Shown: piece after piece, positions 1 to 64,000 of the stretch
Position numbering within the stretch: position 1 is the first letter of the stretch
Layout: each line of letters starts with the position of its first letter
NCBI GenBank assembly: GCA_029953675.1
Contig: JAMWBK010000001.1
Location: 1,426,001 to 1,490,000, forward strand
Direction of reading: 5' to 3'
DNA length: 64,000 bases
DNA from: Rhodosorus marinus CCMP1338
Taxonomy: Eukaryota; Plantae; Rhodophyta
Position numbers and translations under genes: made by a program
The notes under the pieces: model-generated
The model's database searches: none
What the model was told of the DNA's origin: nothing
Seen by the model: only the letters and a program-made list of their open reading frames with translations

Positions 1-70
1 TTCGCGGCGCATAGTCTTTTTTTTCCCTCGGGGTTTTTTCTTTAGTCTCCGATTAAACAAATTCAGTCAT
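1..70 (+). mobile_element. Degenerate 3' end of family B non-LTR retrotransposon (cut by window start)
   Basis: T-run, ccctcgggg, T-run, gtctccgattaaac matches the B 3' UTR seen at 32167-32222. Confidence 0.8.
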
Positions 71-250
71 GGTAGTGCAACTAGACCAGGTCGGATCCCA
101 GACCCAACAAAAAAAGCCCTGTGGCTCCACAGATATCTCCGTGAACAACCAGAGGTATATTGTAGCTGGCGCAAGGCAGGCTGCTGAGTACGCGGGTCCA
201 CTTGTCCGCTAAAAACATAGTATGCTGTATCGGAGCTGAGGTAAAAGCTT

Positions 251-1252
251 TTAGTACAAAATCCCGCCGAGCATACCCTGGTAGACACCAGAAGCTGTTC
301 GTATTATCAGAGGGCATCCTCCGGGGGTGTTGATACTGTACTGGGTGACTCCTTCCCCGCTAGAGAATAGGCGATTGTTGAAGAGAATAAGCCCAACCGT
401 TCCTCCCACGTCCGATTCGCACTTCACCTCCAACTGCGCGTCAGCGATGTCGTAGGCAGTTACGCTGTCGCATCCAACATATAAAATCTTTAGATCTTCG
501 GAAAGCACTAAACTTTCCACACAGGGAGATTTGACCTCGGCAACCACCTCAAGCGTATCCGGGTTCCACCGTCGTATGGTCTTAGTCAAGAGGCTTGGGA
601 GGAACGGGTTAACTGCGTAGAGATCGGATTGTCCCCTGATCTCAAAATGAGCAATGTAGATCGTTCTGACTTCGTTCACCTTCGTGTAGTTCTGGGAAAC
701 GTCGTACTGCATGACAATTCCTTCGCTCTTGAGCTCAGGAATATTGTACCCCACGTATAAATACTTGGCCGTGAGCGCAGCATCCACGGGCTCTAGTTGG
801 AAGTTTCCGTACATCTCAGGTTTGATCTCAACCTCGGTCTGGAGGGTTATTGGCTCCATGATCTTGACGGATTTGCCCACTGGAGAGATCAAAAGCATTT
901 TCTCTATGAGATCATCGCTCGAACCTCGGATGAAGATCGGTCCTTGTGACGTGAGGAGATTATCTCTCGTCTCAAGTAATTTCCCGTCCTCATCGATATG
1001 CCATCGACGAACGAAGCCGGCATCATCTGTTTTCTCCCACGTATACATGTATGAGCGGTACCGCATTACGGTCTTGTATCCTTCGCCACCTTCTTGAGGT
1101 TTAAGCATCTGCATCGCCCTGCTACCATTTCTGAGGCTGTGTGCAGCGTACAGCTCAATATTTCCCAGCTCATCAACAACCGCGACGTTGGTCTTACAAT
1201 GAGCCAGTGATCCTATCAAGCTGATGAGCACGAAAGCAAACACTACTTTCAT
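251..1252 (-). CDS. Secreted protein, 333 aa, intronless; C-terminal half possibly beta-propeller-like
   Basis: ATG start, hydrophobic N-terminus MKVVFAFVLISLIGSLAHC, ORF intact in both duplicate copies; fold is inference only. Confidence 0.85.
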   Translation of the reverse strand: MKVVFAFVLISLIGSLAHCKTNVAVVDELGNIELYAAHSLRNGSRAMQMLKPQEGGEGYKTVMRYRSYMYTWEKTDDAGFVRRWHIDEDGKLLETRDNLLTSQGPIFIRGSSDDLIEKMLLISPVGKSVKIMEPITLQTEVEIKPEMYGNFQLEPVDAALTAKYLYVGYNIPELKSEGIVMQYDVSQNYTKVNEVRTIYIAHFEIRGQSDLYAVNPFLPSLLTKTIRRWNPDTLEVVAEVKSPCVESLVLSEDLKILYVGCDSVTAYDIADAQLEVKCESDVGGTVGLILFNNRLFSSGEGVTQYSINTPGGCPLIIRTASGVYQGMLGGILY

Positions 1253-1854
1253 CTTCCAGCGCGCTTTTCTGTCTTCTCAGAAAGAGGTGTAAAAACCAAC
1301 CACGTCTGTTTTCGATCGGCGAAACCTAACTGAAATTTCAGCAGCAGACTACTACGAACGAATAGACTACTAGGAGCAATGCTAGGAATAGCTTGTTATC
1401 AGCTTCACACAGAAGAAACAGCGTGAACTTTCTTTTAAGCGTCTGCTTGGTTTGGCAGCCTCTCCAACAGATTCCTCTTATTCCCTCAACAAGTCGTTGC
1501 ACTAATTCTGTTCCAGTTGTTCCAGTTGCACCTTCCCCCTCTCGTGCCAAATGATGTTTCACAATCCCCACACTAAATTTATATACACTCTAGCAGTACC
1601 CCAGGTCCAAGCTCGCAAACGTCGACGTGGAGGTCTTTACCACTTTAGTTGGTTTTGTCTCTTTACGGCGTCTAGCCAAATCTCCAGATGGTTGGAACCA
1701 ATCAAAAGAGCTTTTTGGCGCATGCTAAAATTAGAACTTGACTTTAGATTTCGAACGGAAAGAGAATCTTCGCATATGATCGCCCAGTCTAGTTGTGTAC
1801 ATCTGAGGGGTCCAAAATTTTCTCCTCGCTGGGTAGAATATAATGGTGTTGTCA

Positions 1855-2010
1855 TGTACCGTCCGATAAGGTTTATCGGACAGTACGGATATTTTTTGAA
1901 GTGGAAAGACTATTGAAACACAGCATAAGACGAATGGGTGTCCAAATAAAATTATTCGAAAACTAGGTCCGATTGCCCGTCCGATAAACAGGACCGATAA
2001 ATCGTCCGAA
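1855..2010. repeat. Cluster of TCCGATA/TATCGGA motifs (also 3585-3750, 14185-14335, 15598-15745, inverted copy 16085-16150)
   Basis: Same 7-mer recurs in both orientations; 16040-16150 is a diverged reverse complement of ~1945-2060. Confidence 0.6.
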
Positions 2011-3335
2011 GTTCAATCAACGTTAGTCTAATAATCAATCATCTCCAGTCCAGGTATTGAATCATGATTACTTCTTGGAATGGCTCGTATATCATGAATC
2101 ATCATTACTTCTCCTCATGACCAGCTGACACTATCATGTAATGAATCATGATTATTTCTGGACTCGACAGGCTGGCAAACGTTGGTTGAAGATTGCGGTT
2201 AAGGTGGCAAGGACTTGGAGTAGAACAAGCGAGTCCCGAAGGGAGTTGTCTCGTGTCCTCTGGTAGCGTGAGTACTTTGGGGATCGACCATATGGTTGGT
2301 CGCGTTTCAGTGTCTTTTTGGGTTAACCCAGTGGTGGAGTTCAACCGCCGTTATTCTCGAGGCGAATTCTGTGTGCCGTTCGTATTCCTTAGCCCCCGGG
2401 GGACTTAATTCTCGGAGCAAGCCGAGTGGACTTTTTCTTCGAGCCACATAGCCAGGAGCTTCAATAGTTTGGTAACCATGAGTTCTGCCCGCATCGCAGA
2501 CATTGGCATTTTGTCGCCCGCTCTCGTCTATGAAATCGCTGAAACCCTCCCAGACCACACTCTTCTTCTTCCCCTTCCCTATTCTGCACTACTAGGAATT
2601 TCAACTACAGTTCCCGAACGAAGACTTTCCTTGCTGCCCTAGTGCTCGTAAAACCATCCTAGTGGACCTCGGAAAATATTGGGACCCTTACGTCCTCGGA
2701 ATTTGCTAGCCTTTGTAAGTGGATTATCAACGGTAAGTCCTTGGAATCTCGTAACTCTTGTATGTGGATTGGTACCGTTGGAAATGCAGACAGCAAATGA
2801 TCACATTGTTTATTCATCAACGGAAAAACCACCTGAGAGCAAGAAACCTAGCAAAACCCACCTGTACGATCCCACCGAAAAAGGTAGTAAGTCCTCGTAT
2901 ATTGATGAAAATCAAACCTTAGTCAAAACACAAACTCTGAAAAAGAAGAAATCCGAGCTAAGGGTAGGCGGGAGGGGCGGATCTCCATAAAGAGGAGCAG
3001 CAATGCAGCCCCAAATAACAAACCCTGAGCTCCTCCAGCAGCTTCAGTAGCCCCGCTGGCACAAGATGATTTCCTTCATCCACACAGCAATGGAACTAAA
3101 TCGATATCCTAAACATGCGAGGAGCAAAGAAGAGGCCATCAGCCCAGGTGGAGTCGGCAGGCACTGAAACCCTTGGATACTCCGCAGGACTTAATCCCTC
3201 GGTTCAAGTTCCTTTGCACTAGCTCATGCTCTCACACCCTATCACCAGATAGTTGGCCACCGCCTTATCTCCTCTTTCTACCACTTGCCCTGTTCCTTCC
3301 GCGACGGCTACTCTGACTTTCGAATATATTCTGAG

Positions 3336-3768
3336 TAGGGTTGTACCAAGTGAGTCGGGTTTTCCGCTGTGAACCCCTCTAAACCCCTTGTTTTCGCCGG
3401 CTTTTGAACATTTCTGGGTCGTAACCGAAAACCCGGCCCCCTTGGCACAACCCTATTCTGAGCAAGTCATAACCTGCTGCTTTTTTGTTGGTGATTAGCC
3501 AAGCAAAAGTTCCCCAACGCCCGCAGCGAACGACCACGCACCGAAAAAGACGCATTGAAATATATCTGACGCAATCGGTCGTTATCGGATCATTTATCGG
3601 ACGACGCATATCCAGTCTTTTATATTCAGGTCCGATTAACTCATATCGGACGGAGATCTGCAGAATATATCGTAATACAGGACGACCTGTATTATGTAAT
3701 AATCGGACGGTCCGATATTTATGGGACGCAATCGGACGTTTTTTTAGCGGACGGAGCCGGCAACCCTA
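3336..3768. mobile_element. Possible MITE-like non-autonomous DNA element
   Basis: TAGGGTTG (3336-3343) and CAACCCTA (3761-3768) form 8-bp terminal inverted repeats around ATCGGAC-rich sequence; no TSD found. Confidence 0.35.
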
Positions 3769-4211
3769 AATTATAACAATTTCGCCAAAAATTCCGCAGA
3801 TGCAATTCCCCGGTTGCTCACCACCCCCCAGTCAAAAAAAAACGCCTTCCCCACCCTCTTCCATATGAATGATTTGCGCATGGAGCACGTAGGCAATGGA
3901 CCGACAGTGGTTGCATGCTTGCCGAGGCCCGCCACCGCCGCCTGGGCTTGCATGCTAATTTCCCTAGTCCTAGTTTCCTTTTGCGTCTTGCGTAGCACAT
4001 CAGGCTTTGTTAACATAACCACCGCAGCCGTGGTCGGAACTGTCGACCTCAGTGCCAAAGTGAGCGGGTTACTTAGCCTGGGTTTTGGGGAAGTCTTGGT
4101 GCCACGCTTGTTGTTTGGGTGCTCAAATCGGAATCCTCGAAAGCGGCCTGTTGCGATGTGTGTAAAACTTCAAAAAATTATCGGTACTATGTAATCGTGC
4201 CTTCCGATAAC

Positions 4212-4291
4212 GATGATCGGACGGCACGATGATCGGACGGCACGATGATCGGACGGCACGATAATCGAACGGCACGATGATCGGACGGCAC
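4212..4291. repeat. 16-bp tandem repeat x5 (GATGATCGGACGGCAC)
   Basis: Four exact units and one variant; partner locus near 16250-16285 has only 1-2 units. Confidence 0.95.
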
Positions 4292-4488
4292 ATGCCAGCG
4301 CTACTTATAGCCTTGCCTTGAAGATGGGTACAAAATCTACAGACGTCAGGCGGAGACAATGTTCACTATCTTCACAGCTGACAATGGGATCGGCAACGCT
4401 CATCCTGAAAATCAATATTTTCTAGCTAATCAATGCCACGTCAGATCATGTGGGGCTAGTCGTCGGATTTTTGCGCTAATCCAAAGTT

Positions 4489-4605
4489 TCCTGCTGTGGC
4501 GCATGAATGCCGCTTTGATGTTGGAGGCGCGAGTTCTTCGCCGCACTTAGTCTTTTTTTCCCCTCGGGGTTTTTTTTTCAGCCTCCGATTAAACCATTCG
4601 TTCGC
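4489..4605 (+). mobile_element. 117-bp 5'-truncated family B insertion
   Basis: Last codons plus 3' UTR of B; 11-bp TSD aatccaaagtt at 4478-4488 and 4606-4616; empty site at 16472-16482. Confidence 0.95.
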
Positions 4606-5084
4606 AATCCAAAGTTGGTCCACCAAGTCAATGTTTGGCGATATTCCGCGATGTATAATCGATTCCTACGGATTGAACGAGTACAAATTGGTTTCACGGA
4701 ATATAAATTTGACTGATAAGAGACTGAATTGTGTGTTCAACGGAAGTGTTTATTACCCGACGTAGGGGTCTCGTCATCTTTCATTCATCATTGGTAACCA
4801 TGGCTATAATTAAATATAAAAACATTCTAACATTTAACTACTTCATACAATTTATTCTTTTTTCAGTTTGGAATGAACTACCATTTCTAAATATGCGTAT
4901 TTGCCAAACAACCGTGCGCCAACATAAGTACTCCATTAGGATCGATCTACTGTCTAATGAGTACCGTACCGTTACATGGAGACACTAAATATAGTAAGAA
5001 CCTTATTACCCCGGACTTCTCTGGTGTGTTGCTATTGGGAGGGGGAATGATGTCGAGCTGGTTGTGTAAATACATTTAATCCGA

Positions 5085-5400
5085 GACAGAAACCGGCAGA
5101 GACGCCGACTGGGAAAAGAGGTCGAGGATCACGCGCCTCCAAACATGAAAGTAGTGTTCATACGCCACAGAAGGAAACTCAAACGGGTAAACCACGAGGC
5201 TGTTGTGCCTGTAGTCGCGAAGCCAACGGGAATTAACGGAAACCACCTGAACGCATAAACGGGGTCTTACGATAAAGCCCCCTGTGTACTTCACTTCTTG
5301 TGCGTTGGTGTATTGAACACGACTGTGTGCGCGACGAGCAGAGTTGGAGAGGTCCTTGTCCAATGAGCTAGGACTAGGTTTGGAAGATTGATAGGGGTGA
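5085..5400 (-). mobile_element. Old degenerate B-like 3' fragment
   Basis: QEVKYTG and NSRWLRD resemble B KEIKYAG and GSRWLRE; ctgtggcgtatgaac...ggaggcgcg...cggattaaa resembles the B end. Confidence 0.7.
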
Positions 5401-5685
5401 AAGGATGTGGCAGGGGACCCCCAAAACTTTGACGTGGTGATAGTTGATGTGGAGCTGACGTGGTTTATAGTCATGACCGTGAGAGTGTGGACTTCTTTTG
5501 GTTTTTGCGTGTTGTGTGCATGAAAAAGTCTCATGAAGGTTTCATGCAGGTCTTTCGCAGGTTCCTGTATCCACGGTTCCCTTCCCCAACCTCCTACCTC
5601 CTCCACACCGGACGTCATTCGTTTGGACGATGTGGTTTCACCAGGCAAGCATTGGCTGGCTGGCTTTACTGGGCTGGACTTGACT

Positions 5686-8185
5686 GGACTTTACTAGCAT
5701 AGCCTGAAGCGCTACGCAAGGCGTGAAGATGAACTAGTAACTAGGGAGGGAAGCATGCAACCCCAGGCGCCGATGGCGCGCCTCGGAAAGCATGTGGCTG
5801 GAATATCGCCAAAGGGAGACACTTAAACGCCTCAAGAGCGCCAAATATTCAGTAGGATGCTCAGCAAAACATTTCCGCATCCACTCTAAACCCGACTTAT
5901 CCACGTGACCAAAGCTTTCCACAATTGAATGGCTGGAACCGGTGAGAGCGACCCTCAGCGCAAGGCAGACTGGCCATGCTCTCAGCATACCGTCGTTCCT
6001 TAACTCTTCGAAGGGCTGAAGCCGCGGCCCCCCGGCGGCGGGCGGCTGCGGTGAGGTGGACGCTGGCCACGGGGCAGGTAATCGCAAGGTCCAAATATGT
6101 TGAGCGTCTGGCAGCAGCGTCGGAGACGAGGAGATCGGCTATACAACGGGGCGGTGCAGAGTCCGAGATTGATCTGGGCAGTTCCGACTCAACCTCAACC
6201 GTATGCCCTATCCGAGTCAAAATTCGCTGAGGATGTACTTGAGGCGAGTGTGACGCCTCGTACGGAGACCTCTCAACAGTCCGCAGGAACCCAGGAAGTG
6301 GTAGCCACAAGCGTCAATCCGGCTCTCACATCCCTGACAGAAAGACGGCCGATTAGAGTGCCACGGAGCCTGTGGCAAACCGAGAGAGATCCGTGCGGCA
6401 GAACGGAACTTGAAAGCATCGAGACGATGACTCAATGACGACGGTAGAGTGGTTAACCACAAGTGCGAGAGGTGGCCTCCCATGCCGCGGAGACGAGCGG
6501 CAGTGGTAGGCGGCGTGAGAGGAGAATTGAGCATGACTGTGTGAGCGGCACTGTGTTGGCCCCAGGTGAGGCTATGTTGAATCACATCAGTGCGGGAGCT
6601 CCACAATCGGCTCAAACCCGGGTAGTCTGCAACAAGTGACCCGGGGCTAGCCTCTCCGTCATCGGAAAGAACTCGGTCGAGGGGAGAATCCTCAATCGCT
6701 TCAGCTCGTCCCCATAACAGCTCCCTCCAGGAACGAAAGCGGGACCTATTTGCGCCCGGCACGGCGTTGCACCTCCTGAACGCGTGTTGAAGACCATCAT
6801 AAATTGTCAAAAGCGGGGGCGGCAGGGTCACTGGATCCTCGTTGGTCAAAGCTCGAGCCAAGAGGCAGGCACTTCGCATCTGGAAGGTCACCAACGTTCG
6901 CAGCGCGGTAGCCCAGGAGGCAACTACCTGCTGGCGAGCATACCAGCCCACGGTCTGCGACGCCGAATCCCCCTAATCGCAACGGTAGAGCGATCTGTGC
7001 ACGAATCAAGTCCCTGTCGGGAGCAGCTTCAAGATCGAGGGGCTCATCCAAGAGCGTTCCCCAGTGTTGCAGGGTCATCTCGTCGGCTTTAGCCGCGATC
7101 CACGAGCCCCAAGCTGGAGGCAGGCTGCGCAACCAGTAGTTGAGTCTGGGACCGGCACAAAAGCGGGAAAGCAAGCAGGCCGATTGCAGCATGCTGTCGG
7201 GTAGGTGCTCAATGGCGTCGGTGAGTTGCTTGTGCTGTGCCAAAACTCGCTCGCAGGATGCTTGGACAAAGTTTTCAGTGCCCAATCCGACGCCGTGGTG
7301 TTCAAACCCTTCACGTTCGCTGATTAGTCGCAGAGTGGGTGGCAGAGAGGCCAGCGACACGTCCCTCGGGGGGAGAAAGCGACATTTTTCTGTTTCCACA
7401 GTCAAACCGACGCGACGTGCAATCGCTTCGATCTCGGTCAGGCCCCCTAGCCAGGGTGTCAGGGGTGCCCAGCAATGTTACGGCATCGTGGTACGCGCAG
7501 ATTCGAAGATCCGAGACGTCAGTCGAAAGACGTAAAAGTACGAGCTGTAGGGCACAGGCATGAAGAAGAGGTCCGCAAGGGTCGCCTTGTTGGACGCCAG
7601 TATGTGCTTGAAAAACAGTGCCCTCCGTTGTCAAGTAGGGGAGGCTCTCCCCTCCGTAAATACCCGACAGAAACGGCCACGCCTCCCTAAACACCCGTCG
7701 GAGCTCCTCTAGCGCATGCGTCCGCGACACGCTGTTGAATGCGTTCCGGAAATCAACCACCAAGACTCCCCACTCCGGCCTACTGGCGCGTTCTAGCTCG
7801 ATCCCATGGGTAATCAGTTCGCAACCCCCAGAAAATCCCACCCCTACTTGCAAGGGCGCCATAAAAGCTGTGACTCGCTGGCGAAGGCGCTGGCATAGCC
7901 ACCTCCCGGCTAACTTCCGTAGGCTCTCCACCATCCCGATCGGCCGGAGATGCGGGTGGGCCGGCTGGTGGTCAGGTTTCGTGAGCAAGCAAAGCTCTGC
8001 CGCCGGAGATGTTCCCATGGCGCAGACGCACCCGATACGCCCTGGAACAACTTGTTAAGGATCCTCAGAAGCGCGCTCTGGCCTGGCTGGCTCAGGGCCT
8101 GCAATAGATCTGTTCTTAGTCCGGAGGGTCCGGGACAGCGTCCCCGACGCGAGGTACGAAGCAAATCCTCCAGGTCAGACTCACC
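5686..8185 (-). mobile_element. Family A copy A1, 5'-truncated, frameshifted
   Basis: RT (QQGDPCGP, AYHD), zinc knuckle CQGC..HFLGSC and RLE pieces in ORFs 7910-8200, 7311-8018, 6797-7405, 6217-6951, 5897-6310; A tail at left end. Confidence 0.95.
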
Positions 8186-8900
8186 GGACTTGACTAGCAT
8201 AGCCTGAAACGCTACGCAAACCGTGAAAAGGAACTAAGAACTAGGTAGAGAAGCGTGCAAACCCAGGCGCCGATGGCGCGCCTCGGCAAGCATGCTGCTC
8301 TAATATCGCCACAGAGAGACACTTAAACGCCACAAAAGTTCCAAGTATTCAACAGGATGCTCGGTGAAACATTTCCGCAACCACTCTAAACCCGACTTCT
8401 CCACGTGACCAGAGCTTTCCACAATGAAAGGCTGGAACCGGTGGGAGCGACCCTCAGCGCGAGGCAGACGGCCATACTCTCAGCATACCGTCGTTCTTTC
8501 ACTCGGCGAAGGGCCGAAGCAGCTGCTCCCCGGCGGCGAACGGCGGCCGTGAGATGGGCGCTTGCCATAGGGCATGTAATCGCGAGGTCAACATAAACTG
8601 AGCGTCTGGCGGCAGCATCGGAGACAAGGAGATCTGCGATACAGCGCGGCGGTGCCCTATCCGAGAACGATCTGGGTAGTTCCGATTCCACCTCAACCGT
8701 ATGCCCTACCCGAGTCAAACATTCGCTGAGGATGTACTTGAAGCGAGCGTGATGCCTCGTACTAAGACCTCTCAACAGTCCGCATGAACCTAAGAAATGG
8801 TAACCACAAGCATCGATCCGACTCTCACATCCCTGACAGAAAGACGGCCGATTAGAGTGCCACGGGGCTTGTGGCAAACCAGGTAAATCCGTGCGCGGAG
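8186..8900 (-). mobile_element. A-subfamily 3' fragment (zinc knuckle + RLE)
   Basis: ORF 8386-8877 is homologous to the A C-terminus; variant tail gctagtcaagtcc. Confidence 0.9.
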
Positions 8901-10462
8901 CGAAACGCTCCGAGCTGGTCCTAGCCAGAGGACCAGCTCGGAAAAGCGAAGTGGAGGTTTGTAGAAGCGAATGACCTTTGTGCCGGAGATATGGGGGATA
9001 TTACCACCTTCGTTCAATGCCGCTCTCCTGATCTTCTGCTCTTGCACTCGCGGTCACCGGCTGTCAATGAAATCCTCCCGACAAACGCTGATGGCCATTT
9101 TCTGAGTTCTAGCTTCTACATTTAGACGTATTCTCCATATATATATCTGAAAAACTGATACTGTTTATTTACGGACGAGTTTTTCCTATATTTTGACCAC
9201 ACGAAAGGTTGAGGCTTGCCCAGATAACCGCCGCTGCTGACCGCCCTAAGTGAATGGATCGTCACATTTCTTCGCACCTGGCGCTGTTGGTGATTGTCCG
9301 TCTGGCAAGGCCCCTTCTTTGAAAACGCCGAGTGCTGATTCTACGAAACGTATGCCATGAGCGCGTCAGGTGGCGACTCGCAGAGTATCGACACGGCGAA
9401 GCCTTTACGTGCCGCCGAACGACATGAATTGGATTAGTTTGGACTTGTTGACGTAAATTGGCGTGGGCAAGCCACTAGCAACACATAAGCCCCTTCAGAA
9501 AAGAAGAATAAACAGCAGAGTCTCGCGGCTGGTTTTGAAATTCAAAAGAGACCGCGGCTGAGAAATGACCCTGGCAAATGGAAAACCCTTTTGAAGTCAG
9601 ATGTGCAGCCCTTTGGTGTTGTTCCACACGAACCATTCTGGCGTTAGGAGTTTGGCCTGTGTCAGGATTCATCTAGGATTGCCAGTGTTTGATGATCGTG
9701 ACACGAAACTTGCTGAAAAAAAAACACGAGACGAGCCCTCATCATACGGCATCAACTCTCTTTCCATCGAGGTATTGCAAAGTGCAAAGATCGGCTGATG
9801 TTGTCGAACCCTCCCCCGGGCAACAGCAGCGAAGCACATTCGACGATAAAATTCGATGCTCGTGGTTGAGGGCGGTTCTTGCCTTTTCGTCTACCGTAGT
9901 CGTAGAATCGCCAGCAACAATCTTGTTGATCCCCGAGCAGATGGCTAGAACTGATGAATGCTGAAGTTGGGTTTTGGGTGGCTCTCTTTCCAACTGACGA
10001 AAACAAGGACCGTAGCGATTGTATCCCTCAGCCATTTCAACCAGCGCGTTTGCGTGTCTTTTTTTTCGTTCTCACCATCTGCCTTCGGTGGTTTGACGAG
10101 CGCAACTATGAGCAAATCTCTTACATTCTTGTTTCCCAAGAGAAACGGCCACCTGCCTTCTGGTAAGATGTGGAGCTAGAACATAGTTGTTGATGAAGTT
10201 GATATCGAGGGTAGCCAACTTGACTCTGGTTGATTGGTGGAGTTAGCTGTTGGCGGTAGTAGTTTTACTAGTTCGCCCTCGTCGTGGGTACCGTCGTTCT
10301 CGCTCCATCCCTCATGCTTTCGAAGCAGTTGAGCAAAGCGATAAAAGGAGTCAAGCGGGAGTTTACGATATCTTCAACCGTGCGAATGATCGGCAATGTG
10401 AAAAGGAGGTGTAGGAAAATATACATGGTCCAGACGGAAGCTGACGAGGAAATTGAGAGGCA

Positions 10463-10978
10463 ATGCAGGTGCTTGCGAGGGTGTTGTTTGTCTTGCTGTC
10501 ACTGGCGGCGTACTCACTCGCTTCGCCTGTGATGAAATCGCACTTTGAAGCTGTTGAGGTCGCTGAAGTCGCTCGGCCGGTTGTTCTGGGGCTAGACTGT
10601 CTTGAGAGCTGTATTGACAACTGCGACTATATGTACACAAAATACAGTTCGTCGTGGTTCGTTTGTAAGAGAGCCTGTAAGAACCTGTGCGGATCGTTTA
10701 CCACCAAGCCGGATCCCACTCACGGTACAGACGACGATGGCGATGATGATTCCGAGAACTTTCTCGAGCTCTCGCCTAATGGTAAAGTCGAGGTAGCCAC
10801 TTCCGGGTATGATTGTCTGGGGAGATGCGTCAAGGGCTGCGACGAAGAATATGCCAAATATAGTTCATCATGGTTCGTATGTAAAAAGTCATGCAAGAAC
10901 ATTTGCGGGTCGCTCACGACGCCTCCGGATCCGACGCATGGCGATGATGAGGATGGCGAAACATTGTGGTCTGGTTAG
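10463..10978 (+). CDS. Secreted cysteine-rich protein, 171 aa, two internal repeats
   Basis: Signal-like N-terminus; two units of CX3CX3CX13CX3CX3C, each with YSSSWFVCK and followed by PDPTHG plus an acidic tract. Confidence 0.9.
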   Translation: MQVLARVLFVLLSLAAYSLASPVMKSHFEAVEVAEVARPVVLGLDCLESCIDNCDYMYTKYSSSWFVCKRACKNLCGSFTTKPDPTHGTDDDGDDDSENFLELSPNGKVEVATSGYDCLGRCVKGCDEEYAKYSSSWFVCKKSCKNICGSLTTPPDPTHGDDEDGETLWSG

Positions 10979-11099
10979 CAGTAGTTTTGGTATGGCTTTC
11001 TAGAGCTCAGTTTATTGGGAAATGGTCAAGTTGTGGGGCTCTTCGCTCACTGAGTAAGCTCATTGTGTCTAGATAAATCGATCCACGGCCAACGTTAAA

Positions 11100-11620
11100 C
11101 AAGGTCTTTGCAAAACGAGCAAGCAACCGTGGTCATCCGACCACCAATGCGCCGAGGGCATCACCATATTTGGCTCGTTTCCTCGCTTCAGCATTGGCAG
11201 CGACATAGCCAGTTTGACAGACGGGGAGAGCGATCAGATGGGCGCGTATATGGGGACTCCCGCTTAACAAAAATTCATTCAACATCAAGAACACTCTGCA
11301 TCCGGTACGATGATGACGAGCAACAATGTCTCGTCGGATACGGTTACCCCTAAAAAGTTGTCTCAACCGAACCTCATGAATGAAGCCACCATGAATGAGC
11401 CACCGCCATAAATGACGCGCCAGGTCATCACAAATGAGACTATGACTCAAAGTCTAACTCCCGGCCGAAGTTGGGCGTTGGAATAAGCGTTGAATCCCAT
11501 GTGGAAAGCCACCGATATTTGAGCTATCGGGATGCCATCGGGAATCGCAGTGAGTTCCAATTCGAGGCTGCACGGTGTTCTGAGAAGCGGGGAACAAGAC
11601 GCTAATGACGCTGCAACGAA
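11100..11620 (-). mobile_element. Degenerate C/D/E-type RLE fragment
   Basis: QRLFQ..SAG..SHSLICDDLAR..RIRRDIVARHHRTG..AANAEARKRAKY matches the RLE domain; nucleotide homology to 38420-38515. Confidence 0.75.
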
Positions 11621-11789
11621 AAGTAGCATTGGAACGCCAGAGTATAAAGGACTATTCTGTGAGGGGGTTACTCGTGTTGTGCCTGGTGTTCACAATCTCG
11701 CCCTATGGCAATACATTATGTTTCCGCCAGTTGGTTCAGACAACTCCTCTGCCCTCCAGCTTCCTGCGCAAGAGAGATTCAACGACGAT

Positions 11790-12075
11790 GCTTAAATTCC
11801 GAACAATCAGCAGGAGCGATGAGTACATCCTACGCAGGAGACTGGAGGAGAGCCGTGGCGGAGGAGCTTAGCTCGTTAAGATCAACCAATACGTGGAGCC
11901 TCATCAACAGTTCAGAAGTATCGATGGGGAAGAAAATTTTGCAGTCAAGCACCGTGCTGCAAGGGAAGCGAGCTCTAGACGGCTTTGTTCAACGCTTCAA
12001 AGTGAGAATAGTTGCGAAGGGCTTCACGCAACGAGGAGGTATCGGTTACGAGGAAATTTTCTCCCCATGGTCGAT
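11790..12075 (+). mobile_element. Ty1/copia reverse transcriptase N-terminal fragment
   Basis: WRRAVAEELSSLRSTNTWSL...RFKVRIVAKGFTQRGGIGYEEIFSP is the conserved copia RT motif; no LTRs seen. Confidence 0.85.
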
Positions 12076-12272
12076 TCCTGTGGCTGCTGCATGTATAGCT
12101 CCTTTTTCAGAACTCCATTTAGACAAGCAGTCTTAACATTAACCTGCTCGATATTTCCGGATCATCCCTAGGGCTAGCGTGGTAAAAGGGCCATAGGGGC
12201 ACGTTAGTCCTAGGGATGATCCGGCAAGTCCTATGTAGGTTTCGATGAATGGTTTCGATGAATGGTTTCGAT

Positions 12273-12341
12273 GGGCTTTACTAGCATAGCCTGAAGCGCT
12301 ACGCAAGGCGTGAAGATGAACTAACAACTAGGGAGGGAAGC
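12273..12341 (-). mobile_element. ~70-bp family A 3'-end insertion
   Basis: A 3' UTR and tail; 11-bp TSD atggtttcgat at 12262-12272 and 12342-12352. Confidence 0.9.
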
Positions 12342-12473
12342 ATGGTTTCGATAGGGCGGGCGATAATAAAAATCATTCGAGGAGTAAAAAAAATCATTCG
12401 AGGAGTACCCCTCGATGCTGAAGCATTTCGACAGGGGCCATAGCGCCAAGTTTAGTGGTTTTTAATTGCCCTA

Positions 12474-15400
12474 TCTCCGTGAACAACAAGAGGTATATTG
12501 TAGCTGGCGCAAGGCAGGCTGCTGAGTATGCGAGTCCACTTGTCCGCTCAGAACATAGTATGCTGTATCGGAGCTGAGGTAAAAGCTTTTAGTACAAAAT
12601 CCCGCCGAGCATACCCTGGTAGACACCAGAAGCTGTTCGTATTATCAGAGGGCATCCTCCGGGGGTGTTGATACTGTACTGGGTGACTCCTTCCCCGCTA
12701 GAGAATAGGCGATTGTTGAAGAGAATAAGCCCAACCGTTCCTCCCAAGTCCGATTCGCACTTCCTCTCAAACTGCGCGTCAGCGATGTCGTAGGCAGTTA
12801 CGCTGTCGCATCCAACATATAAAATCTTTAGATCTTCGGAAAGTACTAAACTTTGCACACAGGGAGAATTGACCTCGGCAACCACCTCAAGCGTCTCCGG
12901 GTTCCACCGTCGTATGGTCTTAGTCAAGAGGCTTGGGGGGAACGGGTTAACTGTGTAGAGATCGGATTGTCCCCTGATCTCAAAATGAGTAATGTAAATC
13001 GTTCTGGCTTCGTTCACCTTCGTGTAGTTCTGGGAAACGTCGTACTGCATGACAATTCCTTCTCTCTCGAGCTCAGGAATACTGTACCCCACGTATAAAT
13101 ACTTGGCCGTGAGCGCAGCATCCACGGGCTCTAGTTGGAAGTTTCCGTACATCTCAGGTTTGATTTCAACCTCGGTCTGGAGGGTTATTGGCTCCATGAT
13201 CCTGACGGATTTGCCCGCTGGAGAGATCAAAAGCATTTTCTCTATGAGATCATCACTCGAACCTCGGATGAAGATCGGTCCTTGTGACGTGAGGAGATTA
13301 TCTCTCGTCTCAAGTAATTTCCCGTCCTCATCGATATGCCATCGACGAACGAAGCCGGCATCATCTGTTTTCTCCCACGTATACATGTATGAGCGGTACC
13401 GCATTACGGTCTTGTATCCTTCGCCACCTTCTTGAGGTTTAAGCATCTGCATCGCCCTGCTACCATTTCTGAGGCTGTGTGCAGCGTACAGCTCAATATT
13501 TCCCAGCTCATCAACAACCGCGACGTTGGTCTTACAATGAGCCAGTGATCCTATCAAGCTGATGAGCACGAAAGCAAACACTACTTTCATCTTCCAGCGC
13601 GCTTTTCTGTCTTCTCAGAAAGAGGTGTAAAAACCAACCACGTCTGTTTTCGATCGGCGAAACCTAGCTGAAATTTCAGCAGCAGACTACTAGGAGCAAT
13701 GCTAGGAATAGCTTGTTATCAGCTTCACACAGAAGAAACAGCGTGAACTTTCTTTTAAGCGTCTGCTTGGTTTGGCAGCCTCTCCAACAGATTCCTCTTA
13801 TTCCCTCAACAAGTCGTTGCACTAATTCTGTTCCAGTTGTTCCAGTTGCACCTTCCCCCTCTCGTGCCAAATGATGTTTCACAATCCCCACACTAAATTT
13901 ATATACACTCTAGCAGTACCCCAGGTCCAAGCTCGCAAACGTCGACATGGAGGTCTTTACCACTTTAGTTGGTTTTGTCTCTTTACGGCGTCTAGCCCGC
14001 CAAATCTCCAGATGGTTGGAACCAATCAAAAGAGCTTTTTGGCGCATGCTAAAATTAGAACTTGACTTTAGATTTCGAACGGAAAGAGAATCTCGGCATA
14101 TGATCGCCCAGTCTAGTTGTGCACATCTGAGGGGTCCAAAATTTTCTCCTCGAAGAGTAGAATATAATAGTGTTGTCATGTACCGTCCGATAAGGTTTAT
14201 CGGACAGTACGGATATTTTTTGAAGTGGAAAGACTATTGAAACACAGCATAAGACGAATGGGTGTCCAAATAAACTTATTCCAAAAACAGGTCCGATTGC
14301 CCGTCCGATAAACAGGACCGATAAATCGTCCGAAGTTCAATCAACGTTAGTCTAATAATCAATCATCTCCAGTCCAGGTATTGAATCATGATTACTTCTT
14401 GGAATGGCTCGTGTATCATGAATCATCATTACTTCTCCTAATGACCAGCTGACACTATCATGTAATGAATCATGATTATTTCTGGACTCGACAGGCTGGC
14501 AAACGTTGGTTGAAGATTGCGGTTAAGGTGGCAAGGACTTGGAGTAGAACAAGCGAGTTCCGAAGGGAGTTGTCTCGTGTCCTCTGGTAGCGTGAGTACT
14601 TTGGGGATCGACCATATGGTTGGTCGCGTTTCAGTGTCTTTTTGGGTTAACCCAGTGGTGGAGTTCAACCGCCGTTATTCTCGAGGCGAGTTCTTTGTGC
14701 CGTTCGTATTCCTTAGCCCCCGGGGGACTTAATTCTCGGAGCAAGCCGAGTGGACTTTTTCTTCGAGCCACATAGCCAGGAGCTTCAATAGTTTGGTAAC
14801 CATGAGTTCTGCCCGCATCGCAGACATTGGCATTTTGTCGCCCGCTCTCGTCTATGAAATCGCTGAAACCCTCCCAGACCACACTCTTCCTCTTCCCCTT
14901 CCCTATTCTTCACTACTAGGAATTTCAACTACAGTTCCCGAACGAAGACTTTCCTTGCTGCCCTAGTGCTCGTAGAACCATCCTAGTGGACCTCGGAAAA
15001 TATTGGGACCCTTACGTCCTCGGAATTTGCTAGCCTTTGTAAGTGGATTATCAACGGTAAGTCCTTGGAATCTCGTAACTCTTGTATGTGGATTGGTACC
15101 GTTGGAAATGCAGACAGCAAATGATCACATTGTTTATTCATCAACGGAAAAACCACCTGAGAGCAGGAAACCTAGCAAAACCGACCTGTACGATCCCACC
15201 AAAAAAGGTAGTAAGTCCTCGTATATTGATGAAAATCAAACGTTAGTCAAAACACAAACTCTGAAAAAGAAGAAATCCGAGCTAAGGGTAGGCGGGAGGG
15301 GCGGATCTCCATAAAGAGGAGCAGCAATGCAGCCCCAAATAACAAACCCTGAGCTCCTCCAACAATTTCAGTAGCCCCGCTGGCACAGGATGATTTCCTT

Positions 15401-15587
15401 CATCCACACAGCAATGGAACTAATCGATATCCTAAATATCCGAGGAGCAAAGGAGAGGCCATCAGCCCAGGTGGAGTCGGCAGGCAGTGAAACCCTTGGA
15501 TACTCCGCAGGACTTAATCCCTCGGTTCAAGTTCCTTGGCACTTGCTCATATGCTCTCACACCCTATCACCAGATAGTTGGCCACCG
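12474..15587. repeat. Segmental duplication copy 2
   Basis: See copy 1. Confidence 0.95.
12589..13590 (-). CDS. Secreted protein, 333 aa, paralog of 251-1252
   Basis: Same length; 15 amino-acid differences from copy 1. Confidence 0.85.
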   Translation of the reverse strand: MKVVFAFVLISLIGSLAHCKTNVAVVDELGNIELYAAHSLRNGSRAMQMLKPQEGGEGYKTVMRYRSYMYTWEKTDDAGFVRRWHIDEDGKLLETRDNLLTSQGPIFIRGSSDDLIEKMLLISPAGKSVRIMEPITLQTEVEIKPEMYGNFQLEPVDAALTAKYLYVGYSIPELEREGIVMQYDVSQNYTKVNEARTIYITHFEIRGQSDLYTVNPFPPSLLTKTIRRWNPETLEVVAEVNSPCVQSLVLSEDLKILYVGCDSVTAYDIADAQFERKCESDLGGTVGLILFNNRLFSSGEGVTQYSINTPGGCPLIIRTASGVYQGMLGGILY

Positions 15588-15597
15588 TAAATATAAT

Positions 15598-15632
15598 ATA
15601 AACGGTTATCGGACCGTCCGATAACCGTTTAT
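15598..15632. repeat. Perfect palindrome, 16-bp arms, 3-nt loop
   Basis: ataaacggttatcgga-ccg-tccgataaccgtttat. Confidence 0.95.
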
Positions 15633-17189
15633 TGGAGTTGTCTCTAGTAATAAGAGGTACTTTCTGTATAATTTTATCGGACTGGAATATAATAGGGCTT
15701 CCTCCGATAAATTTTCCGATAACGATCAATTGCGTCCGATATTTTTCAATGATTTTCTCTTCTTTTTCGGTGCATGGTCGTTTGCCGACTCGACTAAGGT
15801 TTGATTTTCTTCAATACGCGAGGTTGTGATTACACCTTCCATGATATCCCGAAGGTGGGTATGGCTCGATCAACAAATGCTTTGACAGCCTGTCGAAATC
15901 AGAAGTAATCTGTCCGGGAGGTTCTCACTTAATCATAATCATGATTCATTGCATGATAATGGAAGCTTGTCATGGCGAGGACAGCTTAGGCGTAAACATG
16001 ATTCACGATAAGCGAGCATTGACCCAAGAAGTTGTCAATGTTTCAATAACAGGACTTGGAGATGATTGACTATTAGACTGATGTTGATTGAATATCGGAC
16101 GACTTATCGGACCTGTTTATCGGACGGGTATTCGGACCTGTTTTTTCGAAGAATATCAATCGGACACACGCTGCTTTTATACTTGTTTTCAATAGTCTAT
16201 CCCCCGCTCCAAAAAAATTATTGGTAATATATAATCGTGCCGTCCGATAACGTTTGTCGGACGACACGATGATCGGACGGCACATGCCAACGCTACTTAT
16301 AGCCTTGCCTTGAGGATGGGTACAAAATCTACAGACGTCAGGCAGAGACAATGTTCACTATCTTCACTGCTGACAACGGGATCGGCAACGCTCACCCTAA
16401 AAAATCAATATTTTGTAGCTAATCAATGCCACGTCAGATCATGTGGGAGTTAGTCATTGGATTTTTTCGCTAATCCAGAGTGGGTCCAACTCAATGGGTG
16501 GCTTTATTCCGCGATGTATAATCGATTCCTACAGATTGAATGAGTACAAATTGGTTTCATTGAATATAAATTTGATGAATGGGAGACTGAATTGTGTGTT
16601 CAATGGAAGTATTTATTACCCGACGTAGCGGTTTCGTCATCTTTCATTCATCATTGGTAACCATTGCTATAATTAAATATAAAAACATCCCAATATTTAA
16701 GATACTACTTCATACAATTTATTCTTTTTTCAGTTTGGTATGAACTACCATTTTTAAATATGTGTATTTGCCAACCATTCCATTGACCACCCACCCAGTT
16801 CAACCCGTCCGTCCTACAAGACTGATGCTTTGTTACCCCAGTGCCAGTCGATCTCGTCCAAGAAACAAAAGCTTGGGTAACGCTTTTTTATGGGGACGGC
16901 TGGCAAACCGGCAATTCCACCCCTTGGTTTGGTGAAAGCTTTATATTCCACGGGGCAGTGCTGTCAGGGGCTGTTGAGGAACCAAGTCACAGTCTGTCTC
17001 TAAATGAAGAACCTTCTAGAAGTCAAACTGATTAGATTTAGGATATGCTTTGGTATTGCTCAGCCGGAGAAACGGGTCGCTAAATACCGTTTTAGAGCAG
17101 CATCTATGTACAGTTTACGGAATGGACTGGTCAAGCTGCGCATCGACCACAAGGTCCGACGCCTAGTGGCCATGTGGACTACGTACCCA

Positions 17190-17790
17190 AGCCTTGTACG
17201 TAACTGTATCCTTTACTGGTCAGCTGCCTACTGCAGCGCAACACTAATTCTATCACTATCTAGGGAAATGATCAGGCTCAACCCGGGCTCCCTGGGTCAC
17301 TAGTTACGATAAAAAGAAAAATAAGGAATCAGCGGCTGCTCAGACTGATCCACCCGCAGAGAGCTTAGTGCGAGCTCTGCGTTGCCTGCCCAAAGTGTAC
17401 GGTTTACTTGCGCTCTCACGTCGCGTAACTTTTCCTGCTTTGTCAGCATATGGGCACACCCATCTCGTAGGAAATCCTGGGTGATTTGACCGGTTCTGCC
17501 AAAGGTTTCAATCGCTATCCGGATGAACACATCATCGGGATGTTCAGTCGCCATGGCCTCCTTGTAGTGCGCTAAATTCCATCTCTCAGCATGTTTCGTG
17601 GCGTATCCGTTGGTGTTGTGGCTCTTAGGTAGGTGTCGTGCTTGGAGGGGCGAGATTACGGTCACAACAATGGCAAAACGTTGCCATGTCCTAGGGTGGA
17701 TACCCACTAGATCAGGTCGCAGATTCGAGTTCGTAAAGTAGTCCATGGGTTCCTGATTGACCTCTCGAAATTGCCAATGGTTAAGCCATC
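17190..17790 (-). mobile_element. 5'-truncated family C copy (RLE half + 3' UTR)
   Basis: ORF 17300-17746 LRPDLVGIHP..SPL..HYK..IETFG; 3' UTR gctgcagtaggcagc..cagtaaag. Confidence 0.85.
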
Positions 17791-17929
17791 TTGCCAGCTT
17801 AGTACATATCTCATCATGGCGCCTTTGCCACAGCCCAGACCAGGTACACAGTGGTGAAATATTTGTACTTTTTTAGTACGGTGCGTACTATGACAGGTAG
17901 TACACAGCTCCGTCGTCCGTAATCCTAGA

Positions 17930-19325
17930 ATCGGCGGCGCAACAGTTGTCGAATATTCACCTGGATTCCCAGATCAAGCACTCTACACAGCGGCATGCCC
18001 GGCCATCGGGAACGGCAGTACACGCCGAGTTCAAAGTTCAGAAAGCCCCAGGCAGAGTAGAAGACGCTCACCTCCGAACCGTTGGACGCCCAGGCCCGCA
18101 GTTTCAGCAAGCTGCTCTCAGACAGCCGCACGTACGGTGGGAGGTCTTCCTGGGGACCAGAGACCACACCGGTACTCGCCACCCTCAGGAACGTACGACC
18201 CCTACGACAGGATGAGGTGGCCCCCTCTGACTTTACAACGGTTCTTTATCGAGCCTTAGGGCTCCCAAGCCCTTATGAGGTGCACGTGGACCTCATTGCC
18301 TCCCACGCCAGCTTGCTATGTCACCCGGACGCGATTCCGAAAAGCGCCATTACCCGGGGAGTTTGCATCCTCTACCCTGCGACATCCCGATCGACAAGTC
18401 AGCCTCTACACCGGTCAGGCCCTGGAGGTCGACAACTTGTTGGGTTACAATGAACGTCAACGCCTCGCACAAACGGACAACACGACACGCGGCCCAGACA
18501 ATGAAGAGGGAGATCGAACACATTGTTAGGATCCGCTCGAGGCTGAGCAGGAGGCAACTCTTCTTCAATACTCTCGCGGTGATACACGAGTATCTGGATG
18601 CAAGGCTCACCGCCCTACAAGCCGGGCAACCTCCAACATAGGTACCCGGGGAGAGTGCGGAACCCCCAGTGCCTGCAGCCCCTGCGAACGCAGACCCTGA
18701 AGCCTCGCCCTATCGAGGCGACGCACAGGCAGCCCGTGGGCAATCGAGAATCTGGGTGATTCAAGGGGACATCCATGTAACCAGGAGGATACACCAGAGG
18801 GCAACCCCCACGCGGAGCTTCTCTGCAACCTTCCGGAGCCTCCACAACCGAAGCGTTCGCGAGCACGCGTTGTCGGCACAATCCCAGATACGAAGATGAC
18901 CCCGGCACCTGTAGAGACCCCATGAGCCAACACCTTGCCACAGCCTAACCTTGACGGCAACCAACACCAGATGGACACAAGGGATAGTCAGGAAAAAAAA
19001 CAACACGCCCAATAATGCCCAGCAGACGTAGGGGAATCAAACGACGACGAGAGGAGCCTCTGTTCTTCTCCAATCGTCAAGACTGGATCAAACGCTGGAC
19101 GGACTTCGTAGACGACATTACGGAAGGAGGCATGCAAAGGACACGCATTACACACTGCCCGGTCCCCACAAGGCGCTTTGTGCCTCGCGCCCACGTCAAT
19201 ACTTGGAACCGCCTCCTCAGCGCTGCACTTGAGCTTTCCATAGCCAGCGCCGCACCAACGAACGCGAGCCTGCTCCTCGTTGGACTTCCAGGCCTGGTAC
19301 TAGGATACTCTGCCCTTGTCTGGGG
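17930..19325 (+). mobile_element. C-type element C1: decayed ORF1 and ORF2 N-terminus
   Basis: LATLRNVRP ORF1 motif (ORF 18082-18453); ORF2 start 19015 homologous to ORF 20914-21357. Confidence 0.8.
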
Positions 19326-19969
19326 TTGCAACAAACCCTCTCCAGAGAGGCACGCCATGCAGCTTTCCAAAGCCTGGTATCCCACAGGCAAATTTCGGCT
19401 GAAGATCGGGCCAGAATTCGGTCCGCAGCCGGCGCTGGATCAGGAGTGTGGTTACTGGAAATGCCGACGCTCGCGCCGAAAAAGCTGAGTACAGCAGAAC
19501 TGCAAGTGAATGTACGACAGCTGTTGGGTTTGCCGATACCGGGAATACGGACGTCGGGGAAGTGTACTAGTTGTGGTAGTAGTCATCGTACTAACGGCGT
19601 ACAAAGGTTTCACCACTGCCCAACATCGACGGGACTATGGCAGCGAAGGCACGACGAAATCTGTACGGAGCTGAAGCGATGGCTGAATCGCTGGAGTTTC
19701 ATCGACATTGAGCAACAACCGGAGGTGTACTTTGAGAACTACCGACTAAGACCGGATATCATTGCCACTCATCCCTAGTTCCAAAGATAGCGATAGGTGC
19801 TCTGCGAGTGGACCAGTTGGCGAATCCACTGGTCCCTGTTTTCGTTTGAACGTAGCATGAGACCCCGGTAGCGGGGTTAACGTAAGCTTTTCCCTAGATA
19901 GTAGTAGAACTAGTGATACGCTGCAGTAGGCAGCTGCGCAGTAAAGTTTACGGTTAAGCTAGTCTGGGG
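19326..19969 (+). mobile_element. 5'-truncated C-type copy (zinc knuckle + partial RLE + 3' UTR)
   Basis: CTSC..HHC..RRHDEI..RPDIIATHP; hairpin-rich UTR; gtctgggg at both flanks (19318-19325, 19962-19969). Confidence 0.85.
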
Positions 19970-20170
19970 CCAAGGACTCTTCCCAGAACCTGCGGCAGGT
20001 CACTTACCAGACGAGGTGGCGGAGGCCCTGGACTAGCTGCACAACACTGACAACACGACTCTTAAGAGCCGATGGGGTCCCACAAAAGCCGCTGATGAGG
20101 GCCTCCCGTCGATTGTGGCACGTCTTCCGCAGAGCAAGAGCCCAGGGCCCAGTGGAATGCCGAGGATGAG
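19970..20170 (+). mobile_element. RT domain-0 fragment of a C-type element
   Basis: Plus-strand frame reads GLFPEP...LPQSKSPGPSGM (cf. GRSPGPSGL in B); one internal stop; abuts C2 in inverted orientation. Confidence 0.65.
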
Positions 20171-22634
20171 TATTGGCATCAACTCCGGGAAGCAGGCTTC
20201 AGCTACCAGTGCCGCCACTCTCCTGTCGATCCCGTTGAACGCGTTCTCCAAGTCGAGTTTCAGCAGCGCGTGTTGAGGTTCGTACTGTAATAAGTGGGCT
20301 TGAACGGCGTGTAGGGCTTGTTTACATCCGCGACGAACGGATATTTCCAGTTGTTTTGGAGCAAGAAACGTGCTCAGTCTACTTGAAACCTCGCGAAGCA
20401 CCCACTGGGCTGCCAACTCTCGTAAAACTTCTGGAACCGCGATCATTCTAACACGAACTCGTCGAGGGACTTCGACTTCAGAGGCGTATTCCTTGTCGGG
20501 CTTTATGAAGGGCAGCAGTCGGCTGCTACTCAGGGCTTGCCGCAGCGTACGTGGAAATATTTCAGGGTTCTTCACGAGACAGCGCAGGAACCGTATCAGC
20601 AGAGGCCTTCGTTGGAGTCACTGCCTGCAGACGCTCGGCGCGAAGGCCTCAGGACCCGTTTTTGGCAGGTGTCAATAGACACCTATTTATCACGTCAGAC
20701 GGGTTCCATTGGCGGGGAGGGTGCTCCCTAGCTTCGTCGAGAATTCGGTTCATTTCTTTCGCAACATCCGGATGTAACGGTTCCATCGACGCCTCTGGAA
20801 ATAGCTCACACAGAGCATTCCACGTGGACGACGTCTGCGGTGCGAGCTCCGTGGCCTCCAGGCGCTGTGCAGCTGCAGAGAGGCGTCCAGAATGGGCCAG
20901 CTTCACGACCTGTCTATTTTGTCCAAGTCTCTCTCTGGTTATCAGCTCTCCTCTCACGAGGAGAGGGCTGACTGGTGGTAGCCATATTTAACGCCTTCCA
21001 TACAACTGAGAATTCACCCTCCAAGCCGTGCCCCATTTGTTCCCCGATCTGAAGATCACAGATCCCTAGCGCCAGGCCAGGTAGTGCCATGATGAAGAGG
21101 CGTAAAAGCGGAGCCGCTGCAGTGTTCAATGCGAGACCTAGAGCACGGTGGAGTAGTAGGTCCAAATTTTTCACCTGGGCATCAGGTACGTGTTCACGGG
21201 TCCGTACAGGGCTAATTTTTTCTGTGACCATCCACCAGCGGCGGCCGTCGTCCGTATGTGCAACTAGGAACATGTGAAGCCGTTGTTCCCAAGTCTCCGG
21301 ATCCGTGGTGATCAGCGCGGTGTCTTGCAGCCGCTTTCTCGAACCTGGGACGCTCATGATTGGACGTTTTCGGGCGCAGATGGGGTAACCTCCTGTCTCG
21401 GCTTCTTCAGAGATCGTATCTCGTCGGTGACGGGGGTATTTTCATCATGAACCACTTCCATAGTTCTCGGCTGGGCCTCTGAGCTGCCGGTACCCGAAGT
21501 TTCAGAAGGCCCAATATCTGGCGGTAATTCGCTTTGTGCATTGCCCGGTGTGACTTCGGGAATCGGTGCACTTTCGTTATCGGCTCCTGTCTGCAGGGGG
21601 ATCTGACTCTCTCCTTCCGTGACAGTGGAGACCATGCGGTGGGGTGCGGGTTCCCGCGACTCAAGGCGCGAGCGCAGATACTCCATGAGAGCATCCAGGT
21701 GCACATGGATGGAAGCCGAGGTAGTGAACGGCATCGAACGCAGGGAAATCAGGCTCTAAACTCTCTCCATATCTTCAATGGCTCGTTCAAGTGTGCGTTG
21801 GCTGACTTCATGTGTCTGCAGTGTGAGCCTCTCATTGTACCCGATCAGGTTCCGCGCTTCTGGCTCGACTCCGGTGTGAATTGTTACCTAGTGATCTTGG
21901 AGGCGTCTCGCGAAGGATCCAAACACATCTGAGCGGAACACTCCCCTCGCAATGGCGCTGGTGATCAATGGTATCGGGTCAGGATGACATACCAGCAGTG
22001 CGTGGGCGGCGACAAAATCGATATGTGCAATCAGGTGTACCGGAATACCCAACGCTGTGCACAGGACTTGTTTGTAATCCGAGAGCGCCACCAATTCGTT
22101 GCGCGGCGGGCGTACGTTGCGCTGCGGGCGTACGTTGCGCAACGTGGCGAGCACCGGGTCCGTATCGGGGCCCCGTCTACTTCCTCCAACCGTGGCGTGC
22201 AGTTGTCTGAGGGCTGTCTGCTGATTCATCCGGGCTGCCTTCGCTGCACGCTGTGCGTACGTGCCACTGGGAGGGGTATATCCCAAGGTGGGGAATGCTA
22301 GATCCTGTTGTCCCACCCGGACTGTCCCGGACTCCGCTGTCCCAGTTGCTGTTGTCCCATGGTGTGCAACCCTCGGTGTCCCACCCCAGACTCCTCTGTT
22401 GACTGATCCATGGATTGACTCCCAAGTTGATAGGGTATCTTCTGGTTCTGTCCACGGCGCGCGGGTGACTTCCTTGCGGCACTTCCGAGGGGTTCCACAG
22501 CATGGGGTTTGCACCCAAACGCTCCAGTTGATCATTAATCCCCTTCAGGTCAGCCGCTGTGCCTGCCCTGGAGTACAACCGGTCGACATTAACGAAAATA
22601 CGCTGCAATCTGCGACTGCCACCCCAATATCTTC
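20170..22634 (-). mobile_element. C-type element C2, downstream part (ORF1 remainder, ORF2 to about RT domain 3), 3'-truncated and frameshifted
   Basis: NVRP motif in ORF 21888-22535; ORF1 end 21354; ORF2 start 21357; LKLDLENAFNGIDR RT motif. Confidence 0.85.
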
Positions 22635-22905
22635 ATTGGTAGACATTGATTAAGAGCAGTTTTTGGTTTCGTGAGGGTGTATGGTGCTGGCTTTTGGTGG
22701 TTTTGAGTCGCAATTGTGTTCTTCGGTGGGAGGCGCTTCTTTCTGCAGCCTTTCCCCCGCATCTTCTAGTGGTATGGTGCGTGCTGGAGGGTGCTAGCGC
22801 CCCTTGGAGGGCGTTGGTGGCTTTTCTTTGGTTGCAAACGTTGGGAACAAGTTCTCTTTTTGGGGGTTTCGTGGGGGAATCGGTTTTTCACACCTTCCAA
22901 TCGTT

Positions 22906-24048
22906 ATGGTTGGGGTTTCCCCACCCATTCCGGCGGACGGAGCCGTTCTCTCAGCGCGCGTGGAGCTCAGCGTGGGCGGGTTTAGTACCGCGGCCACCCT
23001 CACGGACTGCGCTGACGAGTTAGCCGATGGGATCTGCTCGAAACTGACGAGTCTTCTTGTGACTGCTTCCCAGGAACACCGCCTGCCCCTGCTGATCGCC
23101 TATTTGGAGCGCTTCTCCGCCTCCGCGCCTGCCCCATACCCCCCGGTGCCCGTCCCCGCGGATCCGCACGGTACAGCGGGGCCTGCCTCCACCCGACCCG
23201 AGCGCTCCGCTCCGGTCATTCCTGATTCCGACTGGCCTACCCCTATTCAAAGACAGACGCCTCCTGGGCCCGCGTCGGGCCCGAATCCTGCTCCCTCCAG
23301 TGCCCCACGTGCGACCTATTCGCAGGTCCTGCGCAGGGGCTCTTCTGAACAACGCACGACGGCAATGGTGCGTATGATGCCACAACACATCCCTATTGAC
23401 TCTTCTCGCCAACTATCTCCGTTCCACTTTGTTTGGATGACGAACGTGCGTCCCCAGCCCCCCTCTTGTGGTCGGGGCCGCGCGCCCGTCCACTACCGCG
23501 ATTTTCGCGACACCATGGCTTCCTCCCTTGGGGTCGCCCCGTCTGAATTCCTATATGTGGACTCCACGGGCCCTCATGCCTGTTTTATTGTTACTGACTC
23601 GGCTTACCAGTTCCTTCAATCGCTTGTAACAACCCCCGCGCCCCAGCGCTCTGCTCTGGCCAACATGATTCTGACTCGTCCTCACGTCTCTTTGTTTGTC
23701 GAGTTCGATCGTTTTGACGCCGGCTGGGTTCCTCCGTCGGCCTTGCAAAACCTGGATGCCTCGCAGGCTTCGGTTGTCGCGCTACACACTCATGCGGCGC
23801 GGCTCTCGCGCATACAGGCGAGCCTCTTCGCGCGTTTTCCTCCTCGCGGGGTCCTCCGCACCGCGCTAGAGGCCTTCTTCTCCACTGAGGCCACCCTGCT
23901 GGAAGCCCACCCTGCGTTTGACCTTCTGCCGCCGACTCCTGAGCACCCTTCCTCCCCTCGCCCTGTCTCCGAGGCTCGTGACAGAAGCACCATCGGCCTC
24001 TCCGAATCCGCTGGCTCTGGACACCCTCAGTCAAGACTCCGCTGCTGA
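22906..24048 (+). CDS. B1 ORF1 (unrecognised domain; frame open from 22804)
   Basis: Uninterrupted ORF; MVGVSP start and TYSQV..NVRPQ..DFRDT..SLG motifs shared with A ORF1. Confidence 0.85.
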   Translation: MVGVSPPIPADGAVLSARVELSVGGFSTAATLTDCADELADGICSKLTSLLVTASQEHRLPLLIAYLERFSASAPAPYPPVPVPADPHGTAGPASTRPERSAPVIPDSDWPTPIQRQTPPGPASGPNPAPSSAPRATYSQVLRRGSSEQRTTAMVRMMPQHIPIDSSRQLSPFHFVWMTNVRPQPPSCGRGRAPVHYRDFRDTMASSLGVAPSEFLYVDSTGPHACFIVTDSAYQFLQSLVTTPAPQRSALANMILTRPHVSLFVEFDRFDAGWVPPSALQNLDASQASVVALHTHAARLSRIQASLFARFPPRGVLRTALEAFFSTEATLLEAHPAFDLLPPTPEHPSSPRPVSEARDRSTIGLSESAGSGHPQSRLRC

Positions 24049-24185
24049 AAACCCTGTGTCTACTTTCTTCAGGTCTTTTAGTTCCTTCGTGCGCCCCCCA
24101 CGTAAGCGTCGTGCGGCTCCTAAGCCTCCCTCCGAGGCACCTCCTCCGGATATTCGATCTGCCTTCCCGACTGAGGGGAGGCCCG

Positions 24186-26279
24186 ATGTCTGAGTCTTCC
24201 TCCTCCGCGTGCGTGTCGTCCCGGTTACCCCTGTTTACCAGTGACCGCTCAGCCTGGCATGAGCGTGTTCTCTCGTGGTTTTCGCACCTTGTCGCCTCCT
24301 ACCCGGACGGTTCCCTTCCCCTTTGTCGTCAGAGCACGGCCGTACGGCTCCCTCGTCGACTTCATAAGCCCCTAGGATTGGTGTTGGATTTTCTCTGGCA
24401 GCAGGTCGCCGCGAACCCTCACTGCTCTCTTCGCTGGGAACTCTTGTTCTTTTTTCCCCGCCTCGTGCTCACCTCCTCTACCGTCCCCCTCAACCCACAT
24501 CCTCGCCGGGTCCACCCTCGCCGAAAACTGCAAATGTTCCTTTCCGGCGACTTTGAGGACCTCGAACGTCTTTATTTCGCTTCTCTCTCTTCCTTTTCTC
24601 CTAGTGCTCCCTCAGCTTTTAGGTCTTCTCGACAGAATCGGGCGCGTCACGCGGTGGCAGGCGGTGATCTGCGGCGGGCAGCCGGGATCCTCCAGCAGCG
24701 GCAACCTGTGGTTCCGTACTCCGATGATCTTTCTTCACCGCTCCGTTTGCTCTTTCCCTCGGAAGGCTCCCCTTGGGACTCCTCGTTTGAATCAGTGTTG
24801 GAAGAGTACCGCGCCGCGCCACATCCCAGTGCGCGGTTAGTGGTCAACCTGGAGGCGGTGCGTGAGTTGGTTCATGATGCTCCGAAGGGCCGTTCCCCAG
24901 GGCCCTCGGGGCTGCGGGTGGAATATCTCCGTTTCTTAAGTGATGAAGGTTTGAAGGCGTTGGCGTGGGTGGTCGAAGCGCTTGTGAATGGTGATCCCCT
25001 GTGTGAGTGTGCGTGGTTCTTGGTCGGGCGTTCGCAGTTGTGTCTGCTTTCGAAGCCCGGCCACACGGCCTCGAGCCCTGCTATTCGCCCTATTGGCCTG
25101 GTTGAGGTGGTCCGCAAATTGGCGGCGCGATGGTTAGTGAAAATCCTGGTTCCCGAATCCCGCCGTTTCTTTGGGCACGTGCAGTTAGGCGTGGGCTATC
25201 GTGGTGGCTGTGAGTTGTTGTCTGTTTTACTCCGTTCGGAAATGGCGTACTCCCCAGATTCTGGGCTCCTCTCTGTAGATTTTACCAATGCGTTCAACCG
25301 CGTCTCTCGTCCGGCTCTCATGCACGTGGTGCGCGAAGTCTTCCCTGTAGGCTTTCCCTTTGTTAGTAGACTTTATTCTCCGCTTGGTCGTGGGGCTACC
25401 TATGACACCCTTGGCGCTTCCTCACACACGTTTGCGGCGCGCACAGGGGTACAACAGGGTGATCCCTTGTCCCCTTTCCTACATGCCTGTGGACTACAAC
25501 TCGTCTTGCTTTGTCTTCGCTCCGAATTCCCGCAGGTTCGTACGGTTGCATACCACGACGACGTGTGCCTCCTGGGGCCCCCTGATACTCTAGCACTCGC
25601 TTATGATCGTCTCCGCTCCTTGGCTTCGCGGGTTGACTTGGAGGTTAATCATCACAAATCGTTCTACTGGGGAGGTGTAGCTGCACACGAGCAGCAGGTA
25701 CCTGCGTCGTTCCAGGATATTTGGAGACCGGATGGTTTTGTCCACTTAGGCATCCCCTACGGGTCGCCGTCCTTCGTTGAAGGCGAGTTGCGGCAGCTCC
25801 TCGGTAAGCACAGACAGCTGGTTGCAGAGCTTCGCCGGCTCCCTCCGGGCTTTCTCCAGTGCGCGTTGTTGCTGTATCGGTATTGTTGCAGTCAGCGGTT
25901 AACCTATTGGCTTCGCTCATTTCCAACTCATTGGGGCCGGTGGTTGGCCACTCGTGCGGATGCTGAAAGTTTCCGTGACCTGGGGTATTTTCTCGATGAA
26001 GAGCTGAGCGCTCTGGCGCGACCCACCTGTGATGTTGTGCGCGCCCAGGTAGGCCTCCCATTGCGATTGGGGGGACTGGGCCTCTGCAATCGTGTTGTGG
26101 TCCAACCTGCAGCCGCAGTAGGGGCCTGGGGAACCGCACTTCCCACTTTAAGCAGCTTGGGTATCTCGAAGTTCCGCAATTTGATGGCGAGCCTCTCGCG
26201 GGGTGTCTTGCTTCCCAGCGTACCGGAAAGCGCCCAAGAATTTTTTCTGGAGCTCCAAACCGCTCTGAATTCCTGTACT
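24186..26279 (+). CDS. B1 ORF2 5' part (reverse transcriptase)
   Basis: GRSPGPSGLR, IRPIG, VDFTNAFN, QQGDPLSP, AYHDD, LGIPYG, LGGLGL. Confidence 0.93.
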
Positions 26280-26327
26280 GTACTTTACTAGCATAGCCTG
26301 AAGCGCTACGCAAGGCGTGAAGATGAA

Positions 26328-29300
26328 CCAATAACTAGGGAGGGAAGCATGCAACCCCAGGCGCCGATGGCGCACCTCGGAAAGCATGTCGCTGGAATAT
26401 CGCCAAAGGGAGACACTTAAACGCCTCAAGAGCGCCAAATATTCAGTAGGATGCTCAGAAAAACATTTCCGCAACCACTCTAAACCCGACTTATCCACGT
26501 GACCAAAGCTTTCCACAATGAATGGCTGGAACCGGTGAGAGCGACCCTCAGCGCAAGGCAGACTGGCCATGCTCTCAGCATACCGTCGTTCCTTAACTCT
26601 TCGAAGGGCTGAAGCCGCGGCCCCCCGGCGGCGGGCGGCTGCGATGAGGTGGGCGCTGGCCACGGGGCAGGTAATCGCAAGGTCCACATATGTTGAGCGT
26701 CTGGCAGCAGCGTCGGAGACGAGGAGATCGGCTATACAACGGGGCGGTGCAGAGTCCGAGATGGATCTGGGCAGTTCCGACTCAACCTCAACCGTATGCC
26801 CTATCCGAGTCAAAAACTCGCTGAGGATGTACTTGAGGCGAGTGTGACGCCTCGTACGGAGACCTCGCAACAGTCCGCAGGAACCCAGGAAGTGGTAGCC
26901 ACAAGCGTCAATCCGGCTCTCACATCCCTGACAGAAAGACGGCCGATTAGAGTGCCACGGAGCCTGTGGCAAACCGAGATAGATCCGTGCGGCAGAACGG
27001 AACTGGAAAGCATCGAGACGATGACTCAATGACGACGGTAGAGTGGTTAACCGCAAGTGCGAGAGGTGGCCTCCCATGCCGCGGAGACGAGCGGCAGTGG
27101 TAGGCGGCGTGAGAGGAGAATTGAGCATGACTGTGTGAGCGGCACTGTGTTGGCCCCAGGTGAGGCTATGTTGAATCACATCAGTGCGGGAGCTCCACAA
27201 TCGGCTCAAACCCGGGTAGTCTGCAACAGGGGACCCGGGGCTAGCCTCTCCGTCATCGGCAAGAACTCGGTCGAGGGGACAATCCTCAATCGCTTCAGCT
27301 CGTCCCCATAACAGCTCCCTCCACGAACGAAAGCGGGACCGATTTGCGTCCGGCACGGCGTTGCACCTCCTGAACGCGTGTTGAAGACCATCATAAATTG
27401 TCAAAAGCGGGGGCGGCAGGGTCACTGGATCCTCGTTGGTCAAAGCTCGAGCCAAGAGGCAGGCACTTCGCATCTGGAAGGTCACCAACGTTCGCAGCGC
27501 GGTAGCCCAGGAGGCAACCGCCGCTGGCGAGCATACCAGCCCACGGTCTGCGACGCCGAATCCCCCCCATCGCAACGGTAGAGCGATCTGTGCACGAATA
27601 AAGTCTCTGTCGGGAGCAGCTTCAAGATCGAGGGGCTCATCCAAGAGCGTTCCCAAGTGTTGCAGGGTCATTTCGTCGGCTCTAGCCGCGATCCACGAGC
27701 CCCAAGCTGGAGGCAGGCTGCGCAACCAGTAGTTGAGTCTGGGACCGGCACAAAAGCGGGAAAGCAAGCAGGCCGATTGCAGCATGCTGTCGGGTAGGTG
27801 CTCAATGGCGTCGGTGAGTTGCTTGTGCCGTGCCAAAACTCGCTCGCAGGATGCTTGGACAAAGTTGTCAGTCCCCAATCCGACGCCGTGGTGTTCGAAC
27901 CCTTCACGTTCGCTGATTAGTCGCAGAGTGGGTGGCAGAGAGGTCAGCGACACGTCCCTCGGGGGGAGAAAGCGACATTTTTCTGTTTCCACAGTCAAAC
28001 CGACGCGACGTGCAATCGCTTCGATCGCGGTCAGTCCCCTAGCCAGGTGTCAGGGGTGCCCAGCAATGTTACGTCATCGTGGTACGCGCAGATTCGAAGA
28101 TCCGAGACCTCAGTCGAAAGACGTAAAAGTACGAGCTGTAGGGCACAGGCATGAAGAAGAGGTCCGCAAGGGTCGCCTGGTTGGACGCCAGTATGTGCTT
28201 GAAAAACAGTGCCCTCCGTTGTCAAGTAGGGGAGGCTCTCCCCTCCGTAAATACCCGATAGAAACGGCCACGCCTCCGGAAACACCCGTCGGAGCACCTC
28301 TAGCGCATGCGTCCGCGACAAGCTGTTGAATGCGTTCCGGAAATCAACCACCAAGACTCCCCACTCCGGCCTACTGGCGCGTTCTAGCTCGATCCCAGAG
28401 GTGATCAGTTCGCAACCCCCAGAAAATCCCACCCCTACTTCCAAGGGCGCCATAAAAGCTGTGACGCGCTGGCGAAGGCGCTGGCATAGCCACCTCCCGG
28501 CTAACTTCCGTAGGCTCTCCACCATCCCGATCGGCCGGAGACGCGGGTGGGCCGGCTGGTGGTCAGGTTTCGTGAGCAAGCAAAGCTGTGCCTGCCGGAG
28601 ATGTTCCCATGGCGCAGACGCACCCGATACGCCCTGAAACAACTTGTTAAGGATCCTCAGAAGCGCGCTCTTGCCAGGCTGGCTCAGGGCCTGCAATAGC
28701 TCTGTTCTTAGTCCGGAGGGTCCGGGACAGCGTCCCCGACGCGAGGTACGAAGCAAATCCTCCAGGTCAGACTCACTGAGCGTCAGATCGATGCGAAACC
28801 TGGCCAACTCCGGACGGTCCAAGAATACCTCGAATTCAGGGACAAATCCACGTCGGACTCAGGGAACAAAGACCACACCGTCTGGGCGAGACTATCATCG
28901 TAGGGGAGGACAGGCGCCTGGCTCCTCCAAAACCCGCGCCGCTCGACTTAAATCGCCCACTGCTACCAATTTCTGTACTCGAGCCGGCACGGGCGACACT
29001 GTGCCATGCCGAGTCCGGACGGGCGGATGGTGCTGACGACGCCAAATAGCTGCGCTGTAGTACTTCGAAGTCTCCCTTCAAGAACAGGGCCAGTCGGTCT
29101 CGTACTCGCCATCTGCGCTCCGATGTGTGAATGGGGGCCAGAATCAGGCGCGGCATGACCCCAGAAAAACCCAAATGACTGTGTCCCGAATGTTGCGAGC
29201 CAGGCTCGTGAAGATGAAATCGAGAATGGTTCCAGCTACTAGAAGGTCTCCACGAGGAAGGACGACTGGGGAATGCCCCCACGGAGGGGAAGCGAGCCTC

Positions 29301-29397
29301 CTTCCAAAGAAATCCACCGCCGGAGCCAACTCCGAAAACGCGTACGCCAAATGCCCCAGTCTCCGCCCTCCTTCAGGACATAAGACTGTAGATCCAT
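26328..29397 (-). pseudogene. A2 ORF2 (RT-zinc knuckle-RLE), frameshifted, stop codon TAG changed to TGG
   Basis: Pieces in ORFs 28836-29282, 28031-28822, 26148-27998, compared with A3 and A7. Confidence 0.85.
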
Positions 29398-29429
29398 AGG
29401 CTGCGACCTCGCAGCCGTGCCTGGAAACG

Positions 29430-30838
29430 CTAATCGTGCTTCTCCCCCTTAGACCCGGGGAGTCGGTCCTCGCTCTCTTACCTCCTATCCGCACCAAAGT
29501 CGTGAGCCGCCCACTCCGCGAGGCTCGCGGAACGGATCCCGCGGGCTTCAGCAAAGTAACCTGGGCGTCCTCCACCGCCATGCCCTCAGTCTGCTCCCCT
29601 TCCTCACCACTCTCGCTGGAAGTAGTGCTGGAAGCAGAGCCCTCCAAAATCCCCACCCGCTGCAGCTCTGTCTTGTAGCGCGAAGTCAGCACAAGTCGCC
29701 TCTCCAGATCGAAGAAACTGGAAACCGCCATGCGCAGGTGACGAAGGCCCGACCGGAACCGCTCCAACAAGATCCTCTCAAGGCGCTGAATCCGTAGCCA
29801 ATGGATCGCTGCCGCCTTCACGCTGCTCTCATGCTCAGAGAGCCCTGCCGTTTCTCCCGGAGACAGGAAATTGCCCGAGAAACGGTCAAAATCGAAGTGC
29901 AAAACCACCTGCGGGTTGCAGCGCAGCCACCGGGCGGTCTCAGGCCACTGCTCGGTAGGCTTCGCCAGCAAGGCCTCCAGGTACTTGGCGGCGGTTTCGG
30001 AGACCAAAAACAGCACATCGCGGCCCTCATAGTTTGCGAAGAAGAAATCACCCCGGCTGCACCCTAACGATTCCGCAAAAGTGTCCCGGAAGTCTCGCAT
30101 AGACGGAACCTGTCCTCGTGTAGTCTGGGGCCGGACATTTCGCACCCACAGAAATTGGAGAGTGGTCTCCACAGGTCCATCCTGAGGCTCGCGAGATGGT
30201 ATGAAACGGAGCATAGCCGCCGTACGTGTGGCAGTGGTGCCCTTCCGCAAGACTGATGCGTACGAAGCGCCCCCCTTGCGGCCACCACGTGCCCCCGAAG
30301 TAGCCGGAGCTGGTGACCACCTGAGGGCTGGTCCAAGAGAGGGAAGTCCACAGCTGCAGTCTCCTCCACACCGGTTGCCGCACAGTCACCACCACCATTG
30401 CCTCGAATCCCCGAGCGCTGAAGCGCGTTTTGGCCCGGCCTGCCGCTCCCCAACGTCGTACTGTCCTGGCGCAGAAGCAACAGCCCTCGCCTGTCCCGGG
30501 ACAGGTTCATGTTGATTGACCTGATGTTGACTGCCTTCAGCCAACGCTGCCACTCTGGGGCAATTCAAATTCTCCTCCGAATTTGAATTTGACCTGGCCA
30601 GCAATCCCGATTCCAGCCCACCTAGCTTCTGGGTGAGCTGAGGGAGCACTCCACGATCACTCGCAGCCGTGATCAGGCTGGTGACAGCGGAGATAAGTGC
30701 ACGCGCCTGGGTGCCAGAAGCGCCTTCCAAGTCAACCTCGGAAGAAAACGTGCCGCAGCTGAGGCGAACACGGAGTCCCCCACCTGGCAGTGCCTCCTTG
30801 GGAGGAGGCTCCGTCGGGCGCGGAGATATCCCTACCAT
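29430..30838 (-). pseudogene. A2 ORF1
   Basis: MVGISP start; SYASVLR..NVRPQ..DFRDTF motifs; in-frame TGA at 30386-30388; end inferred from A7. Confidence 0.75.
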
Positions 30839-31116
30839 CCTGAGGGAATGCGCAAAGGAAACGTTGCACCACGAACATGAAACCGCACCGAGAGAATAAT
30901 CGACCAAACCCAACCCAAATAGGAAAGGCCCCGCAACACACCCACCCGGAAGACAGAAGTAGTTGCAAATGCAAACGACGCCCCGCGGAAAATCGAGGGG
31001 AAGGCGTACCAGAGGAAGCGCTTCCCGTAAACGAACACGCTCGCGACCGAAAAAGAAACAAAACCCCAATCCTCGACAACAACCACCCCAGACTAGGACT
31101 TTACTCCCCCTGTACT

Positions 31117-32166
31117 AGGCTCCCCGAAACCGTTCAACCCCGTCTTCCTGACTGGCGAGCTGTATTTGACCGCTCTCGAGGCTCCGCCCCGGGGATTCGT
31201 CCTGCGCCTGAACCTGTTCTAGGGGAGATTGACCCAGTGGTTGCCGCAGAAGAAGAAGTTCCAGTTGATCCTCCTGATGATTCCCAGCGCGCTGGGAGCC
31301 GAGCTCAAGCACGCACGGATGCGCTGCAAAATATCCTTTCTTGGGACTTGCACCGTGCTGCATATGGCCGACTCCTCGCGCAGATGGTCTCATCTTCCCG
31401 CGCTCGCGCCCGCCTACGTAGTCTTGGAGGGGTTATTAGCTCTCAGTGGCTCATGACCGTACCAGCCTTTCCGCCACTCACACTGTCGGATTTCGAAGTG
31501 CGTACTTCCCTGCGCTTATACCTCGGCTTACATCAGCCCCCTTGGCCGTACGAGATGGGTTCGTCGTGCCCTCTCTGCTCTCAGACTGAAGACAACGCAG
31601 ATTTGGGCGCCCACCTGCTCGCTAGTTGCCCGGCGGTGAAAGGTGCTCGAACCCGCCGCCATACACGGATCTTGAACCTGTTATACCGGGAACTTCGGCC
31701 TATAGTCCGGCAAGCCGGTCTGGAAATCGAACGTGAGAAACCTTTACCCGTCCCGGACTTTCAAAATGATGAACGCCGTGTAGCCGACCTGGTGATCACC
31801 TGTGACGACAGCCGCCGTACCACATACGTTGATCTTGCTGTTCCTAACCCTCAAGCTAGTCGTTATCTCCCGGCTGCGGGGGAGCGCCGTGGATCTGCCG
31901 CCGCCAGCATGAGACGCCGCAAAGAGATCAAATACGCGGGGGCTTTGTCTTCCCCTGGTGTTCGTGCTTCGGCACTAGCACATCGCTTGGTACCCCTGAT
32001 CATTGAGTGCTTTGGATTCATGGACTCTGTTGGTTCTCGCTGGCTTCGGGAGTTGTTCCGCGAACGCCCTGACCGTCTTCAATCGTTGTTTACCCGCTTA
32101 AGTTTCCTGCTGTGGCGCATGAATGCCGCTTTGATGTTGGAGGCGCGAGTACTTCGCCGCGCTTAG
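31117..32166 (+). CDS. B1 ORF2 3' part (zinc knuckle + RLE)
   Basis: CPLC..HLLASC..RRHTRI..VADLVI..VDLAV..ECFG; rejoins 24186-26279 in frame (about 1047 aa). Confidence 0.92.
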   Translation, partial: RLPETVQPRLPDWRAVFDRSRGSAPGIRPAPEPVLGEIDPVVAAEEEVPVDPPDDSQRAGSRAQARTDALQNILSWDLHRAAYGRLLAQMVSSSRARARLRSLGGVISSQWLMTVPAFPPLTLSDFEVRTSLRLYLGLHQPPWPYEMGSSCPLCSQTEDNADLGAHLLASCPAVKGARTRRHTRILNLLYRELRPIVRQAGLEIEREKPLPVPDFQNDERRVADLVITCDDSRRTTYVDLAVPNPQASRYLPAAGERRGSAAASMRRRKEIKYAGALSSPGVRASALAHRLVPLIIECFGFMDSVGSRWLRELFRERPDRLQSLFTRLSFLLWRMNAALMLEARVLRRA

Positions 32167-32222
32167 TCTTTTTGTCCCCTCGGGGTTTTTTTTTTTCAGC
32201 CTCCGATTAAACCATTCGTTCG

Positions 32223-32520
32223 AATATCTTCGTAAAGGGCGGTGTACTTCGAGAACTTCTGCATGAAGTCCTGTAGAAAATTCTCTTCTGAAAGCGTTGA
32301 CGCAGTATCCATTGTATCCGCTGGATTATCACCACTGGTAACCTCATGTACATACTGCTCAGAGTTCTCTTCGATTTCCCCCTCCTCAAGCTGAGCAGCG
32401 GGGCAGCAATTGTCTCCTCCAGGGGGCACTCTCATCGCTCAAGGTTCCCTCCCCACCCCGGGAGGGGGGGGGGGTTCTCCAACGTTCGTCATCACTCTCA
32501 AATAATCATTTCTTATACCA
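32223..32520 (-). mobile_element. C2 5' end and ORF1 N-terminus
   Basis: ORF 32196-32435 ends ..ALYEDI across the TSD and continues at 22634 (EDIGVAVAD); linkage inferred from the TSD. Confidence 0.7.
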
Positions 32521-32546
32521 CTACCAGATTCCAGACTAACTTCCCA

Positions 32547-32620
32547 CCCCAGACTACCCCAGACTACCCCAGACTACCCCAGACCAACGTAACCGTCAGA
32601 CTAACGTACCCCAGACTAAC
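32547..32620 (-). repeat. (TAGTCTGGGG)n repeat at the 3' end of C3
   Basis: ccccagacta x3 at 32547-32576, variant at 32577, another unit at 32609-32618. Confidence 0.95.
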
Positions 32621-33369
32621 GTAACTTCAGATTAAAGTAACTGTAAGCTTTACTGGGGAGCTGCCTACTGCAGCGTAACACTACTTCTATCGCTATCTAG
32701 GGGAGTATTTACCGGAATCCCGCTACCGGGGTCTCATGCTACTTTCAAAAGAAAAAAGAGGGACCAGTGGATTGTCCAACTGGTCCACGCGCTAAGCGCC
32801 TAGGGCGGTCTCTGCATTACCTCGCCGTAGTTGCCTGTTGATCTGCGATCTTACATCGCTCAGCTCCTCGCTCCCGTGCAATAGGTGTTTGCAGCTGACC
32901 AGCAGAAACTCCTGTGCCATATGTTTCTACCGCAATTGGGATGAACTTGTCATCCGGGTGTTCTATCGTCATCGCCTGCTTGTAGTGCGCTTTCTTCCAG
33001 CTCTCTGCACATCTTGCTGAATATCCATTCTGCGCCTCACTTCGCAACAGATACTTCCCTTGCAGAGGAGACGCAACCGTCACGTCCAGTGCATATCGTT
33101 GAAATGTCCTCGGATGCGTAGCAATGAAGTCTGGCCGTAGCCCGTAGTACTTCTCTGGTTCCTGCTCGATGTCCAGAAAGTTCCACCTGTTCAGCCTGCT
33201 TGCGATCTCCGTGCATATCTCGTCATGCCTACGTTGCCACAGACCAGTCGACGTGGGGCAATGATGAAAGCGTTGTACTCCGTTTGCACCGTGTTTACCA
33301 CGGCATCGAGTACGCTTTTCCGTAGTCCGCAGCCCCGGAATCGGTTGCCCCAGTAGTTGTCGGATATAA
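32621..33369 (-). mobile_element. 5'-truncated C-type copy C3
   Basis: ORF 32817-33374 HHC..RRHDEI..RPDFI..LDVTV; 3' UTR hairpins as in 19780-19969. Confidence 0.9.
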
Positions 33370-33744
33370 CCCAAGACTAACGTAACCCCGTAGCCTTTAT
33401 TGGGCAGCTAGCTAATGCAGCGCATCACACGATCACTACGTACGCACTAATCAAACCTGGACTCCCTGTCCAGGAGTCTCATCTAAATTCTACTTAGGGG
33501 AAATATCGGTCTATCTGCGCGATCTTTCTCGATCGCGTGCTCAACTAGCGCAGCATTGTGCTGCCACAAAATGCGGTTTAATTGACCCCTCACCGACGAT
33601 AGATGGGAGTCACGATCATGCAGGTGCGTGCTCGCCGTTCGAAGAAATTCAAGGCTTGCCTCGCCCATTCGACCAAAACTCTCAAAAATGAACGGCACAA
33701 CAACCACATCTCGGTTTTCCCCCCTCAGCACTTCCTTATAATGC
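33370..33744 (-). mobile_element. Family D 3' part (RLE C-terminus + 3' UTR)
   Basis: LHYKEV..FESFGRMG..QLNRILW; tail cccaataaagg..ttacgttagtcttggg. Confidence 0.85.
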
Positions 33745-33758
33745 AACTGGACTTTACT

Positions 33759-36700
33759 GGACTTTACTAGCATAGCCTGAAGCGCTACGCAAGGCGTGAA
33801 GATGAACTAATAACTAGGGAGGGAAGCATGCAACCCCAGGCGCCGATGGCGCGCCTCGGAAAGCATGTCGCTGGAATATCGCCAAAGGGAGACACTTAAA
33901 CGCCTCAAGAGCGCCAAATATTCAGTAGGATGCTCAGCAAAACATTTCCGCAACCACTCTAAACCCGACTTATCGACGTGACCAAAGCTTTCCACAATGA
34001 ATGGCTGGAACCGGTGAGAGCGACCCTCAGCGCAAGGCAGACTGGCCATGCTCTCAGCATACCGTCGTTCCTTAACTCTTCGAAGGGCTGAAGCCGCGGC
34101 CCCCCGGCGGCGGGCGGCTGCGGTGAGGTGGGCGCTGGCCACGGGGCAGGTAATCGCAAGGTCCACATATGTTGAGCGTCTGGCAGCAGCGTCGGAGACG
34201 AGGAGATCGGCTATACAACGGGGCGGTGCAGAGTCCGAGATGGATCTGGGCAGTTCCGACTCAACCTCAACCGTATGCCCTATCCGAGTCAAAAATTCGC
34301 TGAGGATGTACTTGAGGCGAGTGTGACGCCTCGTACGGAGACCTCTCAACAGTCCGCAGGAACCCAGGAAGTGGTAGCCACAAGCGTCAATCCGGCTCTC
34401 ACATCCCTGACAGAAAGACGGCCGATTAGAGTGCCACGGAGCCTGTGGCAAACCGAGATAGATGCGTGCGGCAGAACGGAACTGGAAAGCATCGAGACGA
34501 TGACTCAATGACGACGGTAGAGTGGTTAACCACAAGTGTGAGAGGTGGCCTCCCATGCCGCGGAGACGAGCGGCAGTGGTAGGCGGCGTGAGAGGAGAAT
34601 TGAGCATGACTGTGTGAGCGGCACTGTGTTGGCCCCAGGTGAGGCTATGTTGAATCACATCAGTGCGGGAGCTCCACAATCGGCTCAAACCCGGGTAGTC
34701 TGCAACAGGGGACCCGGGGCTAGCCTCTCCGTCATCGGCAAGAACTCGGTCGAGGGGACAATCCTCAATCGCTTCAGCTCGTCCCCATAACAGCTCCCTC
34801 CAGGAACGAAAGCGGGACCGATTTGCGTCCGGCACGGCGTTGCACCTCCTGAACGCGTGTTGAAGACCATCATAAATTGTCAAAAGCGGGGGCGGCAGGG
34901 TCACTGGATCCTCGTTGGTCAAAGCTCGAGCCAAGAGGCAGGCACTTCGCATCCGGAAGGTCACCAACGTTCGCAGCGCGGTAGCCCAGGAGGCAACCGC
35001 CGCTGGCGAGCATACCAGCCCACGGTCTGCGACGCCGAATCCCCCTAATCGCAACGGTAGAGCGATCTGTGCACGAATAAAGTCCCTGTCGGGAGCAGCT
35101 TCAAGATCGAGGGGCTCATCCAAGAGCGTTCCCCAGTGTTGCAGGGTCATTTCGTCGGCTTTAGCCGCGATCCACGAGCCCCAAGCTGGAGGCAGGCTGC
35201 GCAACCAGTAGTTGAGTCTGGGACCGGCACAAAAGCGGGAAAGCAAGCAGGCCGATTGCAGCATGCTGTCGGGTAGGTGCTCAATGGCGTCGGTGAGTTG
35301 CTTGTGCCGTGCCAAAACTCGCTCGCAGGATGCTTGGACAAAGTTGTCAGTCCCCAATCCGACGCCGTGGTGTTCGAACCCTTCACGTTCGCTGATTAGT
35401 CGCAGAGTGGGTGGCAGAGAGTTCAGCGACACGTCCCTCGGGGGGAGAAAGCGACATTTTTCTGTTTCCACAGTCAAACCGACGCGACGTGCAATCGCTT
35501 CGATCGCGGTCAGTCCCCTAGCCAGGGTGTCAGGGGTGCCCAGCAATGTTACGTCATCGTGGTACGCGCAGATTCGAAGATCCGAGACCTCAGTCGAAAG
35601 ACGTAAAAGTACGAGCTGTAGGGCACAGGCATGAAGAAGAGGTCCGCAAGGGTCGCCTTGTTGGACGCCAGTATGTGCTTGAAAAACAGTGCCCTCCGTT
35701 GTCAAGTAGGGGAGGCTCTCCCCTCCGTAAATACCCGATAGAAACGGCCACGCCTCCGGAAACACACGTCGGAGCACCTCTAGCGCATGCGTCCGCGACA
35801 CGCTGTTGAATGCGTTCCGGAAATCAACCACCAAGACTCCCCACTCCGGCCTACTGGCGCGTTCTAGCTCGATCCCATGGGTGATCAGTTCGCAACCCCC
35901 AGAAAATCCCACCCCTACTTGCAAGGGCGCCATAAAAGCTGTGACGCGCTGGCGAAGGCGCTGGCATAGCCACCTCCCGGCTAACTTCCGTAGGCTCTCC
36001 ACCATCCCGATCGGCCGGAGACGCGGGTGGGCCGGCTGGTGGTCAGGTTTCGTGAGCAAGCAAAGCTGTGCCTGCCGGAGATGTTCCCATGGCGCGGACG
36101 CACCCGATACGCCCTGGAACAACTTGTTAAGGATCCTCAGAAGCGCGCTCTGGCCAGGCTGGCTCAGGGCCTGCAATAGCTCTGTTCTTAGTCCGGAGGG
36201 TCCAGGACAGCGTCCCCGACGCGAGGTACGAAGCAAATCCTCCAGGTCAGACTCACTGAGCGTCAGATCGATGCGAAACCTGGCCAACTCCGGACGGTCC
36301 AAGAATACCTCGAATTCAGGGGACAAATCCACGTCGGACTCAGGGAACAAAGACGACACCGTCTGGGCGAGACTATCATCGTAGGGGAGGACAGGCGCCT
36401 GGCCCTCCAAAACCCGCGCCGCTCGACTTAAATCGCCCACTGCTACCAATTTCTGTACTCGAGCTGGCACGGGCGACACTGTGCCATGCCGAGTCCGACG
36501 GGCGGATGGTGCTGACGACGCCAAATAGCTGCGCTGTAGTACTTCGAAGTCTCCCTTCAAGAACAGGGCCAGTCGGTCTCGTACTCGCCATCTGCGCTCC
36601 GATGTGTGAATGGGGGCCAGAATCATGCGCGGCATGACCCCCAGAAAAACCCAAATGACTGTGTCCCGAATGTTGCGAGCCAGGCTCGTGAAGATGAAAT

Positions 36701-36761
36701 CGAGAATGGTTCCAGCTACCAGAAGGTCTCCACGAGGAAGGACGACTGGGGGAATGCCCCA
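33759..36761 (-). mobile_element. Family A copy A3, 5'-truncated just inside ORF2
   Basis: Flanked by the 14-bp duplication aactggactttact (33745-33758, 36762-36775). Confidence 0.95.
33807..36635 (-). CDS. A3 ORF2, 942 aa uninterrupted: RT + zinc knuckle + RLE (lacks ~80 N-terminal aa of the full ORF2)
   Basis: VDFRNAFN, QQGDPCGP, AYHDD, CQGC..HFLGSC, RRH, IADLLV..VDLAI, VESFG. Confidence 0.95.
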   Translation of the reverse strand: MPRMILAPIHTSERRWRVRDRLALFLKGDFEVLQRSYLASSAPSARRTRHGTVSPVPARVQKLVAVGDLSRAARVLEGQAPVLPYDDSLAQTVSSLFPESDVDLSPEFEVFLDRPELARFRIDLTLSESDLEDLLRTSRRGRCPGPSGLRTELLQALSQPGQSALLRILNKLFQGVSGASAPWEHLRQAQLCLLTKPDHQPAHPRLRPIGMVESLRKLAGRWLCQRLRQRVTAFMAPLQVGVGFSGGCELITHGIELERASRPEWGVLVVDFRNAFNSVSRTHALEVLRRVFPEAWPFLSGIYGGESLPYLTTEGTVFQAHTGVQQGDPCGPLLHACALQLVLLRLSTEVSDLRICAYHDDVTLLGTPDTLARGLTAIEAIARRVGLTVETEKCRFLPPRDVSLNSLPPTLRLISEREGFEHHGVGLGTDNFVQASCERVLARHKQLTDAIEHLPDSMLQSACLLSRFCAGPRLNYWLRSLPPAWGSWIAAKADEMTLQHWGTLLDEPLDLEAAPDRDFIRAQIALPLRLGGFGVADRGLVCSPAAVASWATALRTLVTFRMRSACLLARALTNEDPVTLPPPLLTIYDGLQHAFRRCNAVPDANRSRFRSWRELLWGRAEAIEDCPLDRVLADDGEASPGSPVADYPGLSRLWSSRTDVIQHSLTWGQHSAAHTVMLNSPLTPPTTAARLRGMGGHLSHLWLTTLPSSLSHRLDAFQFRSAARIYLGLPQAPWHSNRPSFCQGCESRIDACGYHFLGSCGLLRGLRTRRHTRLKYILSEFLTRIGHTVEVESELPRSISDSAPPRCIADLLVSDAAARRSTYVDLAITCPVASAHLTAAARRRGAAASALRRVKERRYAESMASLPCAEGRSHRFQPFIVESFGHVDKSGLEWLRKCFAEHPTEYLALLRRLSVSLWRYSSDMLSEARHRRLGLHASLPSY

Positions 36762-37212
36762 AACTGGACTTTACTAGCATAGCCTGAAGCGCTACGCAAG
36801 GCGTGAAGATGAACTAATAACTAGGGAGGGAAGCATGCAACCCCAGGCGCCGATGGCGCGCCTCGGAAAGCATGTGGCTGGAATATCGCCAAAGGGAGAC
36901 ACTTAAACGCCTCAAGAGCGCCAAATATTCAGTAGGATGCTCAGCAAAACATTTCCGCAACCACTCTAAACCCGACTTATCGACGTGACCAAAGCTTTCC
37001 ACAATGAATGGCTGGAACCGGTGAGAGCGACCCTCAGCGCAAGGCAGACTGGCCATGCTCTCAGCATACCGTCGTTCCTTAACTCTTCGAAGGGCTGAAG
37101 CCGCGGCCCCCCGGCGGCGGGCGGCTGCGGTGAGGTGGGCGCTGGCCACGGGGCAGGTAATCGCAAGGTCCACATATGTTGAGCGTCTGGCAGCAGCGTC
37201 GGAGACGAGGCA
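36762..37212 (-). mobile_element. Family A copy A4, short 5'-truncated
   Basis: Matches the A3 3' end; 5' junction fuses to D in frame. Confidence 0.95.
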
Positions 37213-38252
37213 CGCCTTCGCTTGTTCTGCTTGTTTCGCAGCATGCCCGCAGTTCCAGCTCGTATGTTTCAACTGATGCCTTTGAAGTGGCGATGTCACC
37301 ATCACATCCACCACGTACACGCATCCGCTCGTCGGGTGTCGTCCAACGATGTCTGGGAGAATTCCAGACCCAGAAAAGAACCCCTGAGGCTCTACTTGTA
37401 TCTCCGTGAAATTCCATAGGTGTAACCATTGACTCAGTTCGACCTTTAGCTCGTCGTGCCTCTTGGTTCGCATCCCCGATGACGTCCTGCAGTGGTGCAG
37501 CCGCTGGATCCCACGCACATCGTGTGGTTGCTCGCAGACTGTGCACGTGTGTGACCGGCCTAGTCCTTGCAGTGGTGGCCTTAGAAGCATCCGGATGCTC
37601 CACAACATCTCATTTCGTGTCAACTGCCGCGGCCCTGTACTAAGACAGTCGCGTAGCCAGACCCCGCACCCCGTTCCAGATGCCGATCCGATCCTATCCC
37701 GGTCTATGTCGTCCAGTGTTGAGTCTCCAGTAAGCTCCTCAAAGGCTTGTCGGTGACACTCTCGAGAGAGTGTTTTTTTGGATCGGACCGTCAAACCTTT
37801 GGGTACCTGCTGTGTCTTCTGCTGTGCCTTCGGCCGAGTCCTCCAGCGGTTGCCAATCGGCCAGCCTCTGGATGCGTGCACTGGTGGTCGCTGGCAAACG
37901 TCGTCTAATTGCGCGACTTGCCTGGACCAGTTGCCAAGCAAATGCATCGGTTGTCCATCGAAGTCGCACCCGTGGCAGCGATTCTCCTTGTGCTGCCGCA
38001 ATACGCTCCTGGGAAAGCCGTTCGAGGTAGCGTGATTCTGTGGTGTTCTCTTGCACGCTGTGTTTCCACCCTGCATGGAAGGGAACTGGTTGAATTCTCG
38101 TGCGCGTGGCAAAGCCAAGTCCTCCCCATCGACACGGGAGTCGAACCTGTTTCTCAACCGCTGCAGCCCCACGTGCGGTGATATCCTGGTGTTGACATAG
38201 GCCTCCACACATGCTTTCAAGCTCCGAGAGGGTGATCGCGTCCGCCTCGCCC
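37213..38252 (-). mobile_element. Family D 5'-truncated body (post-RT region, zinc knuckle, first half of RLE)
   Basis: RLPCRWGGLGF, CTVC..LHHC..KRHDEL..LPDIVG..VDVMV. Confidence 0.88.
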
Positions 38253-38520
38253 CCCCAGACTAATGTAGCTAGAAAGCGGTGAACTCGTAGTGGGGGTTCC
38301 ATGTTGACATCAAGCTCGTACTGCTCGCCCGTGTCGTGATGACGAACAACACTGTCGGGTCGAAGACAACTACTCTCAAAGAGCCCGGAGGGGTTCAACT
38401 TGAATCTCAAGAGGGTACCACCGTCGTAGGTGACGCGCAACGCAAGTTCATCGCGAATGCAATTATGTCACTGAGTCCAATTCCCGGCCGAGGCAGAGCA
38501 TTGGAATAAGCGTTGTGACA
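38253..38520 (-). mobile_element. Family E RLE fragment
   Basis: QRLFQC..HNCIRDEL..LRPDSVVRHHDTG..LDV; ends at ttagtctgggg. Confidence 0.75.
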
Positions 38521-38827
38521 AGAAGTATGCAACCAAGTTTTCCTGCCCAGTCAAATTCTGTCTTATTTATTTCAATTCCGAAGCTTCAAACCAAAGGTTT
38601 TCAATCCACAGACCATCGTAACCACAACCACGTAATAGTATCCATTATTGGGCAGCTGCCTAACGCAGAACAGTACTGCCTGGCCAATGTCACAGAGCAC
38701 CAAGCAACATCCAAAGTCATCTTTCTCTCCTGCATTGGGGCCAGCGCGCCGACTCGAGCTCCCAACGGATCCTCTCCAAACAGATTGTATGAGCTAATCT
38801 GGTACAACTCAAAAGAGGAAACATGCT

Positions 38828-40081
38828 CTAGCCTATTCGGTATAAATTAGACCATGTGCCCACGTAGTAATCGTCCCCTTCTCCACCAACCAAAATATCG
38901 TTTCCCCCACTAGATCCCAGAGGACCCACGAAAATATCGTTTCCTCGTCCGCCATATATCCTGTCCTGCTGACGATCAAAACCTCCGTTACTGAAATAAT
39001 CGTCTCCAGTCTGCCCGTACATGATGTCCGCCATATGGTGGCTTCCCGCTGACCAGAAGCGATCGTCGCCGTCACCTCCCAGGCCTTTCCCGGCCATAAA
39101 AAGAATATCATCACCATCATCTCCATAGAAAGTATTGAAATCAATGGACGTGTCGTACAAAAAGTCGTCCCCGTCGCCGCCAACGTGTTTGTCCACACCA
39201 CTTCCACCTAGTATTCTATCATCATCTTTACCTCCATACATTTTATCATTACCGTCGTGGCCATATATGTAGTCTCTACCACTACCTCCTCTGATACTAT
39301 CATTACCGTCCCCACCAAAGATCACGTCATCACCCCCTAGTCCGTCTATCTTGTCGTTTCCTCCCATACCGTAGATGTAGTCCTTCCAGGGAGTTCCGCG
39401 GATCACGTCATCCCCCTCCGTTCCATAAATCACATTCCTACAGATCGTGCTCAAAGAGCATATTCGATCTCCCCCGCTACGCTTCTTGCACTTTTCGGAG
39501 GTAACAGCACGCGTAAGACGTACAACCTCGCTGTCAACATCTATCATGTCGACCTCTGCCACAAAGCATGGAAAGCAACAATCACCATGTTGAGTTTTCG
39601 GGATGTCTTTCATCTTCACAGTAAACTTCAACCTGTTTGAGTAGTCAAGCACATTCTCAAACGAGAATTCGTCGCTGTGGAAGAACTTCGTGGTTCCAAA
39701 CGGTATCCGCTCACAGTCGGAATGGAAACCGAAACGGTATCCCTTGATCAGGTGGGTGATCTTCGAATAATCCGCAGGCCTCCTAAGGAATTTACCGTTC
39801 ACGTCATACCGAGCGTCGAGCTTTACCACGATATCCTTTCCTGAGACTTTTATAGTCACCCTGACAACTCTCTTGGTGAATCCCTTGAAAGAAAGCACAT
39901 AGTTCGCATCCGGAAGTCTTTTGACAATATTGTCCTCGTTTACCACCGACTTGCATGTTGCAGGTCTTGCAGCCAGCAGCTCACCCAACTCAATCCTCTT
40001 GTCAGTGGGCACCCCAAGGCCGCCGTGGAAAACCACAAACACAACCAGGCAGACTAGCAAACACTCAACCTTACCAGACAT
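38828..40081 (-). CDS. Secreted RTX/hemolysin-type Ca-binding repeat protein, 417 aa
   Basis: Hydrophobic N-terminus, Cys-containing ~200-aa domain, then many GGxGxD repeats; intronless. Confidence 0.92.
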   Translation of the reverse strand: MSGKVECLLVCLVVFVVFHGGLGVPTDKRIELGELLAARPATCKSVVNEDNIVKRLPDANYVLSFKGFTKRVVRVTIKVSGKDIVVKLDARYDVNGKFLRRPADYSKITHLIKGYRFGFHSDCERIPFGTTKFFHSDEFSFENVLDYSNRLKFTVKMKDIPKTQHGDCCFPCFVAEVDMIDVDSEVVRLTRAVTSEKCKKRSGGDRICSLSTICRNVIYGTEGDDVIRGTPWKDYIYGMGGNDKIDGLGGDDVIFGGDGNDSIRGGSGRDYIYGHDGNDKMYGGKDDDRILGGSGVDKHVGGDGDDFLYDTSIDFNTFYGDDGDDILFMAGKGLGGDGDDRFWSAGSHHMADIMYGQTGDDYFSNGGFDRQQDRIYGGRGNDIFVGPLGSSGGNDILVGGEGDDYYVGTWSNLYRIG

Positions 40082-40546
40082 CTTGCAATCAAGCGCAAAT
40101 CAGGAAAACATAAGAAAACGAAGCATACAACACCAAGCCCCTTTCAGCTCATAGCCCGCCCTACTCCACAACACCCCCTTCCCATAGAAGCTCCAGTGCC
40201 TCGCGCCCTTTTAAGTACCCTTCACGCCTAGCGTAGCGCTATAATCGTGAAACCAGTACATTCCAAAAAATAATCACGGCGATCACCGCGATATCGTCGG
40301 CAACCCAAGTCGCTCATCTACTCGCACAGACGAGGGTAAAAACTCCTCCGACTGTACTCCGACTGTACTCCAGCAAAACTGGTTTTTACCAAATAAAACC
40401 AGCCAACTGTACTCCGACCGGTGTTTCGGGAGCGGAGACAAAAAAAAAACACCAACCTACAAACCACCCAAGTAATACAAGCGCAGCCCACATACGTCCC
40501 CAGATAGCTAATCCAAACACCGTTGAAGTGAACGTTTACCTGCAGT

Positions 40547-41060
40547 GAATGAATGGTTTAATCGGAGGCTGAAAAAAAAAAAACCCCCGAGGGGAAAAAA
40601 AGACTAAGCGCGGCGAAGTACTCGCGCCTCCAACATCAAAGCGGCATTCATGCGCCACAGCAGGAAACTTAAGCGGGTAAACAACGATTGAAGACGGTCA
40701 GGGCGTTCGCGGAACAACTCCCGAAGCCAGCGAGAACCAACAGAGTCCATGAACCCAAAGCACTCAATGATCAGGGGTACCAAGCGATGTGCTAGTGCCG
40801 AAGCACGAACACCAGGGGAAGACAAAGCCCCCGCGTATTTGATCTCTTTGCGGCGTCTCATGCTGGCGGCGGCAGATCCACGGCGCTCCCCCGCAGCCGG
40901 GAGATAACGACTAGCTTGAGGGTTGGGAACAGCAAGATCAACGTATGTGGTACGGCGGCTGTCGTCACAGGTTATCACCAGGTCGGCTACACGGCGTTCA
41001 TCATTTTGAAAGTCCGCGACGGGTAAAGGTTTCTCACGTTCGATTTCCAGACCGGCTTGC
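40547..41060 (-). mobile_element. 5'-truncated family B copy
   Basis: Matches the B1 3' end; 10-bp TSD tacctgcagt at 40537-40546 and 41071-41080; ~10 extra nt at the 5' junction. Confidence 0.95.
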
Positions 41061-41679
41061 TGCCACGCTGTACCTGCAGTACAGTGTGTTTGTAAAACCA
41101 TCCACCATAGGAAGTAGTCTTCTACCCCGCTCTGGGGTCTCCTTAGCCTAGCCCCCTCCTGCTTTGCTTGCATCTCCATAGCGCTACATTCGGTAGTTTG
41201 AATAAACGGAAACAGTGAAAGCTATCAACGTCATTAACCACCATAGTCCCCCCCTAAGCGGTCAGACTATTAGTTCGAATGAATCCTGACCGATAGCAGG
41301 TGTAGCGGGTGTACTCCACTGACCACACTAGCTCGGGGTGGGAGGGGGGGGGAATCTCATACGGTGAATGAATGGGCAAAATCGACGACTGGAAAAGCGG
41401 GAATTGGAGAAGAAGACTAGGTGTAGCGAAGATAGGGGAATCTGTTGCGGCGGTTGGCATCCGCCGTCCAAATTTACAGTTGCGTTCGGTGAACTTCGGC
41501 AGGAGACGTTTTAGTACGGATATGTAAATGCGGGCATGGTGTTTTCTGGTATTTTCTGGTAAGACCATCAACTAGCAAGCGGGCGATCCATTCCGATGTA
41601 TCGCGCTGACTTCTTTTTGGCTTTGTGCGGTTGAAACCTTCTCTGCGGGAGGTATTCCGCGACCGCGCCACACCCCCGT

Positions 41680-41812
41680 CTTCAATCGTTGTTTACCCGG
41701 CTTGAGTTTCTTGTTGTGGAGTATGGACGCTGTTTTGAAATTGAAGGTGTGCGCGACCTTTGCCGAAGACGCGTTAGTCTTCTTCAGTCTCCGATAAATA
41801 AACCATTTCGCT
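41680..41812 (+). mobile_element. Degenerate B 3' fragment
   Basis: ccgtcttcaatcgttgtttaccc...ctccgata..aaaccatt. Confidence 0.75.
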
Positions 41813-41974
41813 TTTTGCTACAACAAAATCCCTCCCCCCAAAAAAATAAAACAAGGAAAAACCAGCGTAGAGCAGTTCTTGATTAGATTGTTTCGACTAA
41901 ATAATTTCCAACTGTTTCGAGGGAAAAAAAAAAAGCGAAACGGCGAGTCGGCAAAGTGTACCCCAGCAGTGGTC

Positions 41975-42244
41975 CCCTGGTGTTCGTGCTTCGGCACTAG
42001 CACATCGCTTGGTACCCCTGATCATTGAGTGCTTTGGGTTCATGGACTCTGTTGGTTCTCGCTGGCTTCGGGAGTTGTTCCGCGAACGCCCTGACCGTCT
42101 TCAATCGTTGTTTACCCGCTTAAGTTTCCTGCTGTGGCGCATGAATGCCGCTTTGATGTTGGAGGCGCGAGTACTTCGCCGCGCTTAGTCTTTTTTTCCC
42201 CTCGGGGTTTTTTTTTTTTTCAGCCTCCGATTAAACCATTCATT
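41975..42244 (+). mobile_element. 5'-truncated family B copy
   Basis: 11-bp TSD cagcagtggtc at 41964-41974 and 42245-42255. Confidence 0.95.
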
Positions 42245-42546
42245 CAGCAGTGGTCGCAGCGGGAGTACACACCCGCCTAGTGGATGCTGTGGGCGATGGT
42301 TGTGCTGGAGATGGGTTGGTGGGATGTTTCTTTTGTCTTTCTAAGTAGATCTGGACCAAGATGCTGCACAGTTTCTCCAAAGGGGATTGTACTGATACTT
42401 GTGTTCAAGATGGTACTTAAGGTCGTATGGGGTGATGGAATTTGGGCCAGGAGAGGGTGTCGGGGGAGGACTGGCGAGCTGAAGCCTTTTTATTGGAGTA
42501 AGGGTTTGGATCTCTTTTTTTTTAAAGTCTGAGCTTGGTTTTCAAG

Positions 42547-43881
42547 ATGCGTGGTAAGGTTGGCATAATGTTTCTGAGCTTGGTGCTCTCTGCCGCGTGC
42601 GGTGGTCTTGGAGCTCCAACGAGTTTGAGCAGTGGGCTTCCCGGGCTGTTGACCGTGAGGGCAGCCGAAACATGCAATAGTGTTTTGGAAAGAACGATTG
42701 ACGAAGATCTCCCGAACACGAACTACGAGCTTTCGTTCAAGGGTTTCAAGAGAACCGTTGTGAACGTAAAGTTGCGTTTATGGAAGTCTAAGGGTGGTAA
42801 ACTTTGGTTCAAGTGGAAGTTGGACGCACGTTACGACCGGAGTGGCGACTTCCTTGGAAACAGTAACAATTGGAAAATTGATCACTTGATCAAGGGCTAC
42901 CGTCTCGGGTTACATTCCGATTGTGAGCGGATACCGTTTGGAAACGACAAGTTCTCCATCAGCGACGAATTCTCGTATGGGAATGTGGAGAAATACCCTA
43001 AATACGTGAAATTTGCTACGACTATGAAAGACATCCCGGCAACTAAGCATGGAAATTGTTGCTTTCCATGCTTTGTGCTTGAGGTCGACTTGATAGATCG
43101 CGACAGCGAGGCTGTACGTCCTGTGCGTGCTGTTACCTCAGAAAAGTGCGAGAAGCGTAGCGGGGGAGATCGAATATGTTCCTTCGACACGATTTGCAAA
43201 AACGTGATTTATGGAACGGAGGGCGACGACGTGATCCACGGAACTTCTGGGAAGGACTATATCTACGGTCTGGGAGGAGACGACGTGATTATAGGACTGC
43301 AGGGGGATGACGTGATCTTTGGTGGGGACGGTGATGATACAATAGAGGGAGGTGATGGTAATGACTACATATACGGCGAGGATGGTGATGATAACTTAGA
43401 CGGAGAGGATGGGGATGACAAAATTGATGGTGGAGACGGCAGGGACGAGATGCGCGGCGGGTCTGGGAACGATAAAATGTATGGTGGAGCAGATTCAGAT
43501 TTCGTCCAAGGAGGTGGCGGGGACGATATGATATTTGGAGGAGGTGGTCGAGATTTCCTCAGCGGGGACTCCACAGCGCACAGTTCCCGTGGCGGCAACG
43601 ATGTAATATATGGTGGCTCAGGACCTGATCAAATCTTCGACACCGCAGGTAATAATCGTCTCTATGGTGAAGAAGGTAACGATCATATCTTTGGAAGACC
43701 GGGTGCTTACATGGATGGTGGGGAAGGCAAAGATCATCTCAGAGAATTTGGCGAAGGGATCAATATGTACGGTGGTCCTGGGGACGACTTTATTCAAGGT
43801 ATTGGCTCAGATCCTCTGGATCAGGACGGTTTTGATGTCCATCTGCCGGGCGACCGAACCAAACCTATACAGTTTGGCTAA
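42547..43881 (+). CDS. Secreted RTX/hemolysin-type Ca-binding repeat protein, paralog of 38828-40081
   Basis: First ATG 42547; shared HLIKGYR.G.HSDCERIPFG, CCFPCFV and RAVTSEKC motifs; longer repeat tract. Confidence 0.92.
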   Translation: MRGKVGIMFLSLVLSAACGGLGAPTSLSSGLPGLLTVRAAETCNSVLERTIDEDLPNTNYELSFKGFKRTVVNVKLRLWKSKGGKLWFKWKLDARYDRSGDFLGNSNNWKIDHLIKGYRLGLHSDCERIPFGNDKFSISDEFSYGNVEKYPKYVKFATTMKDIPATKHGNCCFPCFVLEVDLIDRDSEAVRPVRAVTSEKCEKRSGGDRICSFDTICKNVIYGTEGDDVIHGTSGKDYIYGLGGDDVIIGLQGDDVIFGGDGDDTIEGGDGNDYIYGEDGDDNLDGEDGDDKIDGGDGRDEMRGGSGNDKMYGGADSDFVQGGGGDDMIFGGGGRDFLSGDSTAHSSRGGNDVIYGGSGPDQIFDTAGNNRLYGEEGNDHIFGRPGAYMDGGEGKDHLREFGEGINMYGGPGDDFIQGIGSDPLDQDGFDVHLPGDRTKPIQFG

Positions 43882-43949
43882 GAAAGTAATATTTTCTGTG
43901 GAGCGAGAGAGTTTCCACGTGCGATGAGGCCAGTTGAAAGTTTTTTAAT

Positions 43950-46220
43950 TCCTTTTCACGCCTTGCGTAGCGCTATGCTAATAAAAACCAGTTGAAAGCT
44001 ATGCCAGTAAAAACGTAAAAACGTACGAGGCGTTACACTCGGTTCAAGTACATTCTCAGCGAATGTTTGACTCGCGTAGGGCATACGGTTGAGGTGGAAT
44101 CGGAACTACCCATATCGGTCTCGGATAGGGCACCGCCCCGCTGTATCCCAGATCTCCTCGTCTCCGATGCTGCTGCCAGACGCTCGGCATATGTTGACCT
44201 CGCGATCACGTGCCCTGTGGCAAGCGCCCATCTCACGGCTGCAGCCCGCTGCCGGGGAGCAGCGCGGCTTCGGCCCTTCGCCGCGTAAAGGAACGACGGT
44301 ATGCTGAGAGTATGGCCAGTCTGCCTCGCGCTGAGGGTCGCTCTCACCGGTTCCAGCCTTTCATTGTGGAAAACTTTGGTCACATGGAGAAGTCGAGTTT
44401 GGAGTGGTTGCGGAAATGTTTCGCTGAGCATCCTGTTGAATACTTGGAACTTTTGCGGCGTTTAAGTCTCTCTCTGGCGATATTCCAGTAGCATGCTTGC
44501 TGAGGGCACGCTATAGGCGCCTGGGTTTGCACGCTTCCCTACCTAGTTCTTAGTTCATTTTCACGCCTTGCGTAGCGCTTCAGGCTACGCTAATAAAAGC
44601 CAGTAAATACCAGGTGGCGACGAGTTCGCACGATCTCACGCCTGGAGGGCTGATAGCCATTATCAGTCCTGCGTGTAATTTTCAGTGCCAGGAGAAAAGT
44701 ACCCCTCTCTGCGATATTCTGGCTGCATGTTTGCCGAGGCTCGGAATCGTCGCCTTTGTGTTTCCACGCTTTTCTCCCTAGCTCGTGTTCTCTTTCACAC
44801 TTGCCGAGCACTTCAGGCTATGCTCGTAAAAACCATTAAGAGAATAGCCGTGAAGGTGGAATAGTAACTGCCCAGATTAGTTTCGGGCACGGCGTCGCCC
44901 CGCTGCGCCTCAGATCTCCTATCACACACAGTGCCAGCACAGTAAGACCCACGCAGTCTTGCTCAACTCTCCCCTCACACGGCTCACCACCGCCGCTCTC
45001 CTCCGCGGCCTGGGAGGCCATTCATCGCGCTTGTGGTTAACCACTCTGCCTTGGTCACTAGGTCACCGTCTCGATGCCTTCCAGTTCCGCTCTGCCGCAC
45101 GGATCTACCTGGGTTTGCCACAAGCTCCGTGGCACTCTAATCAACCGTATTTCTGCAGGGATGTGCGAGTCGGATTGACGCTTGAGTTGCCACTTCTTGG
45201 GTTAATGCGGACTGCTGAGAGGTCTCCGTACGAGGAGTCGCACTCGCCTCAAGTACATCCTCAGCGCATGTTTGACTCGGGTACGGCAACGCTTGAGGTG
45301 TAATCGGAACTGCCCAGATCGGTCTCGGACACGGCGCTCCCCCGCCGGATCCCAAATCTCCTCGTCTCAGACACTGCCTCCAGACGCTCAGTATACGTGG
45401 ACCTCGGGATCACATGCCCTGTGGTGATATGCTAGCAGCTTGTTTGCCGAGCCGCGCCATTGCCGCGTGGGTTTGCACGCTTCTCTCCGTAGTTCTTAGT
45501 CTGCGCTAGCCAAAAATGGTAAAAACAGTAAAAACGACTGCTTTTTGTTTAGCAGTAAAACCCTTGTTTTGTGAATCGTAACTAACACTTATGTATACGG
45601 TGGTATTCCAGCAGCATGCTGGCCGAAGCCCGCCATCGGCGCCTGGGTTTGCACGTTTTCCTCCCTAGGTCTTAGTTCCGTTTTCACGCCTTGTCTAGCG
45701 CTTCAGGCTATGCTAATAAAAACCAAGTTCACAGCTCGTAATGAAGTCCTCGCACCTGACAGCCTTTTGTACAGATTGAACTCACGCAAAAAAGTACAGC
45801 CCATCTTAGGCAAGGGGTCTAAGTTCAATCTATACGAAAAAATGATTGCACTTTTCCGCATTTCCGTCGCGTTATTACATCTGGTTTTATGATATCTCGC
45901 ATCCTGACTTGTACTGGTTTTACTGGTCTTACTGGTTTTACTGGTTGAACTGGTTCTACCAGCAAAGAAAGAAACTCATCGCCATGTTTCGATCCTGGGA
46001 CCGCTGGAGTTATGAGCCCAGAACGCTATACACTGTGCGATGATGAGCTGGTTTAACTGGTTCTCGCTGGTTTTTACGAGCATAGCCTGTAGCGCAAGGC
46101 GTGAAAAGTAACTAAGAACTAGGGAGGGAAGCGTGAAACCCTAGGCGCCGATGCCGCGCCTCGGCAAGTATTCGGCTAGAACATCGCCACATGCGAAACT
46201 TAAACCTTGTAAGAGTTCCA
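43950..46220. mobile_element. Cluster of decayed A-subfamily fragments and isolated 3' ends
   Basis: RLE piece 44030-44600 (+), 44950-45430 (+), A-type ends near 43955, 44570, 45690 (+) and 46080 (-); degenerate tail repeats at ~45910-45960. Confidence 0.85.
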
Positions 46221-46479
46221 AGTATTCGATACGATATAGAATATCACCACATGGCGGCACTTCAACGGTGGCAGAGCTCCAAGTATTCGATAGGGTGTAG
46301 TGTTGACGAATAGGCTCTATCTCTTTTAGCAAAAAATCGGAAAGAGAGTTTGTACTAGACAAGGGAGTTTCCTCGCGATCATTACTTGTACGTTTCCGAA
46401 CAAGGGAGCCCTTTGCGTGGGCCTTAAAGGGAGTATTCGACAGATGCGGGCATGTTGCAATATGCGGAACACAAATTGC

Positions 46480-47100
46480 CGCGGGGCTTTGTCTTCCCCA
46501 GGTGTTCGTGTTTCGGCACTAGCTCATCGCTTGGTACCTGTGATCATTGATTGCTTTGGGTTTATGGATTCATATGGTTCTCTTTGGCGACAAGAGTTGT
46601 TCCGTGAGCGCCGGACCGTCTTCAAGTCGTTGCTTACCAGCTGAAGTTTCTTCCTGCGGCGTATGGACGCCGCTTTGACGTTGGAGGCGCGCGATCTTCG
46701 CCGCGATTAGTCCCTTTTTTGCCCTCGGGGGTTTTACTTTCAGCCTCCCATTAAACAAATTCATTCAATATGTTACGCGCTTCCTCCTGAACGTTCTACC
46801 CTTCCCACATCCAGGAATTTGGCTGGGAACGGGTCAACCCGACTACTCCAGGAGTGAGTGAGGATGCTTATGATTTTAACGGTGGTTTTACGTATGCAGA
46901 ACATCTGGCGGCTGCGTCCTATACAGGAGATCTGCGATGCATCGAGGCGGCGCGGTGGAAGAGGCTGGGCTGGGCATTCAAGGCCGTTTAGAATCAACCT
47001 CAACGTGTAGCCAATTCTAATCAAACGTTCGCTCGGGATGTACTTCGGCGGGTTAACGTCTCGTACGATGAGCTCTCAATAATCCACACGATTCCAGATA
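46480..47100. mobile_element. Degenerate B 3' fragment (46480-46770, +) and degenerate A-like fragment (~46880-47100, -)
   Basis: SALAHRLVPVIIDCFGFMDS; tttttgccctcgggggtt..cagcctcccattaaac; ggatgtactt..tcgtacg resembles A. Confidence 0.7.
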
Positions 47101-47202
47101 TTGGTACCCTAAACCTTCATTCGGCCCCCCCCTCCCGCAAGCGTATTTCAGCTCTTTACAATGTCCCTAACTAGGGGCGGCAAAAAACAAAATGGTGTCA
47201 TT

Positions 47203-47470
47203 GAATGAATGAATGAATGGTTTAATCGGAGGCTGAAAAAAAAAAACCCCGAGGGGAAAAAAAGACTAAGCGCGGCGAAGTACTCGCGCCTCCAACATCA
47301 AAGCGGCATTCATGCGCCACAGCAGGAAACTTAAGCGGGTAAACAACGATTGAAGACGGTCAGGGCGTTCGCGGAACAACTCCCGAAGCCAGCGAGAACC
47401 AACAGAGTCCATGAACCCAAAGCACTCAATGATCAGGGGTACCAAGCGATGTGCTAGTGCCGAAGCACGA
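47203..47470 (-). mobile_element. 5'-truncated family B copy with (CATT)n tail
   Basis: Matches the B1 3' end. Confidence 0.95.
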
Positions 47471-48728
47471 TTGACGCGATTTCTGTTTTTACCTTTTTTC
47501 TTGATTTGTGGCAACCACAAAATACATGGTACAATTCAACTTTATTCATATATTATTTTCTTAATTTGTACAAATAATATACCAATGGACGCTCAATACC
47601 TAATTATTCATCTTAAATATCAACTTGTCATCGATCCCGAAATAGGCTTAATTTTATCCTTTGTTTTGTAAATAGTTTGAACGAACACCTGGTGTGACGT
47701 TGCTTAGTACGAATTGGCTGACATGGTACTATATAATATTACTAAAATGTAGCATATACCTTTAAAAAGCATATAACGATCATTGATTGGATAATACGGA
47801 TGTGATTACACCAGTTTGGGCGGCGTTCGCTAGTTGGCAGCCCTTTTTTGATTTTGGGTGAATTTTCAAACGGGGCAAAATTTAAATCTCTCTTGGAGAA
47901 TATTTAGACGTGACTTCTCTAAAGGGAACGTTTTTCACCTTGAAATTTCGTATTTCATTGATTGTATTGTATATTTAGAATAGTAAGAATCTAAAATATT
48001 GACGGGACGATGGTTGGGGAGAAGCATTGGAGCGATTGATTTGGTTTAGGGAGGGGGAGCTGGCCGGGCAAGTGCAGGATGGCGAGCACTGATGCAATGG
48101 GGAACTGGGATAGCCCTGCTGGTGGGATCCCATGCAATTCTATTTTTTCCCGAGGCTTAAATAGACTGAAATAAGAAAGAATTTGCTTAGAAAGCACATA
48201 TGAACTCCATAGTTGACTCCGATCCGAAGCAGGGAGATTTTCGGTTTAGCGTGGCTAGGCAACTTGGGACTGATGCAAGGTTGATGGGTTGCCTGTCACA
48301 TCGACAACTATACGGTTGTCAGGGGTCATGTTTTTTTTTGCGAAAGAGCACTCTATCTGTATGCCATCTCGCGTTGTCCTGAACGGTTTGGAGAGCCGTC
48401 CCGGATTGAATTTCTTTGGCTGCCAGGATCCCGAGCTGCCCGGATCACGGTTCTGGAATAAACGGCGCATTTCCGCACTCGGGAGACGGCCCAGCTACAG
48501 GTTAACGAGATCTTGCTGACGTCCATAGGAGTTTGAATGATATTAAGCCACCTCTTGTGTTCTGGCTGGCCTAGAACGTCTGTCACTGTAGAGCTTACGA
48601 ACCGAATCCCAGTTCATCTGGCTAAGCTTTCATCGTGCGCACCTAAGGCTATCGTCAATCGCCTTTTTTCATCCACGGACAAGGATGAACTTGGCCACTG
48701 CTCATGAGCTTTTTTGGCACAGGAAGGG

Positions 48729-48736
48729 TATAAAAA
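48729..48736 (+). promoter_or_regulatory. Candidate TATA box
   Basis: TATAAAAA ~100 bp upstream of ATG 48829. Confidence 0.45.
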
Positions 48737-48828
48737 GGTCACGGTGAGCTTTGAGGATGGATGTATTCGGTGAGTGGTCATCAACAGAGAAACAAAGAGA
48801 GAGAGGCAAAGAGAGAGAAACAGAGACG

Positions 48829-50220
48829 ATGAAGACAACAACGGTAATATTAGTAATTCTGGCGGCGTTTGTCGTGGGAAGCCAGGCGAGTTATGAAGAA
48901 CGTGAGTTTTGCCTTCCGAGGGCGCCGGCGACAATCGGGATCCAAACCTACCTCAACTCGATCCACATGTGCCTCGACAACTGGGGACCGTGGAAGGGAA
49001 TCGCTAATCGCTGGTATAATCCGGACGGAAGTTTCCTTGTCTTCCCCTCGGGCAAACAGATCCAGTTGAAGGTACTTCCGAGCAAGGCCAAGAAGGTCCC
49101 CAACAAGCCTGGCTTCAACCGTTGGTACGAGGCCTACGTCCGGGACGTTTGCACTCAGGACATCGACTTCTACCCTTACAAACACCCCAAGATGGGTCAG
49201 CTCAACGTGTTGAGGCTTCACATGGAGAGCGCGGGTCCCGAAGTGAAAATCGGATGCAGCAACACGCGCACGGATGCTCCCTGCAAGGCGCACTTCCTCA
49301 AGCACGACATCTCGCTGGACAACTTCAACATCAGGATCTACTTCAAGCTCCAATCCAGCAAGAAGAAGGAAGGGTTTGTCCAAATGGTTCCGAAGTACGT
49401 CAAGGTGGACTTTGACATCAAGCCGGACTCCTGGGTGCTCGACAAACTGAACAATGTGATCAACTACTTCTACGACTTGAAGGGTTACCTGGTGAAGGAA
49501 GTTGAGGAGGCGGTTATGGCTGAGCTGGACAGGCCCGACATCCAGGAGCAGCTCACCTTCGACCTCAACGAACTGATCACCGACAAAGTCATGGACTTTG
49601 TCAAGTCGAGGCTTGGCGATACCAGCGCGGTGTCCAACTGGGTTGAGAACAACACCTCCATCAAGAGCTTCAACGAAAAGAAGACCGAGCTATGCTTTAC
49701 TGTTAGATACCCCAAGCCGGTACACATCTTCACGACTCAGATTCAGTACTTTAGAGCAGTCAATCCCGTCGTGAAAAAGATGTGTCCTTTCCAGTTCGGG
49801 TTTATCAGCAGGGTCAAGGCCGATGCACCGGTCAATGGTTATGGATACATCCGCTACTCCGATGGTTCGAAGAGCAAGAACTTCAACTGGGGATTCTCGA
49901 AGCCCGGCAGCAGCACCGCCAACTTCTACAAAACTATTAGAGAGCAGGAGTCGGGTAGGGCCATCCTTTACCTCAAGCATAAGCTGTGGCATGGCGGATG
50001 GATCACGAAGAGGTCGGCCCTAGCCATGCGATGGGGAACGTCATACAGAGGAGAATGTGAGCTCGGATTCAAGTTTGAGATGGCGACCTCCAGAGCCCAA
50101 GAGGCCGAAGTCGCTGATGACTCAGGTTTCGTCCAGGGCGAGTACCATGGTAAGACTGATCCGAACGAGAGCGATGAGGACTTTGAACAAGAATTCGCCC
50201 AGCTAAAAGATGAGCAGTGA
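48829..50220 (+). CDS. Secreted protein of unknown function, 463 aa
   Basis: MKTTTVILVILAAFVVGSQA signal-like start; long intronless ORF with C/G-ending codon bias; acidic C-terminus. Confidence 0.9.
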   Translation: MKTTTVILVILAAFVVGSQASYEEREFCLPRAPATIGIQTYLNSIHMCLDNWGPWKGIANRWYNPDGSFLVFPSGKQIQLKVLPSKAKKVPNKPGFNRWYEAYVRDVCTQDIDFYPYKHPKMGQLNVLRLHMESAGPEVKIGCSNTRTDAPCKAHFLKHDISLDNFNIRIYFKLQSSKKKEGFVQMVPKYVKVDFDIKPDSWVLDKLNNVINYFYDLKGYLVKEVEEAVMAELDRPDIQEQLTFDLNELITDKVMDFVKSRLGDTSAVSNWVENNTSIKSFNEKKTELCFTVRYPKPVHIFTTQIQYFRAVNPVVKKMCPFQFGFISRVKADAPVNGYGYIRYSDGSKSKNFNWGFSKPGSSTANFYKTIREQESGRAILYLKHKLWHGGWITKRSALAMRWGTSYRGECELGFKFEMATSRAQEAEVADDSGFVQGEYHGKTDPNESDEDFEQEFAQLKDEQ

Positions 50221-50589
50221 AGAGATGGTGCAATTTCCCGCTCCATCGGAAGGAACAGTCGCACTGAAATCGTACATAGATCCAAATCTTTGTTCATATC
50301 CGTCATTGGTCACGTTGTTCACTAAAAGTTGAATCTATTCTGGAAGACACTCACGGACGTCGAAGAACCTCATCCCGTTTGTTCTTGAGGACAGCTTTTG
50401 CAATGGCCTTCCAGTTCCAAAAAATCATCCGGCAGAGCTCGTGGAGCATGGCCAGGTATCTGCCTCGCGAAGAGTACGGATCTCCTGCGTAGTAAGCTAC
50501 TTGGTTTCTACTCCTCTTGCGTCCGTTTAGTGTTCGTTGAATGGCAACACTCGCACATTACACGTTTGCTTTCAGAGAGTGGCTAGCTT

Positions 50590-52089
50590 ACACTGGTTTT
50601 TATTGGCTTTATTGGCTTTATTGGCTTTATTGGTTTGCCTTTATTGGTTTGGCTTTATTGGACTTTACTGGACTTTACTAGCATAGCCTGAAGCGCTACG
50701 CAAGGCGTGAAGATGAACTAATAACTAGGGAGGGAAGCATGCAACCCCAGGCGCCGATGGCGCGCCTCGGAAAGCATGTGGCTGGAATATCGCCAAAGGG
50801 AGACACTTAAACGCCTCAAGAGCGCCAAATATTCAGTAGGATGCTCAGCAAAACATTTCCGCAACCACTCTAAACCCGACTTATCGACGTGACCAAAGCT
50901 TTCCACAATGAATGGCTGGAACCGGTGAGAGCGACCCTCAGCGCAAGGCAGACTGGCCATGCTCTCAGCATACCGTCGTTCCTTAACTCTTCGAAGGGCT
51001 GAAGCCGCGGCCCCCCGGCGGCGGGCGGCTGCGGTGAGGTGGGCGCTGGCCACGGGGCAGGTAATCGCAAGGTCCACATATGTTGAGCGTCTGGCAGCAG
51101 CGTCGGAGACGAGGAGATCGGCTATACAACGGGGCGGTGCAGAGTCCGAGATGGATCTGGGCAGTTCCGACTCAACCTCAACCGTATGCCCTATCCGAGT
51201 CAAAGATTCGCTGAGGATGTACTTGAGGCGAGTGTGACGCCTCGTACGGAGACCTCGCAACAGTCCGCAGGAACCCAGGAAGTGGTAGCCACAAGCGTCA
51301 ATCCGGCTCTCACATCCCTGACAGAAAGACGGCCGATTAGAGTGCCACGGAGCCTGTGGCAAACCGAGATAGATCCGTGCGGCAGAACGGAACTGGAAAG
51401 CATCGAGACGATGACTCAATGACGACGGCAGAGTGGTTAACCACAAGTGCGAGAGGTGGCCTCCCATGCCGCGGAGACGAGCGGCAGTGGTAGGCGGCGT
51501 GAGAGGAGAATTGAGCATGACTGTGTGAGCGGCACTGTGTTGGCCCCAGGTGAGGCTATGTTGAATCACATCAGTGCGGGAGCTCCACAATCGGCTCAAA
51601 CCCGGGTAGTCTGCAACAGGGGGCCCGGGGCTAGCCTCTCCGTCATCGGCAAGAACTCGGTCGAGGGGACAATCCTCAATCGCTTCAGCTCGTCCCCATA
51701 ACAGCTCCCTCCAGGAACGAAAGCGGGACCGATTTGCGTCCGGCACGGCGTTGCACCTCCTGAACGCGTGTTGAAGACCATCATAAATTGTCAAAAGCGG
51801 GGGCGGCAGGGTCACTGGATCCTCGTTGGTCAAAGCTCGAGCCAAGAGGCAGGCACTTCGCATCTGGAAGGTCACCAACGTTCGCAGCGCGGTAGCCCAG
51901 GAGGCAACCGCCGCTGGCGAGCATACCAGCCCACGGTCTGCGACGCCGAATCCCCCTAATCGCAACGGTAGAGCGATCTGTGCACGAATAAAGTCCCTGT
52001 CGGGAGCAGCTTCAAGATCGAGGGGCTCATCCAAGAGCGTTCCCCAGTGTTGCAGGGTCATTTCGTCGGCTTTAGCCGCGATCCACGAG
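50590..52089 (-). mobile_element. Family A copy A5 with long (CCAATAAAG)n tail
   Basis: ORF 50718-52061 matches the A3 C-terminal region; tail repeats at 50590-50680. Confidence 0.95.
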
Positions 52090-52908
52090 CTTTACTAGCA
52101 TAGCCTGAAGCGCTACGCAAGGCGTGAAGATGAACTAATAACTAGGGAGGGAAGCATGCAACCCCAGGCGCCGATGGCGCGCCTCGGAAAGCATGTCGCT
52201 GGAATATCGCCAAAGGGAGACACTTAAACGCCTCAAGAGCGCCAAATATTCAGTAGGATGCTCAGCAAAACATTTCCGCAACCACTCTAAACCCGACTTA
52301 TCCATGTGACCAAAGCTTTCCACAATGAATGGCTGGAACCGGTGAGAGCGACCCTCAGCGCAAGGCAGACTGGCCATGCTCTCAGCATACCGTCGTTCCT
52401 TAACTCTTCGAAGGGCTGAAGCCGCGGCCCCCCGGCGGCGGGCGGCTGCGGTGAGGTGGGCGCTGGCCACGGGGCAGGTAATCGCAAGGTCCACATATGT
52501 TGAGCGTCTGGCAGCAGCGTCGGAGACGAGGAGATCGGCTATACAACGGGGCGGTGCAGAGTCCGAGATTGATCTGGGCAGTTCCGACTCAACCTCAACC
52601 GTATGCCCTATCCGAGTCAAATATTCGCTGAGGATGTACTTGAGGCGAGTGTGACGCCTCGTACGGAGACCTCGCAACAGTCCGCAGGAACCCAGGAAGT
52701 GGTAGCCACAAGCGTCAATCCGGCTCTCACATCCCTGACAGAAAGACGGCCGATTAGAGTGCCACGGAGCCTGTGGCAAACCGAGATAGATCCGTGCGGC
52801 AGAACGGAACTGGAAAGCATCGAGACGATGACTCAATGACGACGGTAGAGTGGTTAACCACAAGTGCGAGAGGTGGCCTCCCATGCCGCGGAGACGAGCG
52901 GCAGTGGT
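52090..52908 (-). mobile_element. Family A copy A6, directly upstream of A5
   Basis: ORF 52135-52884; tail abuts the A5 5' junction. Confidence 0.95.
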
Positions 52909-54210
52909 AAGCGCTACGCAAACCGATAAAAGGAACTAAGAACTTGGTAGGGAAGCGCGGCAAGCATGCTGCTCGAATATCGTCACAGAGAGACACTTAA
53001 GCGCCGCAAAAGTTCCAAGTATTCAACAGGATGCTCAGTGAAACATTTCCGCATTTGGCTTTATTAGCATAGCCTAAAGCGCTACGCAAACCGTGAAAAG
53101 GAACTAACAACTAGGTAGGGAAGCGTGCAAACCCAGGCGCCGATGGCGAGCCTCGGCAAGCATATGGGCTTGAATATCGCCACAGGGCTTTATTGGCTTT
53201 ATTAGCATAGCCTACAGCGCTACGCAAACCGTGAAAAGGAACTAAGAACTAGGTAGGGAAGCGTGCAAACCCAGGCGCCGATGGCGCGCCCCGGCAAGCA
53301 TGCTGCTCGAATATCGCCACAGAGAGACACTTAACCGCCGCAAAAGTTCCAAGTATTCAACAGGATGCTCAGTGAAACATTTCCGCAACCACTCCAAACC
53401 CTCCTTCTCCACGTGACCAAAGCTTTCCACAATGAAAGGCTGGAACCGGTGGGAGCGACCCTCAGCGCGAGGCACGCTAGCCATACTCTCATAATAAGTT
53501 CCAAGTATTGAACAGGATGCTCAGTGAAACATTTCCGCAACCACTCCAAACCCGACTTCTCCACGTGACCAAAGCTTTCCACAATGAAAGGCGGGAACCC
53601 GTGGGAGCGACCCTCAGCGCGAGACGGGCTGGCCATGCTCTCAGCATACCGTCGTTCCTTCGCGCGGCGAAGGGCCGAAGCAGCTGCTCCTCGGCGGCGG
53701 GCGGCAGCCGTCAGATGGGCGCTTGCAACAGGGCATGTAATCGCAAGGTCAACATATGCTGAGCATCTGGCGGCAGCATCGGAGACGAGGAGATCTGCGA
53801 TACAGCGGGGCGGTGCCTATCCGAGACCGATCTGGGTTGTTCCGATTCCACCTCTACCGTATGCCCTACCCGAGTCAAACATTCGCTGAGAATGTACTTG
53901 AAGCGAGTGTGAGTCCTCGTACGAAGACCGCTCAACAGTCCGCATGAACCTAAGAAATGGAAACCACAAGCATTGATCCGACTCTCACATCCCTGACAGA
54001 AGACGGCCGATTAGAGCGCCACGGAGCTTTTGGCAAAGCCAGGTAAATCCGAGCGGCAGAGCGAAACTGGAAGGCATCCAGACGGTGACCCAGTGATGAC
54101 GGCAGGGTCGTTAACCACAAATGTGGTAGATGGCTCCCATGCCGCGGAGGCGAGCGGCGGTAGTAGGCGGTGTGAGAGGAGAGTTGAGCAAGATTGCGTG
54201 AGCGGCATAG
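52909..54210 (-). mobile_element. Stack of A-subfamily 3' fragments, head to tail
   Basis: Successive 3' ends at ~52910, 53056, 53187 and a longer piece from ~53495. Confidence 0.88.
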
Positions 54211-54264
54211 TTATATGGCTGGGTTTGCAAATGTTTTCCTCAGTTACCTGAAACTTTCGAAAAG

Positions 54265-56900
54265 ATGAAGGTGGTGGTGTGGTATTGTGCGGTGCTGTTT
54301 ATGTGCGCTATATCTGTGGATGCTGAGGGCTACCTGACATGTGCTGATTTGTCCGTGACCACGGGTCTGCTTATTGAGAGTGTGGATGGGGTAACCAAAG
54401 ACCTCGTTTTCAACGAACGAATGGTTTAATCGGAGGCTGAAAAAAAAAAAACCGAGGGGAAAAAAAGACTAAGCGCGGCGAAGTACTCGCGCCTCCAACA
54501 TCAAAGCGGCATTCATGCGTCACAGCAGGAAACTTAAGCGGGTAAACAACGATTGAAGACGGTCAGGGCGTTCGCGGAACAACTCCCGAAGCCAGCGAGA
54601 ACCAACAGAGTCCATGAACCCAAAGCACTCAATGATCAGGGGTACCAAGCGATGTGCTAGTGCCGAAGCACGAACACCAGGGGAAGACAAAGCCCCCGCG
54701 TATTTGATCTCTTTGCGGCGTCTCATGCTGGCGGCGGCAGATCCACGGCGCTCCCCCGCAGCCGGGAGATAACGACTAGCTTGAGGGTTAGGAACAGCAA
54801 GATCAACGTATGTGGTACGGCGGCTGTCGTCACAGGTGATCACCAGGTCGGCTACACGGCGTTCATCATTTTGAAAGTCCGCGACGGGTAAAGGTTTCTC
54901 ACGTTCGATTTCCAGACCGGCTTGCCGGACTATAGGCCGAAGTTCCCGGTATAACAGGTTCAAGATCCGTGTGTGGCGGCGGGTTCGAGCACCTTTCACC
55001 GCCGGGCAACTAGCGAGCAGGTGGGCGCCAAAATCTGCGTTGTCTTCAGTCTGAGAGCAGAGAGGGCACGACGAACCCATCTCGTACGGCCAAGGGGGCT
55101 GATGTAAGCCGAGGTATAAGCGCAGTGAAGTACGCACTTCGAAATCCGACAGTGTGAGTGGCGGAAAGGCTGGTACGGTCATGAGCCACTGAGAGCTAAT
55201 AACCCCTCCAAGACTACGTAGGCGGGCGCGAGCGCGAGAAAATGAGACCATCTGCGCGAGGAGTCGGCCATATGCAGCACGGTGCAAGTCCCAAGAAAGG
55301 ATATTTTGCAGCGCATCCGTGCGTGCTTGAGCTCGGCTCCCAGCGCGCTGGGAATCATCAGGAGGATCAACTGGAACTTCTTCTTCTGCGGCAACCACTG
55401 GGTCAATCTCCCCTAGAACAGGTTCAGGCGCAGGACGAGTCCCCGGGGCGGAGCCTCGAGAGCGGTCAAATACAGCTCGCCAGTCAGGAAGACGGGGTTG
55501 AACGGTTTCGGGGAGACTAGTACAGGAATTTTTTCAACGGGGAAACGGTTGGTACTGTCACGGTTCGGGTCCAACCCAACAAGGAACCACTATTCGTGCG
55601 TATGCAATTCGATGTGGTTGGCTCTTTCTCGTTGGTGAGCATCAAGGGGGGGATCTTCTCGAAGAAGGAGGTCATACCTGAACGGGTGGAATACCACAAC
55701 TGGAGGAATGTTGCCAAGGTCGTGGCCTCTAGGGGGGTACCGGAGAGCACTTTATCGAACAGATTGAGCTTGGCCATCTGTCAGGACCAGATGCTTTCGG
55801 ACGAGATGGGGTTTTGTGAAAACTCCTGTCTGCTTTGGGGTTGGCCACGCCATCATCAAGGGACCAGATGGCAATCAGGTTTCGGGTAGAAACCATCCCG
55901 GACGGTGCATGCGAGCTCCGAGTCGCTGATGGACCCGACGTTCCGGTTTGCGAGCTTCCGGTGGTGTTCAGCTGCAATGAGTTTCGTGTGGACAATTCCT
56001 GCTTGGCTCTTACGGGAGATGATGGTGAGTGCCGTTGCTGCGGCGATGTTGGGGATGAACCCGCCGGTGGCGAAGGGCTCGATGCGATGTGTCTTGAGCT
56101 GGACGATTTTGAAGCATCCGTGTGTCCTGAGTTTGCGGTGAGTGATTGCCAATTCGTTTGCAGGAAATGAGACTGGGTTGGGCCATAACTTACTTCGTAA
56201 CTCTCGTTTCTCTCCGACTAAACGCACCAGATCATAAGACGCCTGGCTCATGCCTATGTATTATCCGCGGAACTGACGACGACGACTTGCTCCTTGGCAC
56301 TGAGGAAGACGACTTAATCTTCCGGTACGGTGGCGATGACGAGATCCTTGGTTATGGTGGAGATGACTATATCTACGGCGGTCGGGGTGTCGACGTTATT
56401 TCCAGCGGGTACGGTGATGACCGTATCTTCGGCGACCAAGGCGAAGATTTTATCTTTGGAATTGATGGCGATGACAAGCTTTACGGCGGATCTGGTGATG
56501 ATGGGCTTTTGGGGGGAGTTGTCAACGACATCTTGAATGGAGGCAGGGGTGATGACTCTAGAAGGCGGTGCCGGTAATGGTTCATATTACCAGGACGGAC
56601 CTTAAACCTAGTAAAACCATGGATAGTGGATATTAAACCGATCTGTCCGAGAGAGGAGACCATATACTGAACTGCAGGGGAGTGAAAGAAGGAAGGGGGT
56701 GAAGGAGTGGGCGATGATGCTCTTGAGGGCGTCTATTGGAATGATCATTTCAATCCTGGTACTGGAGATGACGTACTCAGCGACTACGCCCCACGCCAGG
56801 ATATTGACGGAATGCAATACTTGAACATCATCGTTCACATCCGCAGAGTTGTGCTAATATGGTTTTTGCTAGTCTGGCCTGGAGCGCTACGCAAAGCGTG
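54265..56900 (+). pseudogene. Third secreted RTX-repeat gene, disrupted by a B insertion and later frameshifts/stops
   Basis: MKVVVWYCAVLFMCAISVDA start; removing the insertion restores frame (..DLVFN-GETVGTV..); Cys-rich piece 55835-56170; GGxGxD repeats 56260-56780. Confidence 0.8.
54416..55530 (-). mobile_element. 5'-truncated family B copy (1.1 kb) inside the RTX pseudogene
   Basis: 9-bp TSD ttttcaacg at 54407-54415 and 55531-55539. Confidence 0.95.
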
Positions 56901-57330
56901 AAAGGAAAACTAAGAACTAGGGAGAGAAGCATGCAAGCTCAGGCGGTGATGGCGTGCCTCGGCAAGCATAGTGCTAGACTATCGCCAAAGAGCGACACTG
57001 AGACGGTGTAGGAGCTCCAAAACTTCTACAGGACGGTCAGTAACGCATTTCCACGGCCAAGCCCGACTAGTCCAGGTGGCCAAGGGTTTCTAGTATGAAA
57101 GGCGAACCTGTGAGAACGACCCTCAGCGCAGAGGAGACTGGCCATACCCTCAGCATACTGGCGTTCCTTCACTCGGCGAAGGACCGAGGCGGCTGCTCCC
57201 GCGGCGGAGGGCGGCGGAGCTGAGATGGGCGCTTGCCACAGGACATGTGATCGCGAGGTCCACATATGTTAAGCGTCTGGTGGCGGCGCCGTGGCCGAGA
57301 CTACCCTGGGTAGTTCCGATTCCTCCTCCA
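56860..57330 (-). mobile_element. Diverged A-like 3' fragment
   Basis: RRVKERQYAE..GRSHRF; A-type 3' UTR. Confidence 0.8.
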
Positions 57331-57359
57331 CCGTATGACCTACCACTCTCTAGCAGAAT

Positions 57360-57850
57360 ACTTACGGAAACCCCGCTACCGGGGTCTCATGCCACGTTCA
57401 AACGTTCAAAAGAAAAAAGAGGGGCAGCTGGTCCACGCGCTGAGCACCTAGTGCAATATGTGCGTTACCCTGCCATAGTCTCCTGTTAATTTGAGCACCG
57501 ACATCGCTTCGCTCCTCGCTCCTCGCTCCGGTGTGGTAAGTGCTTGCAGCCGTCTCGTTGGAATTCCTGCGCCGTCGGTCTAGACCGTCAAAAAGTTTCT
57601 ATAGCATTCGGAATAAACTTGTCATCCGGTTCCTCGATCGTCCTGGCTTCCTTGTAGTAGGCGATCTTCCCGTTCACAGCTACCCTCGCCGCATACCCAT
57701 TCTCACTCTAACGTATCCCCGTCTGTTGCCGCATGCCGACAGCTTTGGCAGCACGTTGTGCATATGTGGCGCCAGAGGCGGCTTGTGCCAACGTAGGAAA
57801 TTCAAGGTTCTCCTGTCTCAAGATTTCTGGGTGGGACTGCCGCTTCGTAT
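57360..57850 (-). mobile_element. Degenerate C-type 3' fragment
   Basis: cccgctaccggggtctcatgc and ccggatgacaagtttattcc match C3. Confidence 0.75.
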
Positions 57851-58009
57851 GTAGAGAATTGCTTACGCAAAAATGAAGATAGGAACGTTTCCGTTCCTAT
57901 CTTCAACCATGCAACTTGCCTCACCGAAAGCGTCGTTGAATCCTACTCGGAGCAAGCGGCAGGTCCCCATACTCTCTTTGCCTATGGCAATCAGGCCTAG
58001 GTAGTGGTT

Positions 58010-59450
58010 TTGCTGAGGCGCTACACAAAGCGTGAAAGGAAAACTAGAGAGCTGGGGAAAGAAGCGTGCAAGTCCAGGCGGCGATGGCGAGCCACGGGAA
58101 GCATACTGCTAGAGTATCGCTACAGGGCGACACTGAAACCGCGTATGAGCTCCAATTATTCTCCAGGATGGTCAGTAAAGCGCTCGCGAAACCAATCCAA
58201 ACCCAACTTGTCCAGGTGGCCGCGGTTTCCCGGCTGAAAAACTGGAACCTGTGCGAGAGTTTTGTTAACATGGCTTTATTGGTTGGCTTTATTAGCATAG
58301 CCTGATGCGCTACGGATGACGTAAAAGGGAACTAGGGACTAGGGAGAAGAGCATGCAAGCCTAGGCGGCGGTGACGCCCCTCGGCGAGCATTATGCTAGA
58401 ATACCGCCAGCGAGCGACACTTAAACGGCGGACGGGCGCCAGATTGTTCAAGATGTTCGGAGGAACGTTTTGCGCAGCCAGTCCAAGCTTGACTTTTCCA
58501 GATGCCCAAATGAAAGGCTGGAACATGTGAGACCGGCTCTCTTCCCGGGGAAGGCTGGCCATGCTCTCAGCATAGCGTCGTTCCTTCACGAGGAGTTCGC
58601 TCAGGTTGTATTTCAGGCGCGTGCGTCTCTTCGTGTGATGACCTCGCAGCAGTCCGCACGAGCCCAGGAAGCGGTATCCACATCTGTCGATACGGCTCTC
58701 GCAACCCTGGCAGAAGGAACGGCGATTAGAATGCCAATGGCCCGTGGCAAACCCAGGTAGATCCGTGCCGCGGTCAGGAGCTGAGAGGCGTCCTGTCGTT
58801 GCTACGGTGGCGGGGCAGAGTGGCTAGCCATGGGTGGGATAGCTGAACTTCCATGCCGCAGGCGGTGTGGAGTTGAACTAGATTCCGTGAGCAGCACTGT
58901 GTTGGCCCCGAGTGAGGCTATGTTGGATGACATGAATGTGTGAGCTCTACGATCTGCTCAGACCCGGGTAATCGTAGAGCCCGTGGGTGACCGGGCTGAT
59001 TTGCAGATCGTCGATCATCAGGCGATTATTCATCGTTTCCAGTCCAAACTCCCTGCGTCCCCAAAGCAGCTCCCTCCAGGAAGCGAGCTCTGCGATGCTC
59101 TTCCGGAAAGGCCTTGCACTGTCGCAGGGCGTCATAGATGCGCAGTAGCGAAGCCGGAAGGTCGACTGCGTCATCGTTTGTCAGTGCCCAATTCACAATG
59201 CAGGCACTGCGGAACCCCCTAAGGGTATGCAGAGCGGTGGCCCAGGAGGCTACCGTTGCAGTCGAGCAGCAAAGACGTCGGTCACCAACTCCAAAGCCTT
59301 CAAGGCGCAAGGGTGCTCTACCCCAGAGCCATCTGGGCCTGTATGATATCCCTGCCAGGTGTCGATTCCGAGGCAAGTGGTTCATCTCAAAGTGTTCCCA
59401 AATTCGTTAGCGTCGTCTCGTCCGCCTTGGGGGCAATCCACGCCCCATTG
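58010..59450 (-). mobile_element. Diverged A-like fragments in tandem
   Basis: EGFGVGDRRL..VASWATAL, KERRYAES; tail ggctttattagcatagcc near 58290. Confidence 0.8.
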
Positions 59451-60304
59451 GGTGGAAGACTTTGCAAGCCTATGGTAAGGGGCCTCGGTACCCCAGGCGT
59501 TTTGAATGAGTCCGTCATCCTATTGTCTGGAATGACAACATGCTTTCTTCGTGAGTTTTATTTTGAAAATATCTCCGTACAGGGTCAACCATCTAGACTA
59601 CCGTAGCCGCAGATACTAATCCATTCCCTCGCAACCACTAGCGCAAGCCGGCCCTTCAGAATAGTGCGAGCTCTTCAGGGGGGGGAGAGAACGGGTATTT
59701 ACACTGGTGTGACGGTACCACCACACTGTAGTGGAACTTTCCATTGATCTCCAGAATCGCTGAAATCTCCGTCGAGCTCAATATTACCTACGAAAAAGGA
59801 GAGTATTCGAAAAGTCGTCGCCGCAGAATCGTGCAACGGTTGGGCCGACGTCTGCGCTGTTGTGGGAGTGGCTCCCTCCTGCCACCTTCACTCCATCAAC
59901 TCTCACATCGATATTTTTAACAGTTACCTCGGGGGACTACCCCGGTCTAGCATATGCCATAATGGACATCTCACAGACTTGGTGGTCCTTAGCTAGACCA
60001 GTCAAAGGGTCACCAAAATCCCATGCTCTTTCAAGTGAATAAGACTGGCTTTATTAGTGAATAATACAGATTTACGGTCCGGCGAAACACCACATAAATA
60101 GTCGACTGCTGATCTCCACTGTTCGGGAAGTACTTAAAGCGAAACGGGACAGAGTGTTGCTGAGAGGGGTCCCGTAAGTGCGAACGACGCCAAACCATCT
60201 TCGGGGTCCCCAAAGTCTTCAAAGTTGGTAGTCACTTTCGTTGAAATCTACCGCATCGAAAAAATCCCACCTTTGGTCCCCCCCCCCCACCTTTTAAATC
60301 AATT

Positions 60305-60905
60305 GCTTAATGGGAGACTGAAAAAAAAATGAACCGACTCCAAAAAACAACACGGATCCGCGGTTCCAGCATTAATGCACCACCGTTCATACGCCGCAAA
60401 CAAAGAAGCTCAAACAAAGCGTAGACAACGAGGAGAGCCAGTCGGGGTGTGCTCACGAAACGATTTGTCAGTCAATGAGGGCGACCGGCATCCACAAACC
60501 CAAAATACCGTAATTTCAAAAGGGACCAACATCCCGATGTGTGCAGAGCCGAATTCCGCGGGAAGACGGTAACCCCCCCCCCGCATCTTTCACTTCTTTA
60601 ATGAATGAATGAATGAATGGTTTAATCGGAGGCTGAAAAAAAAAACCCCGAGGGGAAAAAAAGACTAAGCGCGGCGAAGTACTCGCGCCTCCAACATCAA
60701 AGCGGCATTCATGCGCCACAGCAGGAAACTTAAGCGGGTAAACAACGATTGAAGACGGTCAGGGCGTTCGCGGAACAACTCCCGAAGCCAGCGAGAACCA
60801 ACAGAGTCCATGAACCCAAAGCACTCAATGATCAGGGGTACCAAGCGATGTGCTAGTGCCGAAGGACGAACACCAGGGGAAGACAAAGCCCCCGCGTATT
60901 TGATC
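60305..60905 (-). mobile_element. Degenerate B-like end (60305-60480) and 5'-truncated B copy (60597-60905)
   Basis: ORF 60665-60886 matches the B C-terminus; (CATT)n tail. Confidence 0.88.
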
Positions 60906-60931
60906 TATTTGCGGGTTACGGAGTGCTCTAG

Positions 60932-61047
60932 TAAACCATTCATTCATTCAGTAAAGCTAGTTTTTTTTTTTTTTTTTTTTTCCCCTCGGGGTTTTTTTTT
61001 TTTTTTTCAGCCTCCGATTAAACCATTCATTCAGTAAAGCTAGTTTT
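60932..61047 (+). mobile_element. B tail remnant with a B 3'-UTR-only insertion
   Basis: agtaaagctagtttt duplicated at 60950-60964 and 61033-61047 around T-run/cccctcgggg/T-run/tail. Confidence 0.75.
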
Positions 61048-64000
61048 GCACTTCGATTTTGACCGTTTCTCGGGCAATTTCCTGTCTCCGGGAGAAACGG
61101 CAGGGCTCTCTGAGCATGAGAGCAGCGTGAAGGCGGCAGCGATCCATTGGCTACGGATTCAGCGCCTTGAGAGGATCTTGTTGGAGCGGTTCCGGTCGGG
61201 CCCTCGTCACCTGCGCATGGCGGTTTCCAGTTTCTTCGATCTGGAGAGGCGACTTGTGCTGACTTCGCGCTACAAGACAGAGCTGCAGCGGGTGGGGATT
61301 TTGGAGGGCTCTGCTTCCAGCACTACTTCCAGCGAGAGTGGTGAGGAAGGGGAGCAGACTGAGGGCACGGCGGTGGAGGACGCCCAGGTTACTTTGCTGA
61401 AGCCCGCGGGATCCGTTCCGCGAGCCTCGCGGAGTGGGTGGCTCACGACTTTGGTGCGGATAGGAGGTAAGAGAGCGAGGACCGACTCCCCCGGGTCTAA
61501 GGGGGAGAAGCACGATTAGCGCTCCAGGCACAGCTGCGAGGTCGCAGCCTATGGATCTACAGTCTTATGTCCTGAAGGAGGGCGGAGACTGGGGCATTTG
61601 GCGTACGCGTTTTCGGAGTTGGCTCCGGCGGTGGATTTCTTTGGAAGGAGGCTCGCTTCCCCTCCGTGGGGGCATTCCCCCAGTCGTCCTTCCTCGTGGA
61701 GACCTTCTAGTAGCTGGAACCATTCTCGATTTCATCTTCACGAGCCTGGCTCGCAACATTCGGGACACAGTCATTTGGGTTTTTCTGGGGGTCATGCCGC
61801 GCCTGATTCTGGCCCCCATTCACACATCGGAGCGCAGATGGCGAGTACGAGACCGACTGGCCCTGTTCTTGAAGGGAGACTTCGAAGTACTACAGCGCAG
61901 CTATTTGGCGTCGTCAGCACCATCCGCCCGTCGGACTCGGCATGGCACAGTGTCGCCCGTGCCGGCTCGAGTACAGAAATTGGTAGCAGTGGGCGATTTA
62001 AGTCGAGCGGCGCGGGTTTTGGAGGGCCAGGCGCCTGTCCTCCCCTACGATGATAGTCTCGCCCAGACGGTGTGGTCTTTGTTCCCTGAGTCCGACGTGG
62101 ATTTGTCCCCTGAATTCGAGGTATTCTTGGACCGTCCGGAGTTGGCCAGGTTTCGCATCGATCTGACGCTCAGTGAGTCTGACCTGGAGGATTTGCTTCG
62201 TACCTCGCGTCGGGGACGCTGTCCCGGACCCTCCGGACTAAGAACAGAGCTATTGCAGGCCCTGAGCCAGCCTGGCAAGAGCGCGCTTCTGAGGTTCCTT
62301 AACAAGTTGTTCCAGGGCGTATCGGGTGCGTCTGCGCCATGGGAACATCTCCGGCAGGCGCAGCTTTGCTTGCTCACGAAACCTGACCACCAGCCGGCCC
62401 ACCCGCGTCTCCGGCCGATCGGGATGGTGGAGAGCCTACGGAAGTTAGCCGGGAGGTGGCTATGCCAGCGCCTTCGCCAGCGCGTTACAGCTTTTATGGC
62501 GCCCTTGCAAGTAGGGGTGGGATTTTCTGGGGGTTGCGAACTGATCACCCATGGGATCGAGCTAGAACGCGCCAGTAGGCCGGAGTGGGGAGTCTTGGTG
62601 GTTGATTTCCGGAACGCATTCAACAGCGTGTCGCGGACGCATGCGCTAGAGGTGCTCCGACGGGTGTTTCCGGAGGCGTGGCCGTTTCTATCGGGTATTT
62701 ACGGAGGGGAGAGCCTCCCCTACTTGACAACGGAAGGCACTGTTTTTCAAGCACATACTGGCGTCCAACAAGGCGACCCTTGCGGACCTCTTCTTCATGC
62801 CTGTGCCCTACAGCTCGTACTTTTACGTCTTTCGACTGAGGTCTCGGATCTTCGAATCTGCGCGTACCACGATGACGTAACATTGCTGGGCACCCCTGAC
62901 ACCCTGGCTAGGGGACTGACCGCGATCGAAGCGATTGCACGTCGCGTCGGTTTGACTGTGGAAACAGAAAAATGTCGCTTTCTCCCCCCGAGGGACGTGT
63001 CGCTGACCTCTCTGCCACCCACTCTGCGACTAATCAGCGAACGTGAAGGGTTCGAACACCACGGCGTCGGATTGGGGACTGACAACTTTGTCCAAGCATC
63101 CTGCGAGCGAGTTTTGGCACGGCACAAGCAACTCACCGACGCCATTGAGCATCTACCCGACAGCATGCTGCAATCGGCCTGCTTGCTTTCCCGCTTTTGT
63201 GCCGGTCCCAGACTCAACTACTGGTTGCGCAGCCTGCCTCCAGCTTGGGGCTCGTGGATCGCGGCTAAAGCCGACGAAATGACCCTGCAACACTGGGGAA
63301 CGCTCTTGGATGAGCCCCTCGATCTTGGAGCTGCTCCCGACAGGGACTTTATTCGTGAACAGATCGCTCTACCGTTGCGATTAGGGGGATTCGGCGTCGC
63401 AGACCGTGGGCTGGTATGCTCGCCAGCGGCGGTTGCCTCCTGGGCTACCGCGCCGCGAACGTTGGTGACCTTCCAGATGCGAAGTGTCTGCCTCTTGGCT
63501 CGAGCTTTGACCAACGAGGATCCAGTGACCCTGCCGCCCCCGCTTTTGACAATTTATGATGGTCTTCAACACGCGTTCAGGAGGTGCAACGCCGTGCCGG
63601 ACGCAAATCGGTCCCGCTTTGGTTCCTGGAGGGAGCTGTTATGGGGACGAGCTGAAGCGATTGAGGATTGTCCCCTCGACCGAGTTCTTGCCGATGACGG
63701 AGAGGCTAGCCCCGGGTCCCCTGTTGCAGACTACCCGGGTTTGAGCCGATTGTGGAGCTCCCGCACTGATGTGATTCAACATAGCCTCACCTGGGGCCAA
63801 CACAGTGCCGCTCACACAGTCATGCTCAATTCTCCTCTCACGCCGCCTACCACTGCCGCTCGTCTCCGCGGCATGGGAGGCCACCTCTCGCACTTGTGGT
63901 TAACCACTCTACCGTCGTCATTGAGTCATCGTCTCGATGCTTTCCAGTTCCGTTCTGCCGCACGGATCTATCTCGGTTTGCCACAGGCTCCGTGGCACTC
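61046..64000 (+). mobile_element. Family A copy A7, starts mid-ORF1, runs off the window
   Basis: ORF1 remainder 61046-61519 then ORF2. Confidence 0.95.
61551..64000 (+). CDS. A7 ORF2 (RT), partial at window end
   Basis: ATG 61551 is in frame with MPR at 61794 and begins MDLQSYVL..WRTRFRSW..GSLPL..VVLPR, homologous to the B ORF2 N-terminus; I did not check every codon. Confidence 0.8.
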   Translation, partial: MDLQSYVLKEGGDWGIWRTRFRSWLRRWISLEGGSLPLRGGIPPVVLPRGDLLVAGTILDFIFTSLARNIRDTVIWVFLGVMPRLILAPIHTSERRWRVRDRLALFLKGDFEVLQRSYLASSAPSARRTRHGTVSPVPARVQKLVAVGDLSRAARVLEGQAPVLPYDDSLAQTVWSLFPESDVDLSPEFEVFLDRPELARFRIDLTLSESDLEDLLRTSRRGRCPGPSGLRTELLQALSQPGKSALLRFLNKLFQGVSGASAPWEHLRQAQLCLLTKPDHQPAHPRLRPIGMVESLRKLAGRWLCQRLRQRVTAFMAPLQVGVGFSGGCELITHGIELERASRPEWGVLVVDFRNAFNSVSRTHALEVLRRVFPEAWPFLSGIYGGESLPYLTTEGTVFQAHTGVQQGDPCGPLLHACALQLVLLRLSTEVSDLRICAYHDDVTLLGTPDTLARGLTAIEAIARRVGLTVETEKCRFLPPRDVSLTSLPPTLRLISEREGFEHHGVGLGTDNFVQASCERVLARHKQLTDAIEHLPDSMLQSACLLSRFCAGPRLNYWLRSLPPAWGSWIAAKADEMTLQHWGTLLDEPLDLGAAPDRDFIREQIALPLRLGGFGVADRGLVCSPAAVASWATAPRTLVTFQMRSVCLLARALTNEDPVTLPPPLLTIYDGLQHAFRRCNAVPDANRSRFGSWRELLWGRAEAIEDCPLDRVLADDGEASPGSPVADYPGLSRLWSSRTDVIQHSLTWGQHSAAHTVMLNSPLTPPTTAARLRGMGGHLSHLWLTTLPSSLSHRLDAFQFRSAARIYLGLPQAPWH

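Follow-up and report, generated by a model that had tools for sequence, protein, structure and literature searches.

Several 5′-truncated copies of one retrotransposon, family A, stand head-to-tail in a 64-kb stretch of Rhodosorus marinus DNA (contig JAMWBK010000001.1, ~1.426-1.490 Mb; hereafter the window). The locus raises the question of whether such stacks arise because the element inserts into its own earlier copies, and of what marks the insertion site. An earlier note on this DNA had proposed that family A enters the tails of earlier A copies and regenerates the site with each insertion. The census was performed on 116 kb of this one genome (GCA_029953675.1), a repeat-rich sample that consists of the window, 9.75 kb to its left and two further R. 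marinus loci, L001 and L004, which were reached via host genes neighbouring element copies. The element ORFs are uncalled in the R. marinus annotation.

Architecture and enzyme type of family A

Family A is a 4.8-kb non-LTR retrotransposon with ORF1 and an ORF2 that carries a reverse transcriptase (RT) and a C-terminal R2-type restriction-like endonuclease (RLE). The body terminates in GGCTATGCT and is followed by a tail of AGTAAAGTCC units; in older A subfamilies the unit is AATAAAGCC. Tail units are 9-10 nt long in A-type copies, and there is no poly(A). More than 30 copies in the sampled DNA share the 3′ end GGCTATGCT plus tail, while their 5′ truncation is variable (A positions 1202, 1828, 2331, 3407, 4001, 4383, 4756 and others). 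Target-site duplications also vary (3-16 bp). Identity is 97.2-100% among young A copies and 90.6-94.7% among copies of the A′ subfamily. Neither of the two full-length copies, A2 in the window and A0 to its left, is fully intact. Conservation in the 3′ region is highest over the final 20 nt of the body (0.96), which is not decisive since the value barely exceeds the 0.84-0.94 found elsewhere in that region. The unit AGTAAAGTCC, with at most one mismatch, occurs 14 times in the 64-kb window (2.8 expected). Eleven of these matches belong to the 3′ end or flank of an A copy or to the 5′ leader of A2, and three lie inside A bodies, so that none in the 64 kb is independent of family A.

A Pfam RVT_1 match was obtained for ORF2 (E = 1.8e-15). 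It was the sole Pfam match in ORF1 and ORF2 of three copies; no AP-type endonuclease was found, and neither were N-terminal zinc-finger or Myb motifs, for which a negative Pfam result is weak evidence. The best solved relatives of ORF2 by sequence are R2 proteins, with the CCHC/nuclease region included, and LINE-1 ORF2 proteins. The C-terminal part contains the REL motif as defined in PMC12857005 (C-X2-C-X9-H-X4-C-X9-RHT-X19-E-X16-AD-X14-D), and C, H, E, D, D and K are invariant in alignment A1. An AlphaFold model of the C-terminal domain (pLDDT 82, pTM 0.80) was compared with the PDB, and the best seven matches were all R2 proteins (E 5e-8 to 6e-4, TM 0.57-0.71). By sequence and predicted fold, family A is thus classified as an RLE-bearing LINE (R2 group: CRE, NeSL, R2, R4, HERO), with a predicted CCHC motif and PD-(D/E)xK endonuclease downstream of RT. 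Placement in the R2 clade proper, which is defined by insertion at a fixed 28S rDNA site, was rejected: no rRNA was detected in the 64-kb window (Rfam, gathering thresholds), and family A instead enters other repeats and the 3′ junction of its own copies. The closest database proteins are unnamed (best 34% identity), with weak protein matches to Porphyra/Pyropia. A (TGTAT)n/(TG)n array directly follows the end of P0008, which is distantly related to family A at the protein level. A metagenome collection scanned with the 24-mer of the A 3′ end gave 0 matches, and the scan by ORF2 protein gave 183 pattern matches, of which 0 were confirmed; these scans therefore yielded no outside copies or transcripts.

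Stacked copies and the order of their insertion

Young, 5′-truncated A1 (5686-8185, minus strand) consists of a tail unit (5686-5695), a body (5696-8184; A 2331-4830) and an extra G at 8185, and is 97.4% identical to full-length A2. Its host is A1′ (8186-8906, minus strand), an A′ copy with 86% identity to A and 92-95% to other A′ copies. The window contains the 10-mer ggacttgact (sense AGTCAAGTCC) just twice, directly upstream of the truncated 5′ end of A1, where it is the first tail unit of A1′ (8186-8195), and directly after the tail unit of A1 (5676-5685, minus strand), where it is the second duplication copy. The displaced remainder of the host tail follows at 5650-5675 (AGCCCAGTAAAGCCAGCCAGCC). 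These flanks agree exactly with the earlier note, including its remark that they carry the variant base of the neighbouring subfamily tail; this base is present in no other tail.

A3 (33759-36761, minus strand), also young and 5′-truncated, has an intact 942-aa ORF2 at 33807-36635. It is flanked by aactggactttact / AGTAAAGTCCAGTT at 33745-33758 and 36762-36775, a string found nowhere else in the window. The host is A4 (36762-37210, minus strand; tail 36762-36775, body 36776-37210), a young 449-bp copy. A4 in turn interrupts another RLE element (C-like) within its endonuclease ORF, flanked by no more than 2 bp of duplication. The flank positions in the earlier note were exact; its two junction bases become one or two non-tail bases, since identical host and guest tails leave the left limit of the duplication unfixable.

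The two stacks noted earlier at 50590-54210 and ~58000-58300 proved to be real. The former comprises six copies, c to h. Young copy c (50670-52089, minus strand; truncated at A 3407, tail unit 50670-50679) is inserted at the body/tail boundary of young copy d (52090-52913, minus strand), whose junction tail is AGTAAAG (52090-52096). The 5′ end of d joins old copy e ~20 nt before the 3′ end of e at a microhomology (CGCTT); this is a junction of the target-deletion type. Copies e-h (52914-54207, minus strand) are old A′ copies: e at 52914-53053, f at 53066-53187, g at 53204-53491 and h at 53501-54207. The junction tails of f and g lie at 53054-53065 and 53188-53203, and the g/h junction falls within the body of h (deletion type). 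Downstream of the stack, nested displaced tail remnants (50599-50669, minus strand) contain second copies of the junction strings: AGTAAAG at 50663-50669, AATAAAGCCAAA at 50648-50659 and AATAAAGCCAATAAAG at 50616-50631. The latter stack (58013-58970, minus strand) is an old one of two copies; the older of them (58294-58970) has a 25-nt tail (58269-58293), behind which the other lies at 58013-58257.

An old stack of A-type fragments lies on the plus strand (43935-45730; 3′ ends ~43981, 44591, 44824 and 45714). Its site 45712-45730, with the tail at 45715-45724, is uninterrupted. The paralogous site in L004 is occupied by a 91-bp young A copy (2602-2692), exactly at GCT|AATA of the old tail, and the window thus holds the empty counterpart. 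Young A5 (61043-64000, plus strand; truncated at A 1202) is preceded by AGTAAAGCTA and two family-B tails, and continues beyond the window, so that its 3′ end is outside.

Insertions away from A copies were also observed. A young copy of ~70 bp (12273-12344, minus strand; tail AGTAAAGCCC) interrupts a 13-bp tandem repeat and is flanked by the duplication ATCGAAAC at 12265-12272 and 12345-12352. Full-length A2 (26280-31108, minus strand; tail 26280-26289) lies inside a family-B element, and its ORF2 (RT and RLE) and ORF1 are both disrupted by frameshifts. Its target-site duplication cctgtact (sense AGTACAGG) is at 26272-26279 (minus strand) and 31109-31116, and an uninterrupted family-B paralogue provides the empty site, with a single cctgtact at 55519-55526 (context aattCCTGTACTag).

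Junction strings that are otherwise unique in the window recur downstream in nested order (8186/5676, 36762/33745, 53054/50648 and 53188/50616), and L001 repeats this pattern with AATAAAGCAG and AGTAAAC(GA). Furthermore, young copies (97-100% alike) stand behind older ones (91-95%). These two observations argue for successive insertions, not for one template-jumping event. Duplications had been expected at the tandem copies, and the nested second strings bear this out, but three junctions (d/e, g/h and L004 6287) are of the deletion or microhomology type instead. The comparison of L001 with the window, colinear over one gene only, gave no empty sites.

Stacking is frequent. In the 116 kb, 14 of the 37 A-family 3′ ends are occupied by a 5′-truncated A copy at most 60 nt downstream, against ~0.36 expected (binomial tail 4e-19), and the 5′ ends concerned are 0-47 nt from a same-strand A 3′ end. 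More stacks are present in L001 and L004. As the control in the same DNA we used family B, which is also an RLE LINE, related to A and tailed by (ATTC)n; 0 of its 17 ends are occupied (Fisher P = 0.002 against A). The empty sites of L004 give CTGCAGGTA, GCAGTGGTC and (C)AAT as the duplications of family B, and none is tail-like. Self-targeting is thus enriched as proposed earlier, but it accounts for only ~40-50% of the 16-17 young insertions, a rough fraction since the sample is 116 kb of one repeat-rich genome. The remaining events lie elsewhere, mostly in other repeats, as does every one that could be classified. The arrays may spare host genes, as the earlier note proposed.

The nick site and competing explanations

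The junctions suggest that the first nick is made at the start of a tail unit, usually at the body/tail boundary GCT|AGTAAAG. The core of the earlier proposal stands with this change, that the nick falls at a unit start, mostly the first, and not anywhere in the tail. With junction tails of 3, 4, 7, 9-10, 10 and 12 nt, the only possible start is the body/tail boundary. The placement exactly at the boundary rests on these six short-junction cases, since the left end of the duplication is ambiguous where host and guest units match (A3/A4, f/g). One stacked insertion (L001 384-1974) is an exception, since the 47-nt tail that it entered was opened at its last unit instead of its first. New tails nearly always join the duplication in unit register, whether the target is self or non-self.

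The resemblance of the A2 target cctgtact to the tail, pointed out previously, generalises. Eight non-self targets match GCT|AGTAAAG at 39 of 80 positions, where 2.48 per 10 are expected (P = 4e-6; P = 2e-4 without A2), so that tail-like targets are commoner than chance. C is found at -2 in six of the eight, A at +1 in six and G or T at +2 in all eight. Four non-self duplications start with ATC..AAC and are not obviously tail-like.

From these sequence patterns, it is quite probable that family A targets its own 3′ body/tail junction and that each insertion regenerates the landing site, building stacks. The first nick would be made above all where, in a copy already present, the tail follows the conserved 3′ end (...GGCTATGCT), and the second 3-16 nt downstream, by which the first part of the old tail would be duplicated and the remainder displaced downstream. 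Sometimes the 5′ end would be joined upstream instead, and the host 3′ end would be lost. Since every new copy, even one of 20-90 bp, carries the target site, each insertion would add to the number of sites, and 3′ ends would accumulate in nested head-to-tail stacks. The specificity probably comes from the protein's choice of nick site and not from pairing between RNA tail and primer.

R2-type RTs are able to jump end to end between templates. A whole stack might accordingly be a single integration, in which RT jumps between A RNAs and the concatenated cDNA has just one flanking duplication. This established ability favours the explanation, and the junctions at L004 18726 and 6287 fit it; J, the host-tail segment upstream of the guest, is AGT (3 nt) at the former and 0 at the latter. 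The leaders of the two full-length copies, A2 and A0, also lie within the outer duplication, which indicates that each of these copies arrived in one event. However, a single event does not predict the nested downstream recurrence of junction strings, nor copies ~99% alike directly behind subfamily copies that differ by 5-9%; the paralogous locus keeps the old tail without the young copy, and the A1 duplication has a variant base absent from all other tails. We therefore regard one integration per stack as quite unlikely.

Tail-dependent priming is established for some repeat-tailed LINEs (UnaL2, SART1 and R1). By this precedent, a low-specificity endonuclease could suffice if the RNA repeat tail annealed to nicked or broken DNA with a complementary 3′ end, by annealing-driven or endonuclease-independent capture, and the unit register between new tails and duplications fits such pairing. 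The mismatched hosts speak against it. Young AGTAAAGTCC-tailed copies that entered hosts with GCT|AATAAAG or GCT|AGTCAAG show a full new unit ahead of the duplication, which means that the terminal RNA unit was copied, not paired away. A whole unit was likewise added at non-complementary non-self sites (GTTGAATGCG, ATCTTAACA), which agree with the self site at positions -2, +1 and +2, and the conserved CT just 5′ of the nick lies outside the primer. Annealing is thus an unlikely source of the specificity. Random insertion with survival only in repeats ("safe havens"), or later unequal crossing-over or gene conversion between tails, is very improbable. The window is repeat-dense and the classifiable non-self insertions are all in other repeats, as safe havens would predict, but selection cannot set 5′ ends 0-47 nt from same-strand 3′ ends in 14 of 37 cases with 0 of 17 for family B. 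Unequal exchange predicts units of equal length, whereas six different truncation points and nested duplications are seen. Misassembly, unequal crossing-over and selection alone were rejected because the truncation points differ and the unique junction strings are nested.

5′ leaders, known relatives and significance

Both full-length copies have a 5′ leader inside the outer duplication that derives from an A 3′ end or tail. In A2 it is AGTAAAGTCC at 31096-31105, with GGG before it (31106-31108); in A0 it is CGGG plus AGGCTATGCTAGTAAGGA. Such leaders are found in two of two full-length copies and in none of six 5′-truncated non-self copies (Fisher P = 0.036). Tentatively, a stack may be a working transcription unit, in which the 3′ end or tail of the upstream copy either contains the start of full-length A RNA or shares a co-transcript from which this RNA is processed. 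Rfam, run over the 64 kb with gathering thresholds and over the 5′ region of A2 with E ≤ 10, returned no ribozyme, HDV-like or otherwise, so processing of a co-transcript gains no support from known RNA families. If the idea is true, self-targeting would be needed for expression and precise 5′ joining, and full-length copies would have the target site at both ends.

Self-stacking is a phenomenon of a known kind, described from a few other retrotransposons, not from this type or site; the closest cases are Zepp, R1 double insertion and microsatellite-specific RLE elements. Zepp and ZeppL LINEs of Chlorella, Coccomyxa and Chlamydomonas are described as inserting in nested fashion into existing copies and forming localised clusters (PMC8226300 citing Higashiyama 1997; PMC3446292), and in these accounts the tandem arrays are mostly 3′ ends because of 5′ truncation. 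Family A likewise prefers existing copies and yields tandem 3′ ends, with the occupancy and nested duplications given above. In contrast to Zepp, an L1-clade element of green algae with an AP-type endonuclease and a poly(A) tail, it has an R2-type RLE, a tail of 10-nt units, a defined body/tail entry point and a red alga as host. Most RLE elements are target-specific (PMC4640811); Dong/R4 enters (TAA)n and Togen (TG)n, and some HERO families are also microsatellite-specific. Like family A, these enter a short repeat that they also carry at their own 3′ end, but their targets exist independently, whereas AGTAAAGTCC arrays in the sampled DNA are only element tails, and the family-A site appears to include the conserved body end. 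In rDNA, double insertion of R1/R2 at a duplication-regenerated target gives head-to-tail copies with the duplication between them, including 5′-truncated tandems (McGurk and Barbash, 10.1101/158386). That target is a host gene (28S rDNA), whereas family A carries its own and, since it does so, its arrays can start anywhere.

Head-to-tail arrays of variably 5′-truncated non-LTR elements are also formed at telomeres by HeT-A/TART, MoTeR and GilM/GilT. These stand at chromosome ends and are formed by end addition or by insertion into telomere repeats; in contrast, the family-A locus is internal (1.43-1.49 Mb of a 3.8-Mb contig) and has duplications. In HeT-A, a copy is transcribed from a promoter within the 3′ end of its upstream neighbour, an arrangement that would suit the tail-derived leaders of the two full-length A copies. 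Transcription from an upstream copy would resemble HeT-A "promoting in tandem" or co-transcription of R2 with its target, and if the leaders reflect it, this would be an origin of "promoting in tandem" independent of the Drosophila telomeric elements.

Our results suggest that an R2-type RLE element can use its own 3′ junction as a target site. Family A would thereby carry a safe landing site along, with no reliance on a host multicopy gene or microsatellite, and the arrays may benefit the element or the host. The compact defined DNA site (~GGCTATGCT|AGTAAAGTCC) lends itself to the biochemistry of RLE target choice. By self-targeting, dispersed elements would turn into growing tandem arrays through a simple mechanism at the sequence level, and satellites or centromere-like clusters may form from such arrays, a role that has been proposed for Zepp.

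Family A and its genomic setting

The window is packed with non-LTR retrotransposons, and a few intronless host genes lie in between. The ORF at 48751-50220 (secreted protein) shares 82% identity with a protein from Rhodosorus marinus, and a gene on JAMWBK010000001.1 (GCA_029953675.1) matches the RTX-repeat ORF at 42535-43881 with 100% identity. The DNA is nuclear, belongs to a unicellular red alga and is internal within a 3.8-Mb contig, at about 1,426,001-1,490,000. A paper reporting this genome (PMC10250338) mentions 'transposable elements' only once. We also used same-genome DNA reached via host genes: the loci L001 (21.4 kb) and L004 (21.3 kb), and 9.75 kb left of the window. L004, on contig 12, is a diverged, colinear duplicate of window positions 38396-48565 (87-94% identity).

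Two RTX genes of this red alga, 38828-40081 (-) and 42535-43881 (+), are intronless and encode secreted products. Their calcium-binding nonapeptide repeats match Pfam HemolysinCabind (E 4e-23 and 2e-37), and each gene is about 52% identical to relatives of the other. Both copies of a 3.1-kb direct repeat (134-3262 and 12472-15587, 97.3% identical) contain a 333-aa ORF that the annotation lists as a gene, in which no Pfam domain was found. The ORF at 11705-12136 (+) has a weak match to RVT_2 (Copia-type reverse transcriptase; E = 3e-5, under the Pfam cut-off) and is probably an LTR-element remnant.

Comparing the window with itself, and searching it with its longest copy, revealed more than 20 family-A copies, which share one end and are variably truncated at the other. 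A2 (26280-31108, (-), 4.83 kb) is full-length. The ORF2 of A3 is intact (942 aa) and contains an RVT_1 domain; apart from this domain, Pfam detected nothing in ORF1 or ORF2, neither an AP endonuclease nor a zinc finger. Among solved proteins, those of R2 retrotransposons are closest in sequence to A ORF2, also in the C-terminal CCHC/nuclease part. In an alignment of A, window families B and C and four distant database relatives, the residues C, H, E, D, D and K are invariant, and the spacing, C-X2-C-X9-H-X4-C-X9-RHT-X19-E-X16-AD-X14-D, is the published REL pattern (PMC12857005). The AlphaFold model of the nuclease domain (pLDDT 82, pTM 0.80) had R2 proteins as its best seven PDB matches (E 5e-8 to 6e-4). 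The nearest database proteins to family A are unnamed and at most 34% identical.

Every A copy has the same 3' end, ...TAGCGCTTCAGGCTATGCT, followed by a tail. Young copies are 97.2-100% alike and have AGTAAAGTCC units. The A' subfamily (copies 90.6-94.7% alike, 85-89% identical to A) has AATAAAGCC units, and still older copies have CGTAAAAACC-like units. New copies mostly carry one unit, and some carry three to five including partial units. With at most one mismatch, the tail unit occurs 14 times in the window (2.8 expected). Three occurrences lie within A bodies and the other eleven in the 5' leader of A2 or at A-copy 3' ends or flanks; none in the 64-kb window was independent of A. A 468-aa open frame at 36814-38220 (-), spanning the junction of a C-like endonuclease domain and truncated A4, was rejected as a gene, being a chance in-frame fusion of the two elements.

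Probable insertion of A copies into earlier A tails

An earlier note had proposed that family A inserts into the tails of earlier A-type copies, citing three target duplications. All three lie at the positions that it gave. In the window, AGTCAAGTCC occurs only at 8186-8195 and 5676-5685. The former, directly upstream of the truncated 5' end of A1, is the only tail unit that the A' copy at 8186-8906 has, and the latter directly follows A1's own AGTAAAGTCC unit. The C of AGTCAAGTCC, pointed out as a variant base, was found in no other tail. The A3 duplication, AGTAAAGTCCAGTT, occurs only at 36762-36775 and 33745-33758; its last T derives from the C-like ORF that A4 had earlier entered. The A2 duplication, AGTACAGG (26272-26279 and 31109-31116), lies within a family-B element, and a second B copy has the uninterrupted aattCCTGTACTag at 55519-55526, that is, the A2 site without the insert.

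In 116.4 kb, 14 of the 37 A-family 3' ends had a same-strand A copy starting within 60 nt, versus about 0.36 expected by chance from the density of A 5' ends (binomial tail 4e-19). The scan behind this count listed one false end (+61535) and lacked the end at 43981. The control was family B, a related RLE element of this DNA whose nuclease domain shows 42% identity and which has a T-rich 3' UTR and an (ATTC)n tail. In contrast to A, none of its 17 3' ends was self-stacked (Fisher P = 0.002). Among 16-17 young A insertions, six were clearly and two more probably at self sites, and eight were elsewhere, a per-site preference for self sites of about 3,000-fold. The finding in the note is real, and the note read it well.

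In the stack at 50.6-54.2 kb, the minus-strand order is h, g, f, e (old copies), d, c (young copies) and a run of tail remnants. The junction segments (the pieces of host tail left upstream of the inserted copy) are AATAAAGCCAATAAAG between g and f, recurring at 50616-50631, AATAAAGCCAAA between f and e (50648-50659), and AGTAAAG between d and c (50663-50669). Elsewhere in the window, each string is found only within the remnant run, in the order AGTAAAG, AATAAAGCCAAA, AATAAAGCCAATAAAG. This parenthesis-like order would be expected if every new copy had inserted into the one before it, duplicating the first part of that copy's tail. Two 5' junctions are of the deletion type: d joins e about 20 nt short of its end via CGCTT microhomology, and g joins h within the body of h. 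A 152-bp tandem duplication called by TRF (53344-53643) is really the overlap of g and h.

In a three-member stack of L001, the junction strings AATAAAGCAG and AGTAAAC reappear downstream, and only AGT separates a young pair in L004. A 91-bp young copy in L004 is preceded by ...GGCTATGCT AATA and tt, and followed by (AGTAAAGTCC)3 AATAAAGCC ATAAAAACC. The window counterpart is ...GGCTATGCT AATAAAAACC with no insert. The counterpart is a paralogous empty site, and the copy entered exactly at the start of the old tail.

Sequential self-targeted insertion is the probable origin of the stacks. Template jumping in one event may account for a few junctions; as a general explanation it is improbable, since a single cDNA would not yield the nested junction strings. 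Pairing between the RNA tail and the primer may help insertion. However, young copies that entered AATAAAG and AGTCAAG hosts deposited a complete AGTAAAGTCC unit, and sites without complementarity also received the whole unit. Thus, pairing is not the whole story, and annealing as the only source of specificity is unlikely, though somewhat less so than general template jumping. Random insertion followed by selection or recombination is hardly credible beside the counts of occupied ends.

Nick position and non-self targets

In target-primed reverse transcription, the bottom-strand nick is the left edge of the duplication. Six junction segments are too short for a later nick: L004 18726 (3 nt), L004 2698 (4 nt), d/c (7 nt), L001 1967 (9-10 nt), A1 (10 nt, with the variant base) and f/e (12 nt). 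In those events, the nick was thus at the body/tail boundary, GCT/A (slash, nick). The remaining self-insertions fit either this boundary or a later unit boundary, and the L001 384 insertion clearly used the final unit of a tail 47 nt long. The tails of new copies meet the duplication in unit register.

Eight non-self insertions had clear duplications. Written as three upstream bases, nick and duplication, the targets are CCT/AGTACAGG (A2), CCT/ATCGAAAC (a 70-bp copy at 12.3 kb), GCG/TG (A4); to the left of the window, GCA/ATCTTAACA (full-length A0) and CTC/ATCAACAGTT (an A' copy); and, in L001 and L004, GCA/AGATCAACGT, TTC/AGTTCACTCGG and GCT/GTTGAATGCGTTC (three tiny copies). Compared with GCT/AGTAAAG (-3 to +7), they matched at 39 of 80 positions, whereas the background, taken over every position of this DNA, is 2.48 per 10 (P = 4e-6; 2e-4 without A2). 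C was at -2 in six targets, A at +1 in six and G/T at +2 in all eight, and four begin with ATC..AAC. The tail-likeness noted for the A2 target generalizes in direction, although the motif is weak and the sample small. On the simplest reading, the nuclease would have a degenerate preference, roughly C-N/A-K-Y-N-N-A, and the element's own 3' junction would be its best site. The arrays might spare host genes, as the note proposed. All classifiable non-self insertions were in other repeats, and none interrupted a called gene in this sample.

On both sides of a short family-B copy (60961-61032) stands AGTAAAGCTAG, at 60950-60960 and 61033-61043. Within 60933-61043, a second tiny B tail lies upstream of this copy; A5, with its truncated 5' end, comes immediately after. 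Here, a tail-like A motif served as a target for B insertion. The L004 block lacks three young B insertions of the window (40546-41060, 41973-42246 and 47210-47470), whose identity to other B copies is 98-99%. It thus provides exact empty sites, with duplications CTGCAGGTA, GCAGTGGTC and (C)AAT.

Leaders of full-length copies and comparison with known systems

Both full-length copies have a leader from an A 3' end within the outer duplication: G residues, a 3'-end or tail piece (AGTAAAGTCC... or AGGCTATGCTAGTAAGGA), and the common 5' UTR GTTGTTGTCGAGG. In A2 (31077-31108), the order is duplication-GGG-AGTAAAGTCC-T-AGTCTGGGGTG-GTTGTTGTCGAGG..., and in A0 duplication-CGGG-AGGCTATGCT-AGTAAGGA-GTTGTTGTCGAGG... 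(about 16495-16530 of L008, the locus to the left of the window, or about 1,420,460-1,420,500 in record coordinates). No leader was found in six truncated non-self copies (P = 0.036). A5 may also have one (AGTAAAGCTA before its 5' end). By analogy with the HeT-A upstream promoter or co-transcription of R2 with its target, the upstream member of a stack might conceivably be where full-length RNAs start, a tentative idea. Alternatively, the enzyme reaching the 5' end may jump to the 3' end of a second RNA. Rfam detected no known ribozyme in the A2 5' region and no family at threshold in the whole window, and scans of the metagenome collection found no A transcripts. A third RLE family, C-like (32546-32641 and 32660-33745, (-)), has (AGTCTGGGGT)n repeats at its end. 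The A2 5' UTR opens with TAGTCTGGGGTGG, which resembles this unit, and AGTAAAGCT is also in the 3' region of C.

Zepp and ZeppL also self-nest, giving tandem 3' ends (PMC8226300, PMC3446292). However, they belong to the L1 clade and have poly(A) tails, whereas A has an R2-type enzyme. For R1 in rDNA and other elements, tandem copies are separated by a regenerated duplication (10.1101/158386). Most RLE elements are target-specific, several of them for microsatellites matching their own tails (PMC4640811). P0008, a distant relative of A ORF2 on an animal-like metagenome contig (L006 12445-12697), has an ORF with a (TGTAT)n/(TG)n array immediately behind it, the layout expected of a microsatellite-targeting RLE element. 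What is new in family A is the combination of an R2-type enzyme, a red-algal host, and a target that is not a host repeat but the body/tail junction of the element itself.

Follow-up and report, generated by a model that had tools for sequence, protein, structure and literature searches.

Retrotransposons of the red alga Rhodosorus marinus that probably insert at sites resembling their own 3' end

Introduction

MoTeR1 and MoTeR2 of Magnaporthe oryzae and the FoTeRs of Fusarium are CRE-like non-LTR elements with a REL endonuclease that insert in telomere repeats; for the CRE-like MoTeRs, telomere targeting is documented in PMC7367193. The elements analyzed here resemble MoTeR in combining a reverse transcriptase (RT) with a C-terminal restriction-like endonuclease under a CRE/SLACS label, in the head-to-tail arrangement of full-length and 5'-truncated copies with one to a few short G-rich repeats between them, and in internal "relics" that retain the repeat at their 3' end (PMC7367193). 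The MoTeR repeat, however, is the host telomere, and its arrays lie at chromosome ends in one orientation with the 5' end outward, whereas the Rhodosorus locus is interior, has mixed orientations and carries a repeat that is G-rich on the sense strand of the element and whose identity with the telomere we regard as doubtful. Furthermore, the MoTeR 5' end carries variant repeats, which are absent from the full-length family A element described below.

A second group comprises the LINEs Dong (TAA)n, Kibi (TC)n, Koshi (TTC)n and Waldo (ACAY)n, whose targets are said to be simple repeats with the sequence of their own 3' tails, as reportedly described by Kojima and Fujiwara. Dong is an RLE element of the R4 clade, whereas AP-endonucleases are used by Kibi, Koshi and Waldo; priming presumably relies on annealing of the RNA tail to the nicked target. 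The Rhodosorus elements likewise have a tail of tandem short units, appear to insert into the same unit and would thereby regenerate their target. The units of Dong, Kibi, Koshi and Waldo are microsatellites of 2-4 nt that pre-exist in the genome, whereas the Rhodosorus unit is a 10-mer that seemingly occurs mainly as the elements' own tails, besides rare chance matches in coding sequence.

R2 (28S rDNA), CRE1/2, SLACS and CZAR (spliced-leader genes) and NeSL each have one target site within a conserved, multicopy host gene. With R2, the Rhodosorus elements share the predicted endonuclease fold, the closest RT, a conserved structured 3'UTR and signs of template jumping at 5' junctions, but their apparent target is their own tail motif, and the stretch analyzed holds no rRNA, snRNA, tRNA or SL gene. 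Finally, nested or head-to-tail stacks of 5'-truncated copies are also formed by Cnl1 (Cryptococcus), Zepp (Chlorella) and GilM/GilT (Giardia). Arrays of these elements are terminal or subtelomeric, those of the non-LTR element Cnl1 being subtelomeric, and in keeping with this, paralogous segments of our locus are subtelomeric on two other contigs; the locus itself, in contrast, shows clean internal insertions, namely A2 with a target-site duplication and CD1 at a native motif. To our knowledge, tail-motif targeting is not a defining feature of Cnl1, Zepp or the Gil elements.

Results and discussion

The window, i.e., the entire 64-kb stretch under study (Rhodosorus marinus CCMP1338, contig JAMWBK010000001.1, positions 1,426,001-1,490,000), harbors non-LTR retrotransposons nested in one another in both orientations. 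Together with loci L002, L006 and L007, about 116 kb of the 31-Mb genome were read, the near-terminal loci L006 and L007 serving for comparison with the window. The RepeatMasker table of the genome paper assigns the label LINE/CRE(-SLACS) to 9% of the genome, and the putative placement of the elements in the CRE clade derives from the label 'LINE/CRE-SLACS' in its supplement. Copies of the C and D types (C/D) and sequences adjoining them are listed here.

17186-18990, minus strand: C3, C-type copy with RT remnant, nuclease domain and 3'UTR; degenerate tail ..CAGTAAAGGATACAGTTACGTACAAGGCTTGGGTACGTAGTCC
32546-32620, minus strand: tail-fragment array in mixed registers, TACGTTAGTCTG / ACGGTTACGTTGGTCTGGGG / (TAGTCTGGGG)x3
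32621-33369, minus strand: C-type copy, 5'-truncated, beginning right after the D2 tail
33370-38252, minus strand: D2, D-type copy with tail CAATAAAGGCTACGGGGTTACGTTAGTCTTGGG, in two parts (38252->37211 and 33746->33370)
38253-38262, minus strand: motif TAGTCTGGGG just upstream of the D2 5' end
38263-38589, minus strand: X, nuclease-domain fragment of another CRE-like element, 5'-truncated, starting directly after the D3 tail
38590-38680, minus strand: D3, short D-type 3' fragment with tail CAATAATGG..GTTACGATGGTCTGTGG

Within family A and within C/D, the copies have a common 3' end and variable 5' truncation, and none has LTRs. Pfam RVT_1 was detected in the A and B ORFs and RT remnants were present in element M and in C3; the best PDB matches of the RT were R2 and LINE-1 ORF2p, placing it closest to R2 and L1. 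Downstream of the RT, the motifs C..C..H..C, RH(D/N), (R)PD and (D/E)V were kept across 12 aligned sequences. The AlphaFold core of this C-terminal domain, modeled from the C-type copy at 32621-33369, reached a pLDDT of 80-97, and a Foldseek search of the PDB with the nuclease domain model returned R2 proteins for all top six matches (probability 0.95-1.0), while a sequence-only PDB search with the same domain gave no match. The model thus predicts a CCHC motif and a PD-(D/E)XK restriction-like endonuclease of R2-like fold. Exo_endo_phos (AP-endonuclease) was found in none of the long A or B ORFs. The 3'UTR is structured and conserved. The nearest database proteins, which are unnamed and in part come from the red algae Pyropia and Porphyra, showed at most 34% identity. 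A gene look-up revealed that the A ORF is absent from the record as a called gene and returned no paralogues elsewhere of a 333-aa ORF.

TAGTCTGGGG is the 3'-terminal repeat of one R2/CRE-type element lineage in R. marinus, which comprises C/D and at least one further subfamily. In its fuller form the terminus reads GTTACG-TTAGTCT(G/T)GGG and is sometimes reiterated, window copies carrying 1 to ~4 motif units. As the earlier note had described for copies ending in the motif after CARTAAAG..GTTAC, of five C/D-type 3' ends detected in the window, four conform to CARTAAAG..GTTA(C/A)..T(A/T/G)GTCT(G/T)(G/T)GG; the exception, at 17211, is degenerate in its tail. The conforming tail is present elsewhere in the genome (L006, L007), and (TAGTCTGGGG)3-7 also occurs on three metagenome contigs of a distinct though related organism, in each case immediately behind a similar 3'UTR end. 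With up to one mismatch allowed, TAGTCTGGGG was matched 15 times in the window, as against 3.3 ± 1.7 expected, and all motif coordinates given in the earlier note proved correct. That the pattern reflects chance, or the repeated counting of one repeated sequence, is highly improbable: although several matches are copies of one thing (five lie in a single array, and the match at 30121, internal to A, recurs in every long A copy), the observed count was reached by none of 100 shuffles, and the motif occupies the exact 3' end of subfamilies otherwise diverged to 64-82% nucleotide identity and recurs at elements on other contigs as well as in the other organism. No insertion accompanies the matches at 30121 (with its twin in the second A copy), 10813 and 22384, each of which lies inside another sequence; those at 1566 and 13886 are TAGTGTGGGG variants within a 3.1-kb duplicated segment. 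A structural-RNA target (tRNA, snRNA, SL, rRNA) was rejected, as neither a tRNA nor any Rfam family was found in the window. In the literature, the rotations of the 10-mer matched only primers and, by chance, a viral sequence.

The clearest insertion concerns the following features.

19316-19325, plus strand: native target motif TTGTCTGGGG in H, encoding ..L-V-W-G..
19326-19969, plus strand: CD1, C-type copy, 5'-truncated and internally deleted
19032-20167 (end ~20167), plus strand: H, host element, N-terminal region of a CRE-like ORF, split by CD1

The insertion point of CD1 is precisely at the 3' side of a native T(T)GTCTGGGG that belongs to the coding sequence of another element, and this is the sole clean C/D insertion with a paralogous empty site. 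The copy starts at a position matching residue 840 of P0001, has the nuclease motifs CCHC and RHD..RPD and a 3'UTR hairpin (19810-19835), and ends in the tail CAGTAAAGTTTACGGTTAAGC-TAGTCTGGGG, with the motif at 19960-19969. The Trp encoded by the upstream TTGTCTGGGG is the conserved W of a 'W..LFP' motif, and 'GTC TGG GG|C CAA' in H aligns collinearly with two paralogues that lack an interruption, 'ACC TGG AAC CAG' (L006) and 'ACG TGG AAT GCT' (M). In phmmer searches, the halves of H before and after CD1 shared their homologues and their reading frame, PGPSG motif included, and retention of exactly one motif copy puts both halves in a single frame. Of the 5' junctions that the earlier note had placed directly behind the motif, those at 19326, 33369 and 38252 were confirmed as 5' truncation points, whereas 19970 is the 3' junction of CD1, where H resumes on the plus strand, in frame and collinear with its homologues. 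A model in which the sequence from 19970 onward belonged to the minus-strand element M, with CD1 in the RT of M, was rejected since the plus strand gives PGPSG in frame with H; what looks like a minus-strand ORF below 20168 is H read in antisense.

A second site adjoins D2. This copy is split by two tandem copies of family A (A4, 36763-37210; A3, 33747-36760), and its ORF is collinear over the A insert (..AKQAEQAK|A|HYKEVL.. versus ..SWKKAHYKQ in the C copy). Upstream of its 5' end lies X, which is related to D2 (phmmer E = 7e-10), has a paralogue in L006 and carries a native TTAGTCTGG at the insertion point or at most 8 nt from it. The motif at 38253-38262 is ambiguous, since it can be read as native X coding sequence (..T-L-V-W-G) or as an added 11-nt tail unit, and both reconstructions keep the frame. 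The previous observation that both target sites read LVWG follows from the shared bases; it refers to native codons in H, while those next to X may be native or added. A phmmer alignment aimed at the continuation of X past the array gave no significant extension beyond the junction, and L006 was uninformative as an empty site for D2, its homology with X ending 130 nt short of the junction. D3 lies just downstream of an RTX gene stop codon, with a like arrangement in the paralogous subtelomeric locus L006. Including the CD1 and X sites, 2 of the 5 non-tail GTCTGGGG sites in the 64 kb have a C/D insertion at or adjoining the site, and the remaining 3 are empty.

At the opposite end of D2, the C-type copy at 32621-33369 ends in ..CAGTAAAGCTTACAGTTAC..GTTACGTTAGTCTGGGG and is followed by the tail-fragment array, which had been noted before as tandem units near 32547-32620 and was recovered at 32546-32620, with TGGGAAGTTAGTCTGGAATCTGG as the subsequent flank. 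Fragments in 12-, 17- and 21-nt registers include the GTTACG of the element itself.

Families A and B provided a further view of such junctions.

26284-31083, minus strand: A2, full-length A element (~4.8 kb) inserted in B
31086-31095, minus strand: captured single C/D tail unit TAGTCTGGGG at the A2 5' junction
31096-31105, minus strand: captured single A-type tail unit AGTAAAGTCC at the A2 5' junction
~22650-26272 and 31110-32222, plus strand: B, a relative of A (5' limit approximate)

B shares 41% amino-acid identity with A, and its ORF is in frame across the A2 insertion; a separate short element 'E' (31109-32222) was rejected because this sequence is the 3' part of B, whose ORF continues over A2. 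On either side of A2, CTGTAC is repeated as a 6-bp target-site duplication (26273-26278, 31110-31115); in the B copy at 54414-55526, the site is empty and reads AATTC-CTGTAC-TAG. In C/D copies, a target-site duplication is indistinguishable from the regenerated motif. The A-type unit at 31096-31105 is followed by GGGG and then by the right copy of the duplication. The motif at 31086-31095 had been taken for a part of the A 5' terminus; it lies, however, between the duplication and the 5' end of A at 31083, and the second full-length A copy starts at GTTGTTGTCG with no motif in front. It is thus foreign to A and to the target, and the two captured tail units between the duplication and the A2 5' end point to template jumping.

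Head-to-tail stacking is not specific to C/D but also occurs in family A, as 7-9 of the 11 A copies, which have a common 3' end and varied 5' ends, come after a tail, tails of other families included. In cross contacts, a B-type tail (that of the B 3' part) is followed in one case by an A copy and in another by a B-like element. These findings bear on an alternative in which template-jump concatenation is the only process: the motif would simply be the RNA 3' end, the RT at the (truncated) 5' end of one RNA would jump to the 3' end of another, and arrays would arise from single integration events with no target preference. R2 reverse transcriptase reportedly performs template jumping in vitro, which is said to have been established by Bibillo and Eickbush. 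The A2 junction fits this account, with A-tail and C/D-tail units that the B empty site shows to be no part of the target, and so do the contacts of A copies with tails, the A3/A4 tandem in one D2 site (99.8% identical) and a CGCTT microhomology to an internal 3'UTR site at one A junction. As a sole explanation it is nonetheless unlikely: TTGTCTGGGG in front of CD1 is native host coding sequence that differs from the tail unit by one base and encodes a conserved Trp, X has native motif-like sequence at its site, and 2 of the 5 native sites are occupied.

We favor the reading, at a probability of roughly 60%, that C/D elements insert at sites resembling their own 3' end and that captured tails add to the pattern. 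Integration would proceed by target-primed reverse transcription at sites like the 3' end of the RNA, with the nicked target strand annealing to the terminal UAGUCUGGGG of the element RNA; the endonuclease may read the motif as well. The old motif would remain 5' of the insert, which would supply a new motif at its own 3' end, so that each insertion would regenerate the target. Existing tails would then be perfect targets and give rise to head-to-tail stacks of 5'-truncated copies, extreme 5' truncation leaving tail fragments of 10-21 nt as at 32546-32620. In a second process, of which the A2 5' junction is an instance, the RT at the cDNA end can jump to the 3' end of the RNA of another element and copy a single tail unit.

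The initial proposal of sequence-specific integration at a regenerated motif is supported by the H and X sites, the occupancy of native sites and the R2-like fold, but part of the pattern on which it was built consists of captured tails. The parallel behavior of family A supports insertion at tail-like sites. Its tail is a 10-nt unit of its own, (AGTAAAGTCC)n, distinct from the C/D tail, and the A2 target GTACAG resembles GTCCAG of this tail (3' junction ..AGTAAAG-TACA-GTACAG). Against tail-like targeting, the X site can also be reconstructed with no native upstream motif, most cases of a motif followed by a 5' junction are tail-to-head contacts that template jumping explains equally well, three native sites are empty, and no motif is visible before the 5' end of D3. 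Moreover, contacts between different families argue against strict base-pairing specificity.

We also considered whether TAGTCTGGGG is the Rhodosorus telomeric repeat, which would make C/D MoTeR-like telomere-targeting elements of the CRE clade and the window an internalised former chromosome end. The unit is telomere-like in shape, with 10 nt and a G4 run, and similar telomere units are TTAGTCAGGG of Yarrowia and TTAGGTCTGGG of vespids. Both the window and metagenome contigs contain perfect arrays of 3-7 units, one of which runs G-strand-outward to a contig end. Part of the window (38396-48565, including RTX genes) is 80-94% paralogous to contig 12 at a distance of 24-45 kb from the end of that contig. 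On contig 7, another RTX paralogue sits 9-30 kb from the end, in a region dense in CRE-like copies. The loci read came as close as 24 kb and 9 kb to the respective contig ends. The window, however, is 1.43 Mb from the nearer end of a 3.8-Mb contig, the largest, and contains elements in both orientations. All arrays seen attach to an element tail, the 12-, 17- and 21-nt fragments with GTTACG would not be expected from telomerase, and the equivalent (AGTAAAGTCC)n tail of family A, whose core is likewise found in the metagenome organism, is plainly not telomeric. If contig ends are true chromosome ends, the G-rich strand points inward in 4 of the 5 motif copies of L006/L007, and 42 kb of near-terminal DNA held no multi-unit array. 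The genome paper reports telomeres on 12 contigs; neither the paper nor its supplements state the repeat sequence. A telomeric nature of the motif is improbable, and we are similarly sceptical of the joint reading, in which a previously unreported 10-nt red-algal telomere unit, C/D as a red-algal MoTeR counterpart inserting in G-strand sense, and a nest marking either an ancient end-to-end fusion of chromosomes or a misjoin in the assembly are combined.

Conclusions

CRE-type elements, which make up ~9% of the R. marinus genome, have so far been labelled only automatically. Our analysis suggests that one lineage chooses targets matching its own 3' end, and it shows that foreign tail units are captured at 5' junctions of these elements; together, tail-like targeting and tail capture would explain the dense head-to-tail nests. 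The case appears to be a neat but fairly ordinary site-specific retrotransposon. If the motif were the telomere repeat, both this telomere sequence and a telomere-targeting retrotransposon lineage beyond fungi and insects would be new. As a compact natural system, a 10-nt motif and an R2-like nuclease may allow the share of RNA-target annealing to be weighed against that of the nuclease in the specificity of RLE elements, a question relevant to present efforts at retargeting R2-type elements.

Elements and genomic setting

Rhodosorus marinus CCMP1338 is a unicellular red alga of the Stylonematophyceae with a 31 Mb genome in 13 large contigs, 12 of which carry at least one telomere (PMC10250338). 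Its RepeatMasker table lists 4036 'CRE/SLACS' LINE copies, corresponding to 2.82 Mb or 9.04% of the genome (PMC10250338), and the window thus represents an interior nest of such elements. No tRNA and no Rfam-recognisable RNA gene was found in its 64 kb. Families A and B, whose tails differ from that of C/D, contain Pfam RVT_1 domains; the closest solved relatives of their reverse transcriptase (RT) in the PDB are R2 and LINE-1 ORF2p. Database relatives are unnamed proteins of at most 34% identity, some of them red-algal (Pyropia and Porphyra). C/D copies keep what lies downstream of the RT, and an alignment of 12 sequences revealed a C..C..H..C knuckle, RH(D/N), an invariant Asp in (R)PD, and (D/E)V(T/S)V. 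A sequence-only search of the nuclease domain against the PDB gave no match. The AlphaFold model of the copy at 32621-33369 had a confident core (pLDDT 80-97 over residues 40-150), and the best six PDB matches in a fold search with this model were all R2 retrotransposon proteins (probability 0.95-1.0). Taken together, the RT relatives, the aligned C-terminal motifs and the R2-like predicted fold identify the elements as RLE-type non-LTR retrotransposons. The CRE-clade label comes from the RepeatMasker output in the genome paper, and membership of that clade is putative.

Two further components of the window were observed. A weak Pfam RVT_2 (copia-type) match at 11705-12136 (+), below the gathering threshold, possibly represents part of an LTR element within this nest. 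A 3.1-kb segment is duplicated (134-3262 and 12472-15587, 97% identity), each copy with an annotated gene, a 333-aa ORF that has neither a Pfam domain nor a homologue outside this genome.

The motif is the 3' terminus of C/D elements

A re-scan of the window for TAGTCTGGGG with at most one mismatch yielded 15 matches, compared with 3.3 +/- 1.7 expected from shuffles (0 of 100 shuffles reached 15), and every motif coordinate in the earlier note proved correct. Scanning for the conserved 3'UTR end located five C/D-type 3' ends:

19946, plus strand, C/D-type 3' end
38643, minus strand, C/D-type 3' end
33395, minus strand, C/D-type 3' end
32648, minus strand, C/D-type 3' end
17211, minus strand, C/D-type 3' end

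Four of them read CA(A/G)TAA(A/T)G, about 10-35 nt, GTTA(C/A).., T(A/T/G)GTCT(G/T)(G/T)GG, with the motif as the last 10 nt; the fifth is degenerate. The motif therefore represents the final 10 nt of C/D elements, as had been proposed. At 32546-32620 (-), the tail is followed by the fragments TACGTTAGTCTG and ACGGTTACGTTGGTCTGGGG and then by three perfect 10-mers; the fragments are in mixed registers and some contain the element's own GTTACG. C/D-type 3' ends that lack the motif exist as well: at 5512-5532 (-) of L006, a near-terminal locus on contig 12, a D-type tail breaks off at ..GAATAAAGGCCACGGGGT, lacking the TTACGTTAGTCTGGGG part, and a 5'-truncated A-like copy comes directly after it.

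The 3'UTR is the best-conserved part of C-type copies. It harbours a hairpin, GGACCAGT..ACTGGTCC, at 19810-19835 (in the C-type copy CD1), 32760-32790 (-) and 17320-17350 (-); among the four copies compared, two compensatory pair changes were found, both in C3 (C-type copy, 17186-18990, -). A second small stem, CCCCGG..GCGGGG, lies downstream, and judging from sequence the two may form the RNA element recognised by the RT.

Insertion at a native motif copy and at a second site

The following features define the first insertion:

19032-19325, plus strand, host element H, N-terminal region of another CRE-like ORF (by homologue alignment)
19326-19969, plus strand, CD1

CD1 starts at the equivalent of residue 840 in the homologue P0001 (1155 residues). 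When exactly one copy of the 10-mer is kept, H before 19325 and the sequence after 19970 match a common set of homologues, with frame and order preserved, including a strongly conserved ..P.(S/G)K.PGPSG(L/M).. motif at ~20146-20166; with zero or two copies kept, the halves of H are out of frame with each other. This frame test also rejected a minus-strand element from 19970 onward, and the position, previously read as a 5' junction, is instead where H resumes. Across the insertion, H reads GTC TGG GG|C CAA GGA CTC TTC CCA, an uninterrupted paralogue in L006 reads ACC TGG AAC CAG CTC GAA GAC CTC TTC CCG, and M, a minus-strand element, reads ACG TGG AAT GCT. The TGG in H encodes the Trp of a conserved 'W..LFP' motif present in all homologues. 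The frame test and the collinear paralogues with the conserved Trp thus show that TTGTCTGGGG is native coding sequence of H, with CD1 placed exactly after its last G. No separate target-site duplication accompanies CD1. Either there was no duplication at all, or the RNA tail templated part of an 8-bp GTCTGGGG duplication, and this would account for T-T versus T-A at position 2.

At 20167/20168, H (+, ending just past the PGPSG motif) abuts M (-, ending at RT motif A). The 3' half is missing from each of them, and simple TPRT does not account for this inverted 3'-to-3' junction. M and C3 could be parts of a single element interrupted by the H block.

The second site involves X, a nuclease-domain fragment (phmmer against the D-type copy D2, E = 7e-10), in this minus-strand order:

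upstream of X, minus strand, tail of the D-type copy D3 (..GTTACGATGGTCTGTGG)
38589->38263, minus strand, X
38262->38253, minus strand, TAGTCTGGGG
38252->33370, minus strand, D2, split by two A copies
33369->32621, minus strand, C copy, then tail fragments and TGGGAAGTTAGTCTGGAATCTGG..

The original X can be rebuilt in two ways, both in frame and both with a Trp that aligns with D2 Trp97. In one, ..ACA TTA GTC TGG GAA GTT AGT CTG GAA.., the motif would be native and the duplication TGGG; in the other, ..ACA TGG GAA GTT AGT CTG GAA.., the upstream motif would be an added 11-nt tail unit. Native X has TTAGTCTGG at the insertion point or within 8 nt of it in both rebuilds. Non-tail GTCTGGGG occurs five times in the window (19318, 38260, 10815, 30123 and 22391), and two of these sites bear a C/D insertion at the 3' edge, the chance probability at a given site being of the order of 10^-4.

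Tail units at 5' junctions and stacking across families

The idea that the motif belongs to the 5' terminus of family A did not hold, given a second full-length A without a motif in front and an empty site in B without tail units. This A copy, at locus L002 upstream of the window, aligns from GTTGTTGTCG.. (window 31083) and is preceded by GGCTATGCTAGTAAGGA. A2, the full-length A copy at 26284-31083 (-), is inserted into B in reverse orientation; the B ORF runs in frame from 26272 to 31110-32222, and the latter was consequently dropped as a separate element 'E'. The empty site, AATTC-CTGTAC-TAG, is seen in the B copy at 54414-55526, and CTGTAC on both sides of A2 (26273-26278 and 31110-31115) constitutes a 6-bp target-site duplication. 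In A2 sense, the upstream duplication copy is separated from the 5' end of A by GGGG-AGTAAAGTCC-TAGTCTGGGG-TG, which comprises one A-type and one C/D-type tail unit. Since the empty site lacks them, these units came with the insertion. The simplest reading is an RT template jump from the 5' end of the A RNA to the 3' ends of other element RNAs. Template jumping is established for the R2 RT in vitro, and 31084-31115 with 26273-26283 appears to be a direct footprint of jumping onto the 3' ends of other RNAs. The A2 3' junction reads ..CTAGTAAAG-TACA-GTACAG; because the target GTACAG resembles the usual A tail end GTCCAG, priming by tail-target annealing fits family A too.

The 3' terminus of family A is formed by a 10-nt unit of its own, (AGTAAAGTCC)1-5, or by relatives such as (CCAATAAAG)n. 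Tails of this kind, with units of 9-10 nt, were found in family A and its relatives at:

50599-50680, window
33748-33770, window
5660-5690, window
19102-19150, L006
2578-2614, L006

The units contain the poly(A)-signal-like AGTAAA or AATAAA, and no poly(A) tail is present on any copy. Seven of 11 A copies start directly after a same-orientation tail of A or another family, one follows an inverted A tail, and one is joined to an internal 3'UTR site via CGCTT microhomology. At L007, the near-terminal locus on contig 7, a B-type tail precedes a B-like full-length 5' end, and two tails flank a C/D-type fragment of 66 nt. The motif does occur at 5' junctions, as the earlier note stated, yet this is not special to it: since A copies and the B-like 5' end follow tails too, the tail-then-5'-junction arrangement is shared by all these families.

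Tracts rich in G/C (CCCCCCCCCCCTCCCGGGGTGGGGAGGG and relatives) recur within apparent 5'UTRs of full-length elements, at 32440-32480 (-) and at L007 16440-16475. TTGTCTGGAG occurs ~100 nt into a B-like 5'UTR at L007, and TTAGTCTGGAA at window 32530-32540.

The motif and the telomere

The motif might alternatively be the Rhodosorus telomere repeat, with C/D as telomere-targeting elements; we consider this unlikely. The genome paper and its supplements do not state the repeat sequence (PMC10250338). The unit looks telomere-like and perfect arrays exist, but all arrays seen are joined to an element tail, and some tail fragments have registers that would not result from telomerase activity (GGGG-TTACGT before a 5' junction in L006; TAGTTTGGGG-TTACGTTAGTCTGG in L007). 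The equivalent tail repeat of family A is plainly not telomeric. A subtelomeric connection is suggested by intronless RTX (HemolysinCabind) genes:

38828-40081, minus strand, window, RTX gene
42535-43881, plus strand, window, RTX gene
6857-8191, L006, RTX gene
10001-11254, L006, RTX gene
10001-11407, L007, RTX gene

Window 38396-48565, which includes two of them, shows 80-94% identity with a stretch of contig 12 located 24-45 kb from its end; on contig 7, a third paralogue lies at 9-30 kb from the end, so that both located paralogues are near contig ends, and both near-terminal loci are full of the same elements. However, the window itself lies 1.43 Mb from the nearer end of its contig (3,806,663 bp), the elements occur in both orientations, of the five motif copies at the two near-terminal loci four have the G-rich strand pointing inward, and neither locus contains a multi-unit array. 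The segmental duplication (L006 1-11700), which pairs this interior locus of the largest contig with a subtelomeric region, takes in the D3 tail and the point where that tail joins X; it could stem from an old fusion of chromosome ends, a translocation or a misjoined assembly. Apart from Rhodosorus paralogues, the best database matches of the RTX genes are bacterial RTX proteins, suggesting horizontal acquisition.

Among JGI metagenome contigs scanned for three tandem units, three carried (TAGTCTGGGG)3-7, in each case directly after a similar 3'UTR end, ..GGGAATCTG..AAG..CGTA.TGCTC..(A)GTTCGG(G/A)G(G/T). In two of them the array leads into a common sequence that begins TAGTCTGG|TT(G/A)ATCAAAGG (L003 678-856 and L005 1467-1641, 95% identical directly after (TAGTCTGGGG)n, TAGTCTGG|TTGATCAAAGGGTCTCG..); this could represent either a full-length element's 5' end or a site specifically targeted in that organism. 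In the third, the array reaches the contig end with its G strand outward, and a cathepsin-like gene lies ~1 kb away. At the nucleotide level, these contigs have only the 10-mer in common with the window. They also carry AGTCCAGTCCAGTA-type repeats recalling the A tail, and the two repeat types together indicate that a related but different organism has both tail types.

Proposed mechanism and comparison

The motif thus terminates RLE-type retrotransposons, one C/D copy lies exactly after a native motif copy, a second site had native motif-like sequence, and tail units were captured at a 5' junction. We propose that the endonuclease nicks at or near the motif, whereupon the freed target 3' end would anneal to the terminal UAGUCUGGGG of the RNA and prime reverse transcription. 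The upstream motif would be retained and a new one added downstream of the insert; tails would therefore be preferred targets and arrays would grow. Very short products (10-21 nt) would yield tandem units, and template jumps the extra tail units at 5' junctions.

The closest systems are MoTeR/FoTeR, CRE-like elements with a REL-endonuclease whose arrays have short G-rich repeats as separators, LINEs whose target is a simple repeat matching their own tail exactly, the RLE site-specific elements R2, CRE and SLACS, and Cnl1-type stacked arrays. Unlike these, Rhodosorus C/D elements seemingly target mainly their own 10-nt terminus, plus chance matches elsewhere, rather than a host gene or, on present evidence, the telomere. 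Annotation of these elements is worthwhile for the barely described red-algal repeat landscape, and the C/D case bears on questions of RLE targeting.
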